Source: Heteronotia binoei (Eukaryota). Taken from it: 64,000 bases of DNA. The notes beneath the pieces were generated by a model, which saw only the letters and a program-made list of their open reading frames with translations, searched no databases and was not told the DNA's origin. The position numbers were made by a program, and so were the translations under genes. Numbering within the stretch: position 1 is the stretch's first letter; each line of letters opens with the position of its first letter. Positions 1 to 64,000 of this stretch are shown in pieces. The stretch covers positions 34,844,001-34,908,000 of the forward strand of contig NC_083239.1 in NCBI RefSeq assembly GCF_032191835.1. Reading direction: 5' to 3'.

Positions 1-276
1 GATGGAGGTCCTGTAGTTGAGCCGTGGTGGTTGAGGGGGGGGGGGGACAACAGAGATCTCATTCCTGGCATTCAACAGGGCACAATTAGTGCTGATGTTG
101 AAGGTTAGGAGTTTGGGAGTGCTCATGGATTCCTCTCTAACAATGGAGCCCCAGGTAGCAGCCACTGCCAAACTGGCCTTTTATCATCTCTGACTAGTTA
201 GGCAGTTGGCTCCCTTCCTCGACCGTGATGACCTAGCAACAGTAATCCATGCTATGGTCACCTCAAGACTAGACTA

Positions 277-360
277 CTTGTAATGTAAAGTAAAGTAAAG
301 TAAAGTAAAATTTTATTTATATCCCGCCCTCCCCCGCCGAAGCGGGCTCAGGGCGGCTAA
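277..360 (-). mobile_element. L2 3' tail with (TTTAC)n
   Basis: Reverse complement of the 42430-42500 L2 terminus (ttagccgccctgagcc..gggatataaataaaatttt). Confidence 0.75.
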
Positions 361-632
361 TGTACTCGATGACGAGTCGTGTTAAAGGCAACATACTTTA
401 TTAGCTGGTACATCACAAGAGGGCGAAACGCGGGCCGGGTCCCGCTTTATATACAATACCCGGAACAGCCCTCCAACTGGCCCAGTCCAATCCTGGCCAG
501 TCAAACTTCCCGCCACAGATCTTAATTGGCGGAGTACTTTCACGCGCTACACCCAGTGACCAGCGGACTTCCTCTGGTCACCTCTGCCGCGTCGCTGTGC
601 AGTACTTCCGGATTTCATTTCAAGACACAACA
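361..632 (-). mobile_element. Putative solo LTR
   Basis: TG...CA termini, 272 bp, CpG-rich, with minus-strand TATAAA and AATAAA; TSD unconvincing. Confidence 0.5.
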
Positions 633-789
633 CTACTGTAATGCTCTCTACAGGGGGCTGCCCTTGTCTCAAATCCAGAAGCTTCAACTGGCACAGAATG
701 CTACAGTCAGGCTGTTATTGGGTATCCCCTTGCAGAAACACGTTCAGCCTGCACTGAAAGCTCTGCACTGGTTACTGATTGTATACCAG

Positions 790-956
790 CAGGGGTCATT
801 TTGTAGAAAAATAGGTGATAGAGCTCATCCAGAGATTGTTATGCAGCTGCACCTACTATTCAATGGACAAGGTATGTAGGTGGGAAGGAGGAGGGGGAAC
901 CCTCAGAAAGGTTCAGGAGCTGTGCTCCTGTGAGCTCCTGTTGAATCTGAGGCCTG
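790..956 (-). mobile_element. hAT-type MITE (family A, short)
   Basis: CAGG...CCTG ends; TSD tataccag/tataccaa. Confidence 0.75.
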
Positions 957-1086
957 TATACCAAATTTAATAAAGAGAGCTATGATCACTGCAACAGTGT
1001 CTCATCCCTGCATTGAACCCATTATATTATACACATTTTGGTGGGAAATACAAAATATTCCTCCCAGAAGCAATTAATAATCTTAC

Positions 1087-1174
1087 CTGTGTTCTAGAGT
1101 GTTTGCTTTCCACTTGGTCTCCAAGAAGGTGAAGAATCACATCCTTCTTCAAATGATTCAGAAGCTAATCCACA
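1087..1174 (-). other. Candidate non-coding 5' exon of an FFAR paralog lying outside the window
   Basis: Minus-strand donor CAG|GTAAGAT (GT at 1086-1085); exon and flanks homologous to 20490-20850 (+) and 19413-19530 (-). Confidence 0.55.
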
Positions 1175-1842
1175 CAGGGCCAGATTAAGACTTGCTGAGC
1201 AACAAGGCTACATCGTGTTTGTGAGACTCACAGCATCAACCTAACAAATAATAATTTAGCATTTTATCAATTTTTTTTTAAATTAAAGATTCCCCTCATA
1301 ATTTGAAGCCCTAAACTGTAATTCCCTTAAACCCTGCTCTAAATCTATGTTGTAGCTTCTAACAATATGTCCATGGACAGAAATGGTCACACTCAAACAC
1401 ATACTGCAAAACCCGTGAAGGGTCAGGTCAATACAGGATGGGTAGTAGGCTTCTGTGATGTTTCAGGGGAAGACCAACGCCATGCTGGGAATTATTAGGA
1501 AGGGAACTGAAAACAAATCAGCCAGTATCATAATGCCGCTGTATAAATAGAATTAAATAAATAAATAGACAGGTACTTGTTAAAGAGATAATCTTGTTCA
1601 GCTGCAGAGAATCAAAACATGTATGTGGCAGTGTTCTAGTAGTCTGTCCTTGTTGCTGGGCAATGGAAAATAAAAAATGAAGTCTCCAGCATGATTTGAG
1701 AGGGATGGTCTTTAGACTTTGGCTATGAGGTAACCTAAGGCTCTTTAGTTTTGAAAGCTGACAGCATGCATTACTGAGGTAATATCTGGTCTCACTGCCT
1801 TGGTTATTTTGGGGTCCAAAGTTAATGGTTTATCCTTGTAAT

Positions 1843-3123
1843 CGGACCTTGAATTCAACAGGAGCTCAGAGGAGTGCAGCTCCTGAACCTTTCTGACAGC
1901 CCCCTTCCTCCTCCCCACCTACCTTGTCCATTGAATAGTAGGTGCAGCTGCATAACAATCCCTGGATTAGGAGAACAGGCAGGCAGGCAGGCAGACAGCC
2001 AGCCACCAGGAGCTTTGCCACACCCCCAGCAGCCTTCATTAACCTCTGGAGAAGCCCACACCACCCTTTCTCCACTTCTTATATGGTTTTGGGCAGCAGG
2101 TGGCTTACTGGCCTTTTGCCTGGGGGTCCCAGCCAAGGAGAGCCCCAGGTGAGTGAGGCCTTCTTGGGCTGGCTGGGTCTCTAGTCAGTACAATCAGGCC
2201 TTGTTCTCCCAGGGCTCTCCTTTCTTGTGTCAGGTTGCTTTGGGCTGGTAGGGTGGTGGTGGCATATGCTAATAAATTATGCTAATTAGCTCCACCACTA
2301 GGCTTCCCAAACCTCCCGCTCTGGCGGGAGACTTCTGGGTTCGCAGCCTCATCTCCCGCTCTTCAAAACTCTGGAAGCGGGGGTGGGGGTGGAGGGGGGG
2401 AGAACATACCTTTAGGCTTCATGTTGTAGAGCTCCTGAGCCTTTTGCAAAATGTCTGCCCCTTTAAGGCTGGGCAGGAAGCAGGAAGCAGAAAGGGCTTC
2501 TGAGAACGGCCCCTCCCTTTCTTTTGCTTTCGTTTTCACAGGAAGTAGAGTTGTCCGAGGAAGATCTGGTAAGTGTGTGTGTGAGAGAGGGAGGAGGCAG
2601 GGGATTCCCTAGTTTGGAGGCCCTCCCCCCCTTTAGAAAGCGTGGGGGGGGAGGGAAATGTCTACTAGGCACTCTATTATTCCCTATGGAGAACGATTCC
2701 CATAGGGAATAATAGGAAATTAATCTGTGGGTATTGGGGGCTCTGGGGGAGCTATTTTTTGAGGTAGAGGCACCACATTTTTAGTATAGCATCTAGTGCC
2801 TCTCCCCAAAATACACCCCAAGTTTCAAAACGATTGGACCAGAGGGTCCAATTCTATGAGCCCCAAAATATGGTGCCCCTATCCTTAATTATTTCCTATG
2901 GAAGAAAGGCATTTTAAAAGGTGTGCTGTCTCTTTAAATGTGATGGCCAGAACTCCCTTGGAGTTCAATTATGCTTGTCACATCCTTGTTCTTGGCTCCA
3001 CCCCCAATGTCTCCTGGCTCCACCCCCAAAGTCTCCTGGCTCCACCCCCAAAGTCCCCAGATTTTTCTTTAATTGGACTTGGCAACCCTATCCACCACCT
3101 ATTTTTCTACAAAATGACCCCTG
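1843..3123 (+). mobile_element. hAT-type MITE (family A, long) containing a nested family B MITE
   Basis: Perfect 8-bp TSD CTTGTAAT (1835-1842 / 3124-3131). Confidence 0.85.
2299..3090 (-). mobile_element. hAT-type MITE (family B, TAGGGTTGCCA-type ends)
   Basis: Perfect TSD TCCACCAC (2291-2298 / 3091-3098); homologous to 4802-5573. Confidence 0.88.
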
Positions 3124-4801
3124 CTTGTAATTCAATTTCCCCTCATCATTTCCAGTTCCTAACATCACAGGATTATATGGATTCAATTTGCAACAGGATC
3201 TCTTTGAAATTCACCAATAAGAGTTAAGAATGAAGTTATTTGAAAAGATCCTCCCATACAAATTTCAAAAGCAAGATCTGAAAAAGCACTGAAATTCTCT
3301 TTCAGTGATGAAAATTTCATTTACCTTACATGGTTCAAAAGTGAAAGAATAAAACTCTTCCCAAAAGCATCTGTTCAAACATTCTGGAAGCTCTTTTTCT
3401 TGCCCTTTATTGGGCAAGATGTTGACTCTTGATTATAATATGTCACTCACTATACACATCATTATATATGTGGACTAATGATGCCATTACCATGTGCCTG
3501 CCTGGCTCATTGGCGTCTTTTAGGACTGAGCTTGGTGTAGGACGTAGATTCAGGTTCACTAGAACATGGAGAGAGCGCCAAGTAGAACTGCACTAGCTAT
3601 AATAATAGAATCTGCCTTAATATGAAGTTGAATTTCTCTAATGGAACACAGACTCATGGAGGTCTTAGCATGGAGCCCTTTAGAGGACAAAGAAAGAAAA
3701 GTCATTGCATATCACAAAGCACATTTCCCTAGCAAGAGAATGTTATCAGAGTTCTGTTAGCATCCTTTGATAAGGAAAGCTTATCTCCCTACCTCAGGAA
3801 GGACCCCCTAACCTGAAGAAGCCATCATGCCCACGCAGTAGAGATTGCATTTACTGACACATTCTCTGTGTCAGGGGAAGCAAGAAACCAATGTTCCACT
3901 CAGAACTGAAAAGGGAACAAGGTAAAAAACAACAGCCACCCCTAATTCAATGAATTCCTCATGGTTCCCTTTTCCAGAAATTGACAAGAGTGACAATAGA
4001 CAGTTCACCTATTTCCTTCGCTTTGAGAGCAATTCATCTCTAGCGTGTCCATAGAATTAACCTTCTTCAGATGTGGAAGATCTAATAAATTTGAAAGCCA
4101 CGGGCCATGGTTTTAATTACTTTAATAAATGGCTCTTTTATCAGGAAATTTTTTCTTCTACCCTCTTAATAAATTATGCATCACTAGTATCACCTGATGG
4201 TCACCAGTAATGGTTTTCCTGGTTCCTTTTTCATTTCTAAGTAACAGGCTGGCTTCCTGATTCCTCCAAACTATCATATAAGTTGGTGACAGATAATTCA
4301 GGGCCTTCTCAGTGACTATGAACACACCCATCTGCTAACGGGTGCAAAAAATGCACAATCCTTATGCCCGGCTGGATAAAAAGCGAAAGATCCTCTTGAC
4401 AGAAAGATGACTTCAAAGATACAGTAAGCAACGCTCATGAATTAAAGGATCACAGCTGCTGCTGATGCACAGTGGGAGAGCCCATATGCTATGCATGTAT
4501 TTGTAGAAAGATGGCAGTGTTTCACCAATTGTAGGAAACAAAAGTATAAAAGCCAGGCATTGTGTTAGGAGTGCATTGCAAAAAAAAAAATAATAATAAT
4601 AAATACAAAAATCTGTTTTAATTCTGAGTTCATGTTTTTTAAGGGGCATGCTTTTCATCATGCTGGATTTTCGGTGAGTTTGTTTTTGTTTTTTTACAAT
4701 TGCTTTCAGGCACAATTTTTAGGTTCAGGAATTTTGACAACTGAAAAGCACACCCTGATGAGGAAACCTAACCTGAATTTTAAAGGGAAATCCCCCATGG
4801 C

Positions 4802-5573
4802 TAGGGTTGCCAAGTCCAATTAAAGAAAAATCTGGGGACTTTGGGGGCGGAGCCAGGAGACTTTGGGGGTGGAGCCAGGAACAAGGATGTGACAAGTATA
4901 ATTGAACTCCAAGGGAGTTCTGGCCATCACATTTAAAGGGACACCACGCCTTTTTAAATGCCTTTCTTCCATAGGAAATAATTAAGGATAGGGGCACCAT
5001 CTTTTGGGGCTCATAGAATTGGACCCTCTGGTCCAATATTTTTGAAACTTGGGGGGTATTTTGGGGAGAGGCACTAGCTGCTATACTAAAAATCTGGTGC
5101 CTCTACCTCAAAAAATAGCCCCCCCAGAGCCCCCAATACCCATGGATCAATTCCCTATTATTTTCTATGGGAATCGTTCTCCATAGGGAATAATAGAGTG
5201 CCTAGTAAACATTTCCCTCCCCCCCACGCTTTCTAAAGGGGGGGGCCTCCATACCAGGGAATCCCCCCTCCCTGCCCCCTCCCTCCCTCCCTCTCTCTCA
5301 CACACACAAATACTTACTGTACTTGGTCTTCTTCCAGCAGAATTTGCTCGCTGTGAAAACAAAGCAAGCTGCACAGGAAAAGAAAGGGAGGGGCCATTCC
5401 TGTTTCCTGTGCAGCCTTAAAGGGACACATTTTAAAAACGGATTCCAAGCTGTAAAACAACATGATGCCTACAGGTATGTTCTCTCTCCCCCCGCCCCCA
5501 GATTTTTTAAGAGCGGGGGAGGAGGCTGAAAATTCGGGGGTCCCCCGCCAGGGCGGAAGGGTTGGGAAGCCTA
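4802..5573 (+). mobile_element. hAT-type MITE (family B, long)
   Basis: TAGG...CCTA ends; perfect TSD CCCATGGC. Confidence 0.88.
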
Positions 5574-6049
5574 CCCATGGCTCTTTAAAGTTTGAAAACT
5601 GAAAAGGGGAAGAAGGCAAGGACTTACAGCTTCTACAGGGACAGATCACAGCTGCTGGCCCTTCTTTCCGTGGAAGGTAGCAGGGACGGATTAAACCCTG
5701 TGGAGGCCTGTAGCCAGTCAAAATCTTGAAGGCCCCCTCGCAAATTATCTCAGAGTTGGAGTGCCCACCCCACCACCTGCGGCTCCTGCTGCAGCCTGCA
5801 GGCACCTTCTCAAAAGCCCCTTTGACAAAATTGTGAGGAAGAGGCAGAGAGAAGCAGCTGCACCAGGCAAGTCGGGCAAAGAGTGGCTCAGTTGCTGGCT
5901 GGGTGTGCACGCTGGGAGGGCTGCAAACAAGGGGAAAACTGCGGCGGGGGGGGGGAGAGGTGACTAAAGGCATGGGGGTCCATAGACCAGTGCCTACATG
6001 GCCTAATTGTTAATCCAGCCCTGGAAGGTAGAGCCTGCCTGGGTCTATG

Positions 6050-6260
6050 GAGAAGTGCTGTGGCTCAGCATAAGAGCCTCTGCTTTGCATGCAGAAGATC
6101 CCAGGTTCAATCCCCGGCATCTCCACTTAACAAGGACCAGGCAGTAGCTGATATGAAAGATCTCTACCTGAGACCCTGGTAAGTTGCTGCCAGTCTGAGT
6201 AGACAACTACTGATTTTGATGGACCAGTGGTCAGATTCAGTATAAGGGAGCTTCATGTGT
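6050..6260 (+). mobile_element. tRNA-derived SINE
   Basis: Head with A-box and B-box (gtggctcag..ggttcaatccc); homologous to 54385-54590. Confidence 0.7.
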
Positions 6261-6359
6261 GACCCAAAGCTCAGCATTGTTTCTCATTTTCATTGAGAGA
6301 AAAACCAGCTGGTTTATCAACATTGATCCAGGTTTTTGTTGAACTGGTGCATAGTAAAT

Positions 6360-7735
6360 AAGAACATAAGAGAAGCCATGTTGGATCAGGCCAATGGCCC
6401 ATCCAGTCCAACACTNNNNNNNNNNNNNNNNNNNNNNNNNNNNNNNNNNNNNNNNNNNNNNNNNNNNNNNNNNNNNNNNNNNNNNNNNNNNNNNNNNNNN
6501 NNNNNNNNNNNNNNNNNNNNNNNNNNNNNNNNNNNNNNNNNNNNNNNNNNNNNNNNNNNNNNNNNNNNNNNNNNNNNNNNNNNNNNNNNNNNNNNNNNAC
6601 TGATGGACCTCTGCTCCATATTTTTATCTAACCCCCTCTTGAAGCTGTCTATGCTTGTAGCTGCCACCACCTCCTGTGGCAGTGAATTCCACATGTTAAT
6701 CACCCTTTGTGTGAAGAAGTACTTCCTTTTATCCATTTTAACCTGACTGCTCAGCAATTTCATCGAATGCCCACGAGTTCTTGTATTGTGAGAAAGGGAG
6801 AAAAGTACTTCTTTCTCTACTTTCTCCATCCCATGCATTATCTTGTAAACCTCTATCATGTCACCCTGCATTCGACGTTTCTCCAAGCTAAAGAGCCCCA
6901 AGCGTTTTAACCTTTCTTCATAGGGAAAGCGTTCCAACCCTTTAATCATTCTAGTTGAACAAGTTAGAGCATGGGACCCAGTACCGAGCCCTGTGGCACC
7001 CCACTCCTTACTGTCCTCCACTGCGAAGACTGTCCATTAATACTCACTCTTTGCTTCCTATTAATTAGCCAGTTTTTGATCCACAAGAGGACCTGTCCTT
7101 TTACTCCATGACTCTCAAGCTTTCTAAGGAGCCTTTGATGAGGAACTTTATCAAAAGCTTTCTGGAAGTCAAGGTAAACAACATCTATTGGGTCTCCTTT
7201 GTCCACACGTTTGTTCACCCCCTCAAAGAAATGTAACAGGTTAGTGAGGCAAGATCTTCCCTTACAGAACCCATTCTGAGTCTTCCTCAATAACTCGTGT
7301 TCATCAATGTGCCTACTCATTCTGTCCTTGATAATGATTTCTACCAAGTTTCCCAGTATTGAAGTCAGACTGACTGGCCTGTAATTTCCCGGATCTCCTC
7401 TGGAACCCTTTTTAAAGATGGGGGTGACATTTGCTACCTTCCAGTCCTCAGGAACGGAGGCAGATTTCAATGAGAGATTACATATTTTTGTCAGAAGATC
7501 CACAAGTTCAACTTTTAGTTCTTTCAGAACTCTTGGATGTATGCCATCCAGACCTGGTGACTTATTAGTTTTTAATTTGTCTATCAGTTGTAGGACCTCC
7601 TCTCTTGTCGCCTCAATCTGACTCAGGTCTTTCAACACCCCTTCCAAAATTAGTGGTTCTGGAGCGGGCAAACACTTCTCATCTTCCACAGTGAAAACGG
7701 AGGCAAAAAATGCATTCAGCTTCTCATTCATTAGT
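6360..7735 (-). mobile_element. CR1 LINE, 5'-truncated and internally deleted
   Basis: RT ORFs 6964-7731 (KSPGLDG, NYRPVSLTS, YLDFQKAFD, GVPQGSVLGP) and 6386-7021 (GLFSLEKRR..FFTQRV); (CTTATGTT) tail; YxDD region is missing. Confidence 0.92.
6416..6598. other. Assembly gap (N run)
   Basis: 183 Ns. Confidence 0.99.
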
Positions 7736-8118
7736 GTGAGAGATGTTCTTCAGTCTCAACCTCCAACTCCATATGCATGCTATTACTCTTTCCTACACCA
7801 GAGTTGCTGCTGTAGGGAGGCCTATGAGTTGAGAAATACCTGGAGATTTGATGGCGATTTGGTGGAGTCTGATTGAGGATAGGATTGGGGAGGGGAGCGA
7901 CTTTAGTGGGGTATAATGCCATAGAGTCCACCTTCCAAAGTGGCCATTTTCTCCAGGTGAACTGATCTCTGTGGCCTGGAGATTACTTGTAAGATTCCAA
8001 GATTTGTAGAGCATCCTGGGGCTGCATATGGATTGACTGAGAATCATTATACTAGAGACACATGTACCCATTGATTGATTTAAGAAATATGTCTATCTGT
8101 ATAATATAGTGGGTTCCA

Positions 8119-8398
8119 TGTAATGAAGAGGCGAGGTGGTAGTGATAGTCAGCTCTTTATTAGATACAGCGTAGTGTAGGGCTGTACTATAAGACTGGCT
8201 ACTGGGCCAACAGGGTCAGCTATATATACATTCCAGGCTCCTGCGCTAGCATTCTATTGGACCGTTCAAACCAGCAGGGGGCCCGTGATTGGAGCAGGGC
8301 AGCAGGGATTTGGATCCTACTGCCCATTGTTCCTGAATCCCCAAGTTCAGTCTTCCAGGCTCCAATGAGCCAGGCAAGAACCCCGTATATTGAACACA
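8119..8398 (-). mobile_element. Putative solo LTR
   Basis: TGTAAT...CACA termini, minus-strand AATAAA and TATA-like motifs, CCAAT boxes; TSD imperfect. Confidence 0.45.
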
Positions 8399-8404
8399 AT
8401 TCAG

Positions 8405-8720
8405 ATCACATTTATTTATTTATTTATTACGTTCAACTTATATCCCGCCCTCTCCGCAAGCGGACTCAGGGCGGCTCACAACATCATGTCCATACGGTTA
8501 AACCAATAAAACATATAAAACCATAATTTACATTTTTCAGTTTTTAAAAAAAACATATTACAATTTTTAAAACCATTATATAGTGCTGCATCCATACATT
8601 ATAGGCGGCATTAAATTTCCAAACAGTGATCACCGGCATTCTATGTGATGTCCGGTGGCAGCCGTCTTTCCATCAAGCATCGAAGGCCTGCTTGAACAAT
8701 TCGGTTTTACAGGCCCTGCG
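8405..8720 (-). mobile_element. L2 3' end fragment
   Basis: (TTTA)n tail, tatcccgccc..ctcagggcggct and aggccctgcggaa match the L2 3' end. Confidence 0.75.
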
Positions 8721-9608
8721 GAATAATCTGTCTAATTATCTGTCTATATAATAATCTGTCTAATTATCTTCTGGCAGTGCGAAGACAATTGGTTTTGCTT
8801 CCACTATCAAACAAGTGGCATGCTGTGGTGGGCAGGGCCAGACATGATTGGTAGTCCATGATACAAAATTGCTACTAGCATTGGTACTATGCCAATGCAA
8901 CTGACCAGAACCAGATCAGACTGGGTTTCCTCCTGATGTCCTGAACAACAGCTTGATTTGTAGGCATCAAAACGGTGATGGGGGAAATATAGCTTTATTT
9001 TATGGTCCAGTGACCCCTTTCTGTAACGTGATGCAATCACTAAAAGAATCCCAACCCTGTAATCTTTGTGCCAGGTTGAAGCTTTCCATGGCCAGGAGAT
9101 TATATTTATCACATCTGGCAGATAAGATCCAGGGTCGGTTGCTCATTGTGAAGTATGCGCCTCTCCCCAGCTGTGAACCCACGGCCAGGAAGCAGCGTTT
9201 CCAGCTAACATTGCATCTTGCAGAGCATTATATTTAGCTCCCACCTCCTCTTTGCTGCATCTTCTGGTGCAGCGTAAGGACAGAACAAAGTCCGAAAGCC
9301 ATTTCCGTCACAGAAATATGTTTTCTCAAAGCTGTAACAACAAAAGGCTGATTGTACATCCAAGTGTACTATCCATTGTGTATCCATTGTGTAAGGCTGA
9401 TTGTACATCCAAGTGTACTATCCTTCCACTGAAATGGGCTTCCATTTTTTTTATTAACATATATATGCATATTGCAATCAAAACTATTTTAGTGAAACTC
9501 AGTGGAATCCTAAACAGTTACAGTGTTCTAAGTAGGGACGGGAATCAATTGCAAATATGCAGCTTGGTTTGTGATTCATGGCTGAATGGGGAGATTCACT
9601 GGTGAACC

Positions 9609-9790
9609 CAGGGCTCATTTTGTAGCAGGAACTCCTTTGCATATTAGGCCACAAACCCCTGATGTAGCCAATCCTCCAAGAGCTTACAGTAGGCCCTGTA
9701 CTAAGAGCCCTGTAAGCTCTTGGAGGATTGGCTACATCAAGGGTATTTGGCCTAATAAGCAAAGGATCTCCTGCTACAAAATGAGCCCTG
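9609..9790. mobile_element. Palindromic hAT-type MITE (family D)
   Basis: Whole element is an inverted repeat; TSD ggtgaacc/ggtgaact. Other copies at ~26755-26924, 30590-30775, 32890-33050, 33965-34135, 35017-35186 and 61911-62093. Confidence 0.85.
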
Positions 9791-10662
9791 GGTGAACTGA
9801 ACCAGCTTGTGGTTCATGACCCCCAGCGAACCCCATTGAAAGGGAGCACAGTTCTTTTAAACAGGATTGGCAGAAAGCCGCAAAAACAGCTCAGTGGCAG
9901 AGAGCACACTGCTGCTCAGCTGCGTTGGGCTTTCTTGTGCAGTCCCTTTAAAGCCTGAAAAGGGTGGGGGGAAGGCTTCTTCTTGCTGCTCTTTGAGCTT
10001 TCTTGTGCTGCCTCTTCAAAGGGACTGCCCAAGAAAGCCCAGGACAGCTGAGTGGTGAGGAGCAGAAAGCTTTCTTACTCCACCTCTGCTTTCTGCTCTA
10101 TCCATGAACCTCCACGAACCTCCATGAACTGCTTTAAAAGTTCATCAAAGTTTGTGATGGTAGATCCATCACAAACTTTATGAATTTTGCTTTGTGGTTC
10201 GGTTCATGCCCATCCCTAGTTCTTGCCCATTTACTTCAGTGGACTGCAGGAGGAGTATCTTTGTTTAGGATCGCATGGAGTTTGCCAGTATTCTGGAATG
10301 AAATTCCACCCTGATTGCCCTCCTTTTTATTCTTGTTCTTAGGGAAGAACTTCTCAAGCACATAAAACTTCTCAACGTTTTCCTTTCTCGGTCATATCCC
10401 CTGCCGCTTAGCACATTTCTGTATCATTGGATATTGCACTACTGTGGCTTTGTGTCAATCATTTGCAAATAGATAGTTTTGGGTGATCAAGACAAACCAC
10501 TGGCAAAGGATTAATAATAATAATTATTATCGTATGGCACTGTGTGTGGTATAGCCAGGAGACCTGGGTGAATGAAAGAGGTAGTGCTTTGGCTGCGCTG
10601 CCTCTTTCGTCTGCCTGGGACCTGGGCAGGTGAAAGGGGCGGTACAAATCCTCTGATTCATT

Positions 10663-11193
10663 TAGGGTTGCCAATCCCCAGGTGGGGGCAGGGGATCCCC
10701 CGGTTTGGAGACCCTCCCCCCACTTCAGGGTCATCAGAAAGCGGGGGGAGGGGAGGGAAATGTCTGCTGGGAACTCTGTTATTCCCTATGGAGATTTATT
10801 CCCATAGAAAATAATGGAGAATTGATCCGTGGGTATCTGGGGCTCTGGGGGGGCTGCTTTTTGGAGTAGAGGCACCAAATTTTTAGTATAACATCTAGTG
10901 CCTCTCCCCAAAATGCCCCCCAAGTTTCAAAAAGATTGGATGAGGGGGTCCAATTCTATGAGCCCCAAAAGAAGGTGCCCCATATCCTTCATTATTTCCT
11001 ATGGAAGGAAGGCATTTAAAAGGTGTGCCGTCCCTTTAAATGTGACGGCCAGAACTCCCTTTGGAGTTCAATTATGCATGTCACAGCCTTGATCTTGGCT
11101 CCACCCCTAATGTCTCCTGGCTCCGCCCCCAAAGTCTCCTGGCTCCACCCCCAAAGTCCCCAGATATTTCTGGAATTGGACTTGGCAATCCTA
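10663..11193 (-). mobile_element. hAT-type MITE (family B)
   Basis: TAGGGTTGCCA terminal inverted repeats; perfect TSD GATTCATT. Confidence 0.88.
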
Positions 11194-12645
11194 GATTCAT
11201 TTCGTGGCCCAGTCGTTAACAGTTGGTAATGGTCCATGGCCCAGAGGTTTGGGGATCCCTGGGTTAGACTGCGAGAGACAGAGTAACTAGACTATGGTCC
11301 CCCAGAGAACTTTCATGGCCGAGTGGGGATTCGAAACTGGGACTTTCAGATCTTAGCCTGACAGTTTAACCACAACACCTGGCTGGTCTCTGACAAAAGA
11401 GACCATTCAGTTCAGTTTAAAAATTAATCATAGGACAACTTGGAATAGCAAGTCCAGAAAACAACAGAAAAGAAAGCATTTCTAGAACTTTACTGTTTGC
11501 ATCTGTTTCCCAGGTTTCCCTGTCTAAGAAAGTATGACAGAGAAGGTTATGAGTCAACTAAGCTGCAAGAAGAAGAAGAAAATAACCAGGAAAAATAAAA
11601 AAAAGATCTCTGTGATGCAAAACCCTGCACATAGATGGCCCACACTAGCCACACAAAGCAGCTAAGACTCCCAGCTGGAATAGCAAAGGCTTCTTCTTGC
11701 TGAAAGATGGAAAAGAGGGAAACTTTCAACTTCAACCGTCTTTCTAAAATTGCTATAGGACCTTAATATACTTGGAACCAAAGAGGAGGAGATATTTATG
11801 GGATACACCTCCGACCTCTTGCTCTCCTTTGGAGTCATCATTGGCTCAGAGGCTCACAAGATTAGCAGGTCTGGTTTAAGTAAGGGGGTGGGAGACATCC
11901 TGGCCTGGGCGCACAGTTCCCTGCTACCATTCAATAGGCCAGCAGGAGAAAAATGGGGAGGGGGGATTGCTGTCCTCCTATGTCATGACGTCACTTCCGG
12001 AACAAATAGAAAGTTACATCAGCACATCAGGGTAATGTTCTAGAATTTGCCCCAAATTCCAGAGTGTTGAGCCTATGCTAAAGCATCACCCCTATGTGTT
12101 GACATCCCTTCCTGTTCACACCAGAAGTGACATCATGATGCTGGGGATGTGGGAACAGGAGGATCCCTACCCCTCTAAATTCCCACCAGTTGCCAGCATC
12201 AGCATGGCAATTCAAGCAGGAGATGGTGCCATTTATCTCATGAAGGATAAATCTAGATCCGAGGCCATGCATTTAATCACAGGGGGGTTTACAAAGAGCT
12301 TTTAAATATATATATGGAATGGGCATTTTTTTTCGTGACCCTCAACTCTGGGTTGAGAAATTCCTGGAGATTTGAGGGTGGAGTCTTGAGGAGGAGGAAC
12401 CTCAGCGGGATATAATGGTGTAGAGTCCACCCTCCAAAGCAGCCATTTTCTCCAGGCGAACTGATCTCTGCAGTCTGGAGCTCAACTATAATTCCAGTAG
12501 AACCCTCGATTCGATCTGGAGGTTGGCAGCCCTATGCATTGGAAGCACTCCGCTTTTGAATTTTGAGCTAAAGATTTCCCAACCAAAAGGTGAACCCATA
12601 ATTGTGCACTTCAGGTCTCGGATTCAGAAAGAGCTCACAGGAGCA

Positions 12646-13022
12646 CAGCTCCTAAACCTTTCTGAGAGTTCCACCACCTCCTTCCCACCTTGTCCACTGA
12701 ATAGTAGGTGCAGCTGCATAACAATCCGGGTTAAGCTCCACCACCTATTTTTCTACAAAAAGACCCCTGATATACTCCAACCCCCAAATTTAAAACTTGC
12801 ACTGAGAAATAAGAAAATCCACCAGATTTCAAACATCTGTGCAGCTCCTGAACTTTCTGAGAGTTCCACCTCCTCTTTCCCACCTTGTCCATTGAATAGT
12901 AGGTGCAGCTGCATAACAATCCGGGTTGAGCTCCACCACCTATTTTTCTACAAAATGACCATCCCCCAAATTCAAAACTTGGACTGAGAAATAAGAAAAT
13001 CCACCAGGTTTCAAATATCTGT
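12646..13022. repeat. ~190-bp tandem duplication (family A MITE end plus flank)
   Basis: Two adjacent copies of gcagctcct..ctacaaaa..gagaaataagaaaatccaccag..atctgt. Confidence 0.85.
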
Positions 13023-13074
13023 ACAGATGTTTGTACAGCCAGCTTGTAGAGCCTTTATGAGTGGTTCTTGCTTT

Positions 13075-14085
13075 TCAGAGCTCCGTCTGAGCAACATTGA
13101 CGTGGTATTCACCTTGAAGATATGAACTTGAGAACTGTCCAGCTCTTTTTCCTCTATTGTTATCTGTCAGACTTTGGCAGCAGGGCCAGCAACACCAGTG
13201 GGGTAGCAAAGTCTGCAGTTTGCGGCACATGCCAATCCAACAGTCAATAAAAGCTTGACGGACTGCCTGGGAGGAGAAGTAGAAGATGACAGGATCTATG
13301 GAGGCATTGAAGGTGCTGAAGAGGAAACCTTCCACTCTCCAGGGAGGGCCCTGTTTTTGTACGAAGCCCACGATGTGGGAAATGTTGAAGGGGCTGAAGC
13401 AGATGACAAAACTGATCAAAGTGGCCACGGCCAGGCCCATGGCTCGTTGCTTCTTGCGGACAGGGAAGCTGGGCAGGGAGTTCAGGATCTGAATAACTTT
13501 CACATAGCAGAAAAGAGTGATGATGAAAGGGAGGCAGAAGAAGACAAGACAGATTTCCAGTCGGATAGGGATGATCACATCAGGGGAGAAATTCTCATAG
13601 CAATGGGAGGTATTAGAAGAGCCTGGAAGGCTCCCGTTGGAAGCTTGGTATTTGGCAATGTAGATAATGCCGTAATGGGAGCAAACCAGCAGCCAGATAA
13701 AGACGCTGGCCGTGACTGCATAAATTGGCTTGCGCGTCAGCTTGTACTTGATAGGATGTCCAATGGACAGGTAGCGATCCACACTGACTGCTGTGAGGAA
13801 AAGGATACTGGTGTATACACTGCCATAGAGGAAGTAGCCAGTGAGTGGGCAGAGCAGAGGAGGAAGAGGCCAAATCGTGTCGGAGGTGACCTCCACCATC
13901 TTGAAGGGGAGAAAAAGGAGAAGGAGGATGTCAGAAATGGTCAGGTTGAACAAGAGGATGTCTATGGGAGTTGGCTTCTTGGACACTTTCAGCAGGAATA
14001 TGTAGAAGGCCAGGAGGTTGGAAGGGAGGCCAGTCAGGAGAATGAAGATGCAGGAAGTAAGCTCCACAGCCTTCAGAACCGTCAT
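13075..14085 (-). CDS. FFAR2: FFAR2-like short-chain fatty acid receptor (class A GPCR), 336 aa, intact, subfamily A
   Basis: Seven hydrophobic segments; GLPSN (TM1), NLTISD (TM2), DRY, CYENF in ECL2 (same as human FFAR2), IRLEIC (Arg5.39), NISH (His6.55), WR (Arg7.35), DPVIFY. One-to-one orthology versus FFAR3 not resolvable by eye. Confidence 0.93.
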   Translation of the reverse strand: MTVLKAVELTSCIFILLTGLPSNLLAFYIFLLKVSKKPTPIDILLFNLTISDILLLLFLPFKMVEVTSDTIWPLPPLLCPLTGYFLYGSVYTSILFLTAVSVDRYLSIGHPIKYKLTRKPIYAVTASVFIWLLVCSHYGIIYIAKYQASNGSLPGSSNTSHCYENFSPDVIIPIRLEICLVFFCLPFIITLFCYVKVIQILNSLPSFPVRKKQRAMGLAVATLISFVICFSPFNISHIVGFVQKQGPPWRVEGFLFSTFNASIDPVIFYFSSQAVRQAFIDCWIGMCRKLQTLLPHWCCWPCCQSLTDNNRGKRAGQFSSSYLQGEYHVNVAQTEL

Positions 14086-14134
14086 CTTAGCTTCTCTAAA
14101 GGAAGGAAGGGATGATAAGATATCAAAATATTAT

Positions 14135-14225
14135 CCTTGGCGATCACCCATCCAAGTTCTAACCAGGGTTGACCATGCTTAGCTTCTGAGACCTGATGAA
14201 ATCGGGCTGTACCGTGCTGCCTTCC
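14135..14225 (-). mobile_element. 5S rRNA-derived SINE head
   Basis: Reverse complement resembles 5S rRNA (gaagctaagcatggtcaaccctggttagaacttggatggg). Confidence 0.6.
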
Positions 14226-14335
14226 CTCCTAAAAGCACATTACAGAACATTTTTTAAAAAGAACTATCACTGCCAAGAAAGAAAAAGTAGGTTCTAACCA
14301 ATGTTGAGCACTTGAAAGACCCACTCAGTCCAATA

Positions 14336-14607
14336 GAAGAAGAAGAATTGCAAATTTATACCCCGTCCTTCTCTCTGAATCAGAGACTCAGAGCAGCTCA
14401 CAATCGCCTATATCTTCTCCACTCACAACAGACACCCTGTGAGGTGGTTAGGGCTGAGACAGCTCTCCTAGAAGCTGCCATTTCAAGGACAACCTCTGCT
14501 AGAGCTATGGCTAACCCAAGGTCATTCCGGCAGGTGCAAGTGGAGGAGTGGGGAATCAAACCTGGTTCTCCCAGATAAGAGTCCACGCACTTAACCACTA
14601 CACCAAA
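14336..14607 (-). mobile_element. tRNA-derived SINE with (TCT)n tail
   Basis: Head tttggtgtagtggttaag..ggtttgattcccc; homologous copies at 38385-38674 and 57745-58125. Confidence 0.8.
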
Positions 14608-15222
14608 GAGTTCTGCACATGACCAGACTATAAAAATGTAAGAGCACAAGAATTGCCCTGATAGATCAGACCAATGGTCCACTTAGTCCAGCATCCTGTC
14701 TCACAAGGTGACCATCCAGTTGCTATGGAGGGCCAACAACTGGGTATGGAGGCCAAAAAGAAACTCAGCTTAGCCAGCAACATGTTTAATAATGTTGCAG
14801 TTTGCAAATGGGCTTCTGCTGGAGAAAGCAGGCCCCAAGGGAACACATATGTTCTAAGTGCAGAGATAAACAGATCTAGGGGAGTCAGCTAAGACCATCT
14901 GGGTAAACAACTCCAGAAGAATGTAGCAGGCACTTGAAATGTATGTGGCAGTCTGGAGTGGAAACTTACTCTTAAGTTTTGGTTCTGGCTACAGCTATAG
15001 CTTTTGCTCATGAACAAGGCTATGTAACCTAAGAGTATAATTCAAAGGAACACTCTGGAAGGGTATGATTTTCTCTTTGCAGATTCATTTCTGTGGTCCC
15101 CATTTGCCTGGCAAATAAATCTTTAAGGTTGCTACCCAGTTGTCTGCCTGTTTTGGACCTATGGTTAGACTAGAAATCTAGTGAATTCCACCACAACCTG
15201 CAGAAAGCAATATTCAGATGAC

Positions 15223-15363
15223 CAGGGCTGGCCCTAGACTGTCTGGCACCCTAGGCAAGGCTATGTTCTGGCACCCCTCCTCTGAGTCACATGGGGGCAC
15301 CCAATTCAGAAGGCTGGCGCCCTAGGCAATTGCCTAATTTGCCTAGTGGTAGGGCCAGCCCTG
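15223..15363. mobile_element. hAT-type MITE (family E, short)
   Basis: CAGGGCTGGCCCTA terminal inverted repeats; perfect TSD CAGATGAC. Confidence 0.88.
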
Positions 15364-15529
15364 CAGATGACATCTATTGTGGTGGAGCATAGGGAAAGAG
15401 ATGGTCCTGCAGATAAGATGGGCACAGCCTTGGAGGCTTTGTATGTTAGCCAATACTTTGAATGGAGTCTGGTAACTGATGGACAGCCAATAGAATGACC
15501 GAGAACAAGAGTAATATGCATGCTCCTCC

Positions 15530-16254
15530 CAGGGCCAGCTCGCCGACTAGGCAAACTAGGTGTTTGCCTAGAGCGCTGGGAGGGTGGGTGCGCCAAATTG
15601 GGCTCCCTACCCCCTCCTGGTGCCCCAGGCAAGCACCCAGTTTGCCTGCCTCCTCTGGCCACTCCTGCCGCCCGCCACGGCTGCTGCCTTGCCCGCCCCT
15701 TCCCTTCACTTTGCCCCCACCACCGCCCCTCCTTTCCCTTCCCTTCCCTGCCCCGTCACCATGATCACAGTGGGCGGTGAGGCGATGGCTGTACCCCCTT
15801 CCCTCCCCCCTTCCCTTCCCTTTTGTGCCCCGCCACTGTGATCACAGCGGGCGGCGAGGCAGCAGCGGCACCCCCTTCCCGTCCCTTCGCTTCTTGCCCC
15901 CCCCCCCACTCACAGCCTGATGCTGGTGAAACTTATCTTTAGAACGACCGGGCTGAAATGAAGGCTTGGCTCCCCCCTCCCTTCCGGTTCCAGAAAGGAG
16001 GGGGAGCCAACCAAGCCTTCATTTCAGCCCGTTCGTTCTAAAGATAAGTTTTATCCGCGTTGGGCTGTGAATGCTTGGGGGGGGGGGAAGGGATGGGAAA
16101 GGGGTGTGCCGCTGTCTTGCCGCAGTGGGGGGTTGCAATGGGGGGTGGTGGAAGGCGACGGTGGGAGGCACCTTTTGGCGGCACTGGCAGGGGGCAGCGG
16201 GGGGGGGGCAGAGGGTGCCTGCCTAGGGCACCACAATTCCATGGACCGGCCCTG
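15530..16254. mobile_element. GC-rich hAT-type MITE (family E, long) with internal hairpin
   Basis: CAGGGCC...GGCCCTG ends; TSD gctcctcc/ggtcctcc. Confidence 0.8.
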
Positions 16255-17834
16255 GGTCCTCCTAGGCCTTGATAATAACAAAGCTCTGGTATTCCACACT
16301 AACTACAACTTGCTTATGTAAAGTGCATTACAGTAGTCTAGTCTCAACGCCACCATGATGTGGATCCCCTCCACACAATTAAAGTTTAAAACTGAAATCT
16401 GGCAAAGAACCCTCAAATTCCGTCTTCGACTTGTGAATTTTTTCCAGATGTCAAATGTGTGCAAAATTTCATCAGACCATGATGAACATGGCATTAAGAC
16501 TGTTAACTTGTTTCATGAGACTTCACATCGAGAATGTTAGCTCATTCTGACAAATTTCCACCAACAGAGACTCTATATATTATATACTAACAGATTTTGC
16601 AACCAACCTATCTATGGCTACACCCACTCACGGCTGGATAACAAAAAAACTATAAGCAATTGTTTGAAACTGAATTTTCCAATGCAGACAAGTCAGTTGA
16701 GCATCAAACCATTGCTATAGTACAAAACTCCCATGTGCCTCAAGATTTATCTGCCTGCCTTTCTAAATATTAACGCCGGAAGATTTTCTCATCTTACGTG
16801 CGTTCTAGATCGACAGCCGCTCCATTCAGTCTCCCAGGAAAAGTACAACCAAAGCCTTCTGAGGGTGACCCAGCCAAAGGTCTCCTTTCTGCCTTCCGAA
16901 AGCAGTCAGCTGAGTCTGATCAAATGCATTATAAAAATACTGTGCAGTGCAGGGAACACAGTGGGCTGCTCTGTGATATTAGGAGGAAGCAAGCCACCCA
17001 AGAAAACTTAAAAAGAGGCAATGGACTTTGGGAAAGACTATCAGCGATCACCGCTTTATGGAGAAACTGCTGGAGTGGTCAAGAGGGACTTACGGTACTT
17101 TGAATGACTTTTTTTACAAGCATGTTTTTTTCACCGTGCCTTTTCAGAACTTCAAAAATATATCAGATCTTTGCATTTGCAGGTCCCAGCGGATGCTGGC
17201 CAGCATCACCGATGATGACCGCTTGCTAATTTTGGCAGATGGAGCTGGCTCAGCAAGCAGGGGCTGCTTGAAAAAAAACCCAGCACCTTACCAAAGCCAC
17301 AGTCAGGAAGTGATGTGTCCAGCGACTCTGACAGCTCTCCCACCTCCCTGGTCTCTTCTGCAGCTCCAGGAGAGCAGACCAAAACCAGAAGGTTACAGTT
17401 ATCCAAAGGTATTTCATACACTTTACTGAGACCACATTCTGAGCTTAACAAAAGTGCAGCCAGCCAGCCTGATGAAGAAGCAATCATGGGGCATGACCCA
17501 TTGCTAAACAAAACACTACACTGCTATTAAAACAGATTGCTCTGTAAAAATATTTGGACGCCTGTGGCAATCTGGGCCAATTTTCAGAAATCCATGAACT
17601 CTGGTGTACAAAATGATGAGATGACAAGATAAAGGCAGCCTGAGATTGCCGCTTTCTAAGTGCTTGACCACTTCCCCATTTTTGTAGTTCCAGAAAAGCA
17701 AAGTACAGCAAACTGGTGGCATTAAGGAGTCTCTGCTGCTTCACAAGAATGGCTGGTGGGATGGTTAGTGGCTAAGATGGTTTATAGGACTGTTTCCCCC
17801 TCCACCACCACCATGGTTTAGATCCTACCAGCTT

Positions 17835-18280
17835 TCCACAGAGTTGCCAGGTCCCACTCAGGAAATATCTGGAGACTTTGGAGGTGGAGCCAGGAGGCTT
17901 TGGGGGGTGATGGAGCCAGGTTGTGGCAAGCACTATTGAACTCTGAAGGGAGTTCTGGCCATCATATTTAAAGGGACCACACTTCTTTTTAAATGCCTTC
18001 CGTTCATTGAAAATAATGAAGGATGGGGCACCTTCTTTCGGGTTTCATAGAACTGGACCCCACTGAAACTTGTTTTGTGTGTGTGTGAAGAGGCATTAAA
18101 TGCTATACTGAAAATCTGGTGTCTCTACCTCAAAAAACAGCCCCTCCCCCCAAGCCCCAGATATCCACAGATCAATTCTGCATTATACTCTTTGGGAACT
18201 GGTCTCCATAGGATATAATGGAGTGCCTACTGGGCATTCAATCCCCGCACTTTCTGATAACCCTGAAGCAGGGTTTTTTT
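17835..18280 (+). mobile_element. hAT-type MITE (family B, older copy)
   Basis: Homologous to 4802-5573 with more substitutions. Confidence 0.75.
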
Positions 18281-19039
18281 GGCGTTCCATTCTGTATAGA
18301 TATTTGTATGAGACTGTATTTCTATGAGATTGCTTTAGTAAGATTCTTTATATATTTTCAAGTGGAATGACAAAACATTATATTTGTTAAAATCTTTATT
18401 GGAGGCTGGTTTATCATGGAAACCTTTGGTTTTTGTATCTTCCCAACTGGAGATTAGCAACCCTATTTCCACAAGTACAAGAGGGAAGCCCAGTGATCTT
18501 GATCAGTTCCCTTCCTGTCTCCCCACTCATCTCACATGGGTTTTGTTCATGTGATTACATGAGCCTCAAGCACTTTTTTTTTTGGAGGGGGGGCGGAATG
18601 CAAGGAAAACTAATAGGATCCTGTGCACAAGAAGAGCAAAAGCATAAGATAAGCCATGTTGGATCAGACCAATGACCATCCAGTCCAACACTCTGTCATA
18701 CAGTAGCCAAAACAAAAACAGGTGCCATCAGGAGGTCCACCAGTGGGGCCAGGACACTAGAGGTTAAGGACCAGAGAATACAATATATAGATCTATTCTG
18801 CCTGCCTGCTCTGCCTTTTTTAAATTTCAGTGGGTTCTGGTTGGTGGTGACCTTCTTTACATTTTTAGGTGTCTAGGTCTTGGACTGTTTATTCCTGTTT
18901 TATTGTATTATTGTGCCATTAAAGGTTTGTTTGATTGATTGAAGTATTTGTGAGCCATAGGAAGTGTACTCAGCTCATGTCAACATGGACGATTAGATTT
19001 TCAATTCAGTGGTAAAGGTTTCATGCTGATTGTATGAAG

Positions 19040-19330
19040 ATGAATTTTGGAGCCAAGGACATTTTGCCTAGGGGAAATCAGGTAATATGCCAGCTTTTGA
19101 ATCATTGTAGACATTTGCTTCATGTTTGCTTTAGAACCAGAGTCCAGAGTTGTTTCAAATGGGTGCAGAATTTCATTTCAGCTCAACTCTGCATGATACC
19201 AAATAGAAGGAAGAAGCTTTTCCCAAGAACCTCAGTGGGAGATGTTCATTTCCTACTAAATCCCTCTAAGGATCCTATGGGTGACTTTTATTTTAACACT
19301 TACCAATACATTTTTCAAAGGATGTAATTT
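19040..19330 (-). mobile_element. Degenerate L1-like ORF2 C-terminal fragment
   Basis: Translation resembles the squamate L1 ORF2 C-terminus (QKLAYYLISPRQ); many stops. Confidence 0.4.
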
Positions 19331-19436
19331 ATTAATTAATTCCAGAGTTATAGTATTTTGTCTAAAAACTTATGTGATAATTAGACTTCCTTGAATAAAT
19401 AAATAAATAAATCCCAGAAGCAATTTCAGATCTTAC

Positions 19437-19530
19437 TTGTATCCTAGTTTGGCGGGTCTCTACTCTGTCTTTAAGAATGGAAAGAATCACTGTGGATGGT
19501 AAGTCTACTTTGAGCCTTCCAAAAGCTGTT
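19437..19530 (-). other. Candidate non-coding 5' exon of the 13075-14085 gene
   Basis: Donor CAA|GTAAGAT (GT at 19436-19435); ctaggatacaa|gtaagatctgaaattgcttctggga matches the 20825 copy; predicted intron ~5.3 kb. 5' end approximate. Confidence 0.6.
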
Positions 19531-20754
19531 GGACAGATGTGTTCTAAGAAAGCCCTGAAGTGGCAATAACTGGTTGGGAAAATATTGGAGGCAGCTGAGA
19601 TGGACTACATACCCTCATAACTTGGCAAATTCAAAGAAGAAGCAAGAAAACGCTGAGAGCCATTATATGTTTGGACACTACAGGCTGAGTTTGTGAATGA
19701 AATTAGCGGATGTGAATTTTTACGGTGTATTATGCTATATTTTGAGAATATGATCCAATTTAGATAAATACAGCCATGAACTTACAATAGCTACTTGGAC
19801 TCTATTTTGAGTCTATTGGACTACTCTATGGTCTTGTTATTCGTAGTGATATATCAATATGCAGAATGTACGATCTTTATTTCTTTATCTTCTCTTCTTA
19901 TCTATATATCTTTCACTTTTATCCTATTTCTCTCCCCTCCCTTTTTATGGAATATTATAAAAAAACCTAAAACCTGGGGAAAAAAAGAAAAGAAAGAAAT
20001 CCCTGAAGCATCTATCTAGTATAGGAAGGCCACCAGCTTATATGGCATTTTGGAGGAAGTTGAGGAATCAGGAAGTTAGCCCATTAGAACTGTAAAAGAA
20101 GTCAGGGAAGTATTGCCAGCCGATACTCATGATATGCAACTTTTTTTAGAACAGTGGAAGGAAAGATTTCTTTAAAAATGATTTTAAAAATCAATTTCTT
20201 TAAAATGAAACAAAACCATGACCTATGGCCTTAAGATATATTATGTCTTCGACTTCTGAAGGAGTCTAATTCTATGAACATGGTGGAGAAAAGTTGTTTC
20301 CAAAACTAAGATAACAGGTGGACTGCCTATTGTCACTCTTGTCAGTTTCTGGAAAAGGGAACAATAAGGGGTTCACTGAATTATGCTTTTTTAAAAAAAA
20401 TGTGTACCTTTTTCTATTCTGAGTGGAATACTTGCTTCCTGCTTCCTCTATAACATCACATAAACCTACTTTCCTTCCTGTACTGAATGGAGACTTCAGG
20501 GTTTTTGTGGTAAGTGTGTGACTATGTCTATCCACAGGTATTTGGAAGAAACAAAATAAACTCATAGATGGATTTACTCACAAGCTAATGAAGCAAGAGT
20601 TTAGGGTTTCAGATTATGAGGGAGGACTTTAAATCGAAAAAAAAATACAAAAATATTAAATTCCCATTTTTGGGGGGGAGAGGGTCAATATTGTGGGTCT
20701 CATAAGTACAACGCAGCCTAGTTCCTCATCATGTCTTGATCTGGCCCTGTGTGC

Positions 20755-20825
20755 CTTATCTATTGAATCATCTGTAGCAGACCCCTCTTGGAGAGCGAGT
20801 GGAGAGTGAGCCATCTAGGATACAG
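20755..20825 (+). other. Candidate non-coding 5' exon of the 27446-28066 gene
   Basis: Donor CAG|GTGAGAT at 20826; ctaggatacag|gtgagattagaagttgcttttggaa is homologous to the minus-strand 19437 and 1087 exons; same strand as the downstream coding exon. Confidence 0.6.
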
Positions 20826-21357
20826 GTGAGATTAGAAGTTGCTTTTGGAAGGAATATTCTTTCAAAGTATTTATTTCAAAATGTTTTCAGTGACAGATTA
20901 AAAGAAAGTGTCAACACCAGGTCCGCCTTTCTCCAATAAAGGGAAAGGTGAAGAGCCTCCAAAATGTTTGAACTGATATTCTTGAGAAGAGGTATAGTCT
21001 TTCGTTTTTGCATCAGGGCTTTTTTTGAGCAGGAATGCACAGGAACTCAGTTCTGACTGGCTTGGTATCAGGCAGTGTGCTCTAATACGCAAATGAGTTT
21101 CTGCTGGGCTTTTTGTGTAAAACAATGGTGATGTTAGGGGATGTAGCCTGATATGCATATGAGTTCCTGCTGGGCTTTTTCTATACAAAAAGTCCTGGCA
21201 TCATGTATGGTTAAGTTCAAATGAAACTTTGCTCACATTTGAAATTGGGCAGCATCGCACCACTGGAAGGGAGAATTTCAGCGCTTTTTGAGCTTTCACT
21301 TTTGAAATTTGACTGAATGGGAGGAACTTTACAAAGAACTTCAGTTATAACTTTTTA

Positions 21358-21486
21358 TGGTGTGGTTTGCCATTGTCTTCCCCAGTCGTCTATACTTTAC
21401 CCCCAGCAAGCTGGGTAATCATTTTACCAACCTCAGAAGAGTGGAAAGGCTGAGTCAACCTTGAGTCAGCTACCTGAACCCAGCTT
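21358..21486 (-). mobile_element. Sauria-type SINE, 3' half (split by CR1)
   Basis: Reverse complement aagctgggttcaggtagc..gttgactcagcc..aatggcaaaccac. Confidence 0.75.
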
Positions 21487-23406
21487 ACGAACATAAGATC
21501 AGGCCAACGGCCCATCCAGTCCAACACTCTGTGTCACACAGTGGCCAAAAAACCCAAGTGCCATCAGGAGGTCCACCAGTGGGGCCAGGACACTAGAAGC
21601 CCTCCCACTGTGCCCCCCAAGCACCAAGAATACAGAGCATCACTGCCCCAGACAGAGAGTTCCAACAATATGCTGTGATAAATAGCCACTGATGGACACC
21701 TGCTCCATATGCTTATCCAATCTCCTCTTGAAGCTGTCTATGCTTGCAGCTGCCACCACCTCCTGTGGCAGTGAATTCCATGTGTGAATCACCCTTTGGG
21801 TGAAGAAGTACTTCCTTTTATCAGTTTTAACCTGACTGCTCAGCATTTTCATTGAATGTCTACAAGTTGTCATGTTGTGAGAAAGGGAGAAAAGTACTTC
21901 TTTCTCTACCTTCTCTATCCCATGCATAATCTTGTAAACCTCTCTCATGTCACCCCGCAGTTAAAGTTTCTCCAAGCCAAAGAGCCCCAAGCGTTTTAAC
22001 CTTTCTTCATAGGGAAAGTGTTCCAACCCTTTAATCATTCTAATTGCCCTTTTCAGCACTTTTTTCAATGCTATAATATCTTTTTTGAGGTGCAGTGACC
22101 AGAATTGTACACAGTATTCCAAATGAGACCGCACCATCAATTTATACAGGGGCATTATGATACTGGCTGATTTGTTTTCAATTTCCTTCCTAATAATTCC
22201 CAGCATGGCGTTGGCCTTTTTTATTGCAATCGCACACTGCCTTGACATTTTCAGTGAATTACCTACCACGATCCCAAGAACTCTCTCTTGGTCAGTCTCC
22301 GCCAGTTGACACCCCATCAACTTGTATTTATAGTTAGGATTTTTGGCCCCAATGTGCATTACTTTGCACTTGGCCACATTGAACCTCATTTGCCATGTGG
22401 ACGCCCACTCGCCCAGCCTCAACAGATCCCTTTAGAGTGCCTCACAATCCTCTCTGGTTCTCTCCACCCTGAACAATTTAGTGTCATCTGCAAACTTAGA
22501 CACTTCACTGCTTACTCCCAACTCCAAATCATTAATGAGCAAGTTAAAAAGCATCGAAACCAGTGTTGAGCCCTGTGGCACCTCACTGCTTACCATCCTA
22601 TGCTGAGAAAATTGCCCATTTATACTCACTCTCTGTTTCCTATTAATTAGCCAGTTTTTGAGCCACAAGAGGACCTGTCCTTTTACTCCATGAATCTCGA
22701 TGAGGAACAATCAAAAGCTTTCTGGAAGTCAAGGTAAACAACATCTATTGGGTCCCCCTTGTCCACATGTTTGTTCATCCCCTCAAAGAACTCTAGCAGA
22801 TTAGTGAGACAACATCTTCCCTTACAGAACCCATGCTGAGTCTTCCTCAATAACTTTTGTTTATCAATGTGCCTACCAATTCTCTCTTTGATAATGGTTT
22901 CCACCAAATTTCCCAGTATTGAAGTCAGACTGACTGGCCTGTAATTTCCTGGATCTCCTCTGGAACCCTTTTTAAAGATGGGGATGACATTTGCTACCTT
23001 CCAGTCCTCAGGAACAGAGGCAGATTTCAATGAAAGATTACATATTTTTGTTGGGAGATCCACAAGTTCACATTGGAGTTCTTTCAGAACTCTTGGATGT
23101 ATCCCAACCAAATTACCAGTTTTTAATTTGTCTACCAGTTGTAGGACCTCCTGACTATGGTCTTTCAACACCCCTCCCAAAATTAGCAGTTCTGGAGTGG
23201 ACAAACACTTTTCATCTTCCACAGTGAAGATGAAGGCAAAAAATGCATTCAGCTTCTCAGTCATTTCCCTATCCTCCTTCATAATCCTTTTACCCCTTGG
23301 TCATCCAAGGGCCCCATTGCCTCCCTGGCTGGTTTCCTGCTTCTAATGTATTTGAAGACATTTTTATTGTTGGTCTTTATGTTTTTTTGCAATTCGCTCC
23401 TCATAG
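21487..23406 (-). mobile_element. CR1 LINE, 5'-truncated (~1.9 kb), degenerate RT
   Basis: Broken RT ORFs 22683-23282, 22432-22710 (VPQGS, FADDTKL), 21961-22422 and 21640-21948. Confidence 0.93.
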
Positions 23407-23486
23407 TCCGCCAGGATCGAACTCAGCTTGTGAGCAGAGCTTGGACTGCAGTACTGCAGCTTACCCACTCTGCACCATGGGGCTCT
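23407..23486 (-). mobile_element. Sauria-type SINE, tRNA-like 5' head (split by CR1)
   Basis: Reverse complement gagccccatggtgcagagtgggtaagctgcagtactgcagtccaagctctgctcac..gagttcgatcctggcgga. Confidence 0.75.
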
Positions 23487-24329
23487 CTGATCTTCTCTAA
23501 AGCTTTCTTTGAATTCATCTGTTTCCTCTTCCTTATATCGGGGCTTTCAGGACTATGCTGTTTCTCAAGAACCACGTGTGCAGCCTCCAGGTTGTTTTCT
23601 TGCTGCTCATCCATCACTGAAGATATCCCAGGGGCCATCAGACTTCTTGTCAAGTCACTCCCTCTTCTCCTCCTCTTGTCCATTTTCCCTTCCTCCTGTG
23701 CTCAGTCCTCTGCCAGCCACTTGGACCTTCTCTGAGGAGAAAGCCAGGGTATCAAAGAAGAAAATAAAGGGTATTTAAAATTATAAATAAAGGATTAAAT
23801 GAACATAAATGGAGGCATCCTATGTATACCCTTCTAAATTACTTATTTGGAGCATGGTTCAGTCAGTTTTCAACATTTTAAATCCCTTTGTTGATCCTAG
23901 GAGAGATATAAGCATTGGCATGTGTCTCTCTTAGTTTGTTAAGAACATTTCTGTATGCCACCTCTCCAGTAAACCTGTTTGAGGCAGTTTCATAGTATTT
24001 TACATTTTCCGGATTGTGTCCAGGATCCAATACTCAACAGTTTTGTTTTGCGCTGTGGATTAAAAATCAGGAGCTTTGGTTTACTATGGAGGCTTAGAGC
24101 TGATTGCAATTACTTTATCACTTTAATGAATCCATTCTTGGCTTTGAATGGCTCACACTGATAGGTCAGATAAATTAAAATCAGGGCTTTTTGTAGCAGA
24201 AACTCCTTTGCATATTAGGCCACACACCCCTTATGTAGCCAATCCTCAAAGAGCTTACCGGGCTCTTCATACAAGTATTGTAAACTCTGCTTTACTGCAT
24301 GGGTATGTGTGCATGTATGGAAAGGCTGC

Positions 24330-24700
24330 ACTTAGTGAAAACTGATACATACTGGGCCTGTACCAAGATGAAAATATATTGGAAATATATACATGAAGAG
24401 ATCCAAAATATTTTAAGAACCAAATTCCTGATGAAACTAGAGTCTATTCTATTGGCAATCTTGCCAGACAAGAACTTCACAAGACTTAGATATATGTTGA
24501 CAGCTGCTAGAGTAACACATTTGCAATTAAATGGAAGACAGAAGACTGTCCTACAATAGAGGTCTGGAAAGGAAAACTAGCTGAATATGCAACAGTGGCA
24601 AAGCTAACTAAATAGAAGACCACTAAAAGAATTTCAGCAGAAATTGCAAGCTTATTACTCATATTATGGAACAAAGTAGGAGTCTATTGCTTCAGACCAA
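24330..24700 (+). mobile_element. Degenerate L1-like ORF2 C-terminal fragment
   Basis: YW..IHEEIQNIL..ESILLAIL..YMLTAARV resembles the L1 region following the zinc knuckle. Confidence 0.55.
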
Positions 24701-26004
24701 CACGGCTGCCCACTAGGATTTTACTACTCATATTATGGGGAAAGTTAAATACCTTGGTTCTTGAGAAAAGTGACATATTATTAAAACTGAAAGCAGATCA
24801 GAGCCAAAAAAGATAATCCACAGTGGTTCTCATGAGCATTAAGCCTGGGGAGAACTGATGTGGTTTGTGTGATTCATCTGCTGAAACTAACTTTGGTTTC
24901 ACTGATAGCATATGTGCCCATATTAAAGGATACTCTTGGTTTTTCGCAGTGCATGCTGTCGTTTTTGAGAGCTGCTGTTCCAATGACTGCTAAGTCAGCA
25001 GCTTTTGAATGAAAAGATCCCAAAGGACAGCTTGATTATATGACATAACATCCCTTGTGATGTGCAACTGCAGGGATCTATGGAGCGTATTCTAGATTAC
25101 CCTTCATTTGGGGACAACTGGCTGTTACACAAGCCTCGCCAGTATTCTTCATGAAAAACTGATGCCAGCCCTTGGAGCAGGCACAGGGGTTTGACCCTCC
25201 CCCTCCTCAGATGGAATCACAAGGGTGGGAGGAGCCTATCAAGGCTCAGTGCAGGAGCACTGGCCAATTGGGGGTCGGCTAGCTGGCCAGGTCTGGCGGT
25301 GACTGCCAACCCTTGACCATTCCAGCTCAATGTGAGCTCCCCACCCACCCACACTTTTTCTTAAAACCATGTGGAATTAGCTAATTGTGGGGCTGAGCAG
25401 GAATTATTTTGGGCCTCACTCAAATTGGCCATGAGGGGGCTTTTTTTGTTTTACCTGCTCTGCATGGTCTGAGAAGGCAAGGCCTAACTTGGCCTGATAC
25501 AATAGGCTAGGCCCTTATGAAGATGGGAAAAGCATGGTTTGGGAGGGGTTTCGATCTGGCAAACACCTTGAGATCAGTGATGGGAGGGTGGGGTCCTCAA
25601 ACCAAGTACCTAGAGGCTTGGCAGTCTAGGTAGGGTTGCCAACCTCCAGGTGGGGCCTGGAGATCTCCTGCTTTTACAACTGATCTCCAGCTAGCAGAGA
25701 TCAGCTCCCCTGGAGAAAATAATAATATAAACAACCAAAGGTTATAGTGACCAAATTACTATGTAATACTGGTGTGCATGTACAAAAAAGCAAAATTGAC
25801 AAAAGAATTGCAAAATTCATAAATAATCTTCCACAAAAGGAGTCTCAATGTGCAGGTTGTTGACTTTAGAAGGTCCTGCTTCGATTAAAACTCTTCCAGC
25901 ATAGGGTGCTCCAGAAACTCTTAATGAAAATGTCCCCATTTAAAAAAATGGCTGCTTTGAAGAAGCTGAGGCCACTCTTCTCCCCAAACCCCACTCTCTA
26001 CAGG

Positions 26005-26355
26005 TTGTTGTTCAGTCACACATTTGAGTCTGACTCTTTTGTGACCCCATGGACCAAGTCATATCAGGCCTTCCTGTCTTCCACCATCCTCCGAAGTCTG
26101 CTCAAATTTGTGTTAGTTACATCAGTTATGCTATCCACCCATCTCATCTTTGCTGTCTCCTTCTTCTTTTGCCTTCTGTCTTTCCCAGAATCAGCATCTT
26201 CTCCAGTGAGTGCTCCCTTCTCATTGGGTGGCCAAAGCATTTGAGCTTCAGCGTCACCATCTGACCTTCCAGGAAACAGTCAGGGTTGATTTCCCTTAGG
26301 ACTGACTGATTTGATCTTGCAGTTCAAGGGATTCTCAAGAATCTTCTCCAGCACC
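26005..26355 (-). mobile_element. RTE/BovB LINE 3' fragment
   Basis: Typical BovB reverse-strand text (gactctttgtgaccccatggac..tggccaaagcatttgagcttcagc..gcagttcaagggattctcaaga..ctccagcacc). Confidence 0.8.
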
Positions 26356-27267
26356 TCTCTACAGGATCCACCCCAAAGCCTCCAGGTATTTTCCAACCAC
26401 ACACCTGGCAACCCTACCTTGGAGTTCAACCATGCTTGTCACAACCTTGCTCCTGGCTTCACCCCCAAAGTCTCCTGGCTCCACCCCCAAAGTCCTCAGA
26501 TATTTCCTGAGTTGGACCTGACAGCCCTAAGTCCAGGTGACCCAATTGGGGGCCTCTTTGGGGTTGGGGAAGCATATGACGAGCCTTAAGGCTTTGCAGT
26601 TGTGGGCAGGGATGTGCCCCCCCACTCATGCACTGAGCCAGGGAGGGTTTGCCCTGTTAGGAAGCTTGCCTTGCAAGCTCAATGCAACCCATGCTTTAAA
26701 TGTAATGAAATGGTGCAGATCAGCTTATATGTAAATAAAATTCCTAGTTTAAGTCAGGGGTGGAATTCTAGCAGGAGCTCCTTTGCATATTAGGCCACAT
26801 ACCCTTGATGTAGCCAATCCTCCAAGAGCTTACAAGGCTCTTTTTTGTAAGCTCTTGGAGGCTTGGCTACATCAGGGGGTGTGGCCTAATATGCAAAGCA
26901 GCTGCTGCTAGAATTCCACCCCTGGTTTAACCCATAACTTGTGTGGTGTTTCAATTGAGGGGTGAGTGGGCAACAGATGCCCTAGAACATTAACCAGCAT
27001 CCTGTGCGACACCTGCGGATTCTGTGGCTGATAAGCTATTGGAAACTGTTTGACAAAGATAGGAAGTGTAAAAACCACCGAAGTATGTCATGTCTAATGT
27101 TTGGGTTAAATATTTTTTGCTATGACTACAGAGCAGAATTAAAGTCCCATGGGAGAGGGAATAGCCTTTGCTGAATAACGCAGAAGACCACAAGTGAACT
27201 CTTAGTCTTCACTTCAGATTTCCTTATTAGATGTAGGAAAGGAATTGCCTGCCTTTATTCCATAGCA

Positions 27268-27402
27268 CAGGGGTGGCCAACGGTAGCTCTCCAGATGTTT
27301 TTGCCTACAACTCCCATCAGCCCCAGCCAGCATGGTCAATGGCTGGGGCTGATGGGAGTTGTAGGCAAAAAACATCTGGAGAGCTACCGTTGGCCACCCC
27401 TG
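27268..27402. mobile_element. Palindromic hAT-type MITE (family F)
   Basis: CAGGGGTGGCCAAC terminal repeats and full-length hairpin; TSD ccatagca/ccatagct. Other copies at 30114-30248 (perfect TSD CCTTATAT) and 30782-30916. Confidence 0.88.
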
Positions 27403-27408
27403 CCATAG

Positions 27409-27434
27409 CTGATGATCCCTTCTTTCCCTTGCAG
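27409..27434 (+). promoter_or_regulatory. 3' splice acceptor of the coding exon
   Basis: CTGAT, then polypyrimidine tract, then CAG at 27432-27434, 11 nt before the ATG; same cag|aagctgagaggATG context as the other paralogs. Confidence 0.75.
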
Positions 27435-27445
27435 AAGCTGAGAGG

Positions 27446-28066
27446 ATGGCCTCAGAGACTGTTGTCCTCGCTGTCTTCATCTTTACCTTCCTGATCGGTG
27501 TCCCATCCAACCTTCTGGCCTTCTACACGCTCCTGGTGAAACTGTGCCGCAAGCCAACCCCCATAGACCTCCTCTTGTTCAACTTGACCATTTCTGATAT
27601 TCTCCTTCTGCTTTTTCTGCCCTTCAAGATGGTGGAGGTCTCTTTCCACATGACCTGGCCTCTCCCCCCTTCCTTCTGCCCTCTCACCAGTTGCTGCTTC
27701 TACGGAAGTATGTACCAAAGCATCCCTTCCCTCATGACAATCAGTGTGGACCGCTACCTAGGTGTTGCATATCCCATCAAATACAAGTTGCATCGCAGGC
27801 CTGTCTATGCTCTAGTGGTCATCATCGTGCTCTGGTTGTTGGGTTTCTTCCATTGCAGCATTGTCTACATTTTCAGGCATGGAGGCTCCAACGAGAGCAT
27901 TCCGTACTCAGCTAATAGCTCCCGTTGCTTTGAGAATTTCTCCCCTGAGCAGCTCCATGTTGTCTTCTCTCTCCGTCTGGAGCTGTGCCTTGTCTTCTTC
28001 TGCCCCCCTTTCACCATCACACTCTTCTGCTATGTGAACATTTTCTGCATCCTGAATTCCCTTTGA
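27446..28066 (+). pseudogene. FFAR2-like gene truncated after TM5 (206-aa ORF), subfamily A
   Basis: ORF aligns to the 13075-14085 protein through TM1-TM5 (LPFKMVEV, DRYLGV, CFENFSP, LRLELC), then stops at TGA where the sequence switches into a MITE interior (28063-28356). Confidence 0.88.
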
Positions 28067-28356
28067 CAAACCTTTTAATATTTTCCCCCACCAAACAATG
28101 GGAAAACAACCAAAACATAAAGCAGACAGATGGCAATCTTCATCATGCCACTGTGGCCACAGAGGAGAAAGTAATTTAAAAAGCATGATGGGAGGAAGGT
28201 TTTCTTATGACCATTATAATTCAAGAAGCATTTTCAGGTAGATGCTGAGCTGATATAATTTAGTACACTTTGCAGTGATGTCAAGGGTCTGTGGCATATG
28301 CAAATGAGTTGTGCTAATGAGCTCTGGCACCTCTTTTCCTGTGAAATGACCCCTGA
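28063..28356 (+). mobile_element. 3' half of a long hAT-type MITE fused to the truncated receptor ORF
   Basis: Homologous to 29730-29900 and 30400-30500; ends gaaatgacccctg; 5' part absent. Confidence 0.75.
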
Positions 28357-29051
28357 CTAGAGACATGAAAATGTGATAAGGAAATGTTCCTGTGCTGTGA
28401 GAAAAGCTTCCTTGGCTGGTTTTGCCAGATCTTCCTGGTACTATAAGGCACAAGAAGAGGCTAGAACTGCTTGCCAGCTCCCTTATTGGGTATAGTGCAA
28501 GAGATGGCCAAGGCTCTCATTAAGAGAGGACGGAATGTTAGTATGACTACTGCATTCCATGAAGTAAATGACAGGAAATTACTAGAGATTCCCAGAGAGA
28601 GCATATAGAATTGGATACTCCATACTGACTGAGAAGCAGCATTAGAAATCGAAGGAACACAGCTTCAGTCAACTTCCTTTCAGAAGTAAAATATTTTCTT
28701 GAAAAAGTAAAATCAAAATATTTTCTGGAAAAAGATTCATCCGAAACAGAGCAATAAGGACCATATTGGGGCATTTTGGAGAGTTGGAGTGAGGACTTTA
28801 CTTGTCTAATTACACATACATATGGAATACTCAATAGAAAGCCTGTAGAAATTGTATTTTTGAACCTTGGTGGATGGTGGCATGTTGTATTTGAGTGTGG
28901 CATTTGTATTTGAGTGCAAAAAATATTTTTGTAAGAATTCACATGAATTCCAGTAAAAACTTTATTTTGTACATTTACCTATTGACATGGTGAGATGTTT
29001 CCATTTTCAGATTTGCAGTTTATTTCCCCATGCTCCCACTTAGTTCTAAAT

Positions 29052-29451
29052 CAGGGATGACCAAACTTGCTCAACGTAAGAGCCACATAAAATAAATGTC
29101 AGATGTTTGAGAGCTATGAGANNNNNNNNNNNNNNNNNNNNNNNNNNNNNNNNNNNNNNNNNNNNNNNNNNNNNNNNNNNNNNNNNNNNNNNNNNNNNNN
29201 NNNNNNNNNNNNNNNNNNNNNNNNNNNNNNNNNNNNNNNNNNNNNNNNNNNNNNNNNNNNNNNNGATGGAGGGAGAGGTGAAAACTTTCAATGCCTTCTC
29301 CAAGGCACTGGCTGGCTTGACTGGGATAAGTGATTTAAAGGGACAAATAATTTCTCCAAGCCAGCCCATGAGGTGATGGGGGCTTCAGAAGCCACACAAA
29401 ATCTGTGAAAGAGCCACATATGGCTCCTGAGCCACAGTTTGGCCACTCCTG
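29052..29451 (+). mobile_element. hAT-type MITE (family G), containing an assembly gap
   Basis: Perfect TSD TTCTAAAT; homologous to 63568-63889. Confidence 0.8.
29122..29264. other. Assembly gap (N run)
   Basis: 143 Ns. Confidence 0.99.
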
Positions 29452-31304
29452 TTCTAAATTCTCTAGTTGGGGCAGGGGAACTTTGCCTTGAGCTCCTGTT
29501 TCTCCTTGGCACTCTAAGCTGTGGTTGTGGTGGGGAATAGAAAAAAAAATCACCAGCATTGTGACCAGGCCTCATTTTGGGTAGGAGCTCACAGGAACAG
29601 AGCTCCAGAAGCTCTAAATTTTATTGTGTTCTTTCTTTCTTACCCCCCCTCCCCCAAAAATACTTGCTTCTAGGCTCCATTGTTCAAATCCCCTGTGAGA
29701 ATTTTGCCGAAGTCTAAGAGCTGACAAACTTTCTAATATTTTCTCCTGCCAAAAATGGGAAAATAACCAAAACATCTAAAGCTTACAGATGGAAATCTTC
29801 ATCATGCCACTGTGGCCATATAGGAGAAAGTAATTTTAAAAGTACGATGGGAGTAAGGATTTATTATGACAATGAAAATCCAAGTCGCATTCTTAGATGC
29901 TGCACTGGTATTTTATTTATTTACTTTAGATTTGTATGCCGCCCACTCTGTGAGCGGACTCTGGGTGGCTAACAGTCATGATAAAACAATGTAAATATAA
30001 TTATAAAAGAATAAAACATATATACACAATTCAAAAAGTACATTATTAGGTGCTATAAAAAGGTTTTGTAACAATGTTGACTTCTCCATATCTCAATGCT
30101 TTATTCCTTATATCAGGGGTGGCCAACGGTAGCTCTACAGATGTTTTTGCCTACAACTCCCATCAGCCCCAGCCATTGGCCATGCTGGCTGGGGCTGATG
30201 GGAGTTGTAGGCAAAAAACATCTAGAACGCTACCATTGGCCACCCCTGCCTTATATTACTTATATAACAGTGCAGCATCTAAAAATCAGTGATCTTACAG
30301 ATGATATTGTTCAGCGACAGAACATAACAGTGGTACCTTCCTCCCACGTTAGTTGTTATAGGCCTGATGGAAGAGTTCAATTTTGCAAATTATAAGTTAT
30401 AATTTAGTACACCTTCCGGTGATGCCAGGGGTGTGTGGCATATGCAAATGAGCTATGCAAATGAGCTCCAGCACGTCTTTTTCTACGAAATGACTCCTGA
30501 TTGTGAGTATGATGATGTCACTTCCAGAGAAAGTCTGGAGGAAACAGCAGTAACTCTTGGGAATCTAGTGAATTCTAGGAACCCTAGATTACTAGGGCTT
30601 TTTTGTAGCAGGAACTCCTTTGCGTATTAGGCCACCCCCACCCCCGATATAGCCAATCCTTCAAGAGCTTACAGTAGACCCTGTAAGAAGAGCCCTGTAA
30701 GCTCTTGGAGGATTGGCTACATCAAGGGGCTGTAACCTAATATGCAAAGGAGTTCCTGCTACAAAAAAGCCTTGTTTAGACCAGGGGTGCCAATGGTAGC
30801 TCTCCAGATGTTTTTTGCCTACAACTCCCATCAGCCCCAGCCATTGGCCATGCTGGCTGGGGCTGATGGGAGTTGTAGGCAAAAAACATCTGGAGAGCTA
30901 CCGTTGGCCACCCCTGGGCTAGACCATCCCATGTGTCTCCATCCCCAACCACCCTGCCTGTTGCCAGGCTTAGCTTTGCAATCTTACCTTCCATACAGCG
31001 TCTTCTATCTGTTGCTCTGTACTTGTGTTGCCATTTAGAGGCCCCATTTAGCTTCTGGATGTCCTGCTGTGCTCCTACATGCAGGTGCAGGGGCAATCTA
31101 TCACAGCTTCAGGATTTAGAGCGTTGTGCTCCAAGGATGGAGAACTACATTGTTGCCCGTCCCTGATACCGCGCTTGAGATAGCACAACCAAAGAGATGT
31201 GGTGAATGTCCAGAGATCAGATTGACAGAGTTCAAAACGGAAATGGTGCTGGAGGAAAGTGCCTTTTAGGCATAGCCAATTTGTGGTGAGATGATCCCAT
31301 AGAG

Positions 31305-31892
31305 CAGGGGTGTCAAACATGAGGTCTGGGAGCCAAATCAGGCCACTGGAGGGCTCCTATCAGGCCCCCAAGCAACTGGCTGACATCTGCCTCCTTCTCC
31401 CTCTCTTTTGCTTCCTTTTACATCACAGCTTGCTTTGCCAGGCTTGCTCAATTGCACAGGCACTACAGAGCAAAGCTTCTATTTTCTCCATCTGCTGGGT
31501 CTCCTCCCTTGGGGGGGAAGGGATAGCTTGCTTTGCCAGGCTCTCTCAATTGCACAGCAGAGCTACTGAGCCAAGCCTCTCTTCCTTCTATTGATTGAGG
31601 TTTCTCCCCCTCCTGGTCCCCTGGGGAAGGAAGGAAAGAGACAGAGCTTCCTTTGCCCAGTTCCCTGGATCCCATGGGAGAGATTCAAATAAAGCACCTT
31701 TAAGACCGACGAGTGCTAATGTTTTAATTATGTTTTAAGGTTTTTTTTTCCAAAAAATTGTATTTGTCTGTGTCTTTTATAAAGTTTATCTCTGCTATCT
31801 GACATTACATTTTATGACACGAATGGCCCGGCCCGACAAGGTCTCATTTATATCAGATCTGGCCCTCATAACTAATGAGCTTGACACCCCTG
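31305..31892. mobile_element. hAT (Charlie-like) MITE
   Basis: CAGGGGTGTCAA terminal inverted repeats; perfect TSD CCATAGAG. Confidence 0.88.
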
Positions 31893-31921
31893 CCATAGAG
31901 TTTTCAAAGCAAGAGAGACAT

Positions 31922-32045
31922 TCAGAGGTGGTTTGTTATCGCTTGCCCCTGTGAAGCAACCCTGGGCTTTCTTGGTAGTTTCTCATGAAAGTATTCACCA
32001 GGACCAACTCTACTTAGTTTCTGAGAACAGATGAGATCAACCATG
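31922..32045 (-). mobile_element. 5S rRNA-derived SINE
   Basis: Reverse-complement homology to 54150-54260. Confidence 0.55.
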
Positions 32046-34912
32046 ATGAATGAATAAAAGAATACACATGTTGTGTTTAAGCTTTTGGGATGAGTTGGGG
32101 AACAAAGAAAAGGTAGAAACATGCAGTCCTCTTTCCCTGCACTAGGTACTTCCTAGAGGAAGCTTGCTTTACTTGAAGACGCAGTCGTTCAAAGTTCATC
32201 GTTGCCTAATTTCTCATGGTTGGGTCTTCCCTCCACTGTATCTGCTACCCAGGCAAGATGATGGCCCTAGGTAAAAGCTTAATCCATCATGGCTGTGCCC
32301 ATCAACAGAGCTGTCGCAGATGGAAAAGTGCATTCTTCCTCACGTCCTAAGTTTAAGTAACCTCCCCCCCACCCTGCCCTTGGGATTACTTCACTGTGCC
32401 TTCCTGTCGCAAAGAAAGATCTTCCTTCTATCACCTCAGTCTTCTTAGCTTCATGGCTCTAGGCGTGACTTACCGTACTTTCAGGGAGTGAGTTAGTAAG
32501 CTATTAGTATTAACTATTAGTATTAACTAGGAGCTTGAGTGCCCTCTGCTGGGAGCTCATTGAATCCTTTCTCCAGCCCCTCTCCCTTCTGCTGTCTGAT
32601 GAAGTCTGCTTAAGAGCATACGAAAGCTTACATTCTGAATAAATCTTAGTTGGTCTTAAAGGTGCTCTTGTCTACTGCTTTGTGCTCGTTTTGCAGCTGG
32701 GCTTCTATCCAGGGACACACAGCGGTTACAATAGTTGCAGTCTGGAGGTGAATTCTTGCATGGATGACATTTCACCCTCCTGCGTGATGAAGCAGTGGGC
32801 GTAAAGGGGGGAAATCTGGAATCGTGCAATGGTGGTTTTCAAAGTCTGTGTCCCCTTGTGGCTCCTGTGGACTGCCAGGTGGGGCCAGGGCTGTCTTTGT
32901 AGCTGGAACTCCTTTGGTGTAGCCAATCCTCCAAGAGCTTACAGGGCTTTTAGTACAGGGCCTACTTTAAGTTCTTGGAGGATTGGCTCCATCAGAGTTG
33001 TGTGGCCTAATATGCAAAGGAGTTTCTGCTACAAAAAAAAAAAGCCCTGGCTGGGTAGGGTTGCCAAGTCCAATTCAAGAAATATCTGGGGACTTTGGGG
33101 GTGGAGCCAGGAGACTTTGGGGGTGGAGCCAGGAGACATTAGGGGTGGAGCCAAGATCAAGGCTGTGACAAGCATAATTGAACTCCAAAGGGAGTTCTGG
33201 CCATCACATTTAAAGGGACGGCACAGTCTGAAGATGGAACTTTTCTGAGCCCAAGATTTGTAATTGCGGGCTAATCGCTGCTAGGGGTTGCTAGAGGCCC
33301 AGCAGCGGCAATGACTGATGGAAAAGCTGACACCTCTACCACTGCCGATTCACAATCCAGGAAGGGCTATTTCCTGTCTATGGGGCACTATGTTTAGCCT
33401 GTGCATCTTATTTTCATCTCCTCTTCTGCACCAATACAAGCAGAGCTGAACAAAACTGGAAAGGCACATTTGTGTCCTGTTTGTGGGCTACATAGAGGTA
33501 GCTGGTTGACCATGATGTGAACAAAATGCTGGACTAGATGGGCCTTTGGTCTGCTCCAATATGACTCTTTTTACATTCTTATCAAGACATTTTTTGTAGA
33601 AAAGGCTAGGCCTCGGATTCAATGGGAGCTCACAGGAGCACAGCTGCTGACCTTTCTGAGAGTTCCACCTCCTCCTTCCCACTTTATCCATTGAATAGTA
33701 GGTGCAGCTGCATTACAATCCCTGGATGAGCTCCACCACCTATTTTTCTACAGAACGACCTCTGAACAAGCCCAACAGGAACTTATTTGCTTATTAGGCC
33801 ACACCCCCTGACATCACCATTGTTTCACACAGGGCTTTTCTTTGTAGAAAAAGCCCAGCAGGAACACATCTGCATATTAGGCCACACCTCATGATGTCAA
33901 GCCAGATGGAACTGAATTCCTGTGCGTTCCTGCTCAAAAAAAGTCCTGGTTCTTATGCTATTTACTAGGGCTTTTTTGTTGTAGAAACTCCTTTGTATAT
34001 TAGGATACACACCCCTGAAGTAGCCAATCCTTACAGAGCTCTTATTGCAGGGCCTACTGGAAGCTCTTGGAGGATTGGCTACATCAGGGGTGTGTGGCCT
34101 AATATGCAAAGGAGTTCCTGCTACAAAAAAAGCTCTGTTATTAACAAAAATGTCACACTTTTATATCTGAGGTATGTTCTTTCCATAACACTGAAAGGAC
34201 ATGTACATGTCCAGAAAACACCTTGTTCAAATAACCAACTCTTAATCTTCCATTACCAATATTAGGGTCACCAGGTCCCCCTGGCCACGTGCAGAAGCTG
34301 GCAGGTAGGGTTGCCAGATTTCGGTTGGGAAACTTCTGGAGATCTGGGGATGGAACGTAGAGGGAACAGGGACTTTAGTGGGGTACAATGCCGCAAAGTC
34401 CACCTTCTAAAGCATCCATTTCCTCCAGCAGAACTGATGCAGCAGAACTGATCTCTAGTCTATGGGTGTAATTCTGAGAGATTCCCAGGTCCTAGCTGGA
34501 GTCTGGCGTGACTAATGATAATATTTGGTTGCCCTATAAAAACATGTGTCCATCTCTCTAGCACATTGTTACTCCTCTCTTCTTGTCCTCCTGCCCCCCA
34601 TTTTATCCTCACAACATTCGGTGAAGGGGAGGTTAGGCAGAGACCGTGCGACTGACCCAAATTCACCCAGCAGTTTGTAGGATTGCCAGCAATGGGTTGG
34701 GACACACCTGGAGATTTTGGTTGGTGGAACCTGAGGAGGGTGGGTTTTGAGAAGGGGAGGAACTGCAGTGGGCTATAATGCCATGGAGTCCTCCTTCCAA
34801 AGTTACCATTTCTTCCAGTTGAATTGATCTTTGTCACCTGGAGGTCAGTCAGTTGTAATCCCAGGATAGCTACAGCCACCACCTGGAGGCTACAAGCAAG
34901 AGAGAACAATGA

Positions 34913-34978
34913 GAGGAAGAAGAAGAAGAAGAAGAAGAAGAAGAGGAGGAGGAGGAGGAGGAGGAGGAGGAGGAGGAG
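34913..34978. repeat. Compound microsatellite (AGA)n(GGA)n
   Basis: Directly visible. Confidence 0.95.
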
Positions 34979-35016
34979 ACTGGATTTACGTTCAGCTTTC
35001 ATAAGATACCCATTCC

Positions 35017-35186
35017 CAGGGGTGGAATTCTAGCAGGAGCTCCTTTGCATATTAGGCCATGCCTCCTGATGTAGCCAGTCCTCCAAGAGCTTACGTGGCT
35101 CTTCTTTGTAAGCTCTTGGAGGATTGGCTACATCAGGGGTGTGTGGTCTAATATGCAAAGGAGCTCCTGCTAGAATTCCACCCCTG
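35017..35186. mobile_element. Palindromic MITE (family D)
   Basis: Perfect TSD CCCATTCC. Confidence 0.88.
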
Positions 35187-36164
35187 CCCATTCCAGATAT
35201 TCCAAGAAGTTTCAATTCAAATCTTCCTCGTTTTTCAGGCTGTTAAATGGAGTGTATTCAGTGTCCTGCTCTATCCCCTTATTGGAAAACTGTGGACTTA
35301 TTGATGATTTGTATTATGAACCCAAGGGATTGGGGTGGGGGGACAATGGAAAGATGATGAAATAATTGTATAAACTGGCATATGACTAAACCTGTTGAAT
35401 ATTGTGAATGACTGTTATGTATGGTTTTGCATTTTGCTATGGAATATATGTATGACTGAAATTTGAGAACTGTTTGATAATTTGAAACTTAGTGGTTTCT
35501 CCATTCCCTGGAACAAAAGAGGCTGGCAACACAATGTGGCTTATGAGAGACATTCTCAGATCATATTGGGGACATTACAAGGACTCAGATGGTAAATAAC
35601 CTTGATCTTCGCTGCTCCAGCTGGCGGCAAGGTAAGAGGCAGCGAGGCAGGAAGGAAGCTCTCAGCTCTTCTCCACTGCCACTCCGCCTCTTCCTTTCTC
35701 TTCCCGGCCTCCAGACTCAAGCTTTGCTCATTGCTGTCAGAGAGGAACAGGCCAGCCCCTGCCTTCGCTTCCCTTCCTCCCTGGAAAAGTGGTGAGGGCA
35801 CCCAGCAGCAGGTAGGGGCAGTGGTGCAGCATGGCAGTGGGCGCACTCCAGCATGCCAACTGGGGCCTGCTGCCACACACTGGTGGGGAGGGAGGAAGGG
35901 CACACAGTGGGTGGAAAGTTAGGGGCAGTGGGGTGGCTTGTCTGGGGTGGCAGTCAAGTGCTCACATGGTGTTTGTTGTGGGGAGGGGAAGGGAAAGGAG
36001 ATTGTAAGCCTCATTGAGACTCCTTCAGGTAGTGAAGGGTGAGGTATAAATCCAATCTCATCTTCTTTTCTTCCTCAGTGGAGAAAGGAGGACAGTGTTG
36101 TAAGCCACTATGAGTCCACATTGGGTAGAAAAGCAAGGTGTGACTATATAAAACGAATAAATAG

Positions 36165-36323
36165 CAGGCCTCGAATTCAGTGGGAGCTCACAGGAGCACA
36201 GCTCCTGAAGCTTTCTGGTAGTTCTACTTCCTCCTTCCCATCTTGTCCACTGAATATTAGGTGCAGCTGCATAGCAATCCCTGGATGAGCTCCACCACCT
36301 ATTTTTCTACAAAATGACCTCTG
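36165..36323 (+). mobile_element. hAT-type MITE (family A, short)
   Basis: Perfect TSD ATAAATAG. Confidence 0.85.
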
Positions 36324-37269
36324 ATAAATAGTAAAGTGTAATGAAACCTATGAGGTAATGTGCAGAAAGGGTTTCCAGCCGACCAGGGAAAGGGAACCCT
36401 GAGGCTGATTTCTGTTTTGTCAGCAGTTCAGTCTGTAGATATCCAAAGATGGAACCTTTCAGAGTGCACTGAGATCTATGATTACCAGCTGGTTGCTGCA
36501 ACGGCTGAGGGAAGAGCTGGCATTTCTATCGCCACCAACAGTGTAGGAAGTGGCATCTTCTGAGTACCAAGCACTATCTTTAGCTCACACATCTTATCTT
36601 CATCTCTTGCCCTAGTACAAGCACAGCCCAATGAAACTAGGAAGTCACATTTATTCACAGAAATCCCACAAACAGCCTATAATGAAAATACACTGACACA
36701 TCCAGAAACCCCCTTGTTCAAATAACTCAGTCTTCCATTACAAGAATCCATTGGCCTATTAAAACATACCTTTGCCTAATAGTACATTGTTATCCCACTT
36801 GTCTTTCAGGTACTTCAATGCAGCAGGCATTGGTATCCCTATCCCCCATTTTATCCTCAAACAGCCCTTGAGACAGGTTAGGCTGAGAGTGGGTGACTAG
36901 GGATGGGCACGAACCAGCTAAGAAACTAAAGGTCATGACAAATTTTGGCTGGTTCGGGGTTCATTAAGTGAAATTCATGGCTGCTCAACCAGCACAGACT
37001 TTCCACAAACTTTTAAGCTGTTCACGGAGGTTTGTGCCAGTTCATGAAAGGATACATTTCCAGACAGATCGTCTCTGTTCATTCTAAATGTTTACCAAAT
37101 TTCAAAGCAACAGGGGAGTCAGTTTCAAGCTAGTCTAGTCAGTTTCAAGAGGGCTCCCCTTCCCTTTTTCAGCATCGCTTTGTGCTCCTTTCACAAGCTT
37201 GCACAGAGCTTGTGAAATCTCCCCCTTGGATTTGTTGTAACTCTGTGCTTTGAGATAAGTCAATTTCAG

Positions 37270-37760
37270 CTGGCAGTGCCACAGTGGTACCAGGTTCTGC
37301 TGAGCATTCTGTACACTGAAGTGGTTGTGCTGGGCTTGAAAAAAAGTTCCCTCCTTTTCACTTTATACTTCAGGGATTCTCTGGTTTGGCATTATTTATC
37401 TTTTGCTTGCATTGACACAGTGGCACTGGGTTCTGCTGGGCATTCTGCACATTGTAACTTGTTGTGCTGGGCTTGCAAAACCCCCCTCCCCTTACTTGGA
37501 TTTCTTGTGATTCTACTTTGAGACTTGACTTTTAAAGCTGGCAATACAACAATGGCATTGGATTCTGCTGGGTACTCTTTCATTGCACTGTAGTGCTAGG
37601 CACTCTGTACATTGCACTGGTTCTACTGGGCTAGCAAAAAATGCCTTCCTTATATTGCAGAGATTCTCTGGCTTGACCTTAGTCCTGTTAGTTTTGTACT
37701 GCCACAGTGGCACTGGTTCTGCTGGGCACATTGCACTGGTTCTGCTGTGCTTGGAAAAGT
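37270..37760. repeat. Degenerate tandem repeat array
   Basis: Recurring cagtggcactgg(g)ttctgctgggca..ttgtgctgggctt motif. Confidence 0.65.
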
Positions 37761-37854
37761 GCAAAGATTAATTGAGACTTTGATTCTGTTCTGCTGGACT
37801 TTTCTTGCCCTTGCTTTTTGGTTGTTGTTGGCAACAATAGAGGATAGGGGCACC

Positions 37855-38320
37855 CAGGGGTTGTTTTGTAGAAAAATAGGTTGTGGAGCTCATTAGCATA
37901 ACTCATTAGCATATGCCACCCCCCACCAGCCAAAAGCATCCTGATGCAAGAAAGGAGAACGTCGGGCAAGTGAGGCCTGCTTGGGCTGGCTAGAAATCCA
38001 GACAACTCAAGCAGGCCTTGCTCACCTGGAGCTCTCCTAGGCTGCCCCCCCTCCACAGTCAAGAGGCCAGCAAGCCACCTGTTGCCCAAAATCACATAAG
38101 AAGTGGAGAAAGAGTGGCACAGGTTTCTCCGGGGGATAATGAGGGCTGCTGAGGCATCTGGTGTCTGGCTGGCTGCCTGCTCTCCTAATGCAGGGATTGT
38201 TATGCAGCTGCACCTACTATTCAATGGACAAGGTAGATAGGTGTGGAGGAGGAGGAGGGGGAACCATTAGAAAGGTTCAGGAGCTGCGCTTCTGTGAGCT
38301 CCTGCTGAATTCAAGGCCTG
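37855..38320 (-). mobile_element. hAT-type MITE (family A, long)
   Basis: TSD ggggcacc/ggagcacc; homologous to 1843-2298 and 42780-43098. Confidence 0.82.
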
Positions 38321-38699
38321 GGAGCACCTTCTTTTGGGGAGGCATAACTTGGACCCTGTAAATCCAATCCACACCAAGCTAAGAAGAAGAAGAAGATTAA
38401 GAAGATGATATTGGATTTATATCCTGCCCTCCACTCCGGAGAGTCTCAGAGCGGCTCACAATCTCCTTTACCTTCCTCTCCCACAACAGACACCCTGTGA
38501 GGTGGGTGGGGCTGGAGAGGGCTCTCACAGCAGCTGCCCTTTCATGGACAACTCCTGCGAGAGCCATGGCTGACCCAAGGCCATGCCAGCAGCTGCAAGT
38601 GGAGGAGTGGGGAATCAAACCCGGTTCTCCCAGATAAGAGTCCACACACTTAACCACTACACCAAACTGGCTCTCCAGATAGAACACAGATAGAGGAGC

Positions 38700-39546
38700 A
38701 TCAGCTGAAGAGGCCCAAAGAGTTTGGTATCTTTAGCCTGCACAGAATCCATTCTATACACTCCTGGACCTCCTGATCCTGTATCTGCATAATGTATGAC
38801 TCTCAAAATGTGGGTGAGATTACAGGGGCCAAAGAAAATCGCAACAGATACATCAGCATACTGAACCCTCAGTGAAAACTTCCAAGGAGCCAAGTCACCA
38901 CAAGCAGGCCCTTGCAGTGTTGCTCGCACTGACCTTGGACCTCGGACAGGGAGTCCAGGATGCAGATCACACTGACATAGCAGGAAAGGATGAGGATGAA
39001 AGGGATGCAAAAGAGGACGATGCAGGTTTCAAACCAGAAGGGGCAGATGATCTTCTGCTGTTCATAAAAATCCTTAAAACACACCGCGTTACTGGGGGGG
39101 GGGGGAGCTGAAATGTTTCATTTTTATTAGTGCTCATGGATCTGACTATACAGACACTGCTGCAGTGGGGACCAACAAGCAAAACAGATGAAGATGCCGG
39201 CCACTACTGTGTAGGCCAGCTCTCATTGCAACTTGCACTTAATGGGAAATGCAGCCTCCAGGAAATGGTCCATACTGATTGCTGTGAGAAGAATGCTGAT
39301 GTAGATGCTACAGTGGAAGATGCAGCTACTGGTGGTGCAGAGAATGTTGGGGAAAGGCCACTCCCCCCTGTGGCAGCCTCCACCATTTCAAGTGGAAGAT
39401 AAACAAGAAGCACAATGCTAAGTTGAGCCAGGGTGTGTCTACAGGGTCTGGGTTTTTGCACACATTCACCAGGAATGTGTACGGGGACTGGAGATTGGTA
39501 GGAAAGTGATGATGTTGATAGGAAGAACAACTGTATGGCTGGTCAT
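38700..39546 (-). pseudogene. FFAR2-like pseudogene with multiple frameshifts, subfamily B
   Basis: ATG at 39546 in the conserved cag|aagctgagaggATG context; fragments in different frames: MTSHTVV..ITFL, PTNLQSPYTFLVNVCKNPDPVD, LPLEMVEAA, CFKDFYEQQKIICPFWFETCIVLFCIPF, FFGPCNLTHI. Left end approximate. Confidence 0.88.
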
Positions 39547-39853
39547 CCTCTCAGCTTCTGTAAAGGAAGGGAAGCACCATTAGATAAGTAAGGGAACGTG
39601 TTTCCTAACTTTCAAAGGGAAACCCAAGGGAAACAAACACTTCCCAGCTTTTCCCATTCAACATTTTTTGTTTTTTTTTTCCTGAAATGTTCTGATTTCA
39701 GTGAAAAAGGTTTATCAGTCAAAAAATCTTATTTTCTGAAAAAAACCTGAACTATTGAAACTGGGGGAAGATTTCCATCTTTCCCAGAACTTCAGCACAT
39801 TGGAAAGGATTCTGGTGAAGTCCTATGTCACTTCCTTGTTCCTGTGGGACACT

Positions 39854-40057
39854 CAGGGCTATTTTTTGTAGAAAAAAAACCAAGCAGGAGCTCATTTGCA
39901 TATTAGGCCACACCCCCTGACATCACCATTGTTTCACACAGGGCTCTTTTGCAGAAAAAGCCCAGCAGGAACTCATTTACACATTAGGCCACATCACCTG
40001 ATGCCCAGCCAGCCAGAACTGCGTTCCTGTGTGTTCCTGCTCAAAAAAAAATCCTTG
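39854..40057. mobile_element. hAT-type MITE (family D variant)
   Basis: Perfect TSD GGGACACT. Confidence 0.85.
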
Positions 40058-40092
40058 GGGACACTAGTTCCATTTTCTCACTCTTCACATTG

Positions 40093-42502
40093 TATGGGCG
40101 GCGAGCCTATTTTGGCTCGCCCCCGGGGCTTGATGGACCCGGAACGGTTCCAAACAGCCCTGAGGGATCCCTGGCCCACTGGCAATTCCCTCGATGACCT
40201 GGTGGAAGTCTGGCAGAGCCAGCTATCCAGGGCTATCGATGGCCAGCTATCCAGGGCTATCCAGGGCTATCGATGAAATTGCACCTCGGCGCCCTCTGCG
40301 CCCTCGCAAGAGGCTGGCACCATGGTATACCTTGGAGTTACGCCAGCTGAAGCAAGGGCTCAGACGACTAGAGAGACGGTGGAGGCATACTCGGGACGAA
40401 GCGACGAGAACATCCTATAGAACGCTTATGAGGTCTTATGAGATGGCAGTCAAGGCTGCAAAGAAAGAATACTTTGCAGCCAAGATTGCATCTGCAAAAT
40501 CGCGCCCAGCACAATTGTTTAGAGTAATTGGAGATCTTATAACATTGCCACAAGGCAAACCAAATATTAGGGAATTAGAAATAGGCTGTGAGGCATTTGC
40601 AAAATATTTTGCAGATAAAATCTCATCGCTCCGCCAAGACCTGCCTATCACATTAGACACAGTAAGTGAAACTGAGGCTCCGCGCCTGTCTTCAGATTTA
40701 GTACTGGACCACTTCGACCCACTCAGCCTGGAGGAAGTTGATGGAATTCTCTCTGCTGCTCGCCCAACAACATGTGATTTGGACCCTTGCCCCTCTTGGC
40801 TGATTAAATCCTGCCAGAGGGAGCTTAGATGTCCCCTACGGGACATCATAAATAGATCCCTCCTAGAGGGGCATTTTCCAATGCCTCTGAAAGAGGCCTT
40901 GGTCCGCCCCCTCTTGAAAAAACCTACAGCAGACCCGGTCGAATTGGCAAACTACCGACCGGTGTCCAATTTACCATTTTTAGGTAAAATTATCGAGAGG
41001 GCAGTGGCGTTGCAGCTACAGAGATTTCTAGATGACGCTTCTGTCTTAGACCCGTGCCAGTCTGGCTTCCGGCCGGGCCACGGGACGGAGACGGTCCTGG
41101 TCGCCTTGGTGGATGACCTCCAGGGGCAACTGGATCGAGGCGGTGCAGCAATACTGATGTTATTAGATCTGTCGGCTGCATTTGATACAGTTGACCATCG
41201 GTTGCTGATCCACCGCCTCGCCGACATAGGGGTTGAGGGGCTGGCCTTACAATGGCTCTCCTCCTTCCTCATGGGTCGGGGACAGAGGGTGGCGATTGGG
41301 GGTGAGCGATCCCAGAGGCGCACACTAGACTGTGGGGTGCCCCAGGGAGCAGTTCTCTCCCCGATGTTATTCAACATCTATATGCGCCCCCTCGCCCAGA
41401 TTGCCCGGAGATTTGGGCTGGGTTGCCATCAATATGCAGATGACACCCAGCTCTATCTACTAATGGACGGCCGGCCCGCCTCCGCCCCGGGGAACCTGGA
41501 CCGGGCTTTGCAGGCAGTTGCAACGTGGCTTAGACTGAGTGGGCTGAAGTTAAATCCAGCGAAGACAGAGGTTCTCCATGTGGGTCGTGGCACTCTGGGG
41601 AAGGAAATATCTCTCCCGGCCTTTGACGAGGCGCCGCTGAAGACGGCGCAGCCGGTGAAGAGCCTGGGCGTCTTACTAGAGCCTTCATTATCAATGGAGG
41701 CCCAGATAACAGCCACTGCCAAATCAGCATTCTTCCACCTGAGGCGGGTGAGGCAGCTGGCCCCTTTCCTAGAGCGTCGGGACCTAGCAATGGTGATCCA
41801 CGCGACGGTCACCTCAAGATTGCACTACTGTAACGCTCTCTACATGGGGCTGCCTCTGTACCGGACCCGGGAGCTGCAGCTAGTTCAGAACGCGGCGGCC
41901 AGGCTGTTACTTGGTCTCCCAAGATGGGAACATATACGGCCGGGGCTGCGCGGACTGCACTGGCTGCCAATCGTATACCGGATCCAGTACAAAGTGCTGG
42001 TCATAACCTTTAAAGCCCTATATGGCCAAGGACCGACCTACCTGAGGGACCATCTCTCCCCATATGAGCCCCAGAGAGCACTGAGGTCAGTGGGGAAAAG
42101 CAGACTGAATATCCCTGGGCCAAAAGAAGTTAAACTTCAAAGCACCCGCACTCGGGCCTTTTCCGTTGCGGCCCCACAACTCTGGAACCAACTCCCAGAG
42201 GAGGTGCGGGCTCTGCGGAACTTAGACCAGTTCCGCAGGGCCTGCAAGACCGCCCTCTTCAAACAGGCGTTCACCAATAACTAAATTTAATGTTTACCGC
42301 CAGATTAATAACGTTTACCGCCAGTGTTAATTTAGGAATGTTTTAATTAATTATTGACTATTGACTGGTTTTTAATGTGAATTTTAATGTGAATTTAATG
42401 TTTTTATTATTGTATTGTTTACTTGAAATGCTGTTAGCCGCCCTGAGCCTGGTTCGGCGGGGGAGGGCGGGATATAAATAAAATTTTACATTACATTACA
42501 TT
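40093..42502 (+). mobile_element. L2 LINE, 5'-truncated (~2.4 kb), with an open 696-aa RT-containing ORF (40194-42284)
   Basis: NYRPVSNL, QSGFRPGHGTET, LLDLSAAFDTV, GVPQGAVLSP, YADD, HWLP..YK motifs; (TTACA)n tail; ACATTG on both sides (40087-40092 / 42503-42508). Confidence 0.95.
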
Positions 42503-43189
42503 ACATTGACCCATATGAACAGAAAATGCAATCTGGGACACATCTCAGTCACAATCATCTGTGGAAAGATAGCTCATGAGGTGCAATTTGTTTTCCAGAC
42601 AGGAAACTTCTTCAGAAGCTGCAACAGGATTCCCAGGAACAAAGGGAATAGATATATACATTACCTAGTAATACCTAGTGCTAATATAATTTGAGATGTG
42701 TAGCCATATTAGTCTGTAGCACAGAATAAAGCTGGAATCCAGCAAGACTGTGGACCAGTTACAATTTTGTCAGAACTCTCTTAGAAATCCAGCCAGCCCA
42801 AGCAGGCCTCACTTGCCTGGGGGTCTCCTGGGTCACCTCCCCTCCCACAGTCAAAAAGCCACCAAGCCACCTGCCACCCAAAATCACATAAGAAGTGGAG
42901 AAAGGGTGGCATGGGCTTCACCAGGGGCTGCTGGGAGTGTGGCGAAGCCCCTGGTGGCTGGCTGCACTCCTAATTCAGGGATTGTTATGCAGCTGCACCT
43001 GCTATTCAAAGGACAAGGTCGGTGGGGAGAAAGAGGGGGAGCCGTCAGAAAGGTCCAGGAGCTGTGCTCCTGTGAGCTCCTGCTGAATCTGAGGCCTGAG
43101 GACAACCAAGATTTTGGTCCAATATATGCAGGAGCTTGTGCCTCTGGCTGCCTCAAGGTTGATAGAACCCCAGAGGGTTCTTTTTCCTG

Positions 43190-44110
43190 CTGAGAGCCAA
43201 ACATGGAACGGAGTTGATGTGCATAGACACGTGCATAGCTCTCTGAAGCCAGGCAAGAACTCTTCTGTTTGTCATTTTAAGCGATTACATTCCAATTCCT
43301 TTTTGTGTCTGTTCCAGTCCTTTGTTCCAGTTCCCTTTTCTGAGAGTCCCACTCTTGAAAACTTTACCCAGTTTTCTGCTATATTTTTTTTTTTGCAAGG
43401 GCACAGACTTCAGCTCCTCATTCCTTGAGCATGAGGCATATGTTCCTCTTTGAAACGCTCATCGAAAGATAGATGCATAGCAAATGTTACTTGCTCGCAT
43501 TCTTCCACTGCTCCAGCAGAGGGCACCTTCCTCCCCTTGAGAATAGAAGGTTCTGACAGCTATCTAGCGCTCCATTCCAGAGAGGTCAGAAAGTAAGCAC
43601 TTCTCCACAGCTGTGGTTTTAACAAGGGCCGTTTCTCTGTTCTTTCAACACGGGGAGCTTCAGTTCCCAGCAGAGCATTACATAGGACAGTCTGCCTAGT
43701 TTGCAGAGTGCAAACAGGAAGGAGGCAGCTTCTCAGCTCTACCTGCCATTAAGACTCCGAGTAGCAACCACCAAAGGTGGCTAAGTGCTGACCCAACAAG
43801 GACCAACTGATCCCCACCAAGCCATTTCCTTGCAATGTGCTCACAGCAGGTCAAGCTAGGAGCTTGTAAACATCCTCCCATCCTTTGCCTAATCGAAGTG
43901 GGCTAAAAAATACAGCTATTCCCTGGGCAGCTTGACAAACAATGAGAAGAGACTGGAGAAGGCAGAGGAAATGGAACACAACCAGGGGCCAGGACAAGAG
44001 GTGACAATGGCCTTAAGTGCCAGAGTGGCTGGCATCAGCTATCACAGGGCTCAAGCCAAGGTGAATGCAAAACACACACAACAATTGTTCATGGTCAGCA
44101 ACCAAATTAG
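43190..44110. repeat. Unannotated block duplicated at 58290-59430 (segmental duplication)
   Basis: Colinear matches, e.g. gagagccaaacatggaac, gggccgtttctctg, tgccattaagactc, ttgtaaacatcctcc, cagctattccc. Confidence 0.85.
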
Positions 44111-44152
44111 CAAATCCACAGCTTGAGTCCTGTGATTTGTTTTTGCCATAGC

Positions 44153-44515
44153 CAGAGCTGGATTAACCATCAGGCCAAGCAGGCACTGGCCTATGGGCTC
44201 CACACCTTTAGTGGCTCCGGGCCAACTTTTCCCACAGTTTCCCCCCTGCTCGCAGCCCTCCCAGCCTAAACGCACAGCCAGCAACTGAGCTGCTCTTTGC
44301 CCAGCTTGCCTGGTGAGGCTGCTGCTGGTGTTATTGCCAAGTTTGCCTCTTTCCGCCTCTCCCCTGCAGCTTAGTGAAAGGGGCTTTTGAGAAGGGGCCT
44401 GCAGGCTGCAGTGGGGGCCATGGGCAGTGGGGCGGGGGCTCAGACGGTGAGATAATGTGCGAGCCCCCAAGATTTTGACTGCCCAGGGGCCTCCACAGGG
44501 TTTAATCCGGCACTG
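44153..44515. mobile_element. hAT-type MITE
   Basis: Perfect TSD GCCATAGC. Confidence 0.85.
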
Positions 44516-46660
44516 GCCATAGCAGATTTAGGCAAATACCCCTTTCAAAAAAGGCTCTGCCCATGTGAATTGGGAACTCTTGACTCCCTGTCCCATATTA
44601 TTTTGAAGTGCCCTTTACTTGCTTCCCAGCACAGTCTATTTCTATCTAAATATCTTCCAAATAATAACCTCACTGATGAGAAAATGCTTTTAGAGGGTGG
44701 TGTAAATCTTGAAACCACCAAAGTTTTCAGCAGAAGCTTATAAAATCAAAATTGAAACACACCAGTAGATCTTAACAAACTAAAAGACGCTTGTTTTCTT
44801 TTGGTATTTTATATTTGACATGCTATCACTGTTTATCTTAGAATATCCTGTTTTATATTCTTATTTATGATATTTATCAGATTTACGCATATATGTGCTG
44901 ATAACTACATGTAATTATTCATGTTTTTATACCAATAAAAGTGTATTATGTATGTTTTTGCCACAGGATGAGGCTATGTGCTTGTAACGATGGAGAAGTT
45001 GACTTCTGGGTGTGCAGAACACAGCTCGATCCCAAGACACAACAGACTCTTTTTACTGAATGTGCCACCCAGTCCTGTTACGAAGGGAAGATTAAGAAGA
45101 TCAGACCACCTTTGTGATTGTTCTCAGGGGAAAATTGGTACTTTAGTATGCACTTTGTTGGAGTGTACTCTTGATTTTAGCCTTAGAAATAGGTTTTTAA
45201 CACAGCACCTAGAGAATTTTTCATCTTTGCCTCATCAAGCTAGTTTTGCTCCCCTTATCTGACAAATTTCCAAACCTTTCCCTTGCTGGTGCAAGATTTT
45301 TTTATTGGTTTAGTGTTGTGTCCAGATGATGCTACTTAACAGATGGGTTTTTGACTACTCAAGACTTGTATTCAAAGAACTTGAATCAGATTAAAAGAAA
45401 GGAAGTGACTCTTTGGGTTCCCAGTTGGATGTACTGCTGCACTTCTGCAAACTCTATCAGCAACTTGCAGTCCCTGGGCTAAAGACATGCTCAGGAGAGG
45501 GTTGCCTGCCTCCCAAGTTGCAAATCCCAGAAGGAAATGTTGGGTGTGAATGAGGAAAACCTGGGCATGAGGCTATGGATGAGGGGACCTTGACCAATTC
45601 CCACTGCTTGGCCATGCATGACCTTGAAATCAAATTAGTAACTCTAGGATTCAAAAATGAGCTCGATGGTTGTAACTCTTGTTAGATTGCACTGTGAGAC
45701 TCAAAATCCAGTGCCACGCTGGCTGGGCCACTTATCTTCAAAATGGCTCACCTAGATATGGATTTTCTTCCTTTGATCTGGAAATCTTTTGGGGTTTCAC
45801 AAACAATTTCCTCCTCCTTAACTTGGCTCGAGGGGGTAAAATAAAACATGTAAACAGACAACAGAAGCAGGCTGGGACCCCAAATCCAGAGTGATGGCAG
45901 ACTTCACGTTTCTAGGACTCTATAGACCATCCCTTGTGCCTGAACAACTCTAGCCTCATCACAACAACAAAGTGGTTGTTTTTTTTTAAAGAACAATGAT
46001 GAATTCTCTGGTTGCTCCAGGAACAAGAATTGTTTTAGGTCGGGGGGTTGTGAGTTTTTCATTTCATCTGTTTTCATCGCAGGAATTGTCACTTCATGTT
46101 TTCAGTTACACCATTTATACACCTTTGACTCTCACGACAATGAAGACTGACAAGCAGGATGTTTAATGGAACTGAAATTTGGCTTGAAATATAAATGGCA
46201 CAAAAGGGAAGCATCCCATGTCCACTTCACACTTGGAGAAGGCAAAATCAACGTGGAGCATGTTACCGTGAACCACCAAAGATCAAAAAGCCGATAAGAT
46301 CAAAATTTGCGATATGAATTCTCATTCTCCTGTTCTTAAAATTTGCACTGTTATGACTGCATTCCAGAAAGAGTTTCCATCTGGAATCTGCAGTTCAGAG
46401 CATAAACGGGTGTATTAGAGTTCCGTTTCAGCTGTTATGGAGAAACACTCTGTGGTAGAGCGTCTGCTTTGCATTGAAAACCTCCCATGTTCAGTCTAAG
46501 ACAAATCCAATTAAAAGTACACAGGAGGCAATAGGAAAGTCTCTGGAGACCCACTGTTAGTCAGAACAGAAAAAAAAGATCTTGATAGTCTAGTAATTTC
46601 TAAAGTGGCTTCATGTTTCCAGTTTAAGAAAGAAATAGCTGTAATAGTAAAGCTTGATCC

Positions 46661-47175
46661 TAGGGCTGCCAACTTCCAGGTGGGGGCGAGAGATTCCCCG
46701 GTTTGAAGGCCCTCCCTCTGCTTCAGGGTCATCAGAAAGTGGGGGGAGGGAGGGAAGTGTCTGCTGGGCACTCCATTATTCCCTATGGAGTCTGTTTCCC
46801 ATAGGGTATAATGGAGAATTGATCTGCAGGTATCTGGAGCTCTGGGGGACTAGTTTTTGAGGTAGATGCACCAAATTTTCAGCATAGCATCCAGTGCCTC
46901 TTCCCAAAATATCCTCCAGTTTCAAAAAGATTGGACCAATTCTATGAGCCCCCAAAGAAGGTGCTCCTATCCATTATTTTCAATGGAAGGAAGGCATTTA
47001 AAAGATGTGGGTCCCCTTTAAATGTGATGGGCAGAACTTCCTTTGGAGTTCAATTATGCTTGTCACAGCATTGCCCCTGGCTCCACCTCTAATGTTTCCT
47101 GGCTCCACCCCCAAAGCCTCCTGGTTCCACCCCCAAAGTTCCCAGATATTTCTTGAAGTGGACTTGGCAAACCTC
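46661..47175 (-). mobile_element. hAT-type MITE (family B)
   Basis: TSD cttgatcc/cttgatct. Confidence 0.82.
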
Positions 47176-48392
47176 CTTGATCTTCTAGCACAAGCCATAC
47201 CTGCAGCTCCCAACTTTCAGATCAGCCCTGTTAGAGCTCCCTCATTTCCTGTCAGTGAGCACAGCCTCCCACACACTCCTGGCTCCCACCACCACTTTAT
47301 GGACAGCTGAAGCAAAAATGGGAACTGAGGGAACTGGCACTCCGTAATGTCATAGTGTCACTTTCAACTGTGTACCAAGAAGAGACGTCACAGAATTATA
47401 TGATGCTCTAGGAGTGTCTCAAATCTTGACGAGTTTTACTATGGGGGTTTGGGAGAGTGCTTGAACCTTATGCCAGGTGTGCAACTGGATGTGACTTCAT
47501 GGCAGCACACAATGCTGTTTTCTACTGCCTTGGCCTCAAACGTTGCTGCGATTTTTCTAGCCCCTGAATGTATTTCTGATAATATTTAGGTTTCACGTAT
47601 AGTTTTTAATTATTGGCCCTACATTGGCTTGCGGTTAACCTTTTTGGTTTCTTGATTCAAGTCTTAAAGGTGCTACTGGACTCTTGCTTTTTTCTACTGC
47701 TACAGACAGACTGACACAGCTGCCCATCTTGATCTATTGCCTTCTTTGTACCAGCTGGCAACCTGACTGCAACCAGGGGTGAAATGTGCAGGGATGAAAA
47801 AATCACACCATGCCTTTCTATGAAACAAAAGCAAAACCTTTCCCCTTCTTTGCAAACCCTACTTCTGGAGCTTGACTGTCAGTAAGATGCATCATCTAGC
47901 GAACGTCAGATAAACGGGAAAGTATGTGAAATCAGAGAACTTCTCTCTAAAACCTTCCTGTCATACCTTCCCCCTTTAAACCCTGCCCTTATTTTGAGGA
48001 ATTCAAGGTGGCATACATGGCAGAGTGGGAATTTGAACTGTGGTTTCCCAGAAACTAAGCCAGCACTATAATTACTGTGCAACACTGGCTGTGGTTAATG
48101 CGACTTCAGTCAGAGACATTTAACTGAAATGGGTTTGGGTCTCGCCTGTACAACCTTCATTATAGCATGCGTCATCTACAAGCAGAATGAAACCATGCAA
48201 TTAAGCAACCTCATACCTGATATCTGTAAAAAAATCAAGATATGCACACAATATACAAATGTCAATCCAAAACAAACAAACGAACAAAAACCAAACAGAC
48301 AATTTACAACATACAATGGTGAATATACAATTCCAAAGCAGGAGTGAAGAAATTTAGACACTGGCATCTTTTTGCAAAAGTCTGTTTCGAGT

Positions 48393-49499
48393 CTAATGTT
48401 CCATGTGTATTTGGAACTTGGTACAATATGCTTCTTTTTCAGGGTTCAGTGCACTAACTTCCCAGGTCTTTGCGATGCGAACGCTGGCGGGGGATTCATT
48501 GGATGCACCAGTCCCGCCCAGTCCACTCGAAGTGGATAATCCAGCAGCCCCTGCTCCCTCATCATTGTCTCTGGGTTCCTTGCAGCAAGGCAAAGAGCAG
48601 CGTGATAAAATGGGACGGACTCTGAGGTACATGCCAGCCCAGCAAACACCGACGTTTCGTCGGATGGCGTTGGACGAGAAGAAGAAGATGAAAGGATCCA
48701 AGCAGGTGTTGAAGGAGCTGAGGGCAAAAGTATACTCTCTCCACGTTGGGTCTTTATAATAGATTACTCCAAAGATGTGGGAGATGTTAAAGGGGGCAAA
48801 GCAAAGAGTGTAATTGAGCAAAGTGACCAGAGCCAAGCCCACGGCCCTTTGTTTCTTGCGGGCCTGGATGTTAGGCAGGGAGGCCAAGATGCGGATTACA
48901 TTGACATAACAGAAGAAGGTGATGACAAAAGGAATGCAAAAGAGAACAATGCAGATTTCGAGCCGGAAGGGGTAGATGATCTTCCTCTGCTCTTCGTTGA
49001 ACTCCTTGAAACACACCACATGGTTGGAAGGGCGTTCTGACGACGGGATCGAATCATTGCGTAGGGACCTCACGACAAAGACTGTGCCGCAGTGGGAGCC
49101 AACAAATATCCAGATGAAGATGCTGGCCATCACTGCGTAGGCGGCCTTGCGTTTCATCCTGTACTTGATGGGAAACACCACCCCCAGGTAGCGGTCCACA
49201 CTGATGGCTGTGAGGAAAAGAGTGCTGATGGAGAGGCTGCTGTGGAAGGTGCAGCTGGTGACGGTGCACAGGGCTCTGTGGAAAGGCCATGCATTGTTTC
49301 GGGCTGCCTCCACCATTTTGAGAGGAAGGAAAACCAGAAGGATGACGTCCGATAAAGTCAAGTTGAGCAAGAGGATGTCTATAGGGGCCGGCTTCTTGCG
49401 GACTTTCACTAAGAATGTGTAGAAGGCCAAGAGGTTGGAAGGGAAGCCGATCAGGAAGGTGATGACATAGATAGCAAGAATAACTGTAAGGTTGGTCAT
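48393..49499 (-). CDS. FFAR2: FFAR2-like receptor, 368 aa, intact, subfamily B
   Basis: Uninterrupted 7TM ORF with GFPSN, NLTLSD, DRY, FRLEIC, NISH, WRE and DPFIFF motifs; long Ser/Thr-rich C-tail. Confidence 0.95.
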   Translation of the reverse strand: MTNLTVILAIYVITFLIGFPSNLLAFYTFLVKVRKKPAPIDILLLNLTLSDVILLVFLPLKMVEAARNNAWPFHRALCTVTSCTFHSSLSISTLFLTAISVDRYLGVVFPIKYRMKRKAAYAVMASIFIWIFVGSHCGTVFVVRSLRNDSIPSSERPSNHVVCFKEFNEEQRKIIYPFRLEICIVLFCIPFVITFFCYVNVIRILASLPNIQARKKQRAVGLALVTLLNYTLCFAPFNISHIFGVIYYKDPTWREYTFALSSFNTCLDPFIFFFSSNAIRRNVGVCWAGMYLRVRPILSRCSLPCCKEPRDNDEGAGAAGLSTSSGLGGTGASNESPASVRIAKTWEVSALNPEKEAYCTKFQIHMEH

Positions 49500-49510
49500 C
49501 CTCTCAGCTT

Positions 49511-49540
49511 CTGTAAGGGAAGGAAACTATCATTAGATAG
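49511..49540 (-). promoter_or_regulatory. 3' splice acceptor of the coding exon
   Basis: Reverse complement reads ctaatgatagtttccttcccttacag|aagctgagaggATG; equivalent sites at 39558-39560, 63244-63246 and ~14096. Confidence 0.78.
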
Positions 49541-50019
49541 GAAGCTAGATCAGGAGACATGTTTCTTAGCCCCTGGAAGAGTTTTGATTCAGTTCTATAG
49601 GAGTAAAACAAGAAAAGCTGAATGATAAGACACCATATACTATGGCATTTTTCAGTCTTTCTACTTTCAGGGAATGCTAGTTCCCATATTAGTCCATCTG
49701 CTATGAAACCCCAGCATATTGCAGAGGATTCTGGGTGATGTTCTATGCCAGCTAGGATTCTGGGTGATATCCTAGGGTCTTCTCTGTGGGTCATTAGTCA
49801 AGTTAGCTGATTTCTTATTATTAACCCATGTGAACAGAGAATGCAATCTAGAATTCTCTTCTGTGGCTGGTTTTGTCAAGGAAAAATTGGTTGTTATAGC
49901 CAACCCAGTTTTTAGATTACCACATTATGAATTACTTGAGAGTCTACTACAAGATTCCCAGGAATATAGATGACTGGAAAACATTTTCCCACTTCAGTGA
50001 TGTCTATTGCTAAAAATGA

Positions 50020-50545
50020 TTATTTCAGAGGTATAGTAGCGTTGGTCTGTAGCAGTCGAAATAGCAAAGGAATCCAATGCCACCTAAAGTGTAACAAAAT
50101 TTATTCTAGCAGATCTCACTTCATCGGATCCACGAGGTGTAAATCCATCTAGCTTTTTAATATACACAATAGAATTGTGGGTGAGTATGCTATACAGAAT
50201 GGCCTGAGTTAAACAAGATCCAACTCAAAGAACACTGAGTTTTCTCAGGGAGGGTCTGAGACACTTCCAGCTGTTACATAAGGAAAACACAGACTCAAGC
50301 GCTGGATGAAATTACATAAGCAGACGCAATAGGAAGTTACAGCAGTGCAGCTGAAGTAATGAACATATGAAAGAGGTTGAATATGTAAGAGATTAGCACT
50401 AATAGTGGGCTGGGAAGCCCAGCTCTCCAATAATCCATGGCTGATACATTGTCTTGAATTTGATAATGAATTCTGATTCAGCAGTGTCACATTGAGTTCC
50501 GTCTTTGAAGTTTCTTTGTAAATCAACTGTAATTTTAAGATTTAT
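50020..50545 (-). mobile_element. Penelope-like element 3' fragment
   Basis: Minus translation LQRNFKDGTQCDTAESEFIIKFKT resembles the GIY-YIG C-terminus; related short terminal repeats at ~32575, 47630, 50870, 53920 and 59700. Confidence 0.6.
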
Positions 50546-52399
50546 TTATCAATCCATTGGCCTCCCCACTACCGCCCTACTGCTTTACTGCTCTACTGCA
50601 CTACTGTACGGTGGTGCTGTATTGTGGTACTACTTTGTGCTATACCACCTTGCTGTCATGTCATCTTGCTGAATCATTTTGCTGAACTTTGATGAATGCT
50701 GTAATTAGTCTTATTGTGATTTTTTTTGTGATTTTATTTCTATTTGATGTACTCCGCTCTGAGCCCCCAATGGGAGAATGGGTGGAATATAAATAAACAA
50801 ATACTAATAATATCAATAGCAGAATGTTCTGCAAGATCAAAATATTTTCCCATGTAGTTTCCCAATATTAGGATTTTTAATAAGAGAACCTTTAACAAGA
50901 TTTTTGGCAGGGTATGAGCTTTTTTGAGTCACTGCTCTTGATCTATCTTGGGGGAAGGATTTTTAATGTCATGCTTATGCCTTATTTATTCCTTTGCATA
51001 ATAGGGGCTGCCTTGTTTCCTCTATGCAGAGAGCGGAGACACAATGTTGACTCATGATAATACATATTACCCTGGAGGATGAGGAAGTGAACGAGCCTGA
51101 AATTGTATAGCTGACATTAGCTTTTGGTACGTTGTTAAGCAATTCTGTCACTGGACCTAACAAAATCAGCTGTACCATGCTGGTCTCATTGACTTGTGCG
51201 TCCTCCAATAAAATGTATGCAATTGCATGTCAACATAAGTCTTCTATATTTTTCAGCTGGAAAACATGTCAGCCCTTACACTTAGGTGAAGGGTACAGTC
51301 CCTGAGAATTTCATCACAATAAGGAATGGGAACTCATTTCCCCAGTGCTTCCCACTGAAATGAATGTCAGTGAGACCAAAAATGCAATTATCACCCTGCA
51401 CACATGGCATAATGATATTTAAGAACTCAAACAAAAGTTTTAATGGACAAAATGAAACAATAGATATGCCCATCCCTGAGGCTCAAGGTCTCAATTTCCT
51501 ACCAAAGACCATTGCCTTGAAATTGACCAGTAAGTGAATAATTTCAATGTATCCATCACAGTCAAATTTTAAAAGTGAAATCTGAAATGCTATGTGACAT
51601 TGTTAATGTCTGAATATGAACTGAGAATTTCAGTTTGCAAAATATTTTCTAGTTGGCCTGGTACAGAAGGAAAGGATTAGTTATAGGCCACTATGGATGT
51701 GCGCCTAAAAAATATTGGTATTTTCAGATCCAGATATCAGTATTCCCAATTGTCCAGAAAAAAAAATACCAGTATTCCCAGTTATCCAGGTTAGAAATAC
51801 CAGTTCAGCATTTGGATCTGAGTTTATGTTTCTCGATTTCAGTATTATTCAACTCCACTGTTCCCTACAGGGAATCTTTCCGGAGGGTGGGAGGGGCTGT
51901 TTTGTTATTTTGTTTCAGCAAATTACACCAAAATTGCAATAGAGCTGCTGAGTCTTGTCCCTCAAGTAACCCCCAAGTGTGGAGCATGGGCCCCTGAAAA
52001 AGGTGCCCCAGTCATCCCTCATTATTTCCTATGGAGGGGGAATTCCATGCTTCCACCATGCTTGGCTCATACCAAGCTCTGGGAAGACACAGACACACAG
52101 GGAAAAAAAAATAAAGAAAAAAAACCCCAGTCCTGGGAGCCTTAAAATTCTGGCTCCCCATATTCCTGGTTATTACTGAATATTTACAGCATGTTTTCAA
52201 ACCCATTTCCTGAAAAATTACTGGGTACCATTCACATCCAGAAAATCCCAATAAAGTATTTTTAATATATATATATATATTCAGATTGGATATATCCAAA
52301 TGCACACCCCTAGAACCCACTGTTCACTCTAATGGAGAGGGAGCACATTTCTTGCATACAAAAACTCCCAGTCTAAATCAGAAGTATCTCCAGGTGAAG

Positions 52400-53465
52400 G
52401 GCATAAGAACACCCAACAGCCCTGCTGGATCAGACCAATGGTTCATCTAGTCCAGCATCCTGCCTCACAAAGTGGCCAACCAGTTCCTCTGGATAGCTGA
52501 TAACAGATCATAGAGGCCAAGGATTTCCCCTGATATTGCCTCCTGGCTCTGGGATTCAGACAATTAGTGCTTGTGACTGGAAGTTCCTCTCAGTCACCCT
52601 GGCAGGAGCCATTGATAGACTTATCCTCCATGAATCTATCTATCCACATTTTAATCAATCTCTGTGAAAATAAGTATTTCCTTTTGTCTCTCCTACTGCC
52701 CATCAGCTTCATTGGATGCCCTCGAGTTCTAGTATTGTGGGAGAGGGAAAGTTCTGTCAGCTCTCTCCTCCCCATGCATACTTTTATGACCCTCTATCAT
52801 GTCCCCCCCTTAGTCATCTCTTTTCTAAACTAGAAGTCCCAGACTCTTCAGCCTTTCCTCCTACAGAAGGTGCTCCATCTACCTTATCCTCTTGGATGCC
52901 CTCCTCTGTACTTTCCCCAGCTAATCCTCTTGGATGCCCTCCTCTGTACTTTCCCCAGCTAATCCTCTTGGATGCCCTCCTCTGTACTTTCCCCAGCTTT
53001 GCAATGTCCTTTTTGCAATACAGTGACCAGAACTGTACACAATATCCAGATGAGACTGCATTGTAGATTTATGCAGGGGCTACACAATATTGGCTGTTTT
53101 ATTCTCAATCTCTTTCATAAGAATCCCTTGCATAAAGTTTGCTCTTTACACTGCTATAGCACACTGGCTTGACATTTTCATTGAGCTATCCACTATGACC
53201 CCAAGATCTTTTTCCTTCTCAGCTTCAGCAAGTTCAGACTCCTCTCCTTGAAACTGAGATTTTTTTTTTGTTCCATCACCTTACAATTTACAATTTTTTG
53301 TGCATCACCTTACAATTTACCAACACTGACCTTCATTTGCCACACTGTTGCCCATTCACCCAATTTGTGGAGGTCCTCTCAGAGCTCTTCACAGATAGCT
53401 TTGGTTTCGACCATCCTGAATAATTTGGTGTCACCTGCAACCCTGGCCACTACACTACTTACTCC
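52400..53465 (-). mobile_element. Older CR1 LINE fragment
   Basis: CR1 3' end and RT C-terminal homology to 21487-22500. Confidence 0.82.
52886..52998. repeat. 38-bp unit x3 tandem repeat within CR1
   Basis: atcctcttggatgccctcctctgtactttccccagcta repeated three times. Confidence 0.9.
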
Positions 53466-54149
53466 TGGTTTCAGATCAGTAGGGAAGACTTTTTTCTGCC
53501 AATAGTGAGGCAATGGTCACTAGAGAAGACCATATGGAGCTAGATGGACCCTGAGTCCTGACATGGTAGAAGGCCACTTGATATGGTCTTGCATGCCAAA
53601 GGTTCTAGCCTCAACCACTACCCTCTCCAGTAAAGGATCTCTGGGAACAGGTGCTGGGAAAGACTTTTCTCTACCTGACACCCCCAACAAAGTATTACCA
53701 ATCAGAGCAGCTGACAGTGATAAACATTGGTTTATCTGATAAAAGACCAAAAACTTTCCCCTATGAGGAAACTTACCCATCCCTAGGCTCCGCCCCCCAA
53801 ATCTCCCAATATTTCCAAACCCAATGCTGGAAATTCTATATGAGTCTTTGGACACTACAAGCAGATTGACCAAAGCAGTTATACAAACCATCATGAAATC
53901 TGCTGTGGGAATAATCTCGTTGACTTCAGAACAATGTTCAAGTCCAGTGGCACCTTTAAGACCAACAAAGTTTTATTTAAGGGATAAACTTTTCTGTACA
54001 TGCACACTTCTTCAGATACATTGAAATGGAAGTTACCAGTCCATACATATTGATAGAGGGTGAGTAGGAAATTATCATACAGAACTTGTCTTATTAGGAC
54101 AGAATTTAAAGACAACCTACCTATCGAGAATATCAACTAATTCAGATTA

Positions 54150-54350
54150 AGTCTCGCTGTCTCATCAGATCTTGGAAGCTTAGCAGGGTCAGTCCTGGTT
54201 AATACTTGGATGGGAAACCACCAAGGAATTCCAGGGTTGCTAGACAGAGGCAGCCAATGGCAAAACACCTCTGTTCATCTCTTGCCTTGAAAACTGTGTG
54301 AGAGGGGACTTGCCATAGGTGACAGCAACGTGACAGCAATTTCCACCATC
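54150..54350 (+). mobile_element. 5S rRNA-derived SINE
   Basis: atcttggaagcttagcagggtcagtcctggttaatacttggatgggaaacc matches 5S rRNA with substitutions, followed by a non-5S tail. Confidence 0.75.
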
Positions 54351-54384
54351 AACTAGCCAAATAGGGACAATTTATTTATTATTG

Positions 54385-54590
54385 GGGAGGGACAGTGGCT
54401 CAGTGGTAGAGCATCTGCTTTGTAAGCAGAAGGTCCCAGGTTCAATCCCTGGCATCTCCAAAAAGGGTCCAGGCAAGTAGGCGTGAAAATAATTCGCTTG
54501 AGACCCTGGAGAGCCGCTGTCAGTCTGAGAAGACAATACTGACTTCGATGGACCAAAGGCCTGATTCAGTATAAGGCAGCTTCATATATT
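54385..54590 (+). mobile_element. tRNA(Ala-like)-derived SINE
   Basis: gtggctcagtggtagagcatctgc..ggttcaatccctggcatctcca plus a conserved body; inverted copy at 56893-57086. Confidence 0.8.
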
Positions 54591-54665
54591 CATATTTGAC
54601 CCAATAGCTAAATTCATCTTAAAATAGCAAAGGCACATTCATTTCAGCAGCAGTTCAAATCTTAC

Positions 54666-54760
54666 TTGACTTCCTCGCTGCTCGTTCTTCGAGGTGTGGA
54701 AGAAGTACAGCCTTTTGCAGATGATGCGGCCGACCTGCCTTCTGTCTTCCTAAGGCAGCT
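54666..54760 (-). other. Candidate non-coding 5' exon of the 48393-49499 gene
   Basis: Donor CAA|GTAAGAT (GT at 54665-54664); cagcagcagttcaaatcttacttg matches cagaagcaatttcagatcttacttg at 19.4 kb; no ATG seen in the exon; predicted intron ~5.2 kb. Confidence 0.5.
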
Positions 54761-54779
54761 GTGAGAGCACGTTTCCATG

Positions 54780-54860
54780 TACTGCTTTTTAAAAAATATG
54801 ATGTATTAAATGTGGTGCAATAAGAAGCGGCTGCCTTCTCTGGCCTGGCGGAGGAAGCAG
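54780..54860 (-). promoter_or_regulatory. Candidate core promoter with TATA-like, RUNX, C/EBP-like and ETS/PU.1-like motifs
   Basis: TTTTAAAA at 54786-54796, TGTGGT at 54811-54816 overlapping TGCAATAA, GAGGAAG at 54851-54857, directly upstream of the candidate exon. Short motifs only. Confidence 0.35.
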
Positions 54861-55398
54861 AGGTATTAGGCAACCAACTGCTTTCTGAAAAAAAGAACTA
54901 GGAAGGCATTACCCACAGTTTACCTCCCAGACTGGGAGGAGATCTGTTTTGATTGCACTATAAAAGTCCAGGGTTTGGCAAGGATCAAATACTATCATGT
55001 CTCCAACTTATTGGATTTCTAGCTCCCTTAGAACAGCTATTGGTAAACTTATGCTGGGAGGAGGGAGCTTTACAAACAGGAGGTAATCACAGGTATGAGG
55101 GAATATCTCCCTAGCTGTCAATTAACCCTTATTCACTCCCAGCTCTTCACTGAAGTGAGAAGTAAGTCCTTCCGAGTGAAAAATGTCACCGAAAGAGACA
55201 GAACAGCAGGAGAGCAGCAGAGAAGAATCTATAGGTGTGCCAAGGTGTGCTAACCGCACCCTAAGATCGAGTGCTTAAAGGATTTCCTGGAAAAGCAGCA
55301 CTGAGCCTGAGTTATAATTTATTTTGAGTTTGTGTTGTTGGGATTAGGGTGTTGGCCCTCGAAGATTCAGATTTCAGCTCAGCTATTCAGCTCACAGG

Positions 55399-56069
55399 CA
55401 GGCCTGTAGTCACAGGGGCCCCCGGGGGGCACGCCCCCCCCACCCAACCACCCCTTGGAACTTTATGGCCCCTCCTTTTCCCAGCCCCCGCTCTCTCCAT
55501 GACCACTTTTCTGGTGGCCCCAATGTCTCCCCACTACTCTGGTAGCCCCCCCTCTGGACGGCACTGGCGCCTCCCCCTCCCTCCCTCCCACCTGACAAAA
55601 CAGTAAAGAGCGAGCTCCTGGGGTGCTTTCAAGGCATCTCCCACTGATCACGTGATTGATGGGGAAAGCCACGCCAAAGCTGGCAATTCCTACACCAGCT
55701 TTCCAGCATGCTCGGGACGTTCAGCACTGTCTGCCCCAGTGCTGAACATCCTGAGCATGCTGGAAAGCCAGCATAGGAACTGCTGGCTTTGGTGTGGCTT
55801 TTCCCGCTAATCATGTGATCGGCGGGAGCCGGGGGGATGTGCCTTGAAAGAGCCCCAGGAGCCCACTCTTTACTGTTTTGCCGTGTTGGTGGGTGGGTGG
55901 GAGGGAGAGGGAGGTGCCTTATGGAGTGGTGCAGGGCTGCCAGAGCAGCGGGGAGACATTGGGGCTGCCAGAAAAGTGGCAGCAGAGAGAGCAGGGGCTG
56001 CTGGGGGGCCCCCACCCAAACTTTTCCCTGTGGGCCCCCCCAACTGGAATTTTCTGGATATGGGCCTGC
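55399..56069. mobile_element. GC-rich hAT-type MITE with long internal inverted arms
   Basis: CAGGCC...GGCCTG ends; perfect TSD CTCACAGG; arms ~55500-55690 and ~55785-55990. Confidence 0.88.
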
Positions 56070-57409
56070 TCACAGGCAGTGCCATCCTAAGCAGAAGAAT
56101 ACGTTTCTAAGCCTGTTGACTTTCTCTTGAGTGACCTTGGGTCAGTCACTCACTCGCAGTCCAGCCCACTTTGAAGGGTTGTCCTGAGGACAGACCAGAT
56201 GAAACAACAACCAAATACACCTGAGAGACAAAGCGTGGGACAAACATTTCCCTTCCCTCCGTTCACTTTGTTAGATAGTGTTGAATTTGGGCAAGGAAGC
56301 TGCAAAAGTACCGAATGTGGCAAGAAGGGGAAGCGGTTTTACTTTTGTTGTGAAGGAGATTTTAGTTGTGGTTGTGGTGTGGTGTTTTGCACGTCTCTTT
56401 TGCTAGACTAGAAACTTAGAAGTGGAACATGATAATTCAAGAGGGTGGCGACCTGGGTAAGGAAAAAAATGTTATCAGTACTGATTTACATGGAAATGAA
56501 TTTAAGTATTCATTCTTAGGGTGGGAATAACGGTACCCCTGTCCCTGTATCAGAAATCTGAACTGCAAAAAACAGCATGGAAATTATTTTGTGGCCTAGA
56601 CTTCAATACAGACAGATGCACATTGCATCAGATCACCCAGCTGTAAGTGGGACAACTACAAGCGAGGGCTGGTTTGGAAGCTGGCAACTGTAGGTGGGGG
56701 CTTATCCCAGTGAGTCATGCCCTCTTTGTTACAACCATGTGTCTATTCTTTCTTCAGTGCAGCTGTTCATGAACCTTAATCAGTTCTGCCGGGCCTGCAA
56801 GACCATTCTCTTCCAGCTGGCCTTTTGAGGTGGAACCATTGTATCATCGCAATGAAAACTATGTTTTCACATGCCAAGACTGTGGCACCATAGAACATAT
56901 GAAGCTGCCTTATACTGAATCAGACTCTTGGTCCATCAAAGTCAGTATTGGCAGTGGCTCTCCAGGGTCTCAAGCTGAGGTTTTTCACACCTATTTGCCT
57001 GGACCCTTTTTTGGAGATGCCAGGGATTGAACCTGGGACCTTCTGCTTCCCAAGCAGATGCTCTACCACTGAGCCACCGTCCCTCCCCCATATCATACTG
57101 TGGTTTTAAATTACTAGTTTAAATGCTGTTTTAAATGTAATTGTAGTTTTAATTGCTATGAATTTTATTGCTGTACTACTGTGATAATGTATTTATGTCA
57201 TGTAAGCCACCCTGAGCCTGCTTCGGCGGGAAGGGCGGGATATAAATTAAAATTTATCATTATTATTATTATTATATTTAGATTTATGATGTGGCCCTTG
57301 GTTTTGGTCCCAGCAGCTCAACATTTACAAAAAGTTAGGGGAAATCAAAGACCTACTTATGACAAGGATGCTAGACTATTGAATTTTTGATCCATCTCTG
57401 GTTCGTCTT

Positions 57410-57622
57410 GAAATTCCCCTTTTTGATTTCTGCTCTTCTTTGTGTGAATTGAACCTGTGATTTTTCATTGTTCGTGCCATTTCACATTTCATGTGAAATT
57501 TCGGCTTTGCAAAAGGTTAATCTTGAAACTCCCTTTTTCTATTTCGCCTCTTCTTTGGGTGAATTGAACCTGTGATTTTTCATTGTTTGTGCCATTTCAC
57601 ATTTCATGGTTTTGCAAAAGGT
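57410..57622. repeat. ~115-bp tandem duplication
   Basis: Two copies of gaattgaacctgtgatttttcattgtt..gccatttcacatttcatg. Confidence 0.85.
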
Positions 57623-58289
57623 ATGCATTTTTTTCAGCATAAGTGATGTGTTGATGGCATGGAAATGGACTAAAGGAAACCACTGAAGTGAAAACATCAC
57701 TAAGGTAAATGGATGTTGTGAAAAGGTTCACAGCAACTTATGAACAAGAAGAGAAGAGAAGAAGGAGGAGAGTTGGTTTTTATACCCCATTTTTCACTAC
57801 CTGAAGGAGTTTTAAAGCACCTTACAATTGCCTTCCCTTCTTCTCCCCAAAACAGACACCTTGCGAGGTAGGCAGGGCTGAGAGAGCTCTAAGACAACTG
57901 TGGGTGCAATCACACTACACTAAATAATGTATTTTGCATGTGGATTTTTGCTATTCATACACAGTAAAAATCCAGTTGCAAAATGCATTATTTAGTGTAG
58001 TGGGAATGCACCCCGTGACTGTCCTAAGGTCACCCAGCACTCCTCATGTGGAGGAGGAGTGAGGAATCAAACCTGGTTCTCCAAATCAGAGTCCACTGCT
58101 CTTAACCACTGCACCACGCTGGCCCTTGCCATACTGGAAAGGGGGCATCATCGTATTCCCCTTTTTGGGCATCTCTGTGTTTTGGATGGCTTAACCCAAT
58201 TGTTTTCAACTCAGAACTTTGTTTTTTTTTTTCTTTTAGCTTCATAGCACTCTTTATATAAATACTACCATGAACTTCCACCTTGTGAG

Positions 58290-59430
58290 AGCCAAACATG
58301 GAACAGGGGTTATATGTATGGATATGAGCATGGCTCTCCCAAATTAGGCAAGCTATCTTCTGTTAATAATTGTAAGTGATTATTGTCCAATTTTTTTTGT
58401 GTCTGTTCCAGGCCTGGTCCATCTTGCAGGGTTGTAGCCAGCTGGGGTGTGTGTGTGTGACAGGGGCAGTGCCTCCTATAGAACCTTCAGCACCCCCACC
58501 CAGTCTTCCCTAAACTTCCCTTTGAAAGGAAAGACAGAGAAGATTGGGTAGGGGTGCTGCAGATTCGATATGGGACACTGCCCCTGTGCCCTACTGCTGT
58601 CTATGGCCCTGCCATCTTGAGAAGCTCTTCCAGTGTTCCTTTGCCTTGAGATCATTTTTTTTTTACAAGGCCACATATTTAATCTCCCTATTCCTTGCAG
58701 TTTCAATGCCATGCTTCCCTCCATTAAAAAAGTTCTACAGGTAAAGGTAGTCCCCTGTGCAAGTGCCAGTCGATTCCGACTCTGGATAAAAAATTCTAAG
58801 CTGTCACTAAAGGACAGATTGATAGAAATGGTGACTTGCTTGCATTTTGCCTCTCTTCCTGCAGAGGGCACCTTCTTCCTCCTGAGAACAAACGCTTCCA
58901 ACAACTATCCGTTGCATCGACCGAGAACGATCGGGTAGAACATTCCTCTCCAAAGCTGTGATTTTTAACTAGGGCCGTTTCTCTGTCCTTTCACCACAGG
59001 AAGCCTCGATTCCCGATAGAACATTACACCAGACAATCTGCCTGGTTTGGAAAACACAGGCAGGAAAGAGGCTCCACTTGCCATTAAGACTCTGAGTCGC
59101 AACCACCGAAGGCCACTAAGTGCTACTCCGGCCAGGATCGATGGATCCCCACCTAGGCGTTTCTTTGCAGTGTGCTCGTACCAGGGCAGAGCCCCTTGTA
59201 AACATCCTCCCATCCTTTGCCAAATTGAAGTGGGTTTAAAAAGTACAGCTATTCCCAGGGCAGCTTGACCTACAAGTGAGATGCGGATGGAGAATTGGAG
59301 AACACAGAAGAAATGGAGCATGACCAGGATTGAGGAGAAGAGGTCACAAAGGCTTTGAGGGCCAGGATGGCTGACATCCTGTATCGTAAAGCTCAGACCA
59401 AGACGAATGCAAAAATAGTTGCTCATGATC
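58290..59430. repeat. Second copy of the 43190-44110 block
   Basis: Colinear homology, same orientation, similar position downstream of the paralogous receptor gene. Confidence 0.85.
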
Positions 59431-60495
59431 AAGGGTGGAATTCTAGCAGGAGCTGCTTTGCATATTGGGCCACACGCCCCTGATGTAGCCAATCCGGGGG
59501 TTCTGTTTGCCGCGCGAAAAAGGTGAAGCTAGTTGCAGCCCGGGGCAGATAGTGTGAAGTCTGACAGAACCCCCGAATAGAATAGGAGCGTGAGAGCGGC
59601 GTAAGGCTAGTGGAAATCGGTCTGAGACACAACATGGTATATTCAATATTTTCTTTAAAAATGAACAAGAATTTGATCACTGTTATCTGAGAAAGCTCCA
59701 GCCGACTTGGTCTGAATCAACAACAAAGTTAGGGTCCTATGGTATCTTTAAAACCAACAAAGTTTATTCCGGGTATGAGCTTTCGTGTGTATGCACACTT
59801 CTTCAGACGGTAGAAAGCATTACTCTAAAGAGCTGAGCCATATAGAATAAGGGGAACTACTTTCAATTTGAATGCGTGCACAGCTCCAGGAATTTACTCC
59901 CCTACCCCTTTATTACAAAAGAACCCAATTATAGCATTAGCACAGGTAGGCCCAGCGCTAGGGTTTCTGATGCCCCACACCTCACCCTGCACTGGCACCC
60001 CCTTCTATATCCTTCTCGTGCACGCAAAGCATGCATGGCTTGATGACCTTACTGGAAGTTACGTCACTGGGCTGCACGCACTTCGCATGAACGCTCAGTC
60101 CAGCCCTCTCCCTCTTCAAAAGGAGCTGGGAAGATGGTGACCTCTTCCCAGCTTCCTCTGAAGAGGGAGAGGGACAGGCAGTGGACTGGCTGAGCTGCAT
60201 TTGGGAAGGGCAGAGGCCAGGGCCCCGGAGGTCACTACCCTGCCCCTCAAGAGCAGCCCAAAGTTGCTCCTGCTGCTGCTCAGCAAGGAACAGGGCTGAG
60301 CCGTATTCAAGAGGGGCAGAGGCCAGGGCCCCAGAGGCCGCCTCCTTCTGCCCCAAGAACAGCCAAAAGGCACTCCTGCCACCACCCAGCAAGGGATGGC
60401 TGAGTCAGGTTCGGGTCAGCGTGAGCAGGGAGGGGGAGGGGGCGCCCACTGCTGCCCCTGTGGTGAAGTGGTGCCCCAGGCGGCTGCCTACTTTG

Positions 60496-61024
60496 TAGGG
60501 TTGCCAATCCCCAGGTGGGGGCAGGGGATCCCCCGTTTGGAGGCCCTCCCCCCGCTTCAGGGTCATCAGAAAGCAGGGGGAGGGGAGGGAAATGTCTGCT
60601 GGGAACTCTATTATTCCCTACGGAGATTTATTCCCATAGAAAATCATGGATAATTGATCCACGGGTATCTGGGGCTCTGGGGGGCATGTGTTTTGAGATA
60701 GATGCACCAAATTTTCAGTACAGCATCTAGTGCCTCTTCCCAAAATATCCCCCAAGTTTCAAAACGATTGGACCAGGGGGTCCAATTCTATGAGCCCCAA
60801 AAGAAGGTGCCCCTATCCTTCATGATTTCCTATGGAAGGAAGGCATTGAAAAGGTGTGCCGTCCCATTGAATGTGATGGCCAGAACTCCCTTTGGAGCTC
60901 AATTATGCTTGTCACAGCCTTGATCTTGGCTCCACCCCTAATGTCTCCTGGCTCCACCCCCAAAGTCTCCTGGCTCCACCCCCAAAGTCCCCAGATATTT
61001 CTTAAATTGAACATGGCAACCCTA
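60496..61024 (-). mobile_element. hAT-type MITE (family B)
   Basis: TAGGGTTGCCA terminal inverted repeats; TSD ctactttg/ctacttct. Confidence 0.85.
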
Positions 61025-61910
61025 CTACTTCTCCAACTCCCACGTGCTGGCCCTGAGCACAGGGTGTTCCTTTATTAACCACCATTCTAAACTGGGGGAT
61101 TCCAGGATAAATTTACCAAAAACAGAATCCCCCAATAGGAGAAGATCATAACTTGCTGAATACTGAATGTGTTAATTAAGCATTGTAATGGGCCAAGCCT
61201 CCTGTTTTTGGTGAAGACTAAATTAGGAACAGGGCTACATATACTCCCCTGCCCCTGATTGAATACTTAAAAGGATTTGCATGGAAAATCAGTATAGATT
61301 TTCTCTCTTTCAATCAGTTAGCAGACAAGAGGCGGAGACGTGCAGGGATGAAAATCACTACACTTCCTCCATTGCACAAGTAAACCTCCTTCCCCTTTTT
61401 TGTCGCAGTCCTTTTACAGCTTTCTTGCCGGTATGAAATACCATTGATCAAATCCCAGCCTAATGAAAAAAAGATTATTTGAAATTAGAGAACTTTTCTC
61501 CAAAATCCGCCATTGTATATGTTTTTAAATCCCTGTCCTTGTTTTGAGGAATGCAGGGCAGTGTACATGGCAGAGCGGGAATTTGAACGGTGGTCTCCTA
61601 GATCCTAGGCCTATTTTCTAACCACCATGAGACTCTGGCTCTGGTTACTGTGTTTTCAGTCAGGGGTCATTTCGTGGAAATGCAGTTAGGTTGCACCTGT
61701 ACAACATTCATTGTAGCATGGGTCTGCAAGCCGAATGAAGCTGCTTATTTAAGGAATCGCATATTTGATGCCGACAAAGAAAAACGCGATCCAGATATGT
61801 ATATAAGATTCAAACATTAACATAAACCCCCCCCCCCCCATTTGACATGCAATTTTGAATTCGTAACTCCAAATCCAAAACTGGGGCAAAGGAATTTAGA
61901 CATCGGCAAC

Positions 61911-62093
61911 CAAGGCACTTTTTTGTAGCAGGAACTCCTTTACATATTAGGCCACACACCCCTGATGTAACCAGTCCTCCTAGAGTTTACAGTAGGTCCT
62001 GTACTAAAAGCCCTGTAAGCTCTTGGAGAATTGGCTACATCAGCGGTGCGTGGCCTAATATATAAAGTAGTTCCTGCTACAAAAAAAGCCCTG
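61911..62093. mobile_element. Palindromic MITE (family D) 32 bp past the receptor stop codon
   Basis: TSD tcggcaac/tcagcaac; absent at the paralogous site near 48360. Confidence 0.85.
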
Positions 62094-62125
62094 TCAGCAA
62101 CAATTCACAAAAGTCTGTTCTGGGT

Positions 62126-63232
62126 CTAGTGTTCTGGATGTCGATGGAACTTGGTGCAGTATGCTTCTTGCTCAGCATCCAGCGCGCTGAGCTCCCAGGT
62201 CTTTGCGGTGTGGCCAAAGGAACAGGATTCAGTGGACGTGCCAGTCCCTCCCAGTCCACTTGAAGTAGATAATGCACCAGTTCCTGCTCCTTCATCGTTG
62301 TCTCTGGGTTCCTTGCAGCAAGGCAAAGAGCAGCGTGATAAAATGGGACGGACTCTGCGGTACATGCCAGCCCAGCAAACATTGACGTTTCGTCGGATGG
62401 CGTTGGATGAGAAGAAGAAGATGAAAGGATCCAAGCAGGTGTTGAAGGAGCTGAGAGCAAAGGTATATTCTCTCCAGTTAGGGTCTTCATAACTTATCAC
62501 TCCAAAGACGTGGGAGATGTTAAAAGGGCCAAAGCAAAAAGCGTAATTGAGCAAAGTGACCAGAGCCAAGCCCACGGCCCTTTGTTTCTTGCGGGCCTCG
62601 ACGTTAGGCAGGGAGGCCAGGATTCGGATCACACTGACATAACAGAAAGAGGTGATGATGAAAGGGATGCAAAAGAGGACGAGGCACAATTCAAGCCGGA
62701 AGGGGTAGATGATCTTCTTCTGCTCTTCGTTGAACTCCTTGAAGCACACAACGTGGTTGGAAGGCAGCTGTGAGGGTGGTATTGAATCGTTGCGGAGAGT
62801 CCTCAATACAAAGACCGTGCTGCAGTGGGAACCGACCACCACCCAGATGAAGATGCTGGCTACCACTGCATAGATTGACCGGCGGTTCAGCTTGTACTTG
62901 ATGGGAAATGCCACCCCCAGGTAGCGGTCCACGCTGATGGCCGTGAGGAAAAGAGTGCTGATGTAGATGCTGCTATGGAAGGTGCAGCTGGTGACAGTGC
63001 AGAGGGCCCTGTGGAAAGGCCACTCATTGTCTTGGGCTGCCTCTGTCATCTTGAGGGGAAGAAAGATCAGAAGCATGATGTCCGATAAAGTCAAGTTGAG
63101 CAAGAGAATGTCTATGGGGGTTGGCTTCTTGCAGACTTTCATTAAGAATGTGTAGAGGGACAGGAGGTTGGAAGGGAAGCCGATCAGGAAGGTGATGACG
63201 TAGATAACAAGAATCACTGTGAGATTCGTCAT
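62126..63232 (-). CDS. FFAR2: FFAR2-like receptor, 368 aa, intact, subfamily B (close paralog of 48393-49499)
   Basis: Same length as and colinear with 48393-49499; DRY, FRLELC, NISH, WRE and DPFIFF motifs. Confidence 0.95.
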   Translation of the reverse strand: MTNLTVILVIYVITFLIGFPSNLLSLYTFLMKVCKKPTPIDILLLNLTLSDIMLLIFLPLKMTEAAQDNEWPFHRALCTVTSCTFHSSIYISTLFLTAISVDRYLGVAFPIKYKLNRRSIYAVVASIFIWVVVGSHCSTVFVLRTLRNDSIPPSQLPSNHVVCFKEFNEEQKKIIYPFRLELCLVLFCIPFIITSFCYVSVIRILASLPNVEARKKQRAVGLALVTLLNYAFCFGPFNISHVFGVISYEDPNWREYTFALSSFNTCLDPFIFFFSSNAIRRNVNVCWAGMYRRVRPILSRCSLPCCKEPRDNDEGAGTGALSTSSGLGGTGTSTESCSFGHTAKTWELSALDAEQEAYCTKFHRHPEH

Positions 63233-63567
63233 CCTCTCAGCTTCTGGAAGGGAGGGAAATTATTATTAGACGTGAAACTAAGAGGAGGCATGTTTCTTAA
63301 CTCTCAAGGGGAAACCCAATGGAAGATTACAGTTGCTGGTGGTTCTCACCAACTGATGACTGTCTTGGAGGCAGAAGAGTCTATAAATCCTCAAAGTCTT
63401 TCTACTTTCAGGGAATGCTGTCAACATTGGCTCATTAGACATGAAGACCCAGTGTATTGCAAAGGATTCTGGGTGATGATGTTCTGGGTCACCTTCTTTG
63501 TGAGTCACTGGTCTAGTTGACTGATTCCTTATCATTAACTCATGTGAACAGAACACACAATCTAGAA

Positions 63568-63889
63568 CAGGAGTGGCCAAACTTGATTAATGTAAGAGCT
63601 ACATAGAAAAAAAGTCAGATGTTTGAGAGTTGCAAGACATGAATGTCAGATATTTTGAGAGAAGGGAGGGAAGGAGGAAAGCAAATAGATGGGAGGGAAA
63701 GGTGAAAGGAAAGAAACTTTAACTTTAAATGCATTTTCCAAGCTTCCAGCTGGCTGGGCTTGGCAAAGTGATTTAAAGAGAGAAATGCCTTCTCCAAGCT
63801 GGCCAATAGGGCAGTGGGGACTTCGAGAGCCACGCAATATGTGTGAAAGAGCCACATGTGGTTCCTGAGCCACAGTTTGGCCACCCCTG
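63568..63889 (+). mobile_element. hAT-type MITE (family G)
   Basis: Perfect TSD ATCTAGAA; paralogous site near 49850 is empty. Confidence 0.88.
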
Positions 63890-64000
63890 ATCTAGAATAC
63901 ACCTCTTCTGTGACTGCTTGGGGCAAGGGAAGTTTGGTTATTATATATAGCCAGCCTGGTTTTCAGATTGCCACATGGTATCTTATTTGAGATTCTACTG

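Follow-up and report, generated by a model that had tools for sequence, protein, structure and literature searches.

The stretch of DNA analyzed here (64,000 nucleotides of the Heteronotia binoei [Bynoe's gecko] chromosome record CM063341.1, positions 34,844,001 to 34,908,000; referred to below as the window) raises the question of whether its FFAR2-like receptor genes form a recent array that is still gaining and losing copies or an old cluster that geckos share. A preliminary description had proposed five paralogous single-coding-exon GPCRs, three intact and two disabled, in two subfamilies designated A and B, and had viewed them as a lizard-lineage expansion with ongoing turnover. When the three intact proteins were used as queries in tblastn, exactly five FFAR2/3-like single-exon loci were found in the window, and together with the open reading frames (ORFs) they agree with that count and those positions: A1, B2, and B3 are intact, and A2ψ and B1ψ are dead (Table 1). 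The window is the middle of an FFAR2-type receptor gene cluster in H. binoei, with an intact sixth member, P0012, upstream and a conserved seventh member of type C, P0439, 61 kb from B3 on the same chromosome. The order is P0012 (+), A1 (-), A2ψ (+), B1ψ (-), B2 (-), B3 (-), and C (+), at approximately -5.7, 13, 27, 39, 48, 62, and 124 kb in window coordinates. Over the 10 kb that follow the window there were no further FFAR matches, and over the 15.6 kb before it P0012 was the only one; the count of seven linked loci covers the cluster up to 73 kb and from 114 kb onward in window coordinates. The NCBI annotation already names these genes "FFAR2-like."

Table 1. Features of the receptor cluster in window coordinates. 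L001 is an upstream-overlapping sequence whose positions 15660-21074 equal window positions 1-5415 at 100% identity.
Feature	Position	Strand	Description
P0012, A2-type	4.6-5.7 kb before window position 1 (window-equivalent -5.7 kb)	+	Intact, 357 aa; sixth member
Second assembly gap	6416-6598		
A1	13075..14085	-	ATG-to-stop single-exon ORF, 336 aa; Pfam 7tm_1 E 3.5e-37
Segmental duplication copy 2, about 13-15 kb	17814..30636	+	Collinear megablast blocks versus L001 479-15500
A2ψ	27446..28066	+	Truncated P0012 duplicate; ORF ends at codon 207
1,017-bp deletion junction	28062..28064	+	Jump in alignment versus L001 10620-11635
Assembly gap	29122-29264	.	143 N; outside all receptor ORFs
B1ψ	38770..39546	-	Old subfamily B pseudogene; nucleotide alignment to B2/B3
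LINE-type reverse-transcriptase ORF	40194..42284	+	696 aa; Pfam RVT_1, E 3e-39
B2	48393..49499	-	Intact single-exon ORF, 368 aa; 7tm_1 E 1.1e-39
B3	62126..63232	-	Intact single-exon ORF, 368 aa; 7tm_1 E 9.4e-40
P0439, type C	124,174-125,199 (record 34,968,174-34,969,199)	+	Conserved FFAR2-like gene; seventh member

The genes belong to the FFAR2/FFAR3 type and not to another receptor family, as had been assumed from their sequences. All intact ORFs contain Pfam PF00001 (7tm_1; E 1e-37 to 1e-40, 238 to 251 residues covered), and in a phmmer search of solved structures in the PDB the intact proteins ranked human FFAR2 first (273 bits for A1 and 275 bits for B2), followed by FFAR3 (245 bits), FFAR1 (120 to 131 bits), and the next families (117 bits or less). 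In the rooted tree, the window genes fall in a clade that excludes wallaby FFAR1, turtle FFAR1-like, and lamprey sequences (98/92 and 98/94). Amino acid identity is about 60% between A1 and A2, 82% between B2 and B3, and about 50% between A and B, and ω is 0.22 to 0.43 in all intact pairs.

The main tree was a maximum-likelihood tree of 94 rows (LG+C20 PMSF, rooted on wallaby FFAR1, with gecko sampling from outside the pygopodoids; support values are UFBoot/SH-aLRT). In this tree, A, B, and a non-gecko squamate clade, D, form a squamate-only clade (100/99) that is apart from mammalian FFAR3 and FFAR1, which bears out the proposal of an expansion in the lizard lineage. Subfamilies A (100/97) and B (100/100) are separate clades and contain only gecko sequences; their copies are not one-to-one orthologs conserved across amniotes, and H. 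binoei harbors at least five intact paralogs. Within A, the A1 group (100/100) and the A2 group (100/98) each have Eublepharis as the basal member. No non-gecko protein with more than 63% identity to A1 or more than 59% identity to B2 was found in word searches. Monophyly of A plus B is weak (88/34), and therefore A and B may have parted before crown squamates arose. Our results indicate that A and B evolve fast, are confined to geckos, and belong to a branch of the FFAR2/FFAR3 family that only squamates have and that probably arose when genes were duplicated in tandem next to the conserved copy C. C belongs to the same family, lies on the same chromosome, and is 53 to 59% identical to A and B; each species sampled has in effect one copy of it. 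C evolves slowly (91% identity between Heteronotia and Eublepharis, 81% versus Anolis), whereas A and B retain 72 to 78% identity between Heteronotia and Eublepharis, their protein evolution being about three times faster.

A different assignment has to be considered at this point, one that would make A and B (with D) the squamate co-orthologs of mammalian FFAR3 and leave C as the ortholog of FFAR2. The mammalian gene order is FFAR1-FFAR3-FFAR2, and the presence of an FFAR1-like gene adjoining the A genes in Gekko and Eublepharis, together with C at the far end in Heteronotia, resembles this order; in addition, NCBI and UniRef name some clade D proteins "FFAR3-like," and in the backbone the clades of mammal FFAR2, mammal FFAR3, crocodile, turtle, bird, and fish meet in a polytomy. 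However, human FFAR2 outscores human FFAR3 as a match to both A1 and B2, mammal FFAR3 forms a clade of its own (100/100), squamate C, amphibians, and Sphenodon are the sequences with which the A+B+D clade groups (89/95), and FFAR3 has been reported from mammals only (PMC10029227). We therefore regard co-orthology with FFAR3 as improbable. With this polytomy, the tree does not show the genes to be one-to-one orthologs of mammalian FFAR2, and both mammal FFAR2 anchors are defective, with internal deletions and long branches. What supports the designation "FFAR2-like, not FFAR3-like" is therefore sequence similarity together with placement outside the FFAR3 clade.

Gene order and sequence comparison among geckos bear on the age of the copies. 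The one-strand order A1-B1-B2-B3 matches that of Gekko japonicus, whose scaffold carries FFAR1-like, A2-type, A1, B2, and B3 genes in this order, and that of Eublepharis macularius, in which A1, P0134, and P0130 follow one another on one strand. A1 has orthologs in Gekko, Euleptes, Sphaerodactylus, and Eublepharis (70 to 84% identity). In both the main tree and a smaller tree, B2 groups with Paroedura P0121 and Gekko P0122/P0123 only (100/99), while Eublepharis P0108, P0130, and P0132 sit below the whole B2/B3 group; B3 is without a clear one-to-one ortholog and shares its distal cluster position with G. japonicus P0127. A clade uniting Heteronotia B2 and B3 was rejected in the smaller tree (ΔlnL 56, AU p = 1e-4, for a group picked after the first tree), and the two genes (dS 0.416, ω 0.23) share nucleotide homology confined to the coding sequence and about 350 bp, their flanks not being alignable. 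These results show that the duplications giving A1/A2-type and B1/(B2/B3) are older than the Eublepharidae-Gekkonidae split and that the split between B2 and B3 came before the divergence of Heteronotia, Paroedura, and Gekko. The dS between Gekko B2 and B3 (0.27) is below the orthologous dS, and this hints at gene conversion in Gekko, which is able to blur dating.

B1ψ is the old wreck of a gene that, as judged from sequence comparison, is still intact in Eublepharis. Its start ATG is kept at 39546 and is followed by at least eight frameshifting indels (including -13, -10, -1, +1, +5, and +38) and in-frame stops, with DRY changed to DHF. Homology ends after about codon 255, and SINE-like sequence occupies the place of the 3' third. 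In the smaller tree B1ψ, on a very long branch, is sister to Eublepharis P0134 (99/94), which occupies the same cluster position. B1 probably decayed in the Heteronotia lineage through frameshifts, stops, and 3' replacement. The LINE-type ORF that adjoins B1ψ is outside the receptor family.

A2ψ has a different history. It retains codons 1 to 206 but has lost TM6, TM7, and the tail by deletion, and over the 206 codons it is 94% (nucleotide) and 91% (amino acid) identical to P0012, with which it forms a sister pair (100/99). Its dS from P0012 is 0.127, compared with 0.26 to 0.34 for Heteronotia-Gekko orthologs, and on this sequence evidence it is the only Heteronotia-lineage duplicate in the window. 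Both genes lie in a segmental duplication whose copy 1, carrying P0012, is just upstream of the window; megablast blocks between the copies are 82 to 95% identical, mostly about 90%. The deletion junction is fully sequenced; a short run of T forms a microhomology there, and the join generates a TGA stop. With tblastn of the window, no homology to residues 205 onward was detected anywhere near A2ψ. We envisage that, in the Heteronotia lineage, a segment of at least 13 kb with an A2-type gene gave rise to a copy about 33 kb downstream and that this copy then lost 1,017 bp, including the part from TM6 to the C terminus, to give A2ψ.

An assembly question concerns the 143-N gap, which lies 1,056 bp downstream of where the A2ψ ORF stops; no FFAR ORF crosses it. 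The idea that the missing 3' part of A2ψ is hidden in this gap was ruled out, as that part falls in the sequenced deletion about 1 kb before the gap. The gap flanks (28480-29114 and 29265-30113) are collinear with L001 13478-14107 and 14281-15144, order and strand both being preserved, and the equivalent interval spans 174 bp in the upstream paralogous segment versus 143 N in the window; continuity across the gap is therefore plausible. The presence of a gap inside the duplicated segment speaks for another reading, in which an assembly artefact, such as a collapsed or duplicated haplotig around the gap, produced the P0012/A2ψ duplication or some of the array. Against this, the two copies show about 10% divergence across at least 13 kb along with several indels, the 1,017-bp deletion among them, which is far above allelic divergence, and unique sequence including A1 lies between them; we give this reading almost no weight.

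Is the cluster then a young Heteronotia- or genus-level birth-and-death array in which most copies are recent and turnover continues? Two of the five window loci are pseudogenes, A2ψ is a lineage-specific duplicate, Eublepharis has an uncalled B-like pseudogene, and sphaerodactylid B copies cluster by genus, all of which would fit such an array. For the intact genes it is largely refuted: orthologs of A1, A2-type, B1, and B2 occur in other gecko genera or families, down to Eublepharis, gene order is conserved, the B2/B3 flanks have diverged beyond alignment, the B2+B3 clade is rejected, and B1ψ is heavily decayed. We thus consider a young array unlikely, and the turnover envisaged in the preliminary description holds for A2ψ but not for these old copies. 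The features seen are nevertheless those of a birth-and-death tandem family, with seven linked loci, two of them pseudogenes, one gain (A2ψ), one loss (B1), and most copies old. Most likely, this is an old cluster shared among geckos, tandem-duplicated beside conserved C, with a later gain of A2ψ and decay of B1 in the Heteronotia lineage.

The precedent cited for such an expansion is real. Chicken harbors 26 FFAR2 paralogs and is without FFAR1 or FFAR3 (Meslin et al. 2015, PMC4453067), and, as in the geckos, this is a lineage-specific tandem multiplication in a sauropsid with the ligand-binding tetrad kept and with signs of gene conversion. The chicken paralogs are 83 to 99% identical (PMC4453067) and so are young or homogenized, whereas gecko A and B copies are 50 to 82% identical, old, and common to gecko families; the two expansions are independent, the bird sequences falling in a different clade of the main tree. 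Teleosts, with ffar2a/ffar2b, likewise have several ffar2-type genes, with no ffar3 reported outside mammals (Roy et al. 2023, PMC10029227), but the teleost copies derive largely from whole-genome duplications and the gecko copies from local tandem or segmental duplication. Chicken and teleost expansions are documented, and no report of a squamate FFAR2-type expansion was found in the literature searched. FFAR2-type receptors connect gut fermentation products with immunity and metabolism; squamates have a conserved FFAR2-like gene and a fast-evolving, repeatedly duplicated sister lineage, from which geckos fixed two old subfamilies with conserved synteny, the sole recent event in the window being a failed duplicate, A2ψ. 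GPCR families commonly evolve in this way, and the finding is no surprise. The phylogeny is of use for annotation, as the NCBI names "FFAR2-like," "FFAR1," and "FFAR3-like" are inconsistent, and it helps in choosing receptors for ligand deorphanization.

With respect to function, Arg5.39, Arg7.35, His4.56, and His6.55 bind carboxylate in FFAR2 (R180, R255, H140, and H242 in the human protein; PMC4453067). The corresponding tetrad is H137/R175/H237/R250 in A1 and H136/R179/H241/R254 in both B2 and B3; in A2ψ only the first two residues (in the order H/R/H/R) are left, because the part with the last two is deleted. The products of the intact genes are thus predicted to be functional class A GPCRs, with a carboxylate ligand bound via these four residues and short-chain fatty acids as the presumed default, and it is these conserved residues that suggest the role of microbial-metabolite sensors put forward earlier. 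The subfamily B pocket may be remodeled, as Tyr3.33 is replaced by His in B2 and B3 (His86 in B2 for human Tyr90) and Tyr3.37 by Ser in B2 only (Ser90 for human Tyr94). Tyr6.51 is replaced by Phe in A1, B2, and B3 (human Tyr238). The Tyr3.33 and Tyr6.51 changes, a B stem branch of 0.51 substitutions/site, and a distinct ECL2 raise the tentative possibility, which we do not favor, that A and especially B have shifted in ligand specificity, to a different chain length or a different class of carboxylate (microbial, dietary, or endogenous), with the ancestral role in sensing short-chain fatty acids left to C; if true, the cluster would be a lineage-specific chemosensory-like radiation of metabolite receptors. 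Human FFAR2 (GPR43; 8j22/8j23/8y6w) and the gecko genes are alike in being single-exon class A GPCRs with a DRY-type motif, the ECL2 Cys, and H140/R180/H242/R255. They differ in that the multiple gecko paralogs, probably not one-to-one orthologs of the human gene, are only about 40 to 50% identical to it, that Cys141 is Tyr in A1, and that the gecko C-terminal tails are longer and Cys-rich.

Exactly five FFAR-like loci, three intact and two broken, were recovered in the window by a listing of open reading frames (ORFs) and by tblastn with the intact proteins, as the preliminary description had proposed. They fall into two subfamilies, A and B, with pseudogenes marked ψ. The intact receptor ORFs contain the Pfam 7tm_1 domain, and the genes already carry the NCBI annotation "FFAR2-like." Against all solved structures, A1 and B2 matched human FFAR2 best (273 to 275 bits), followed by FFAR3 (about 245 bits) and FFAR1 (120 to 131 bits). 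Outside the window, the 15.6 kb leading up to it contained one FFAR match, the intact gene P0012, and no additional match was found within 10 kb past its end; the conserved gene P0439 lies farther downstream. The remainder of the window is repeat rich. Neither assembly gap, one of which had been absent from the preliminary description (6416-6598), touches a receptor ORF.

Features of the Heteronotia binoei FFAR2-like cluster and its surroundings (window coordinates unless stated otherwise)
Feature	Position	Strand	Description
A1	13075-14085	-	336 aa, intact ORF
A2 (A2ψ)	27446-28066	+	206-codon ORF, then stop
B1 (B1ψ)	about 38770-39546	-	broken
B2	48393-49499	-	368 aa, intact
B3	62126-63232	-	368 aa, intact
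P0012 (A0)	4.6-5.7 kb before window position 1	+	A2-type, intact, 357 aa
P0439	window-equivalent 124,174-125,199	+	type C, conserved FFAR2-like, 341 aa
LINE reverse transcriptase (RT) ORF	40194-42284		696 aa
RT fragment	6964-7731		RVT_1
RT fragment	22683-23282		
Assembly gap	6416-6598		183 N, among LINE RT fragments
Assembly gap	29122-29264		143 N, 1,056 bp beyond A2 stop
Dispersed repeat, about 500 bp	2590-3090, 4801-5234, 10663-11193, 17840-18273, 46661-47177, 60496-61026		73-92% identity between copies

Relatives were collected by word searches with A1 and B2 (about 150 named sequences). A third word search was added for anchors, together with a profile search against cluster representatives, look-ups of clusters, and checks against the PDB. 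Because the 50%-identity representatives merge mammalian FFAR2 and FFAR3 with other representatives, these anchors were taken from the look-ups and PDB checks. The anchors comprised wallaby FFAR1, turtle FFAR1-like, lamprey and skate, two mammalian FFAR2-type, seven mammalian FFAR3, and bird sequences; P0199, P0338, and P0341 were excluded as human or possibly human. The maximum-likelihood tree of 94 rows (LG+C20+F+G4, PMSF; UFBoot/SH-aLRT supports), rooted on FFAR1, recovered an FFAR2/3 clade (98/94). Within it, mammalian FFAR2 (100/98), mammalian FFAR3 (100/100), alligator, two turtle/bird clades, fishes, and a 63-row clade (89/95) form a polytomy. The 63-row clade consists of Sphenodon, amphibians, the squamate clade C (98/95), and a squamate-only group of clades A, B, and D (100/99). 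On this tree, the H. binoei copies lie outside FFAR3, which has been reported solely from mammals (PMC10029227). With respect to strict FFAR2, the squamate set is placed on a polytomous FFAR2/3 backbone and against two mammalian FFAR2 anchors that both have internal deletions (Perognathus, 278 aa; Bos, 316 aa).

Clades A (100/97) and B (100/100) contain geckos only and are joined weakly to each other (88/34), and clade D (97/86) contains only non-gecko squamates. In the word searches, the top non-gecko match reached at most 63% identity to A1 and 59% to B2. The copies are thus not orthologs shared across amniotes, consistent with the lizard-lineage expansion first proposed. Elsewhere in the tree, one turtle and bird clade (Eretmochelys, Chelonoidis, Grus, and Mycteria; 100/100) is distinct from the main turtle FFAR2-like clade, and amphibians join the lepidosaurs instead of being basal. 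Both placements hint at an older, hidden paralogy among tetrapod FFAR2-type genes.

Most copies predate the Heteronotia lineage. Clade A is divided into an A1 group (100/100) and an A2 group (100/98), with Eublepharis basal in each, and B2 clusters with Paroedura P0121 and Gekko P0122/P0123 (100/99). The possibility that B2 and B3 are recent tandem duplicates was rejected: their nucleotide homology is confined to the coding sequence (CDS) plus about 350 bp, their dS is 0.42, and a Heteronotia-only B2+B3 clade, a group picked after the first tree had been seen, was 56 lnL units worse (AU test, P = 1e-4). For comparison, dS is 0.26 to 0.34 between Heteronotia and Gekko orthologs, 0.71 between A1 and A2-type genes, and 0.127 between P0012 and A2ψ. 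Judged by these distances, the last is the only Heteronotia-lineage event among the dated pairs, its dS being roughly 45% of that between Heteronotia and Gekko. In Gekko japonicus (KQ745156.1), the B paralogs have a dS of 0.27, lower than that of the Heteronotia-Gekko orthologs (0.31 to 0.34) and of Heteronotia B2/B3, which suggests gene conversion between the Gekko B copies.

A2ψ arose with a direct segmental duplication. L001 is the H. binoei stretch overlapping the window start; its positions 15660-21074 are 100% identical to window positions 1-5415, which places the window at 34,844,001-34,908,000 of CM063341.1 (GCA_032191835.1). Positions 479-15500 of L001 match window positions 17814-30636 as a series of collinear blocks, most of them about 90% identical, and the 206 codons of A2ψ are 94% (nucleotide) and 91% (amino acid) identical to P0012. 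At window positions 28062-28064, the alignment skips from L001 position 10619 to 11636, which marks the loss of 1,017 bp at a short T-run. This deletion took away the final 455 bp of the A2ψ CDS and created a TGA stop at the junction. The pairwise ω of P0012 and A2ψ (0.31 over 206 codons) does not date the loss of constraint on A2ψ. An inverted duplication of A1 and A2 was rejected: the inverted match is limited to the two CDSs (74%), and inverted repeats exceeding 100 nt are absent between them (14086-27445). The actual duplication is in direct orientation, with the segment upstream of the window as its other copy.

That the 3' end of A2 is hidden in the nearby assembly gap was likewise rejected, since the deletion junction lies in sequenced DNA and both flanks of the gap (28480-29114 and 29265-30113) align, in the same order and orientation, with the paralogous segment immediately before the window. 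In that segment, the interval corresponding to the 143 N of the window measures 174 bp, so that continuity across the gap is plausible; the receptor gene results are independent of the gap.

Gene order is shared among the geckos compared. The order A1 (-), B1ψ (-), B2 (-), B3 (-) in Heteronotia matches that in Gekko (KQ745156.1: FFAR1-like [+], A2-type [-], A1 [-], B2 ortholog [-], B3-like [-]) and in Eublepharis (A1 [-], P0134 [-], P0130 [-], with an FFAR1-like gene adjoining A1). Relative to A1, the A2-type gene has opposite strands in Heteronotia (P0012, +, at -5.7 kb) and Gekko (P0009, -), and Heteronotia has A2-type copies on both sides of A1, which points to a local rearrangement, either an inversion or a transposed duplication. 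At a distance of about 10 kb from the A genes, Gekko (L005 20918-21080) and Eublepharis (L009 20897-21014) each have a 315-aa 7TM gene on the opposite strand. Its Gekko fragment is closest to turtle "FFAR1-like" proteins (55 to 57% over 53 aa). In Heteronotia, the 10 kb upstream of P0012 showed no such gene.

The shared gene order identifies B1ψ as the positional counterpart of Eublepharis P0134, with which it groups (99/94) on a long branch. B1ψ retains its start ATG (at 39546) and has indels of -13, -10, -1, +1, +5, +38, and more, in-frame stops, and DHF in place of DRY; past about codon 255, it consists of SINE-like sequence. The intact P0134 has Gln at the Arg5.39 site (human R180), where all other members have Arg (alignment columns 201 to 210). 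This raises the possibility that the B1 lineage gave up carboxylate sensing before dying in Heteronotia. In Eublepharis macularius (CM053291.1), an uncalled, inverted, and frameshifted B-like pseudogene (L008 19340-20425) lies about 8 kb from P0134; pseudogenes thus accompany the cluster in a second gecko family besides the Gekkonidae, to which H. binoei belongs.

Human residues H140, R180, H242, and R255 are held to bind the fatty acid carboxylate (PMC4453067). All four are kept in A1 (H137, R175, H237, and R250), in B2 and B3 (H136, R179, H241, and R254), and in P0012, and pairwise ω among intact pairs is 0.22 to 0.43. The intact copies are accordingly predicted, from sequence, to be carboxylate receptors. 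Their pockets carry changes (human numbering) of Tyr238 to Phe in A1, B2, and B3, Tyr90 to His in B2 and B3, Tyr94 to Ser in B2, and Cys141 to Tyr in A1. Between Heteronotia and Eublepharis, gene C is 91% identical, whereas A and B genes are only 72 to 78% identical, making A and B the fast-evolving arm.

Lineage-specific multiplication of FFAR2 is known from teleosts (PMC10029227) and from chicken, the precedent cited at the outset (PMC4453067). The 26 chicken paralogs are near-identical, whereas the gecko copies are older and more diverged. Full-text literature searches found no report of an FFAR2 expansion in squamates or geckos; the gecko cluster is a new, older, and more diverged case of a known type of event.

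Copies of the dispersed repeat of about 500 bp are located 1.1 to 1.9 kb 3' of A1, B2, and B3. Those beside A1 and B3 are 92% identical, far above the value for the A1 and B3 CDSs (about 68%), which indicates either that the repeat family is younger or that the tract has been converted. The repeat is a candidate substrate for unequal exchange.

Follow-up and report, generated by a model that had tools for sequence, protein, structure and literature searches.

The 64,000-nucleotide window of Heteronotia binoei DNA analysed here (NC_083239.1, positions 34,844,001 to 34,908,000) contains three intact FFAR2-like genes and two relics, one of them a truncated fragment and the other degraded. All three intact genes lie on the minus strand. 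The first, a subfamily-A FFAR2-like gene for a protein of 336 amino acids (13075-14085, P0100; the 13 kb gene), is followed by two receptor genes of a second group, clade B, which both encode 368 amino acids: the 48 kb gene (48393-49499, P0001), an intact single-exon open reading frame of the S type defined below, and the 62 kb gene (62126-63232, P0006), which is of the Y type. Relative to transcription, the 62 kb gene lies upstream of the 48 kb gene. Their products are 82% identical in amino acid sequence (dS 0.416, dN 0.097, dN/dS 0.23). The 48 kb gene product matches Pfam 7tm_1 (E 1e-39), and its DRY motif, disulfide cysteines and TM7 motif are all intact. Within an explanation that, taken as a whole, we consider moderately probable, the two clade-B genes would be functional tandem paralogs within a branch of the FFAR2 family that is confined to geckos.

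Residues were mapped with phmmer against PDB chains, where human FFA2 is matched with an E-value of 9e-81. From Cys3.25 to the arginine of the E/DRY motif the alignment is ungapped, so that His86 corresponds to human Tyr90 (3.33) and Ser90 to human Tyr94 (3.37); it is again ungapped after the ECL2 cysteine, pairing Phe164, Lys165 and Glu166 with human Tyr165, Glu166 and Asn167, and residue 182 with Leu183 (5.42). Among the PDB sequence matches of the 48 kb protein, FFA2 scores 275 bits, FFA3 245 and FFA1 131, and the fold E-values follow the same ranking. The AlphaFold2 model of this protein (mean pLDDT 79.8, above 90 in most helices) has seven helices and a helix 8. It superimposes on acetate-bound FFAR2 (8j24_D) with an rmsd of 1.4 Å and a target-normalised TM-score of 0.96, and its top 16 PDB fold matches are FFA2, FFA3 and FFA1, the FFA2 structures lying at 1.4-2.0 Å. 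The structure-based alignment to FFAR2 that the preliminary description had proposed as a check thus bears out the residue correspondence. As judged from sequence matches and the predicted fold, the gecko clade-B genes are rhodopsin-type members of the FFAR1-3 family, with FFA2, rather than FFA3 or FFA1, as the nearest match.

The core of the carboxylate site is conserved in the intact genes. Both clade-B genes carry the anchoring pair Arg179 (5.39) and Arg254 (7.35), with equivalents in the 13 kb gene, as well as His136 (4.56) and His241 (6.55), positions that are histidine in all three intact genes; in the alignment, all four residues are retained, as previously noted. The surroundings of this core differ. 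The 13 kb gene has FLYGSVY in TM3 and retains Tyr3.33, Tyr3.37 and the ECL2 motif CYENF. Residues 84-90 read TFHSSLS in the 48 kb gene and TFHSSIY in the 62 kb gene, and CFKEF occupies residues 163-167 in both. The FFA2 network of Tyr3.33, Tyr6.51, Tyr165 and Glu166 is absent from both clade-B genes, which have His, Phe, Phe and Lys instead. In the 48 kb gene (minus strand), the altered positions are His86 (CAC, 49242-49244) at human FFA2 Tyr90, Cys83 (3.30, 49251-49253) at human Phe87 and part of the TM3-TM4 closure, Lys165 at human Glu166 within the CFKEF codons (48999-49013), and Phe237 (6.51, 48789-48791) at human FFA2 Tyr238. Four further residues define its type, namely Leu89 (3.36, CTC) and Ser90 (3.37, TCC; 49230-49232, at human Tyr94), which together span 49230-49235, Gly138 (4.58, GGC), which lies in the TM4 stretch from His136 and Cys137 (4.57) to Phe141 (4.61) at 49077-49094, and Ile182 (5.42, ATC, 48954-48956). 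Their counterparts in the 62 kb gene (minus strand) are Ile89 (3.36, ATC) and Tyr90 (3.37, TAC, 62963-62965) at 62963-62968, Ser138 (4.58, AGC, 62819-62821) and Leu182 (5.42, TTG, 62687-62689). All residues and coordinates reported earlier proved correct when the codons, ECL2 and position 5.42 were rechecked in the three genes.

Published work on human FFA2 assigns distinct roles to these positions. Tyr90 (3.33) touches the carboxylate, and both Y90A and Y238A (6.51) cause a loss of more than 100-fold (PMC11947310). Tyr165 forms a hydrogen bond with butyrate; Leu183 (5.42) is among the residues that line the tail pocket, yet Leu183Ala leaves the potency of short-chain fatty acids (SCFAs) at human FFA2 unchanged (bioRxiv 10.1101/2023.08.20.553924), so that Ile versus Leu at 5.42 may on its own matter little. 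Mutated jointly, Glu166, 5.42 and 5.43 switch FFA2 to the ligand selectivity of FFA3 (PMC3060514). Tyr94 (3.37) is absent from the ligand contacts listed in the FFA2 cryo-EM paper, where it bonds to Asn239 (6.52) in the inactive and to His242 (6.55) in the active state (PMC11947310); a direct pairing of Tyr3.37 with the carboxylate comes solely from homology models and from the FFA1 crystal structure as described in PMC4561419. The assumption that all of these positions line the FFAR2 pocket is supported for 3.33, 5.42, Glu166 and Tyr165, and not for Tyr3.37, which the cryo-EM paper describes as a hydrogen-bond switch rather than a contact. The gate for chain length that has been demonstrated experimentally is formed by 3.30, 4.58 and 4.61: palmitate elicits a response from the FFA2 mutant F87A/T142G/I145A, and the FFA1 residues at these positions are Val3.30, Gly4.58 and Phe4.61 (PMC11947310). 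The 48 kb gene has the same FFA1-like combination of a small residue at 3.30 with Gly4.58 and Phe4.61 (Cys83, Gly138, Phe141), the 62 kb gene having Ser4.58. Opening of FFA1 also depends on a Pro3.35 kink (PMC4561419); this TM3 kink was not found in the gecko clade-B genes, where 3.35 is Ser (Ser88). This gate, along with the replacement of Tyr6.51 and Tyr165 by Phe and of Gln148 by Arg, had been overlooked in the preliminary description, as had the linkage of Ser3.37 with Gly4.58 and Leu/Gln3.36.

Across geckos, these states recur in a consistent manner. Clade B comprises 17 gecko proteins with 100% SH-aLRT support and a long stem (0.48), and among the matches it is restricted to geckos. It falls outside the clade of FFAR2-like proteins from lizard, turtle and frog and does not stand in one-to-one orthology with tetrapod FFAR2; its precise position in the tree is uncertain, with long-branch effects possible. 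Its members keep Arg5.39, Arg7.35, His4.56, His6.55, Lys2.60, Glu2.63, Cys4.57 and Glu5.41, and have Cys3.30, Phe4.61, Phe6.51, usually Arg at the Gln148 position and mostly Phe at Tyr165; position 3.33 is His in the clade-B proteins listed, apart from P0019 (Leu), and the Glu166 position is Lys or Arg in all 17. Within the clade, the S-type quartet of Leu/Gln3.36, Ser3.37, Gly4.58 and Ile5.42 is present in perfect linkage in six of six proteins, from Heteronotia, Paroedura, two Gekko species, Euleptes and Sphaerodactylus, and the Y-type quartet of Ile3.36, Tyr3.37, Ser4.58 and Leu5.42 in 11 of 11. Since the Ser/Tyr difference at 3.37 recurs in six versus 11 gecko proteins, it is not due to chance. 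In a survey of 3.37 and 3.33 widened with representatives clustered at 50% identity (46 of them at E 1e-30 or better), 130 of the 138 dual-arginine family members have Tyr3.37, and Ser3.37 is confined to the six S-type proteins of geckos. As the outgroups and all Eublepharis copies, one of which carries an in-frame stop, have the Y state, the S state is the derived one. Gene order and strand are the same in four gecko species including Heteronotia, and a two-step codon change at 4.52, CTG to TTT, is common to all four S types. Three ICL2 positions (114, 116 and 118) also separate S from Y in four species; ICL2 was dropped as a type signature, being unlinked to type in Euleptes and in the third Gekko kuhli copy, and ICL2 data looked for in PMC11947310 were not found. 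A literature search on gecko FFAR2 yielded no such paper, only unrelated GeCKO-library papers, and a look for RNA runs gave none for the 48 kb gene.

The history of the two types was analysed with Nei-Gojobori dN/dS, run-length permutation (5000 shuffles) and regional trees. Gene conversion homogenises the S and Y paralogs outside TM3-TM5. In Gekko japonicus the paralogs share an identical run of 239 nt, a length reached by none of the 5000 shuffles, and in Sphaerodactylus one of 94 nt (59 of 5000); for Heteronotia itself, with a run of 56 nt (228 of 5000), the evidence of conversion is weak. In the tree of TM1-2 and TM6-7, paralogs cluster per species and the AU test rejects monophyly of the S types (p 5e-5), whereas in the tree of TM3-5, a partition picked after the location of the diagnostic residues had been seen, the S types cluster together. 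S-type monophyly in TM3-5 was itself lost once the diagnostic codons were removed, with the Sphaerodactylus paralogs pairing (99/96) and the AU test rejecting it (p 0.01). Within species, dS in TM3-5 exceeds that in the rest of the gene for three of the four species. In Gekkonidae the downstream flanks show orthology according to type, while the assignment of the Sphaerodactylus flanks to either type is undecided; upstream of the 62 kb gene, this comparison covers just 768 nt, the flank being cut at the window end. S-type orthologues have a dN/dS of 0.08-0.18 in TM3-TM5, below that of the Y type. The persistence of the quartet despite conversion, together with this constraint, argues for selected functional divergence between the two types, whose responses to acids probably differ.

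We propose the following scenario, which we regard overall as the best explanation and as moderately probable: two paralogs, a quartet held apart by selection, and differing receptor behaviour. Clade B would have kept the carboxylate core of two arginines and two histidines and had the surrounding hydroxyl and acid partners replaced (Tyr3.33 by His, Tyr6.51 by Phe, Tyr165 mostly by Phe, Glu166 by Lys or Arg, Gln148 mostly by Arg), with a TM3-TM4 closure loosened by Cys for Phe3.30 and Phe at 4.61. Either after the split of Eublepharidae, or earlier and followed by loss in Eublepharidae, the downstream copy would then have gained the quartet (Leu/Gln for Ile3.36, Ser for Tyr3.37, Gly for Ser4.58, Ile for Leu5.42), which selection may keep distinct from the upstream copy as conversion homogenises the remainder of both genes. 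Loss of the Tyr3.37 side chain would deprive Asn6.52 and His6.55 of a hydrogen-bond partner and leave space beneath the carboxylate site, and Gly4.58 beside Cys3.30 and Phe4.61 may create an FFA1-like TM3-TM4 gate. The agonist range of the S type, with larger or longer carboxylates as the leading guess, and/or its activation threshold would thus differ from those of the Y type. The earlier proposal that the close paralogs are tuned to different carboxylates gains from a difference that is conserved and constrained among geckos, which favours tuning of the two receptors to different acids, although individual acid preferences are not readable from sequence. Longer acids are plausible for the 48 kb receptor, for a reason partly other than the loss of Tyr3.37 invoked before: its Cys/Gly/Phe at 3.30, 4.58 and 4.61 is near the Val/Gly/Phe of FFA1. 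A more specific version is doubtful, in which the S-type gene would be a medium- or long-chain, or bulkier, carboxylate receptor built from FFAR2 stock, with the FFA1-like lateral TM3-TM4 entry rebuilt, the Tyr3.37 site emptied, and selection opposing conversion since before the split of Gekkonidae and Sphaerodactylidae. If true, the S-type receptor would be a natural counterpart of the palmitate-responsive FFA2 triple mutant.

Other readings concern what the quartet does. It is possible that both paralogs bind the same acids and that the quartet alters basal activity, efficacy or G-protein/arrestin bias through the Tyr3.37 switch. In class A receptors, 3.36 lies beneath the pocket and adjoins the TM6 toggle region, which suits such a role. 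The place of Tyr94 in the inactive-to-active hydrogen-bond switch of FFA2 (PMC11947310) and the S-type differences at the three ICL2 positions in four species suit it as well. However, those ICL2 differences part from type in Euleptes and in the third Gekko kuhli copy, where the quartet stays linked; 4.58 is a published gate position and 5.42 a tail-pocket position, and Tyr3.37 of FFA1 binds the ligand carboxylate, as described in PMC4561419. It appears unlikely that clade B as a whole is blind to SCFAs and responds to other anions, such as dicarboxylates and hydroxy or keto acids, or in a pH-dependent manner. The residues added to the two arginines (His3.33, Lys or Arg in ECL2, Arg at 148), the loss of the hydroxyls of human Tyr90, Tyr165 and Tyr238, the cation in place of Glu166, the partner of Arg255, and the long stem of the clade would fit such a change, but the four canonical carboxylate residues are retained along with Lys2.60, Glu2.63, Cys4.57 and Glu5.41, and FFA3, which also lacks Tyr3.33 and Glu166, still binds SCFAs (PMC4561419, PMC3060514).

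The origin of the S state can likewise be read in different ways. We consider it quite improbable that it arose independently in Gekkonidae and in the sampled Sphaerodactylidae (Sphaerodactylus, Euleptes) after separate duplications, by parallel evolution. Whole-gene and neutral-site trees do pair the paralogs inside Sphaerodactylus and inside Euleptes, and in Sphaerodactylus the S-Y dS of TM3-5 (0.25) is below the orthologue dS (0.46-0.63); since the Sphaerodactylus paralogs pair without the diagnostic codons, a single origin presupposes that conversion acted on a fine scale, between the sites that were retained. A parallel origin, however, would require that a shared set of four to eight replacements, CTG to TTT at 4.52 among them, evolved three times over, and it is set against conserved gene order, demonstrated conversion tracts and the mosaic in Euleptes, where 114-132 are common to both paralogs and 89/90, 138 and 182 are distinct. 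If true, it would be even stronger evidence of selection on these residues. That Ser3.37 is neutral or mildly damaging in a redundant duplicate drifting to loss is very improbable: the cluster does shed copies, as seen in the two relics of the window and the Eublepharis in-frame stop, but the reading frames show no disruption, six species have conserved the Ser, S-type orthologues are more constrained than the Y type in TM3-5, and the DRY, disulfide and TM7 signatures are unbroken.

FFA2 and FFA3 are drug targets whose basis of selectivity has recently been resolved by cryo-EM and mutagenesis. Under the preferred reading of selected divergence, the gecko pair would serve as a natural experiment, in which two receptors about 82% identical differ consistently in four residues at or beside structurally flagged positions. 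As conversion erases neutral differences, the surviving residues would mark what selection acts on, and the quartet offers a short, testable list for residue swaps. Should the receptors be pharmacologically alike, the pair would represent ordinary paralog variation.

Among known receptors, human FFA2 is the best match in sequence (about 42% identity) and in fold, sharing with the gecko clade-B genes Arg5.39, Arg7.35, His4.56, His6.55, Lys2.60, Glu2.63, Cys4.57, Glu5.41, Asn6.52 and the ECL2 disulfide. The gecko genes differ from it in having Cys for Phe at 3.30, His for Tyr at 3.33, Phe for Ile at 4.61, Phe for Tyr at 6.51, Phe for Tyr165, Lys for Glu166 and Arg for Gln148, and the 48 kb gene alone has Ser for Tyr at 3.37 and Gly for Thr at 4.58. 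Human FFAR3 (FFA3, GPR41), the second-best match, similarly has neither the Tyr3.33 hydroxyl (Phe96) nor the ECL2 Glu (Leu171) and also departs from FFA2 at 4.61 and 5.42, positions to which FFA2 versus FFA3 selectivity is attributed (PMC4561419, PMC3060514). Unlike the gecko genes, it has Phe rather than His at 3.33, Leu rather than Lys in ECL2, Tyr4.61 and Met5.42, and it keeps Tyr3.37 and Tyr6.51. The long-chain receptor FFAR1 (FFA1, GPR40), about 31% identical to the 48 kb gene product, has a lateral TM3-TM4 entry formed by Val3.27, a small 3.30 residue, Gly4.58 and Phe4.61, to which Val3.27, Cys3.30, Gly4.58 and Phe4.61 of the 48 kb gene correspond; it differs in Pro3.35, Leu4.57, Asn6.55 and a Tyr3.37 on the ligand carboxylate, against Ser3.35, Cys4.57, His6.55 and Ser3.37 in the gecko (PMC4561419). 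In bovine FFA2 and human C141G, as cited in bioRxiv 10.1101/2023.08.20.553924, a natural change of a small TM4 residue in the pocket floor leads to a preference for C5-C6 acids, which provides a precedent for single residues of TM4 tuning chain length; that change is at 4.57, whereas the gecko genes keep Cys4.57 and vary at 4.58. The chicken FFAR2 tandem cluster resembles that of the gecko in being sauropsid, lineage-specific and subject to pervasive conversion from which binding-groove residues appear spared (PMC4453067, Meslin et al. 2015), and the gecko genes would provide a second sauropsid case of an FFAR2 cluster under conversion and selection near the binding groove. The chicken cluster, however, comprises about 23 recent copies of 87-99% identity (PMC4453067), in contrast to the gecko cluster, whose two types are old and stable and bear a fixed four-residue signature across gecko families.

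Three intact genes of the FFAR2 family, each with a single exon, lie on the reverse strand of the window: the 13 kb gene of subfamily A (13075-14085, 336 aa) and the two B genes, named the 48 kb gene (48393-49499, 368 aa) and the 62 kb gene (62126-63232, 368 aa). Both B proteins end in a Ser/Thr/Gly-rich tail of about 60 residues with pLDDT below 50 (48393-48570 and 62126-62300, reverse strand), which could hold phosphorylation sites, is longer than the tail of human FFA2 and is conserved among the related gecko proteins. A truncated FFAR2-like copy (27446-28066, forward strand) consists of a 206-aa ORF covering TM1 to TM5 only, with no TM6-7 coding sequence downstream in any frame, and is 91% identical to P0039, another Heteronotia FFAR2-like protein. 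A degraded FFAR-like relic (38783-39505, reverse strand) matches residues 19-250 of the 48 kb protein in pieces, at about 45% identity. All of these copies, whether intact, truncated or relic, score as rhodopsin-type receptors. The relic adjoins a LINE reverse-transcriptase ORF of 696 aa (40194-42284, forward strand); a further LINE (6386-7731, reverse strand) comprises two overlapping reverse-transcriptase-like ORFs broken by an N run (6416-6598), and another N run occupies 29122-29264.

All residues and coordinates of the preliminary description proved correct when the genes were read again. Residues 84-90 are TFHSSLS in the 48 kb gene (His86, 49242-49244; Ser90, TCC, 49230-49232) and TFHSSIY in the 62 kb gene (Tyr90, TAC, 62963-62965); both have CFKEF at 163-167 but differ at residue 182, Ile in the former and Leu in the latter. 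In the 13 kb gene the TM3 segment is FLYGSVY and CYENF is retained; each of the three intact genes has His4.56, Arg5.39, His6.55 and Arg7.35. The alignment to human FFA2 PDB chains (E 9e-81) is gap-free from Cys3.25 to the E/DRY arginine and again from the ECL2 cysteine onward, and therefore His86 corresponds to Tyr90 (3.33), Ser90 to Tyr94 (3.37), Lys165 to Glu166 and residue 182 to Leu183 (5.42). An AlphaFold2 model (mean pLDDT 79.8, helices mostly above 90) superimposes on acetate-bound FFAR2 at 1.4 Å and on nine further FFA2 entries at 1.4-3.6 Å, with FFA2 entries ranking ahead of those of FFA3 and FFA1. Beyond the changes described earlier, both B genes replace Phe87 (3.30) by Cys, Ile145 (4.61) by Phe, Gln148 by Arg, and Tyr165 and Tyr238 (6.51) by Phe, while 3.36 is Leu in the 48 kb gene and Ile in the 62 kb gene, and 4.58 is Gly in the former and Ser in the latter. 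The 13 kb gene combines Leu3.32, Tyr4.57, Gly4.58, Ile5.42 and Phe6.51 with retained Tyr3.33 and Tyr3.37; the Euleptes orthologue P0045 likewise has Tyr4.57.

In cryo-EM structures of FFA2, the carboxylate is bound by Tyr90, Arg180, Tyr238, His242 and Arg255, and the alanine mutant of each of these residues shows a more than 100-fold loss (PMC11947310). Tyr94 is outside this contact list; its hydrogen-bond partner is Asn239 (6.52) in the inactive receptor and His242 (6.55) in the active one (PMC11947310). In the FFA1 crystal structure, as summarised in PMC4561419, Tyr91 (3.37) binds the ligand carboxylate, and models of FFA2 built on FFA1 put Tyr94 next to the ligand (PMC4561419). Tyr165 hydrogen-bonds butyrate, Gln148 supports Arg180, and the tail pocket consists of Cys141, Val144, Val179 and Leu183, where Leu183Ala leaves SCFA potency unchanged and Cys141Gly, the state found in cattle, turns the preference towards C5-C6 acids (bioRxiv 10.1101/2023.08.20.553924). 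Glu166 is modelled in a salt bridge with Arg255, and the E166L/L183M/C184A triple mutation confers FFA3 ligand selectivity on FFA2 (PMC3060514). The claim that the altered positions line the pocket thus holds for 3.33, Tyr165, Glu166 and 5.42, and only partly for 3.37, a ligand contact in FFA1 but not in the FFA2 cryo-EM structures.

In a word-based search, close relatives of the B genes (70-87% identity) came from geckos only, namely Paroedura, two Gekko species, Euleptes, Sphaerodactylus and Eublepharis, and the next-best matches reached at most about 55%; a literature search on gecko FFARs found no paper. The 17 gecko proteins form one fully supported clade with a long stem in the maximum-likelihood tree (clade B), and a long-branch effect may explain why it falls outside every other tetrapod FFAR2-like protein. 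The truncated copy belongs to a third gecko clade, which has Cys3.30 and Arg148 in common with clade B but carries Tyr3.33 and Glu166. Four perfectly linked residues (3.36, 3.37, 4.58 and 5.42, here the quartet) split clade B into an S type (n=6, including the 48 kb gene; Leu/Gln3.36, Ser3.37, Gly4.58, Ile5.42) and a Y type (n=11, including the 62 kb gene; Ile3.36, Tyr3.37, Ser4.58, Leu5.42). Since all Eublepharis copies, unannotated ones in the fetched loci included, and all outgroups from fish to lizards have the Y state, the S state is derived. Among 138 family members with Cys3.25, Arg3.50, Arg5.39 and Arg7.35, Tyr3.37 occurs in 130 and Ser3.37 exclusively in the six S-type proteins. Within this survey, His3.33 appears outside geckos only in P0096, an FFAR2-like protein of Pogona vitticeps with an otherwise ordinary FFA2-type pocket, and looks independent of the gecko histidine. 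Eublepharis macularius (loci L008 and L009) has at least five clade-B copies within about 60 kb, all of the Y type; one (L009, 6380-7490, reverse strand) contains an in-frame stop, and in a 338-aa copy with Leu3.33 and Gln5.39 the carboxylate anchor is probably gone.

In Heteronotia, Paroedura, Gekko japonicus and Sphaerodactylus the two genes share a strand, with the Y gene about 12-26 kb upstream of the S gene. The 48 kb and 62 kb proteins differ at 66 of 368 residues (dS 0.416, dN 0.097, ratio 0.23), and the history of the pair is mosaic. In trees of TM1-2 plus TM6-7, the paralogs of one species cluster together (100/99 in Sphaerodactylus, 90/97 in Gekko) and an S-type grouping is rejected (AU p 5e-5), whereas in the TM3-5 tree a branch separates the S types from the other sequences (95/94 across the three gekkonids, 64/63 once Sphaerodactylus is added), although this partition was picked once the location of the diagnostic residues was known, so that the regional tests carry less weight. 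Compared with the remainder of the gene, TM3-5 has the higher within-species dS in Heteronotia (0.53 against 0.27), Gekko (0.57 against 0.13) and Sphaerodactylus (0.25 against 0.15), but not in Paroedura, where the dip outside TM3-5 is missing (0.41 against 0.50). The Gekko japonicus paralogs share an identical run of 239 nt (0 of 5000 shuffles; L003 and L004, codons about 196-275) beside TM3-TM5, where about a quarter of sites differ, and this run is a recent gene-conversion tract spanning TM5-TM7. Identical runs of 94 nt in Sphaerodactylus (59 of 5000 shuffles) and 56 nt in Heteronotia (228 of 5000) also occur, and in Euleptes the two types have the same residues at 114-132 and keep 89/90, 138 and 182 different. 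Such a mosaic is expected of conversion homogenising tandem copies, combined with selection against tracts that cross certain sites, as likewise proposed for the chicken FFAR2 cluster (PMC4453067). Orthologue dN/dS in TM3-5 is 0.08-0.18 for the S type, not above the 0.14-0.24 of the Y type.

When the eight codons with a fixed difference between the types (across the four species with DNA) were removed, the Sphaerodactylus paralogs paired even in TM3-5 (99/96) and S-type monophyly was rejected (AU p 0.01; third positions p 0.002). Either conversion was fine-grained in Sphaerodactylus, or the S state has more than one origin. A single origin is favoured, because the genes keep their order, all four S types have a two-step codon change (CTG to TTT) at 4.52 in common, downstream flanks sort by type in Gekkonidae, with the Sphaerodactylus S flank leaning to the S flanks, and three parallel origins would each require the same set of replacements. 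Whichever history holds, the quartet residues are under selection.

The B genes are thus lineage-specific FFAR2-family members with a variant pocket, and the difference between S and Y paralogs is clearly selected. The proposal that close paralogs are tuned differently is strengthened by conservation, constraint and resistance to conversion. A competing explanation is that the quartet alters activation rather than selectivity; ICL2 differences between the types would favour it, but those present are not consistently type-linked. Across clade B, three tyrosine hydroxyls are removed and up to three cationic or titratable groups are gained near the arginines (His3.33, the ECL2 Lys/Arg and Arg148), and because of these changes the clade as a whole may, judging by sequence, have moved away from plain SCFA sensing. 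Overall, the preliminary observation is confirmed and extended and its interpretation partly supported; the main value lies in a small set of naturally occurring residues with which the selectivity and activation of FFA2-type receptors can be probed.

It is a guess that longer or branched acids gain entry through the loss of Tyr3.37. In FFA2, exclusion by chain length was traced to TM3-TM4 closure by Leu84, Phe87, Thr142 and Ile145, and palmitate elicits a response from the F87A/T142G/I145A mutant; at these gate positions FFA1 carries Val3.27, Val3.30, Gly4.58 and Phe4.61 (PMC11947310). The 62 kb gene differs from the FFA1 gate in its Ser at 4.58. Although the 48 kb gene lacks the Pro3.35 kink of FFA1 (PMC4561419), having Ser88 at 3.35, which counts against an FFA1-like reading, its Val3.27, Cys3.30, Gly4.58 and Phe4.61 come close to the FFA1 gate and would offer a more direct argument for longer or branched acids than the loss of Tyr3.37.
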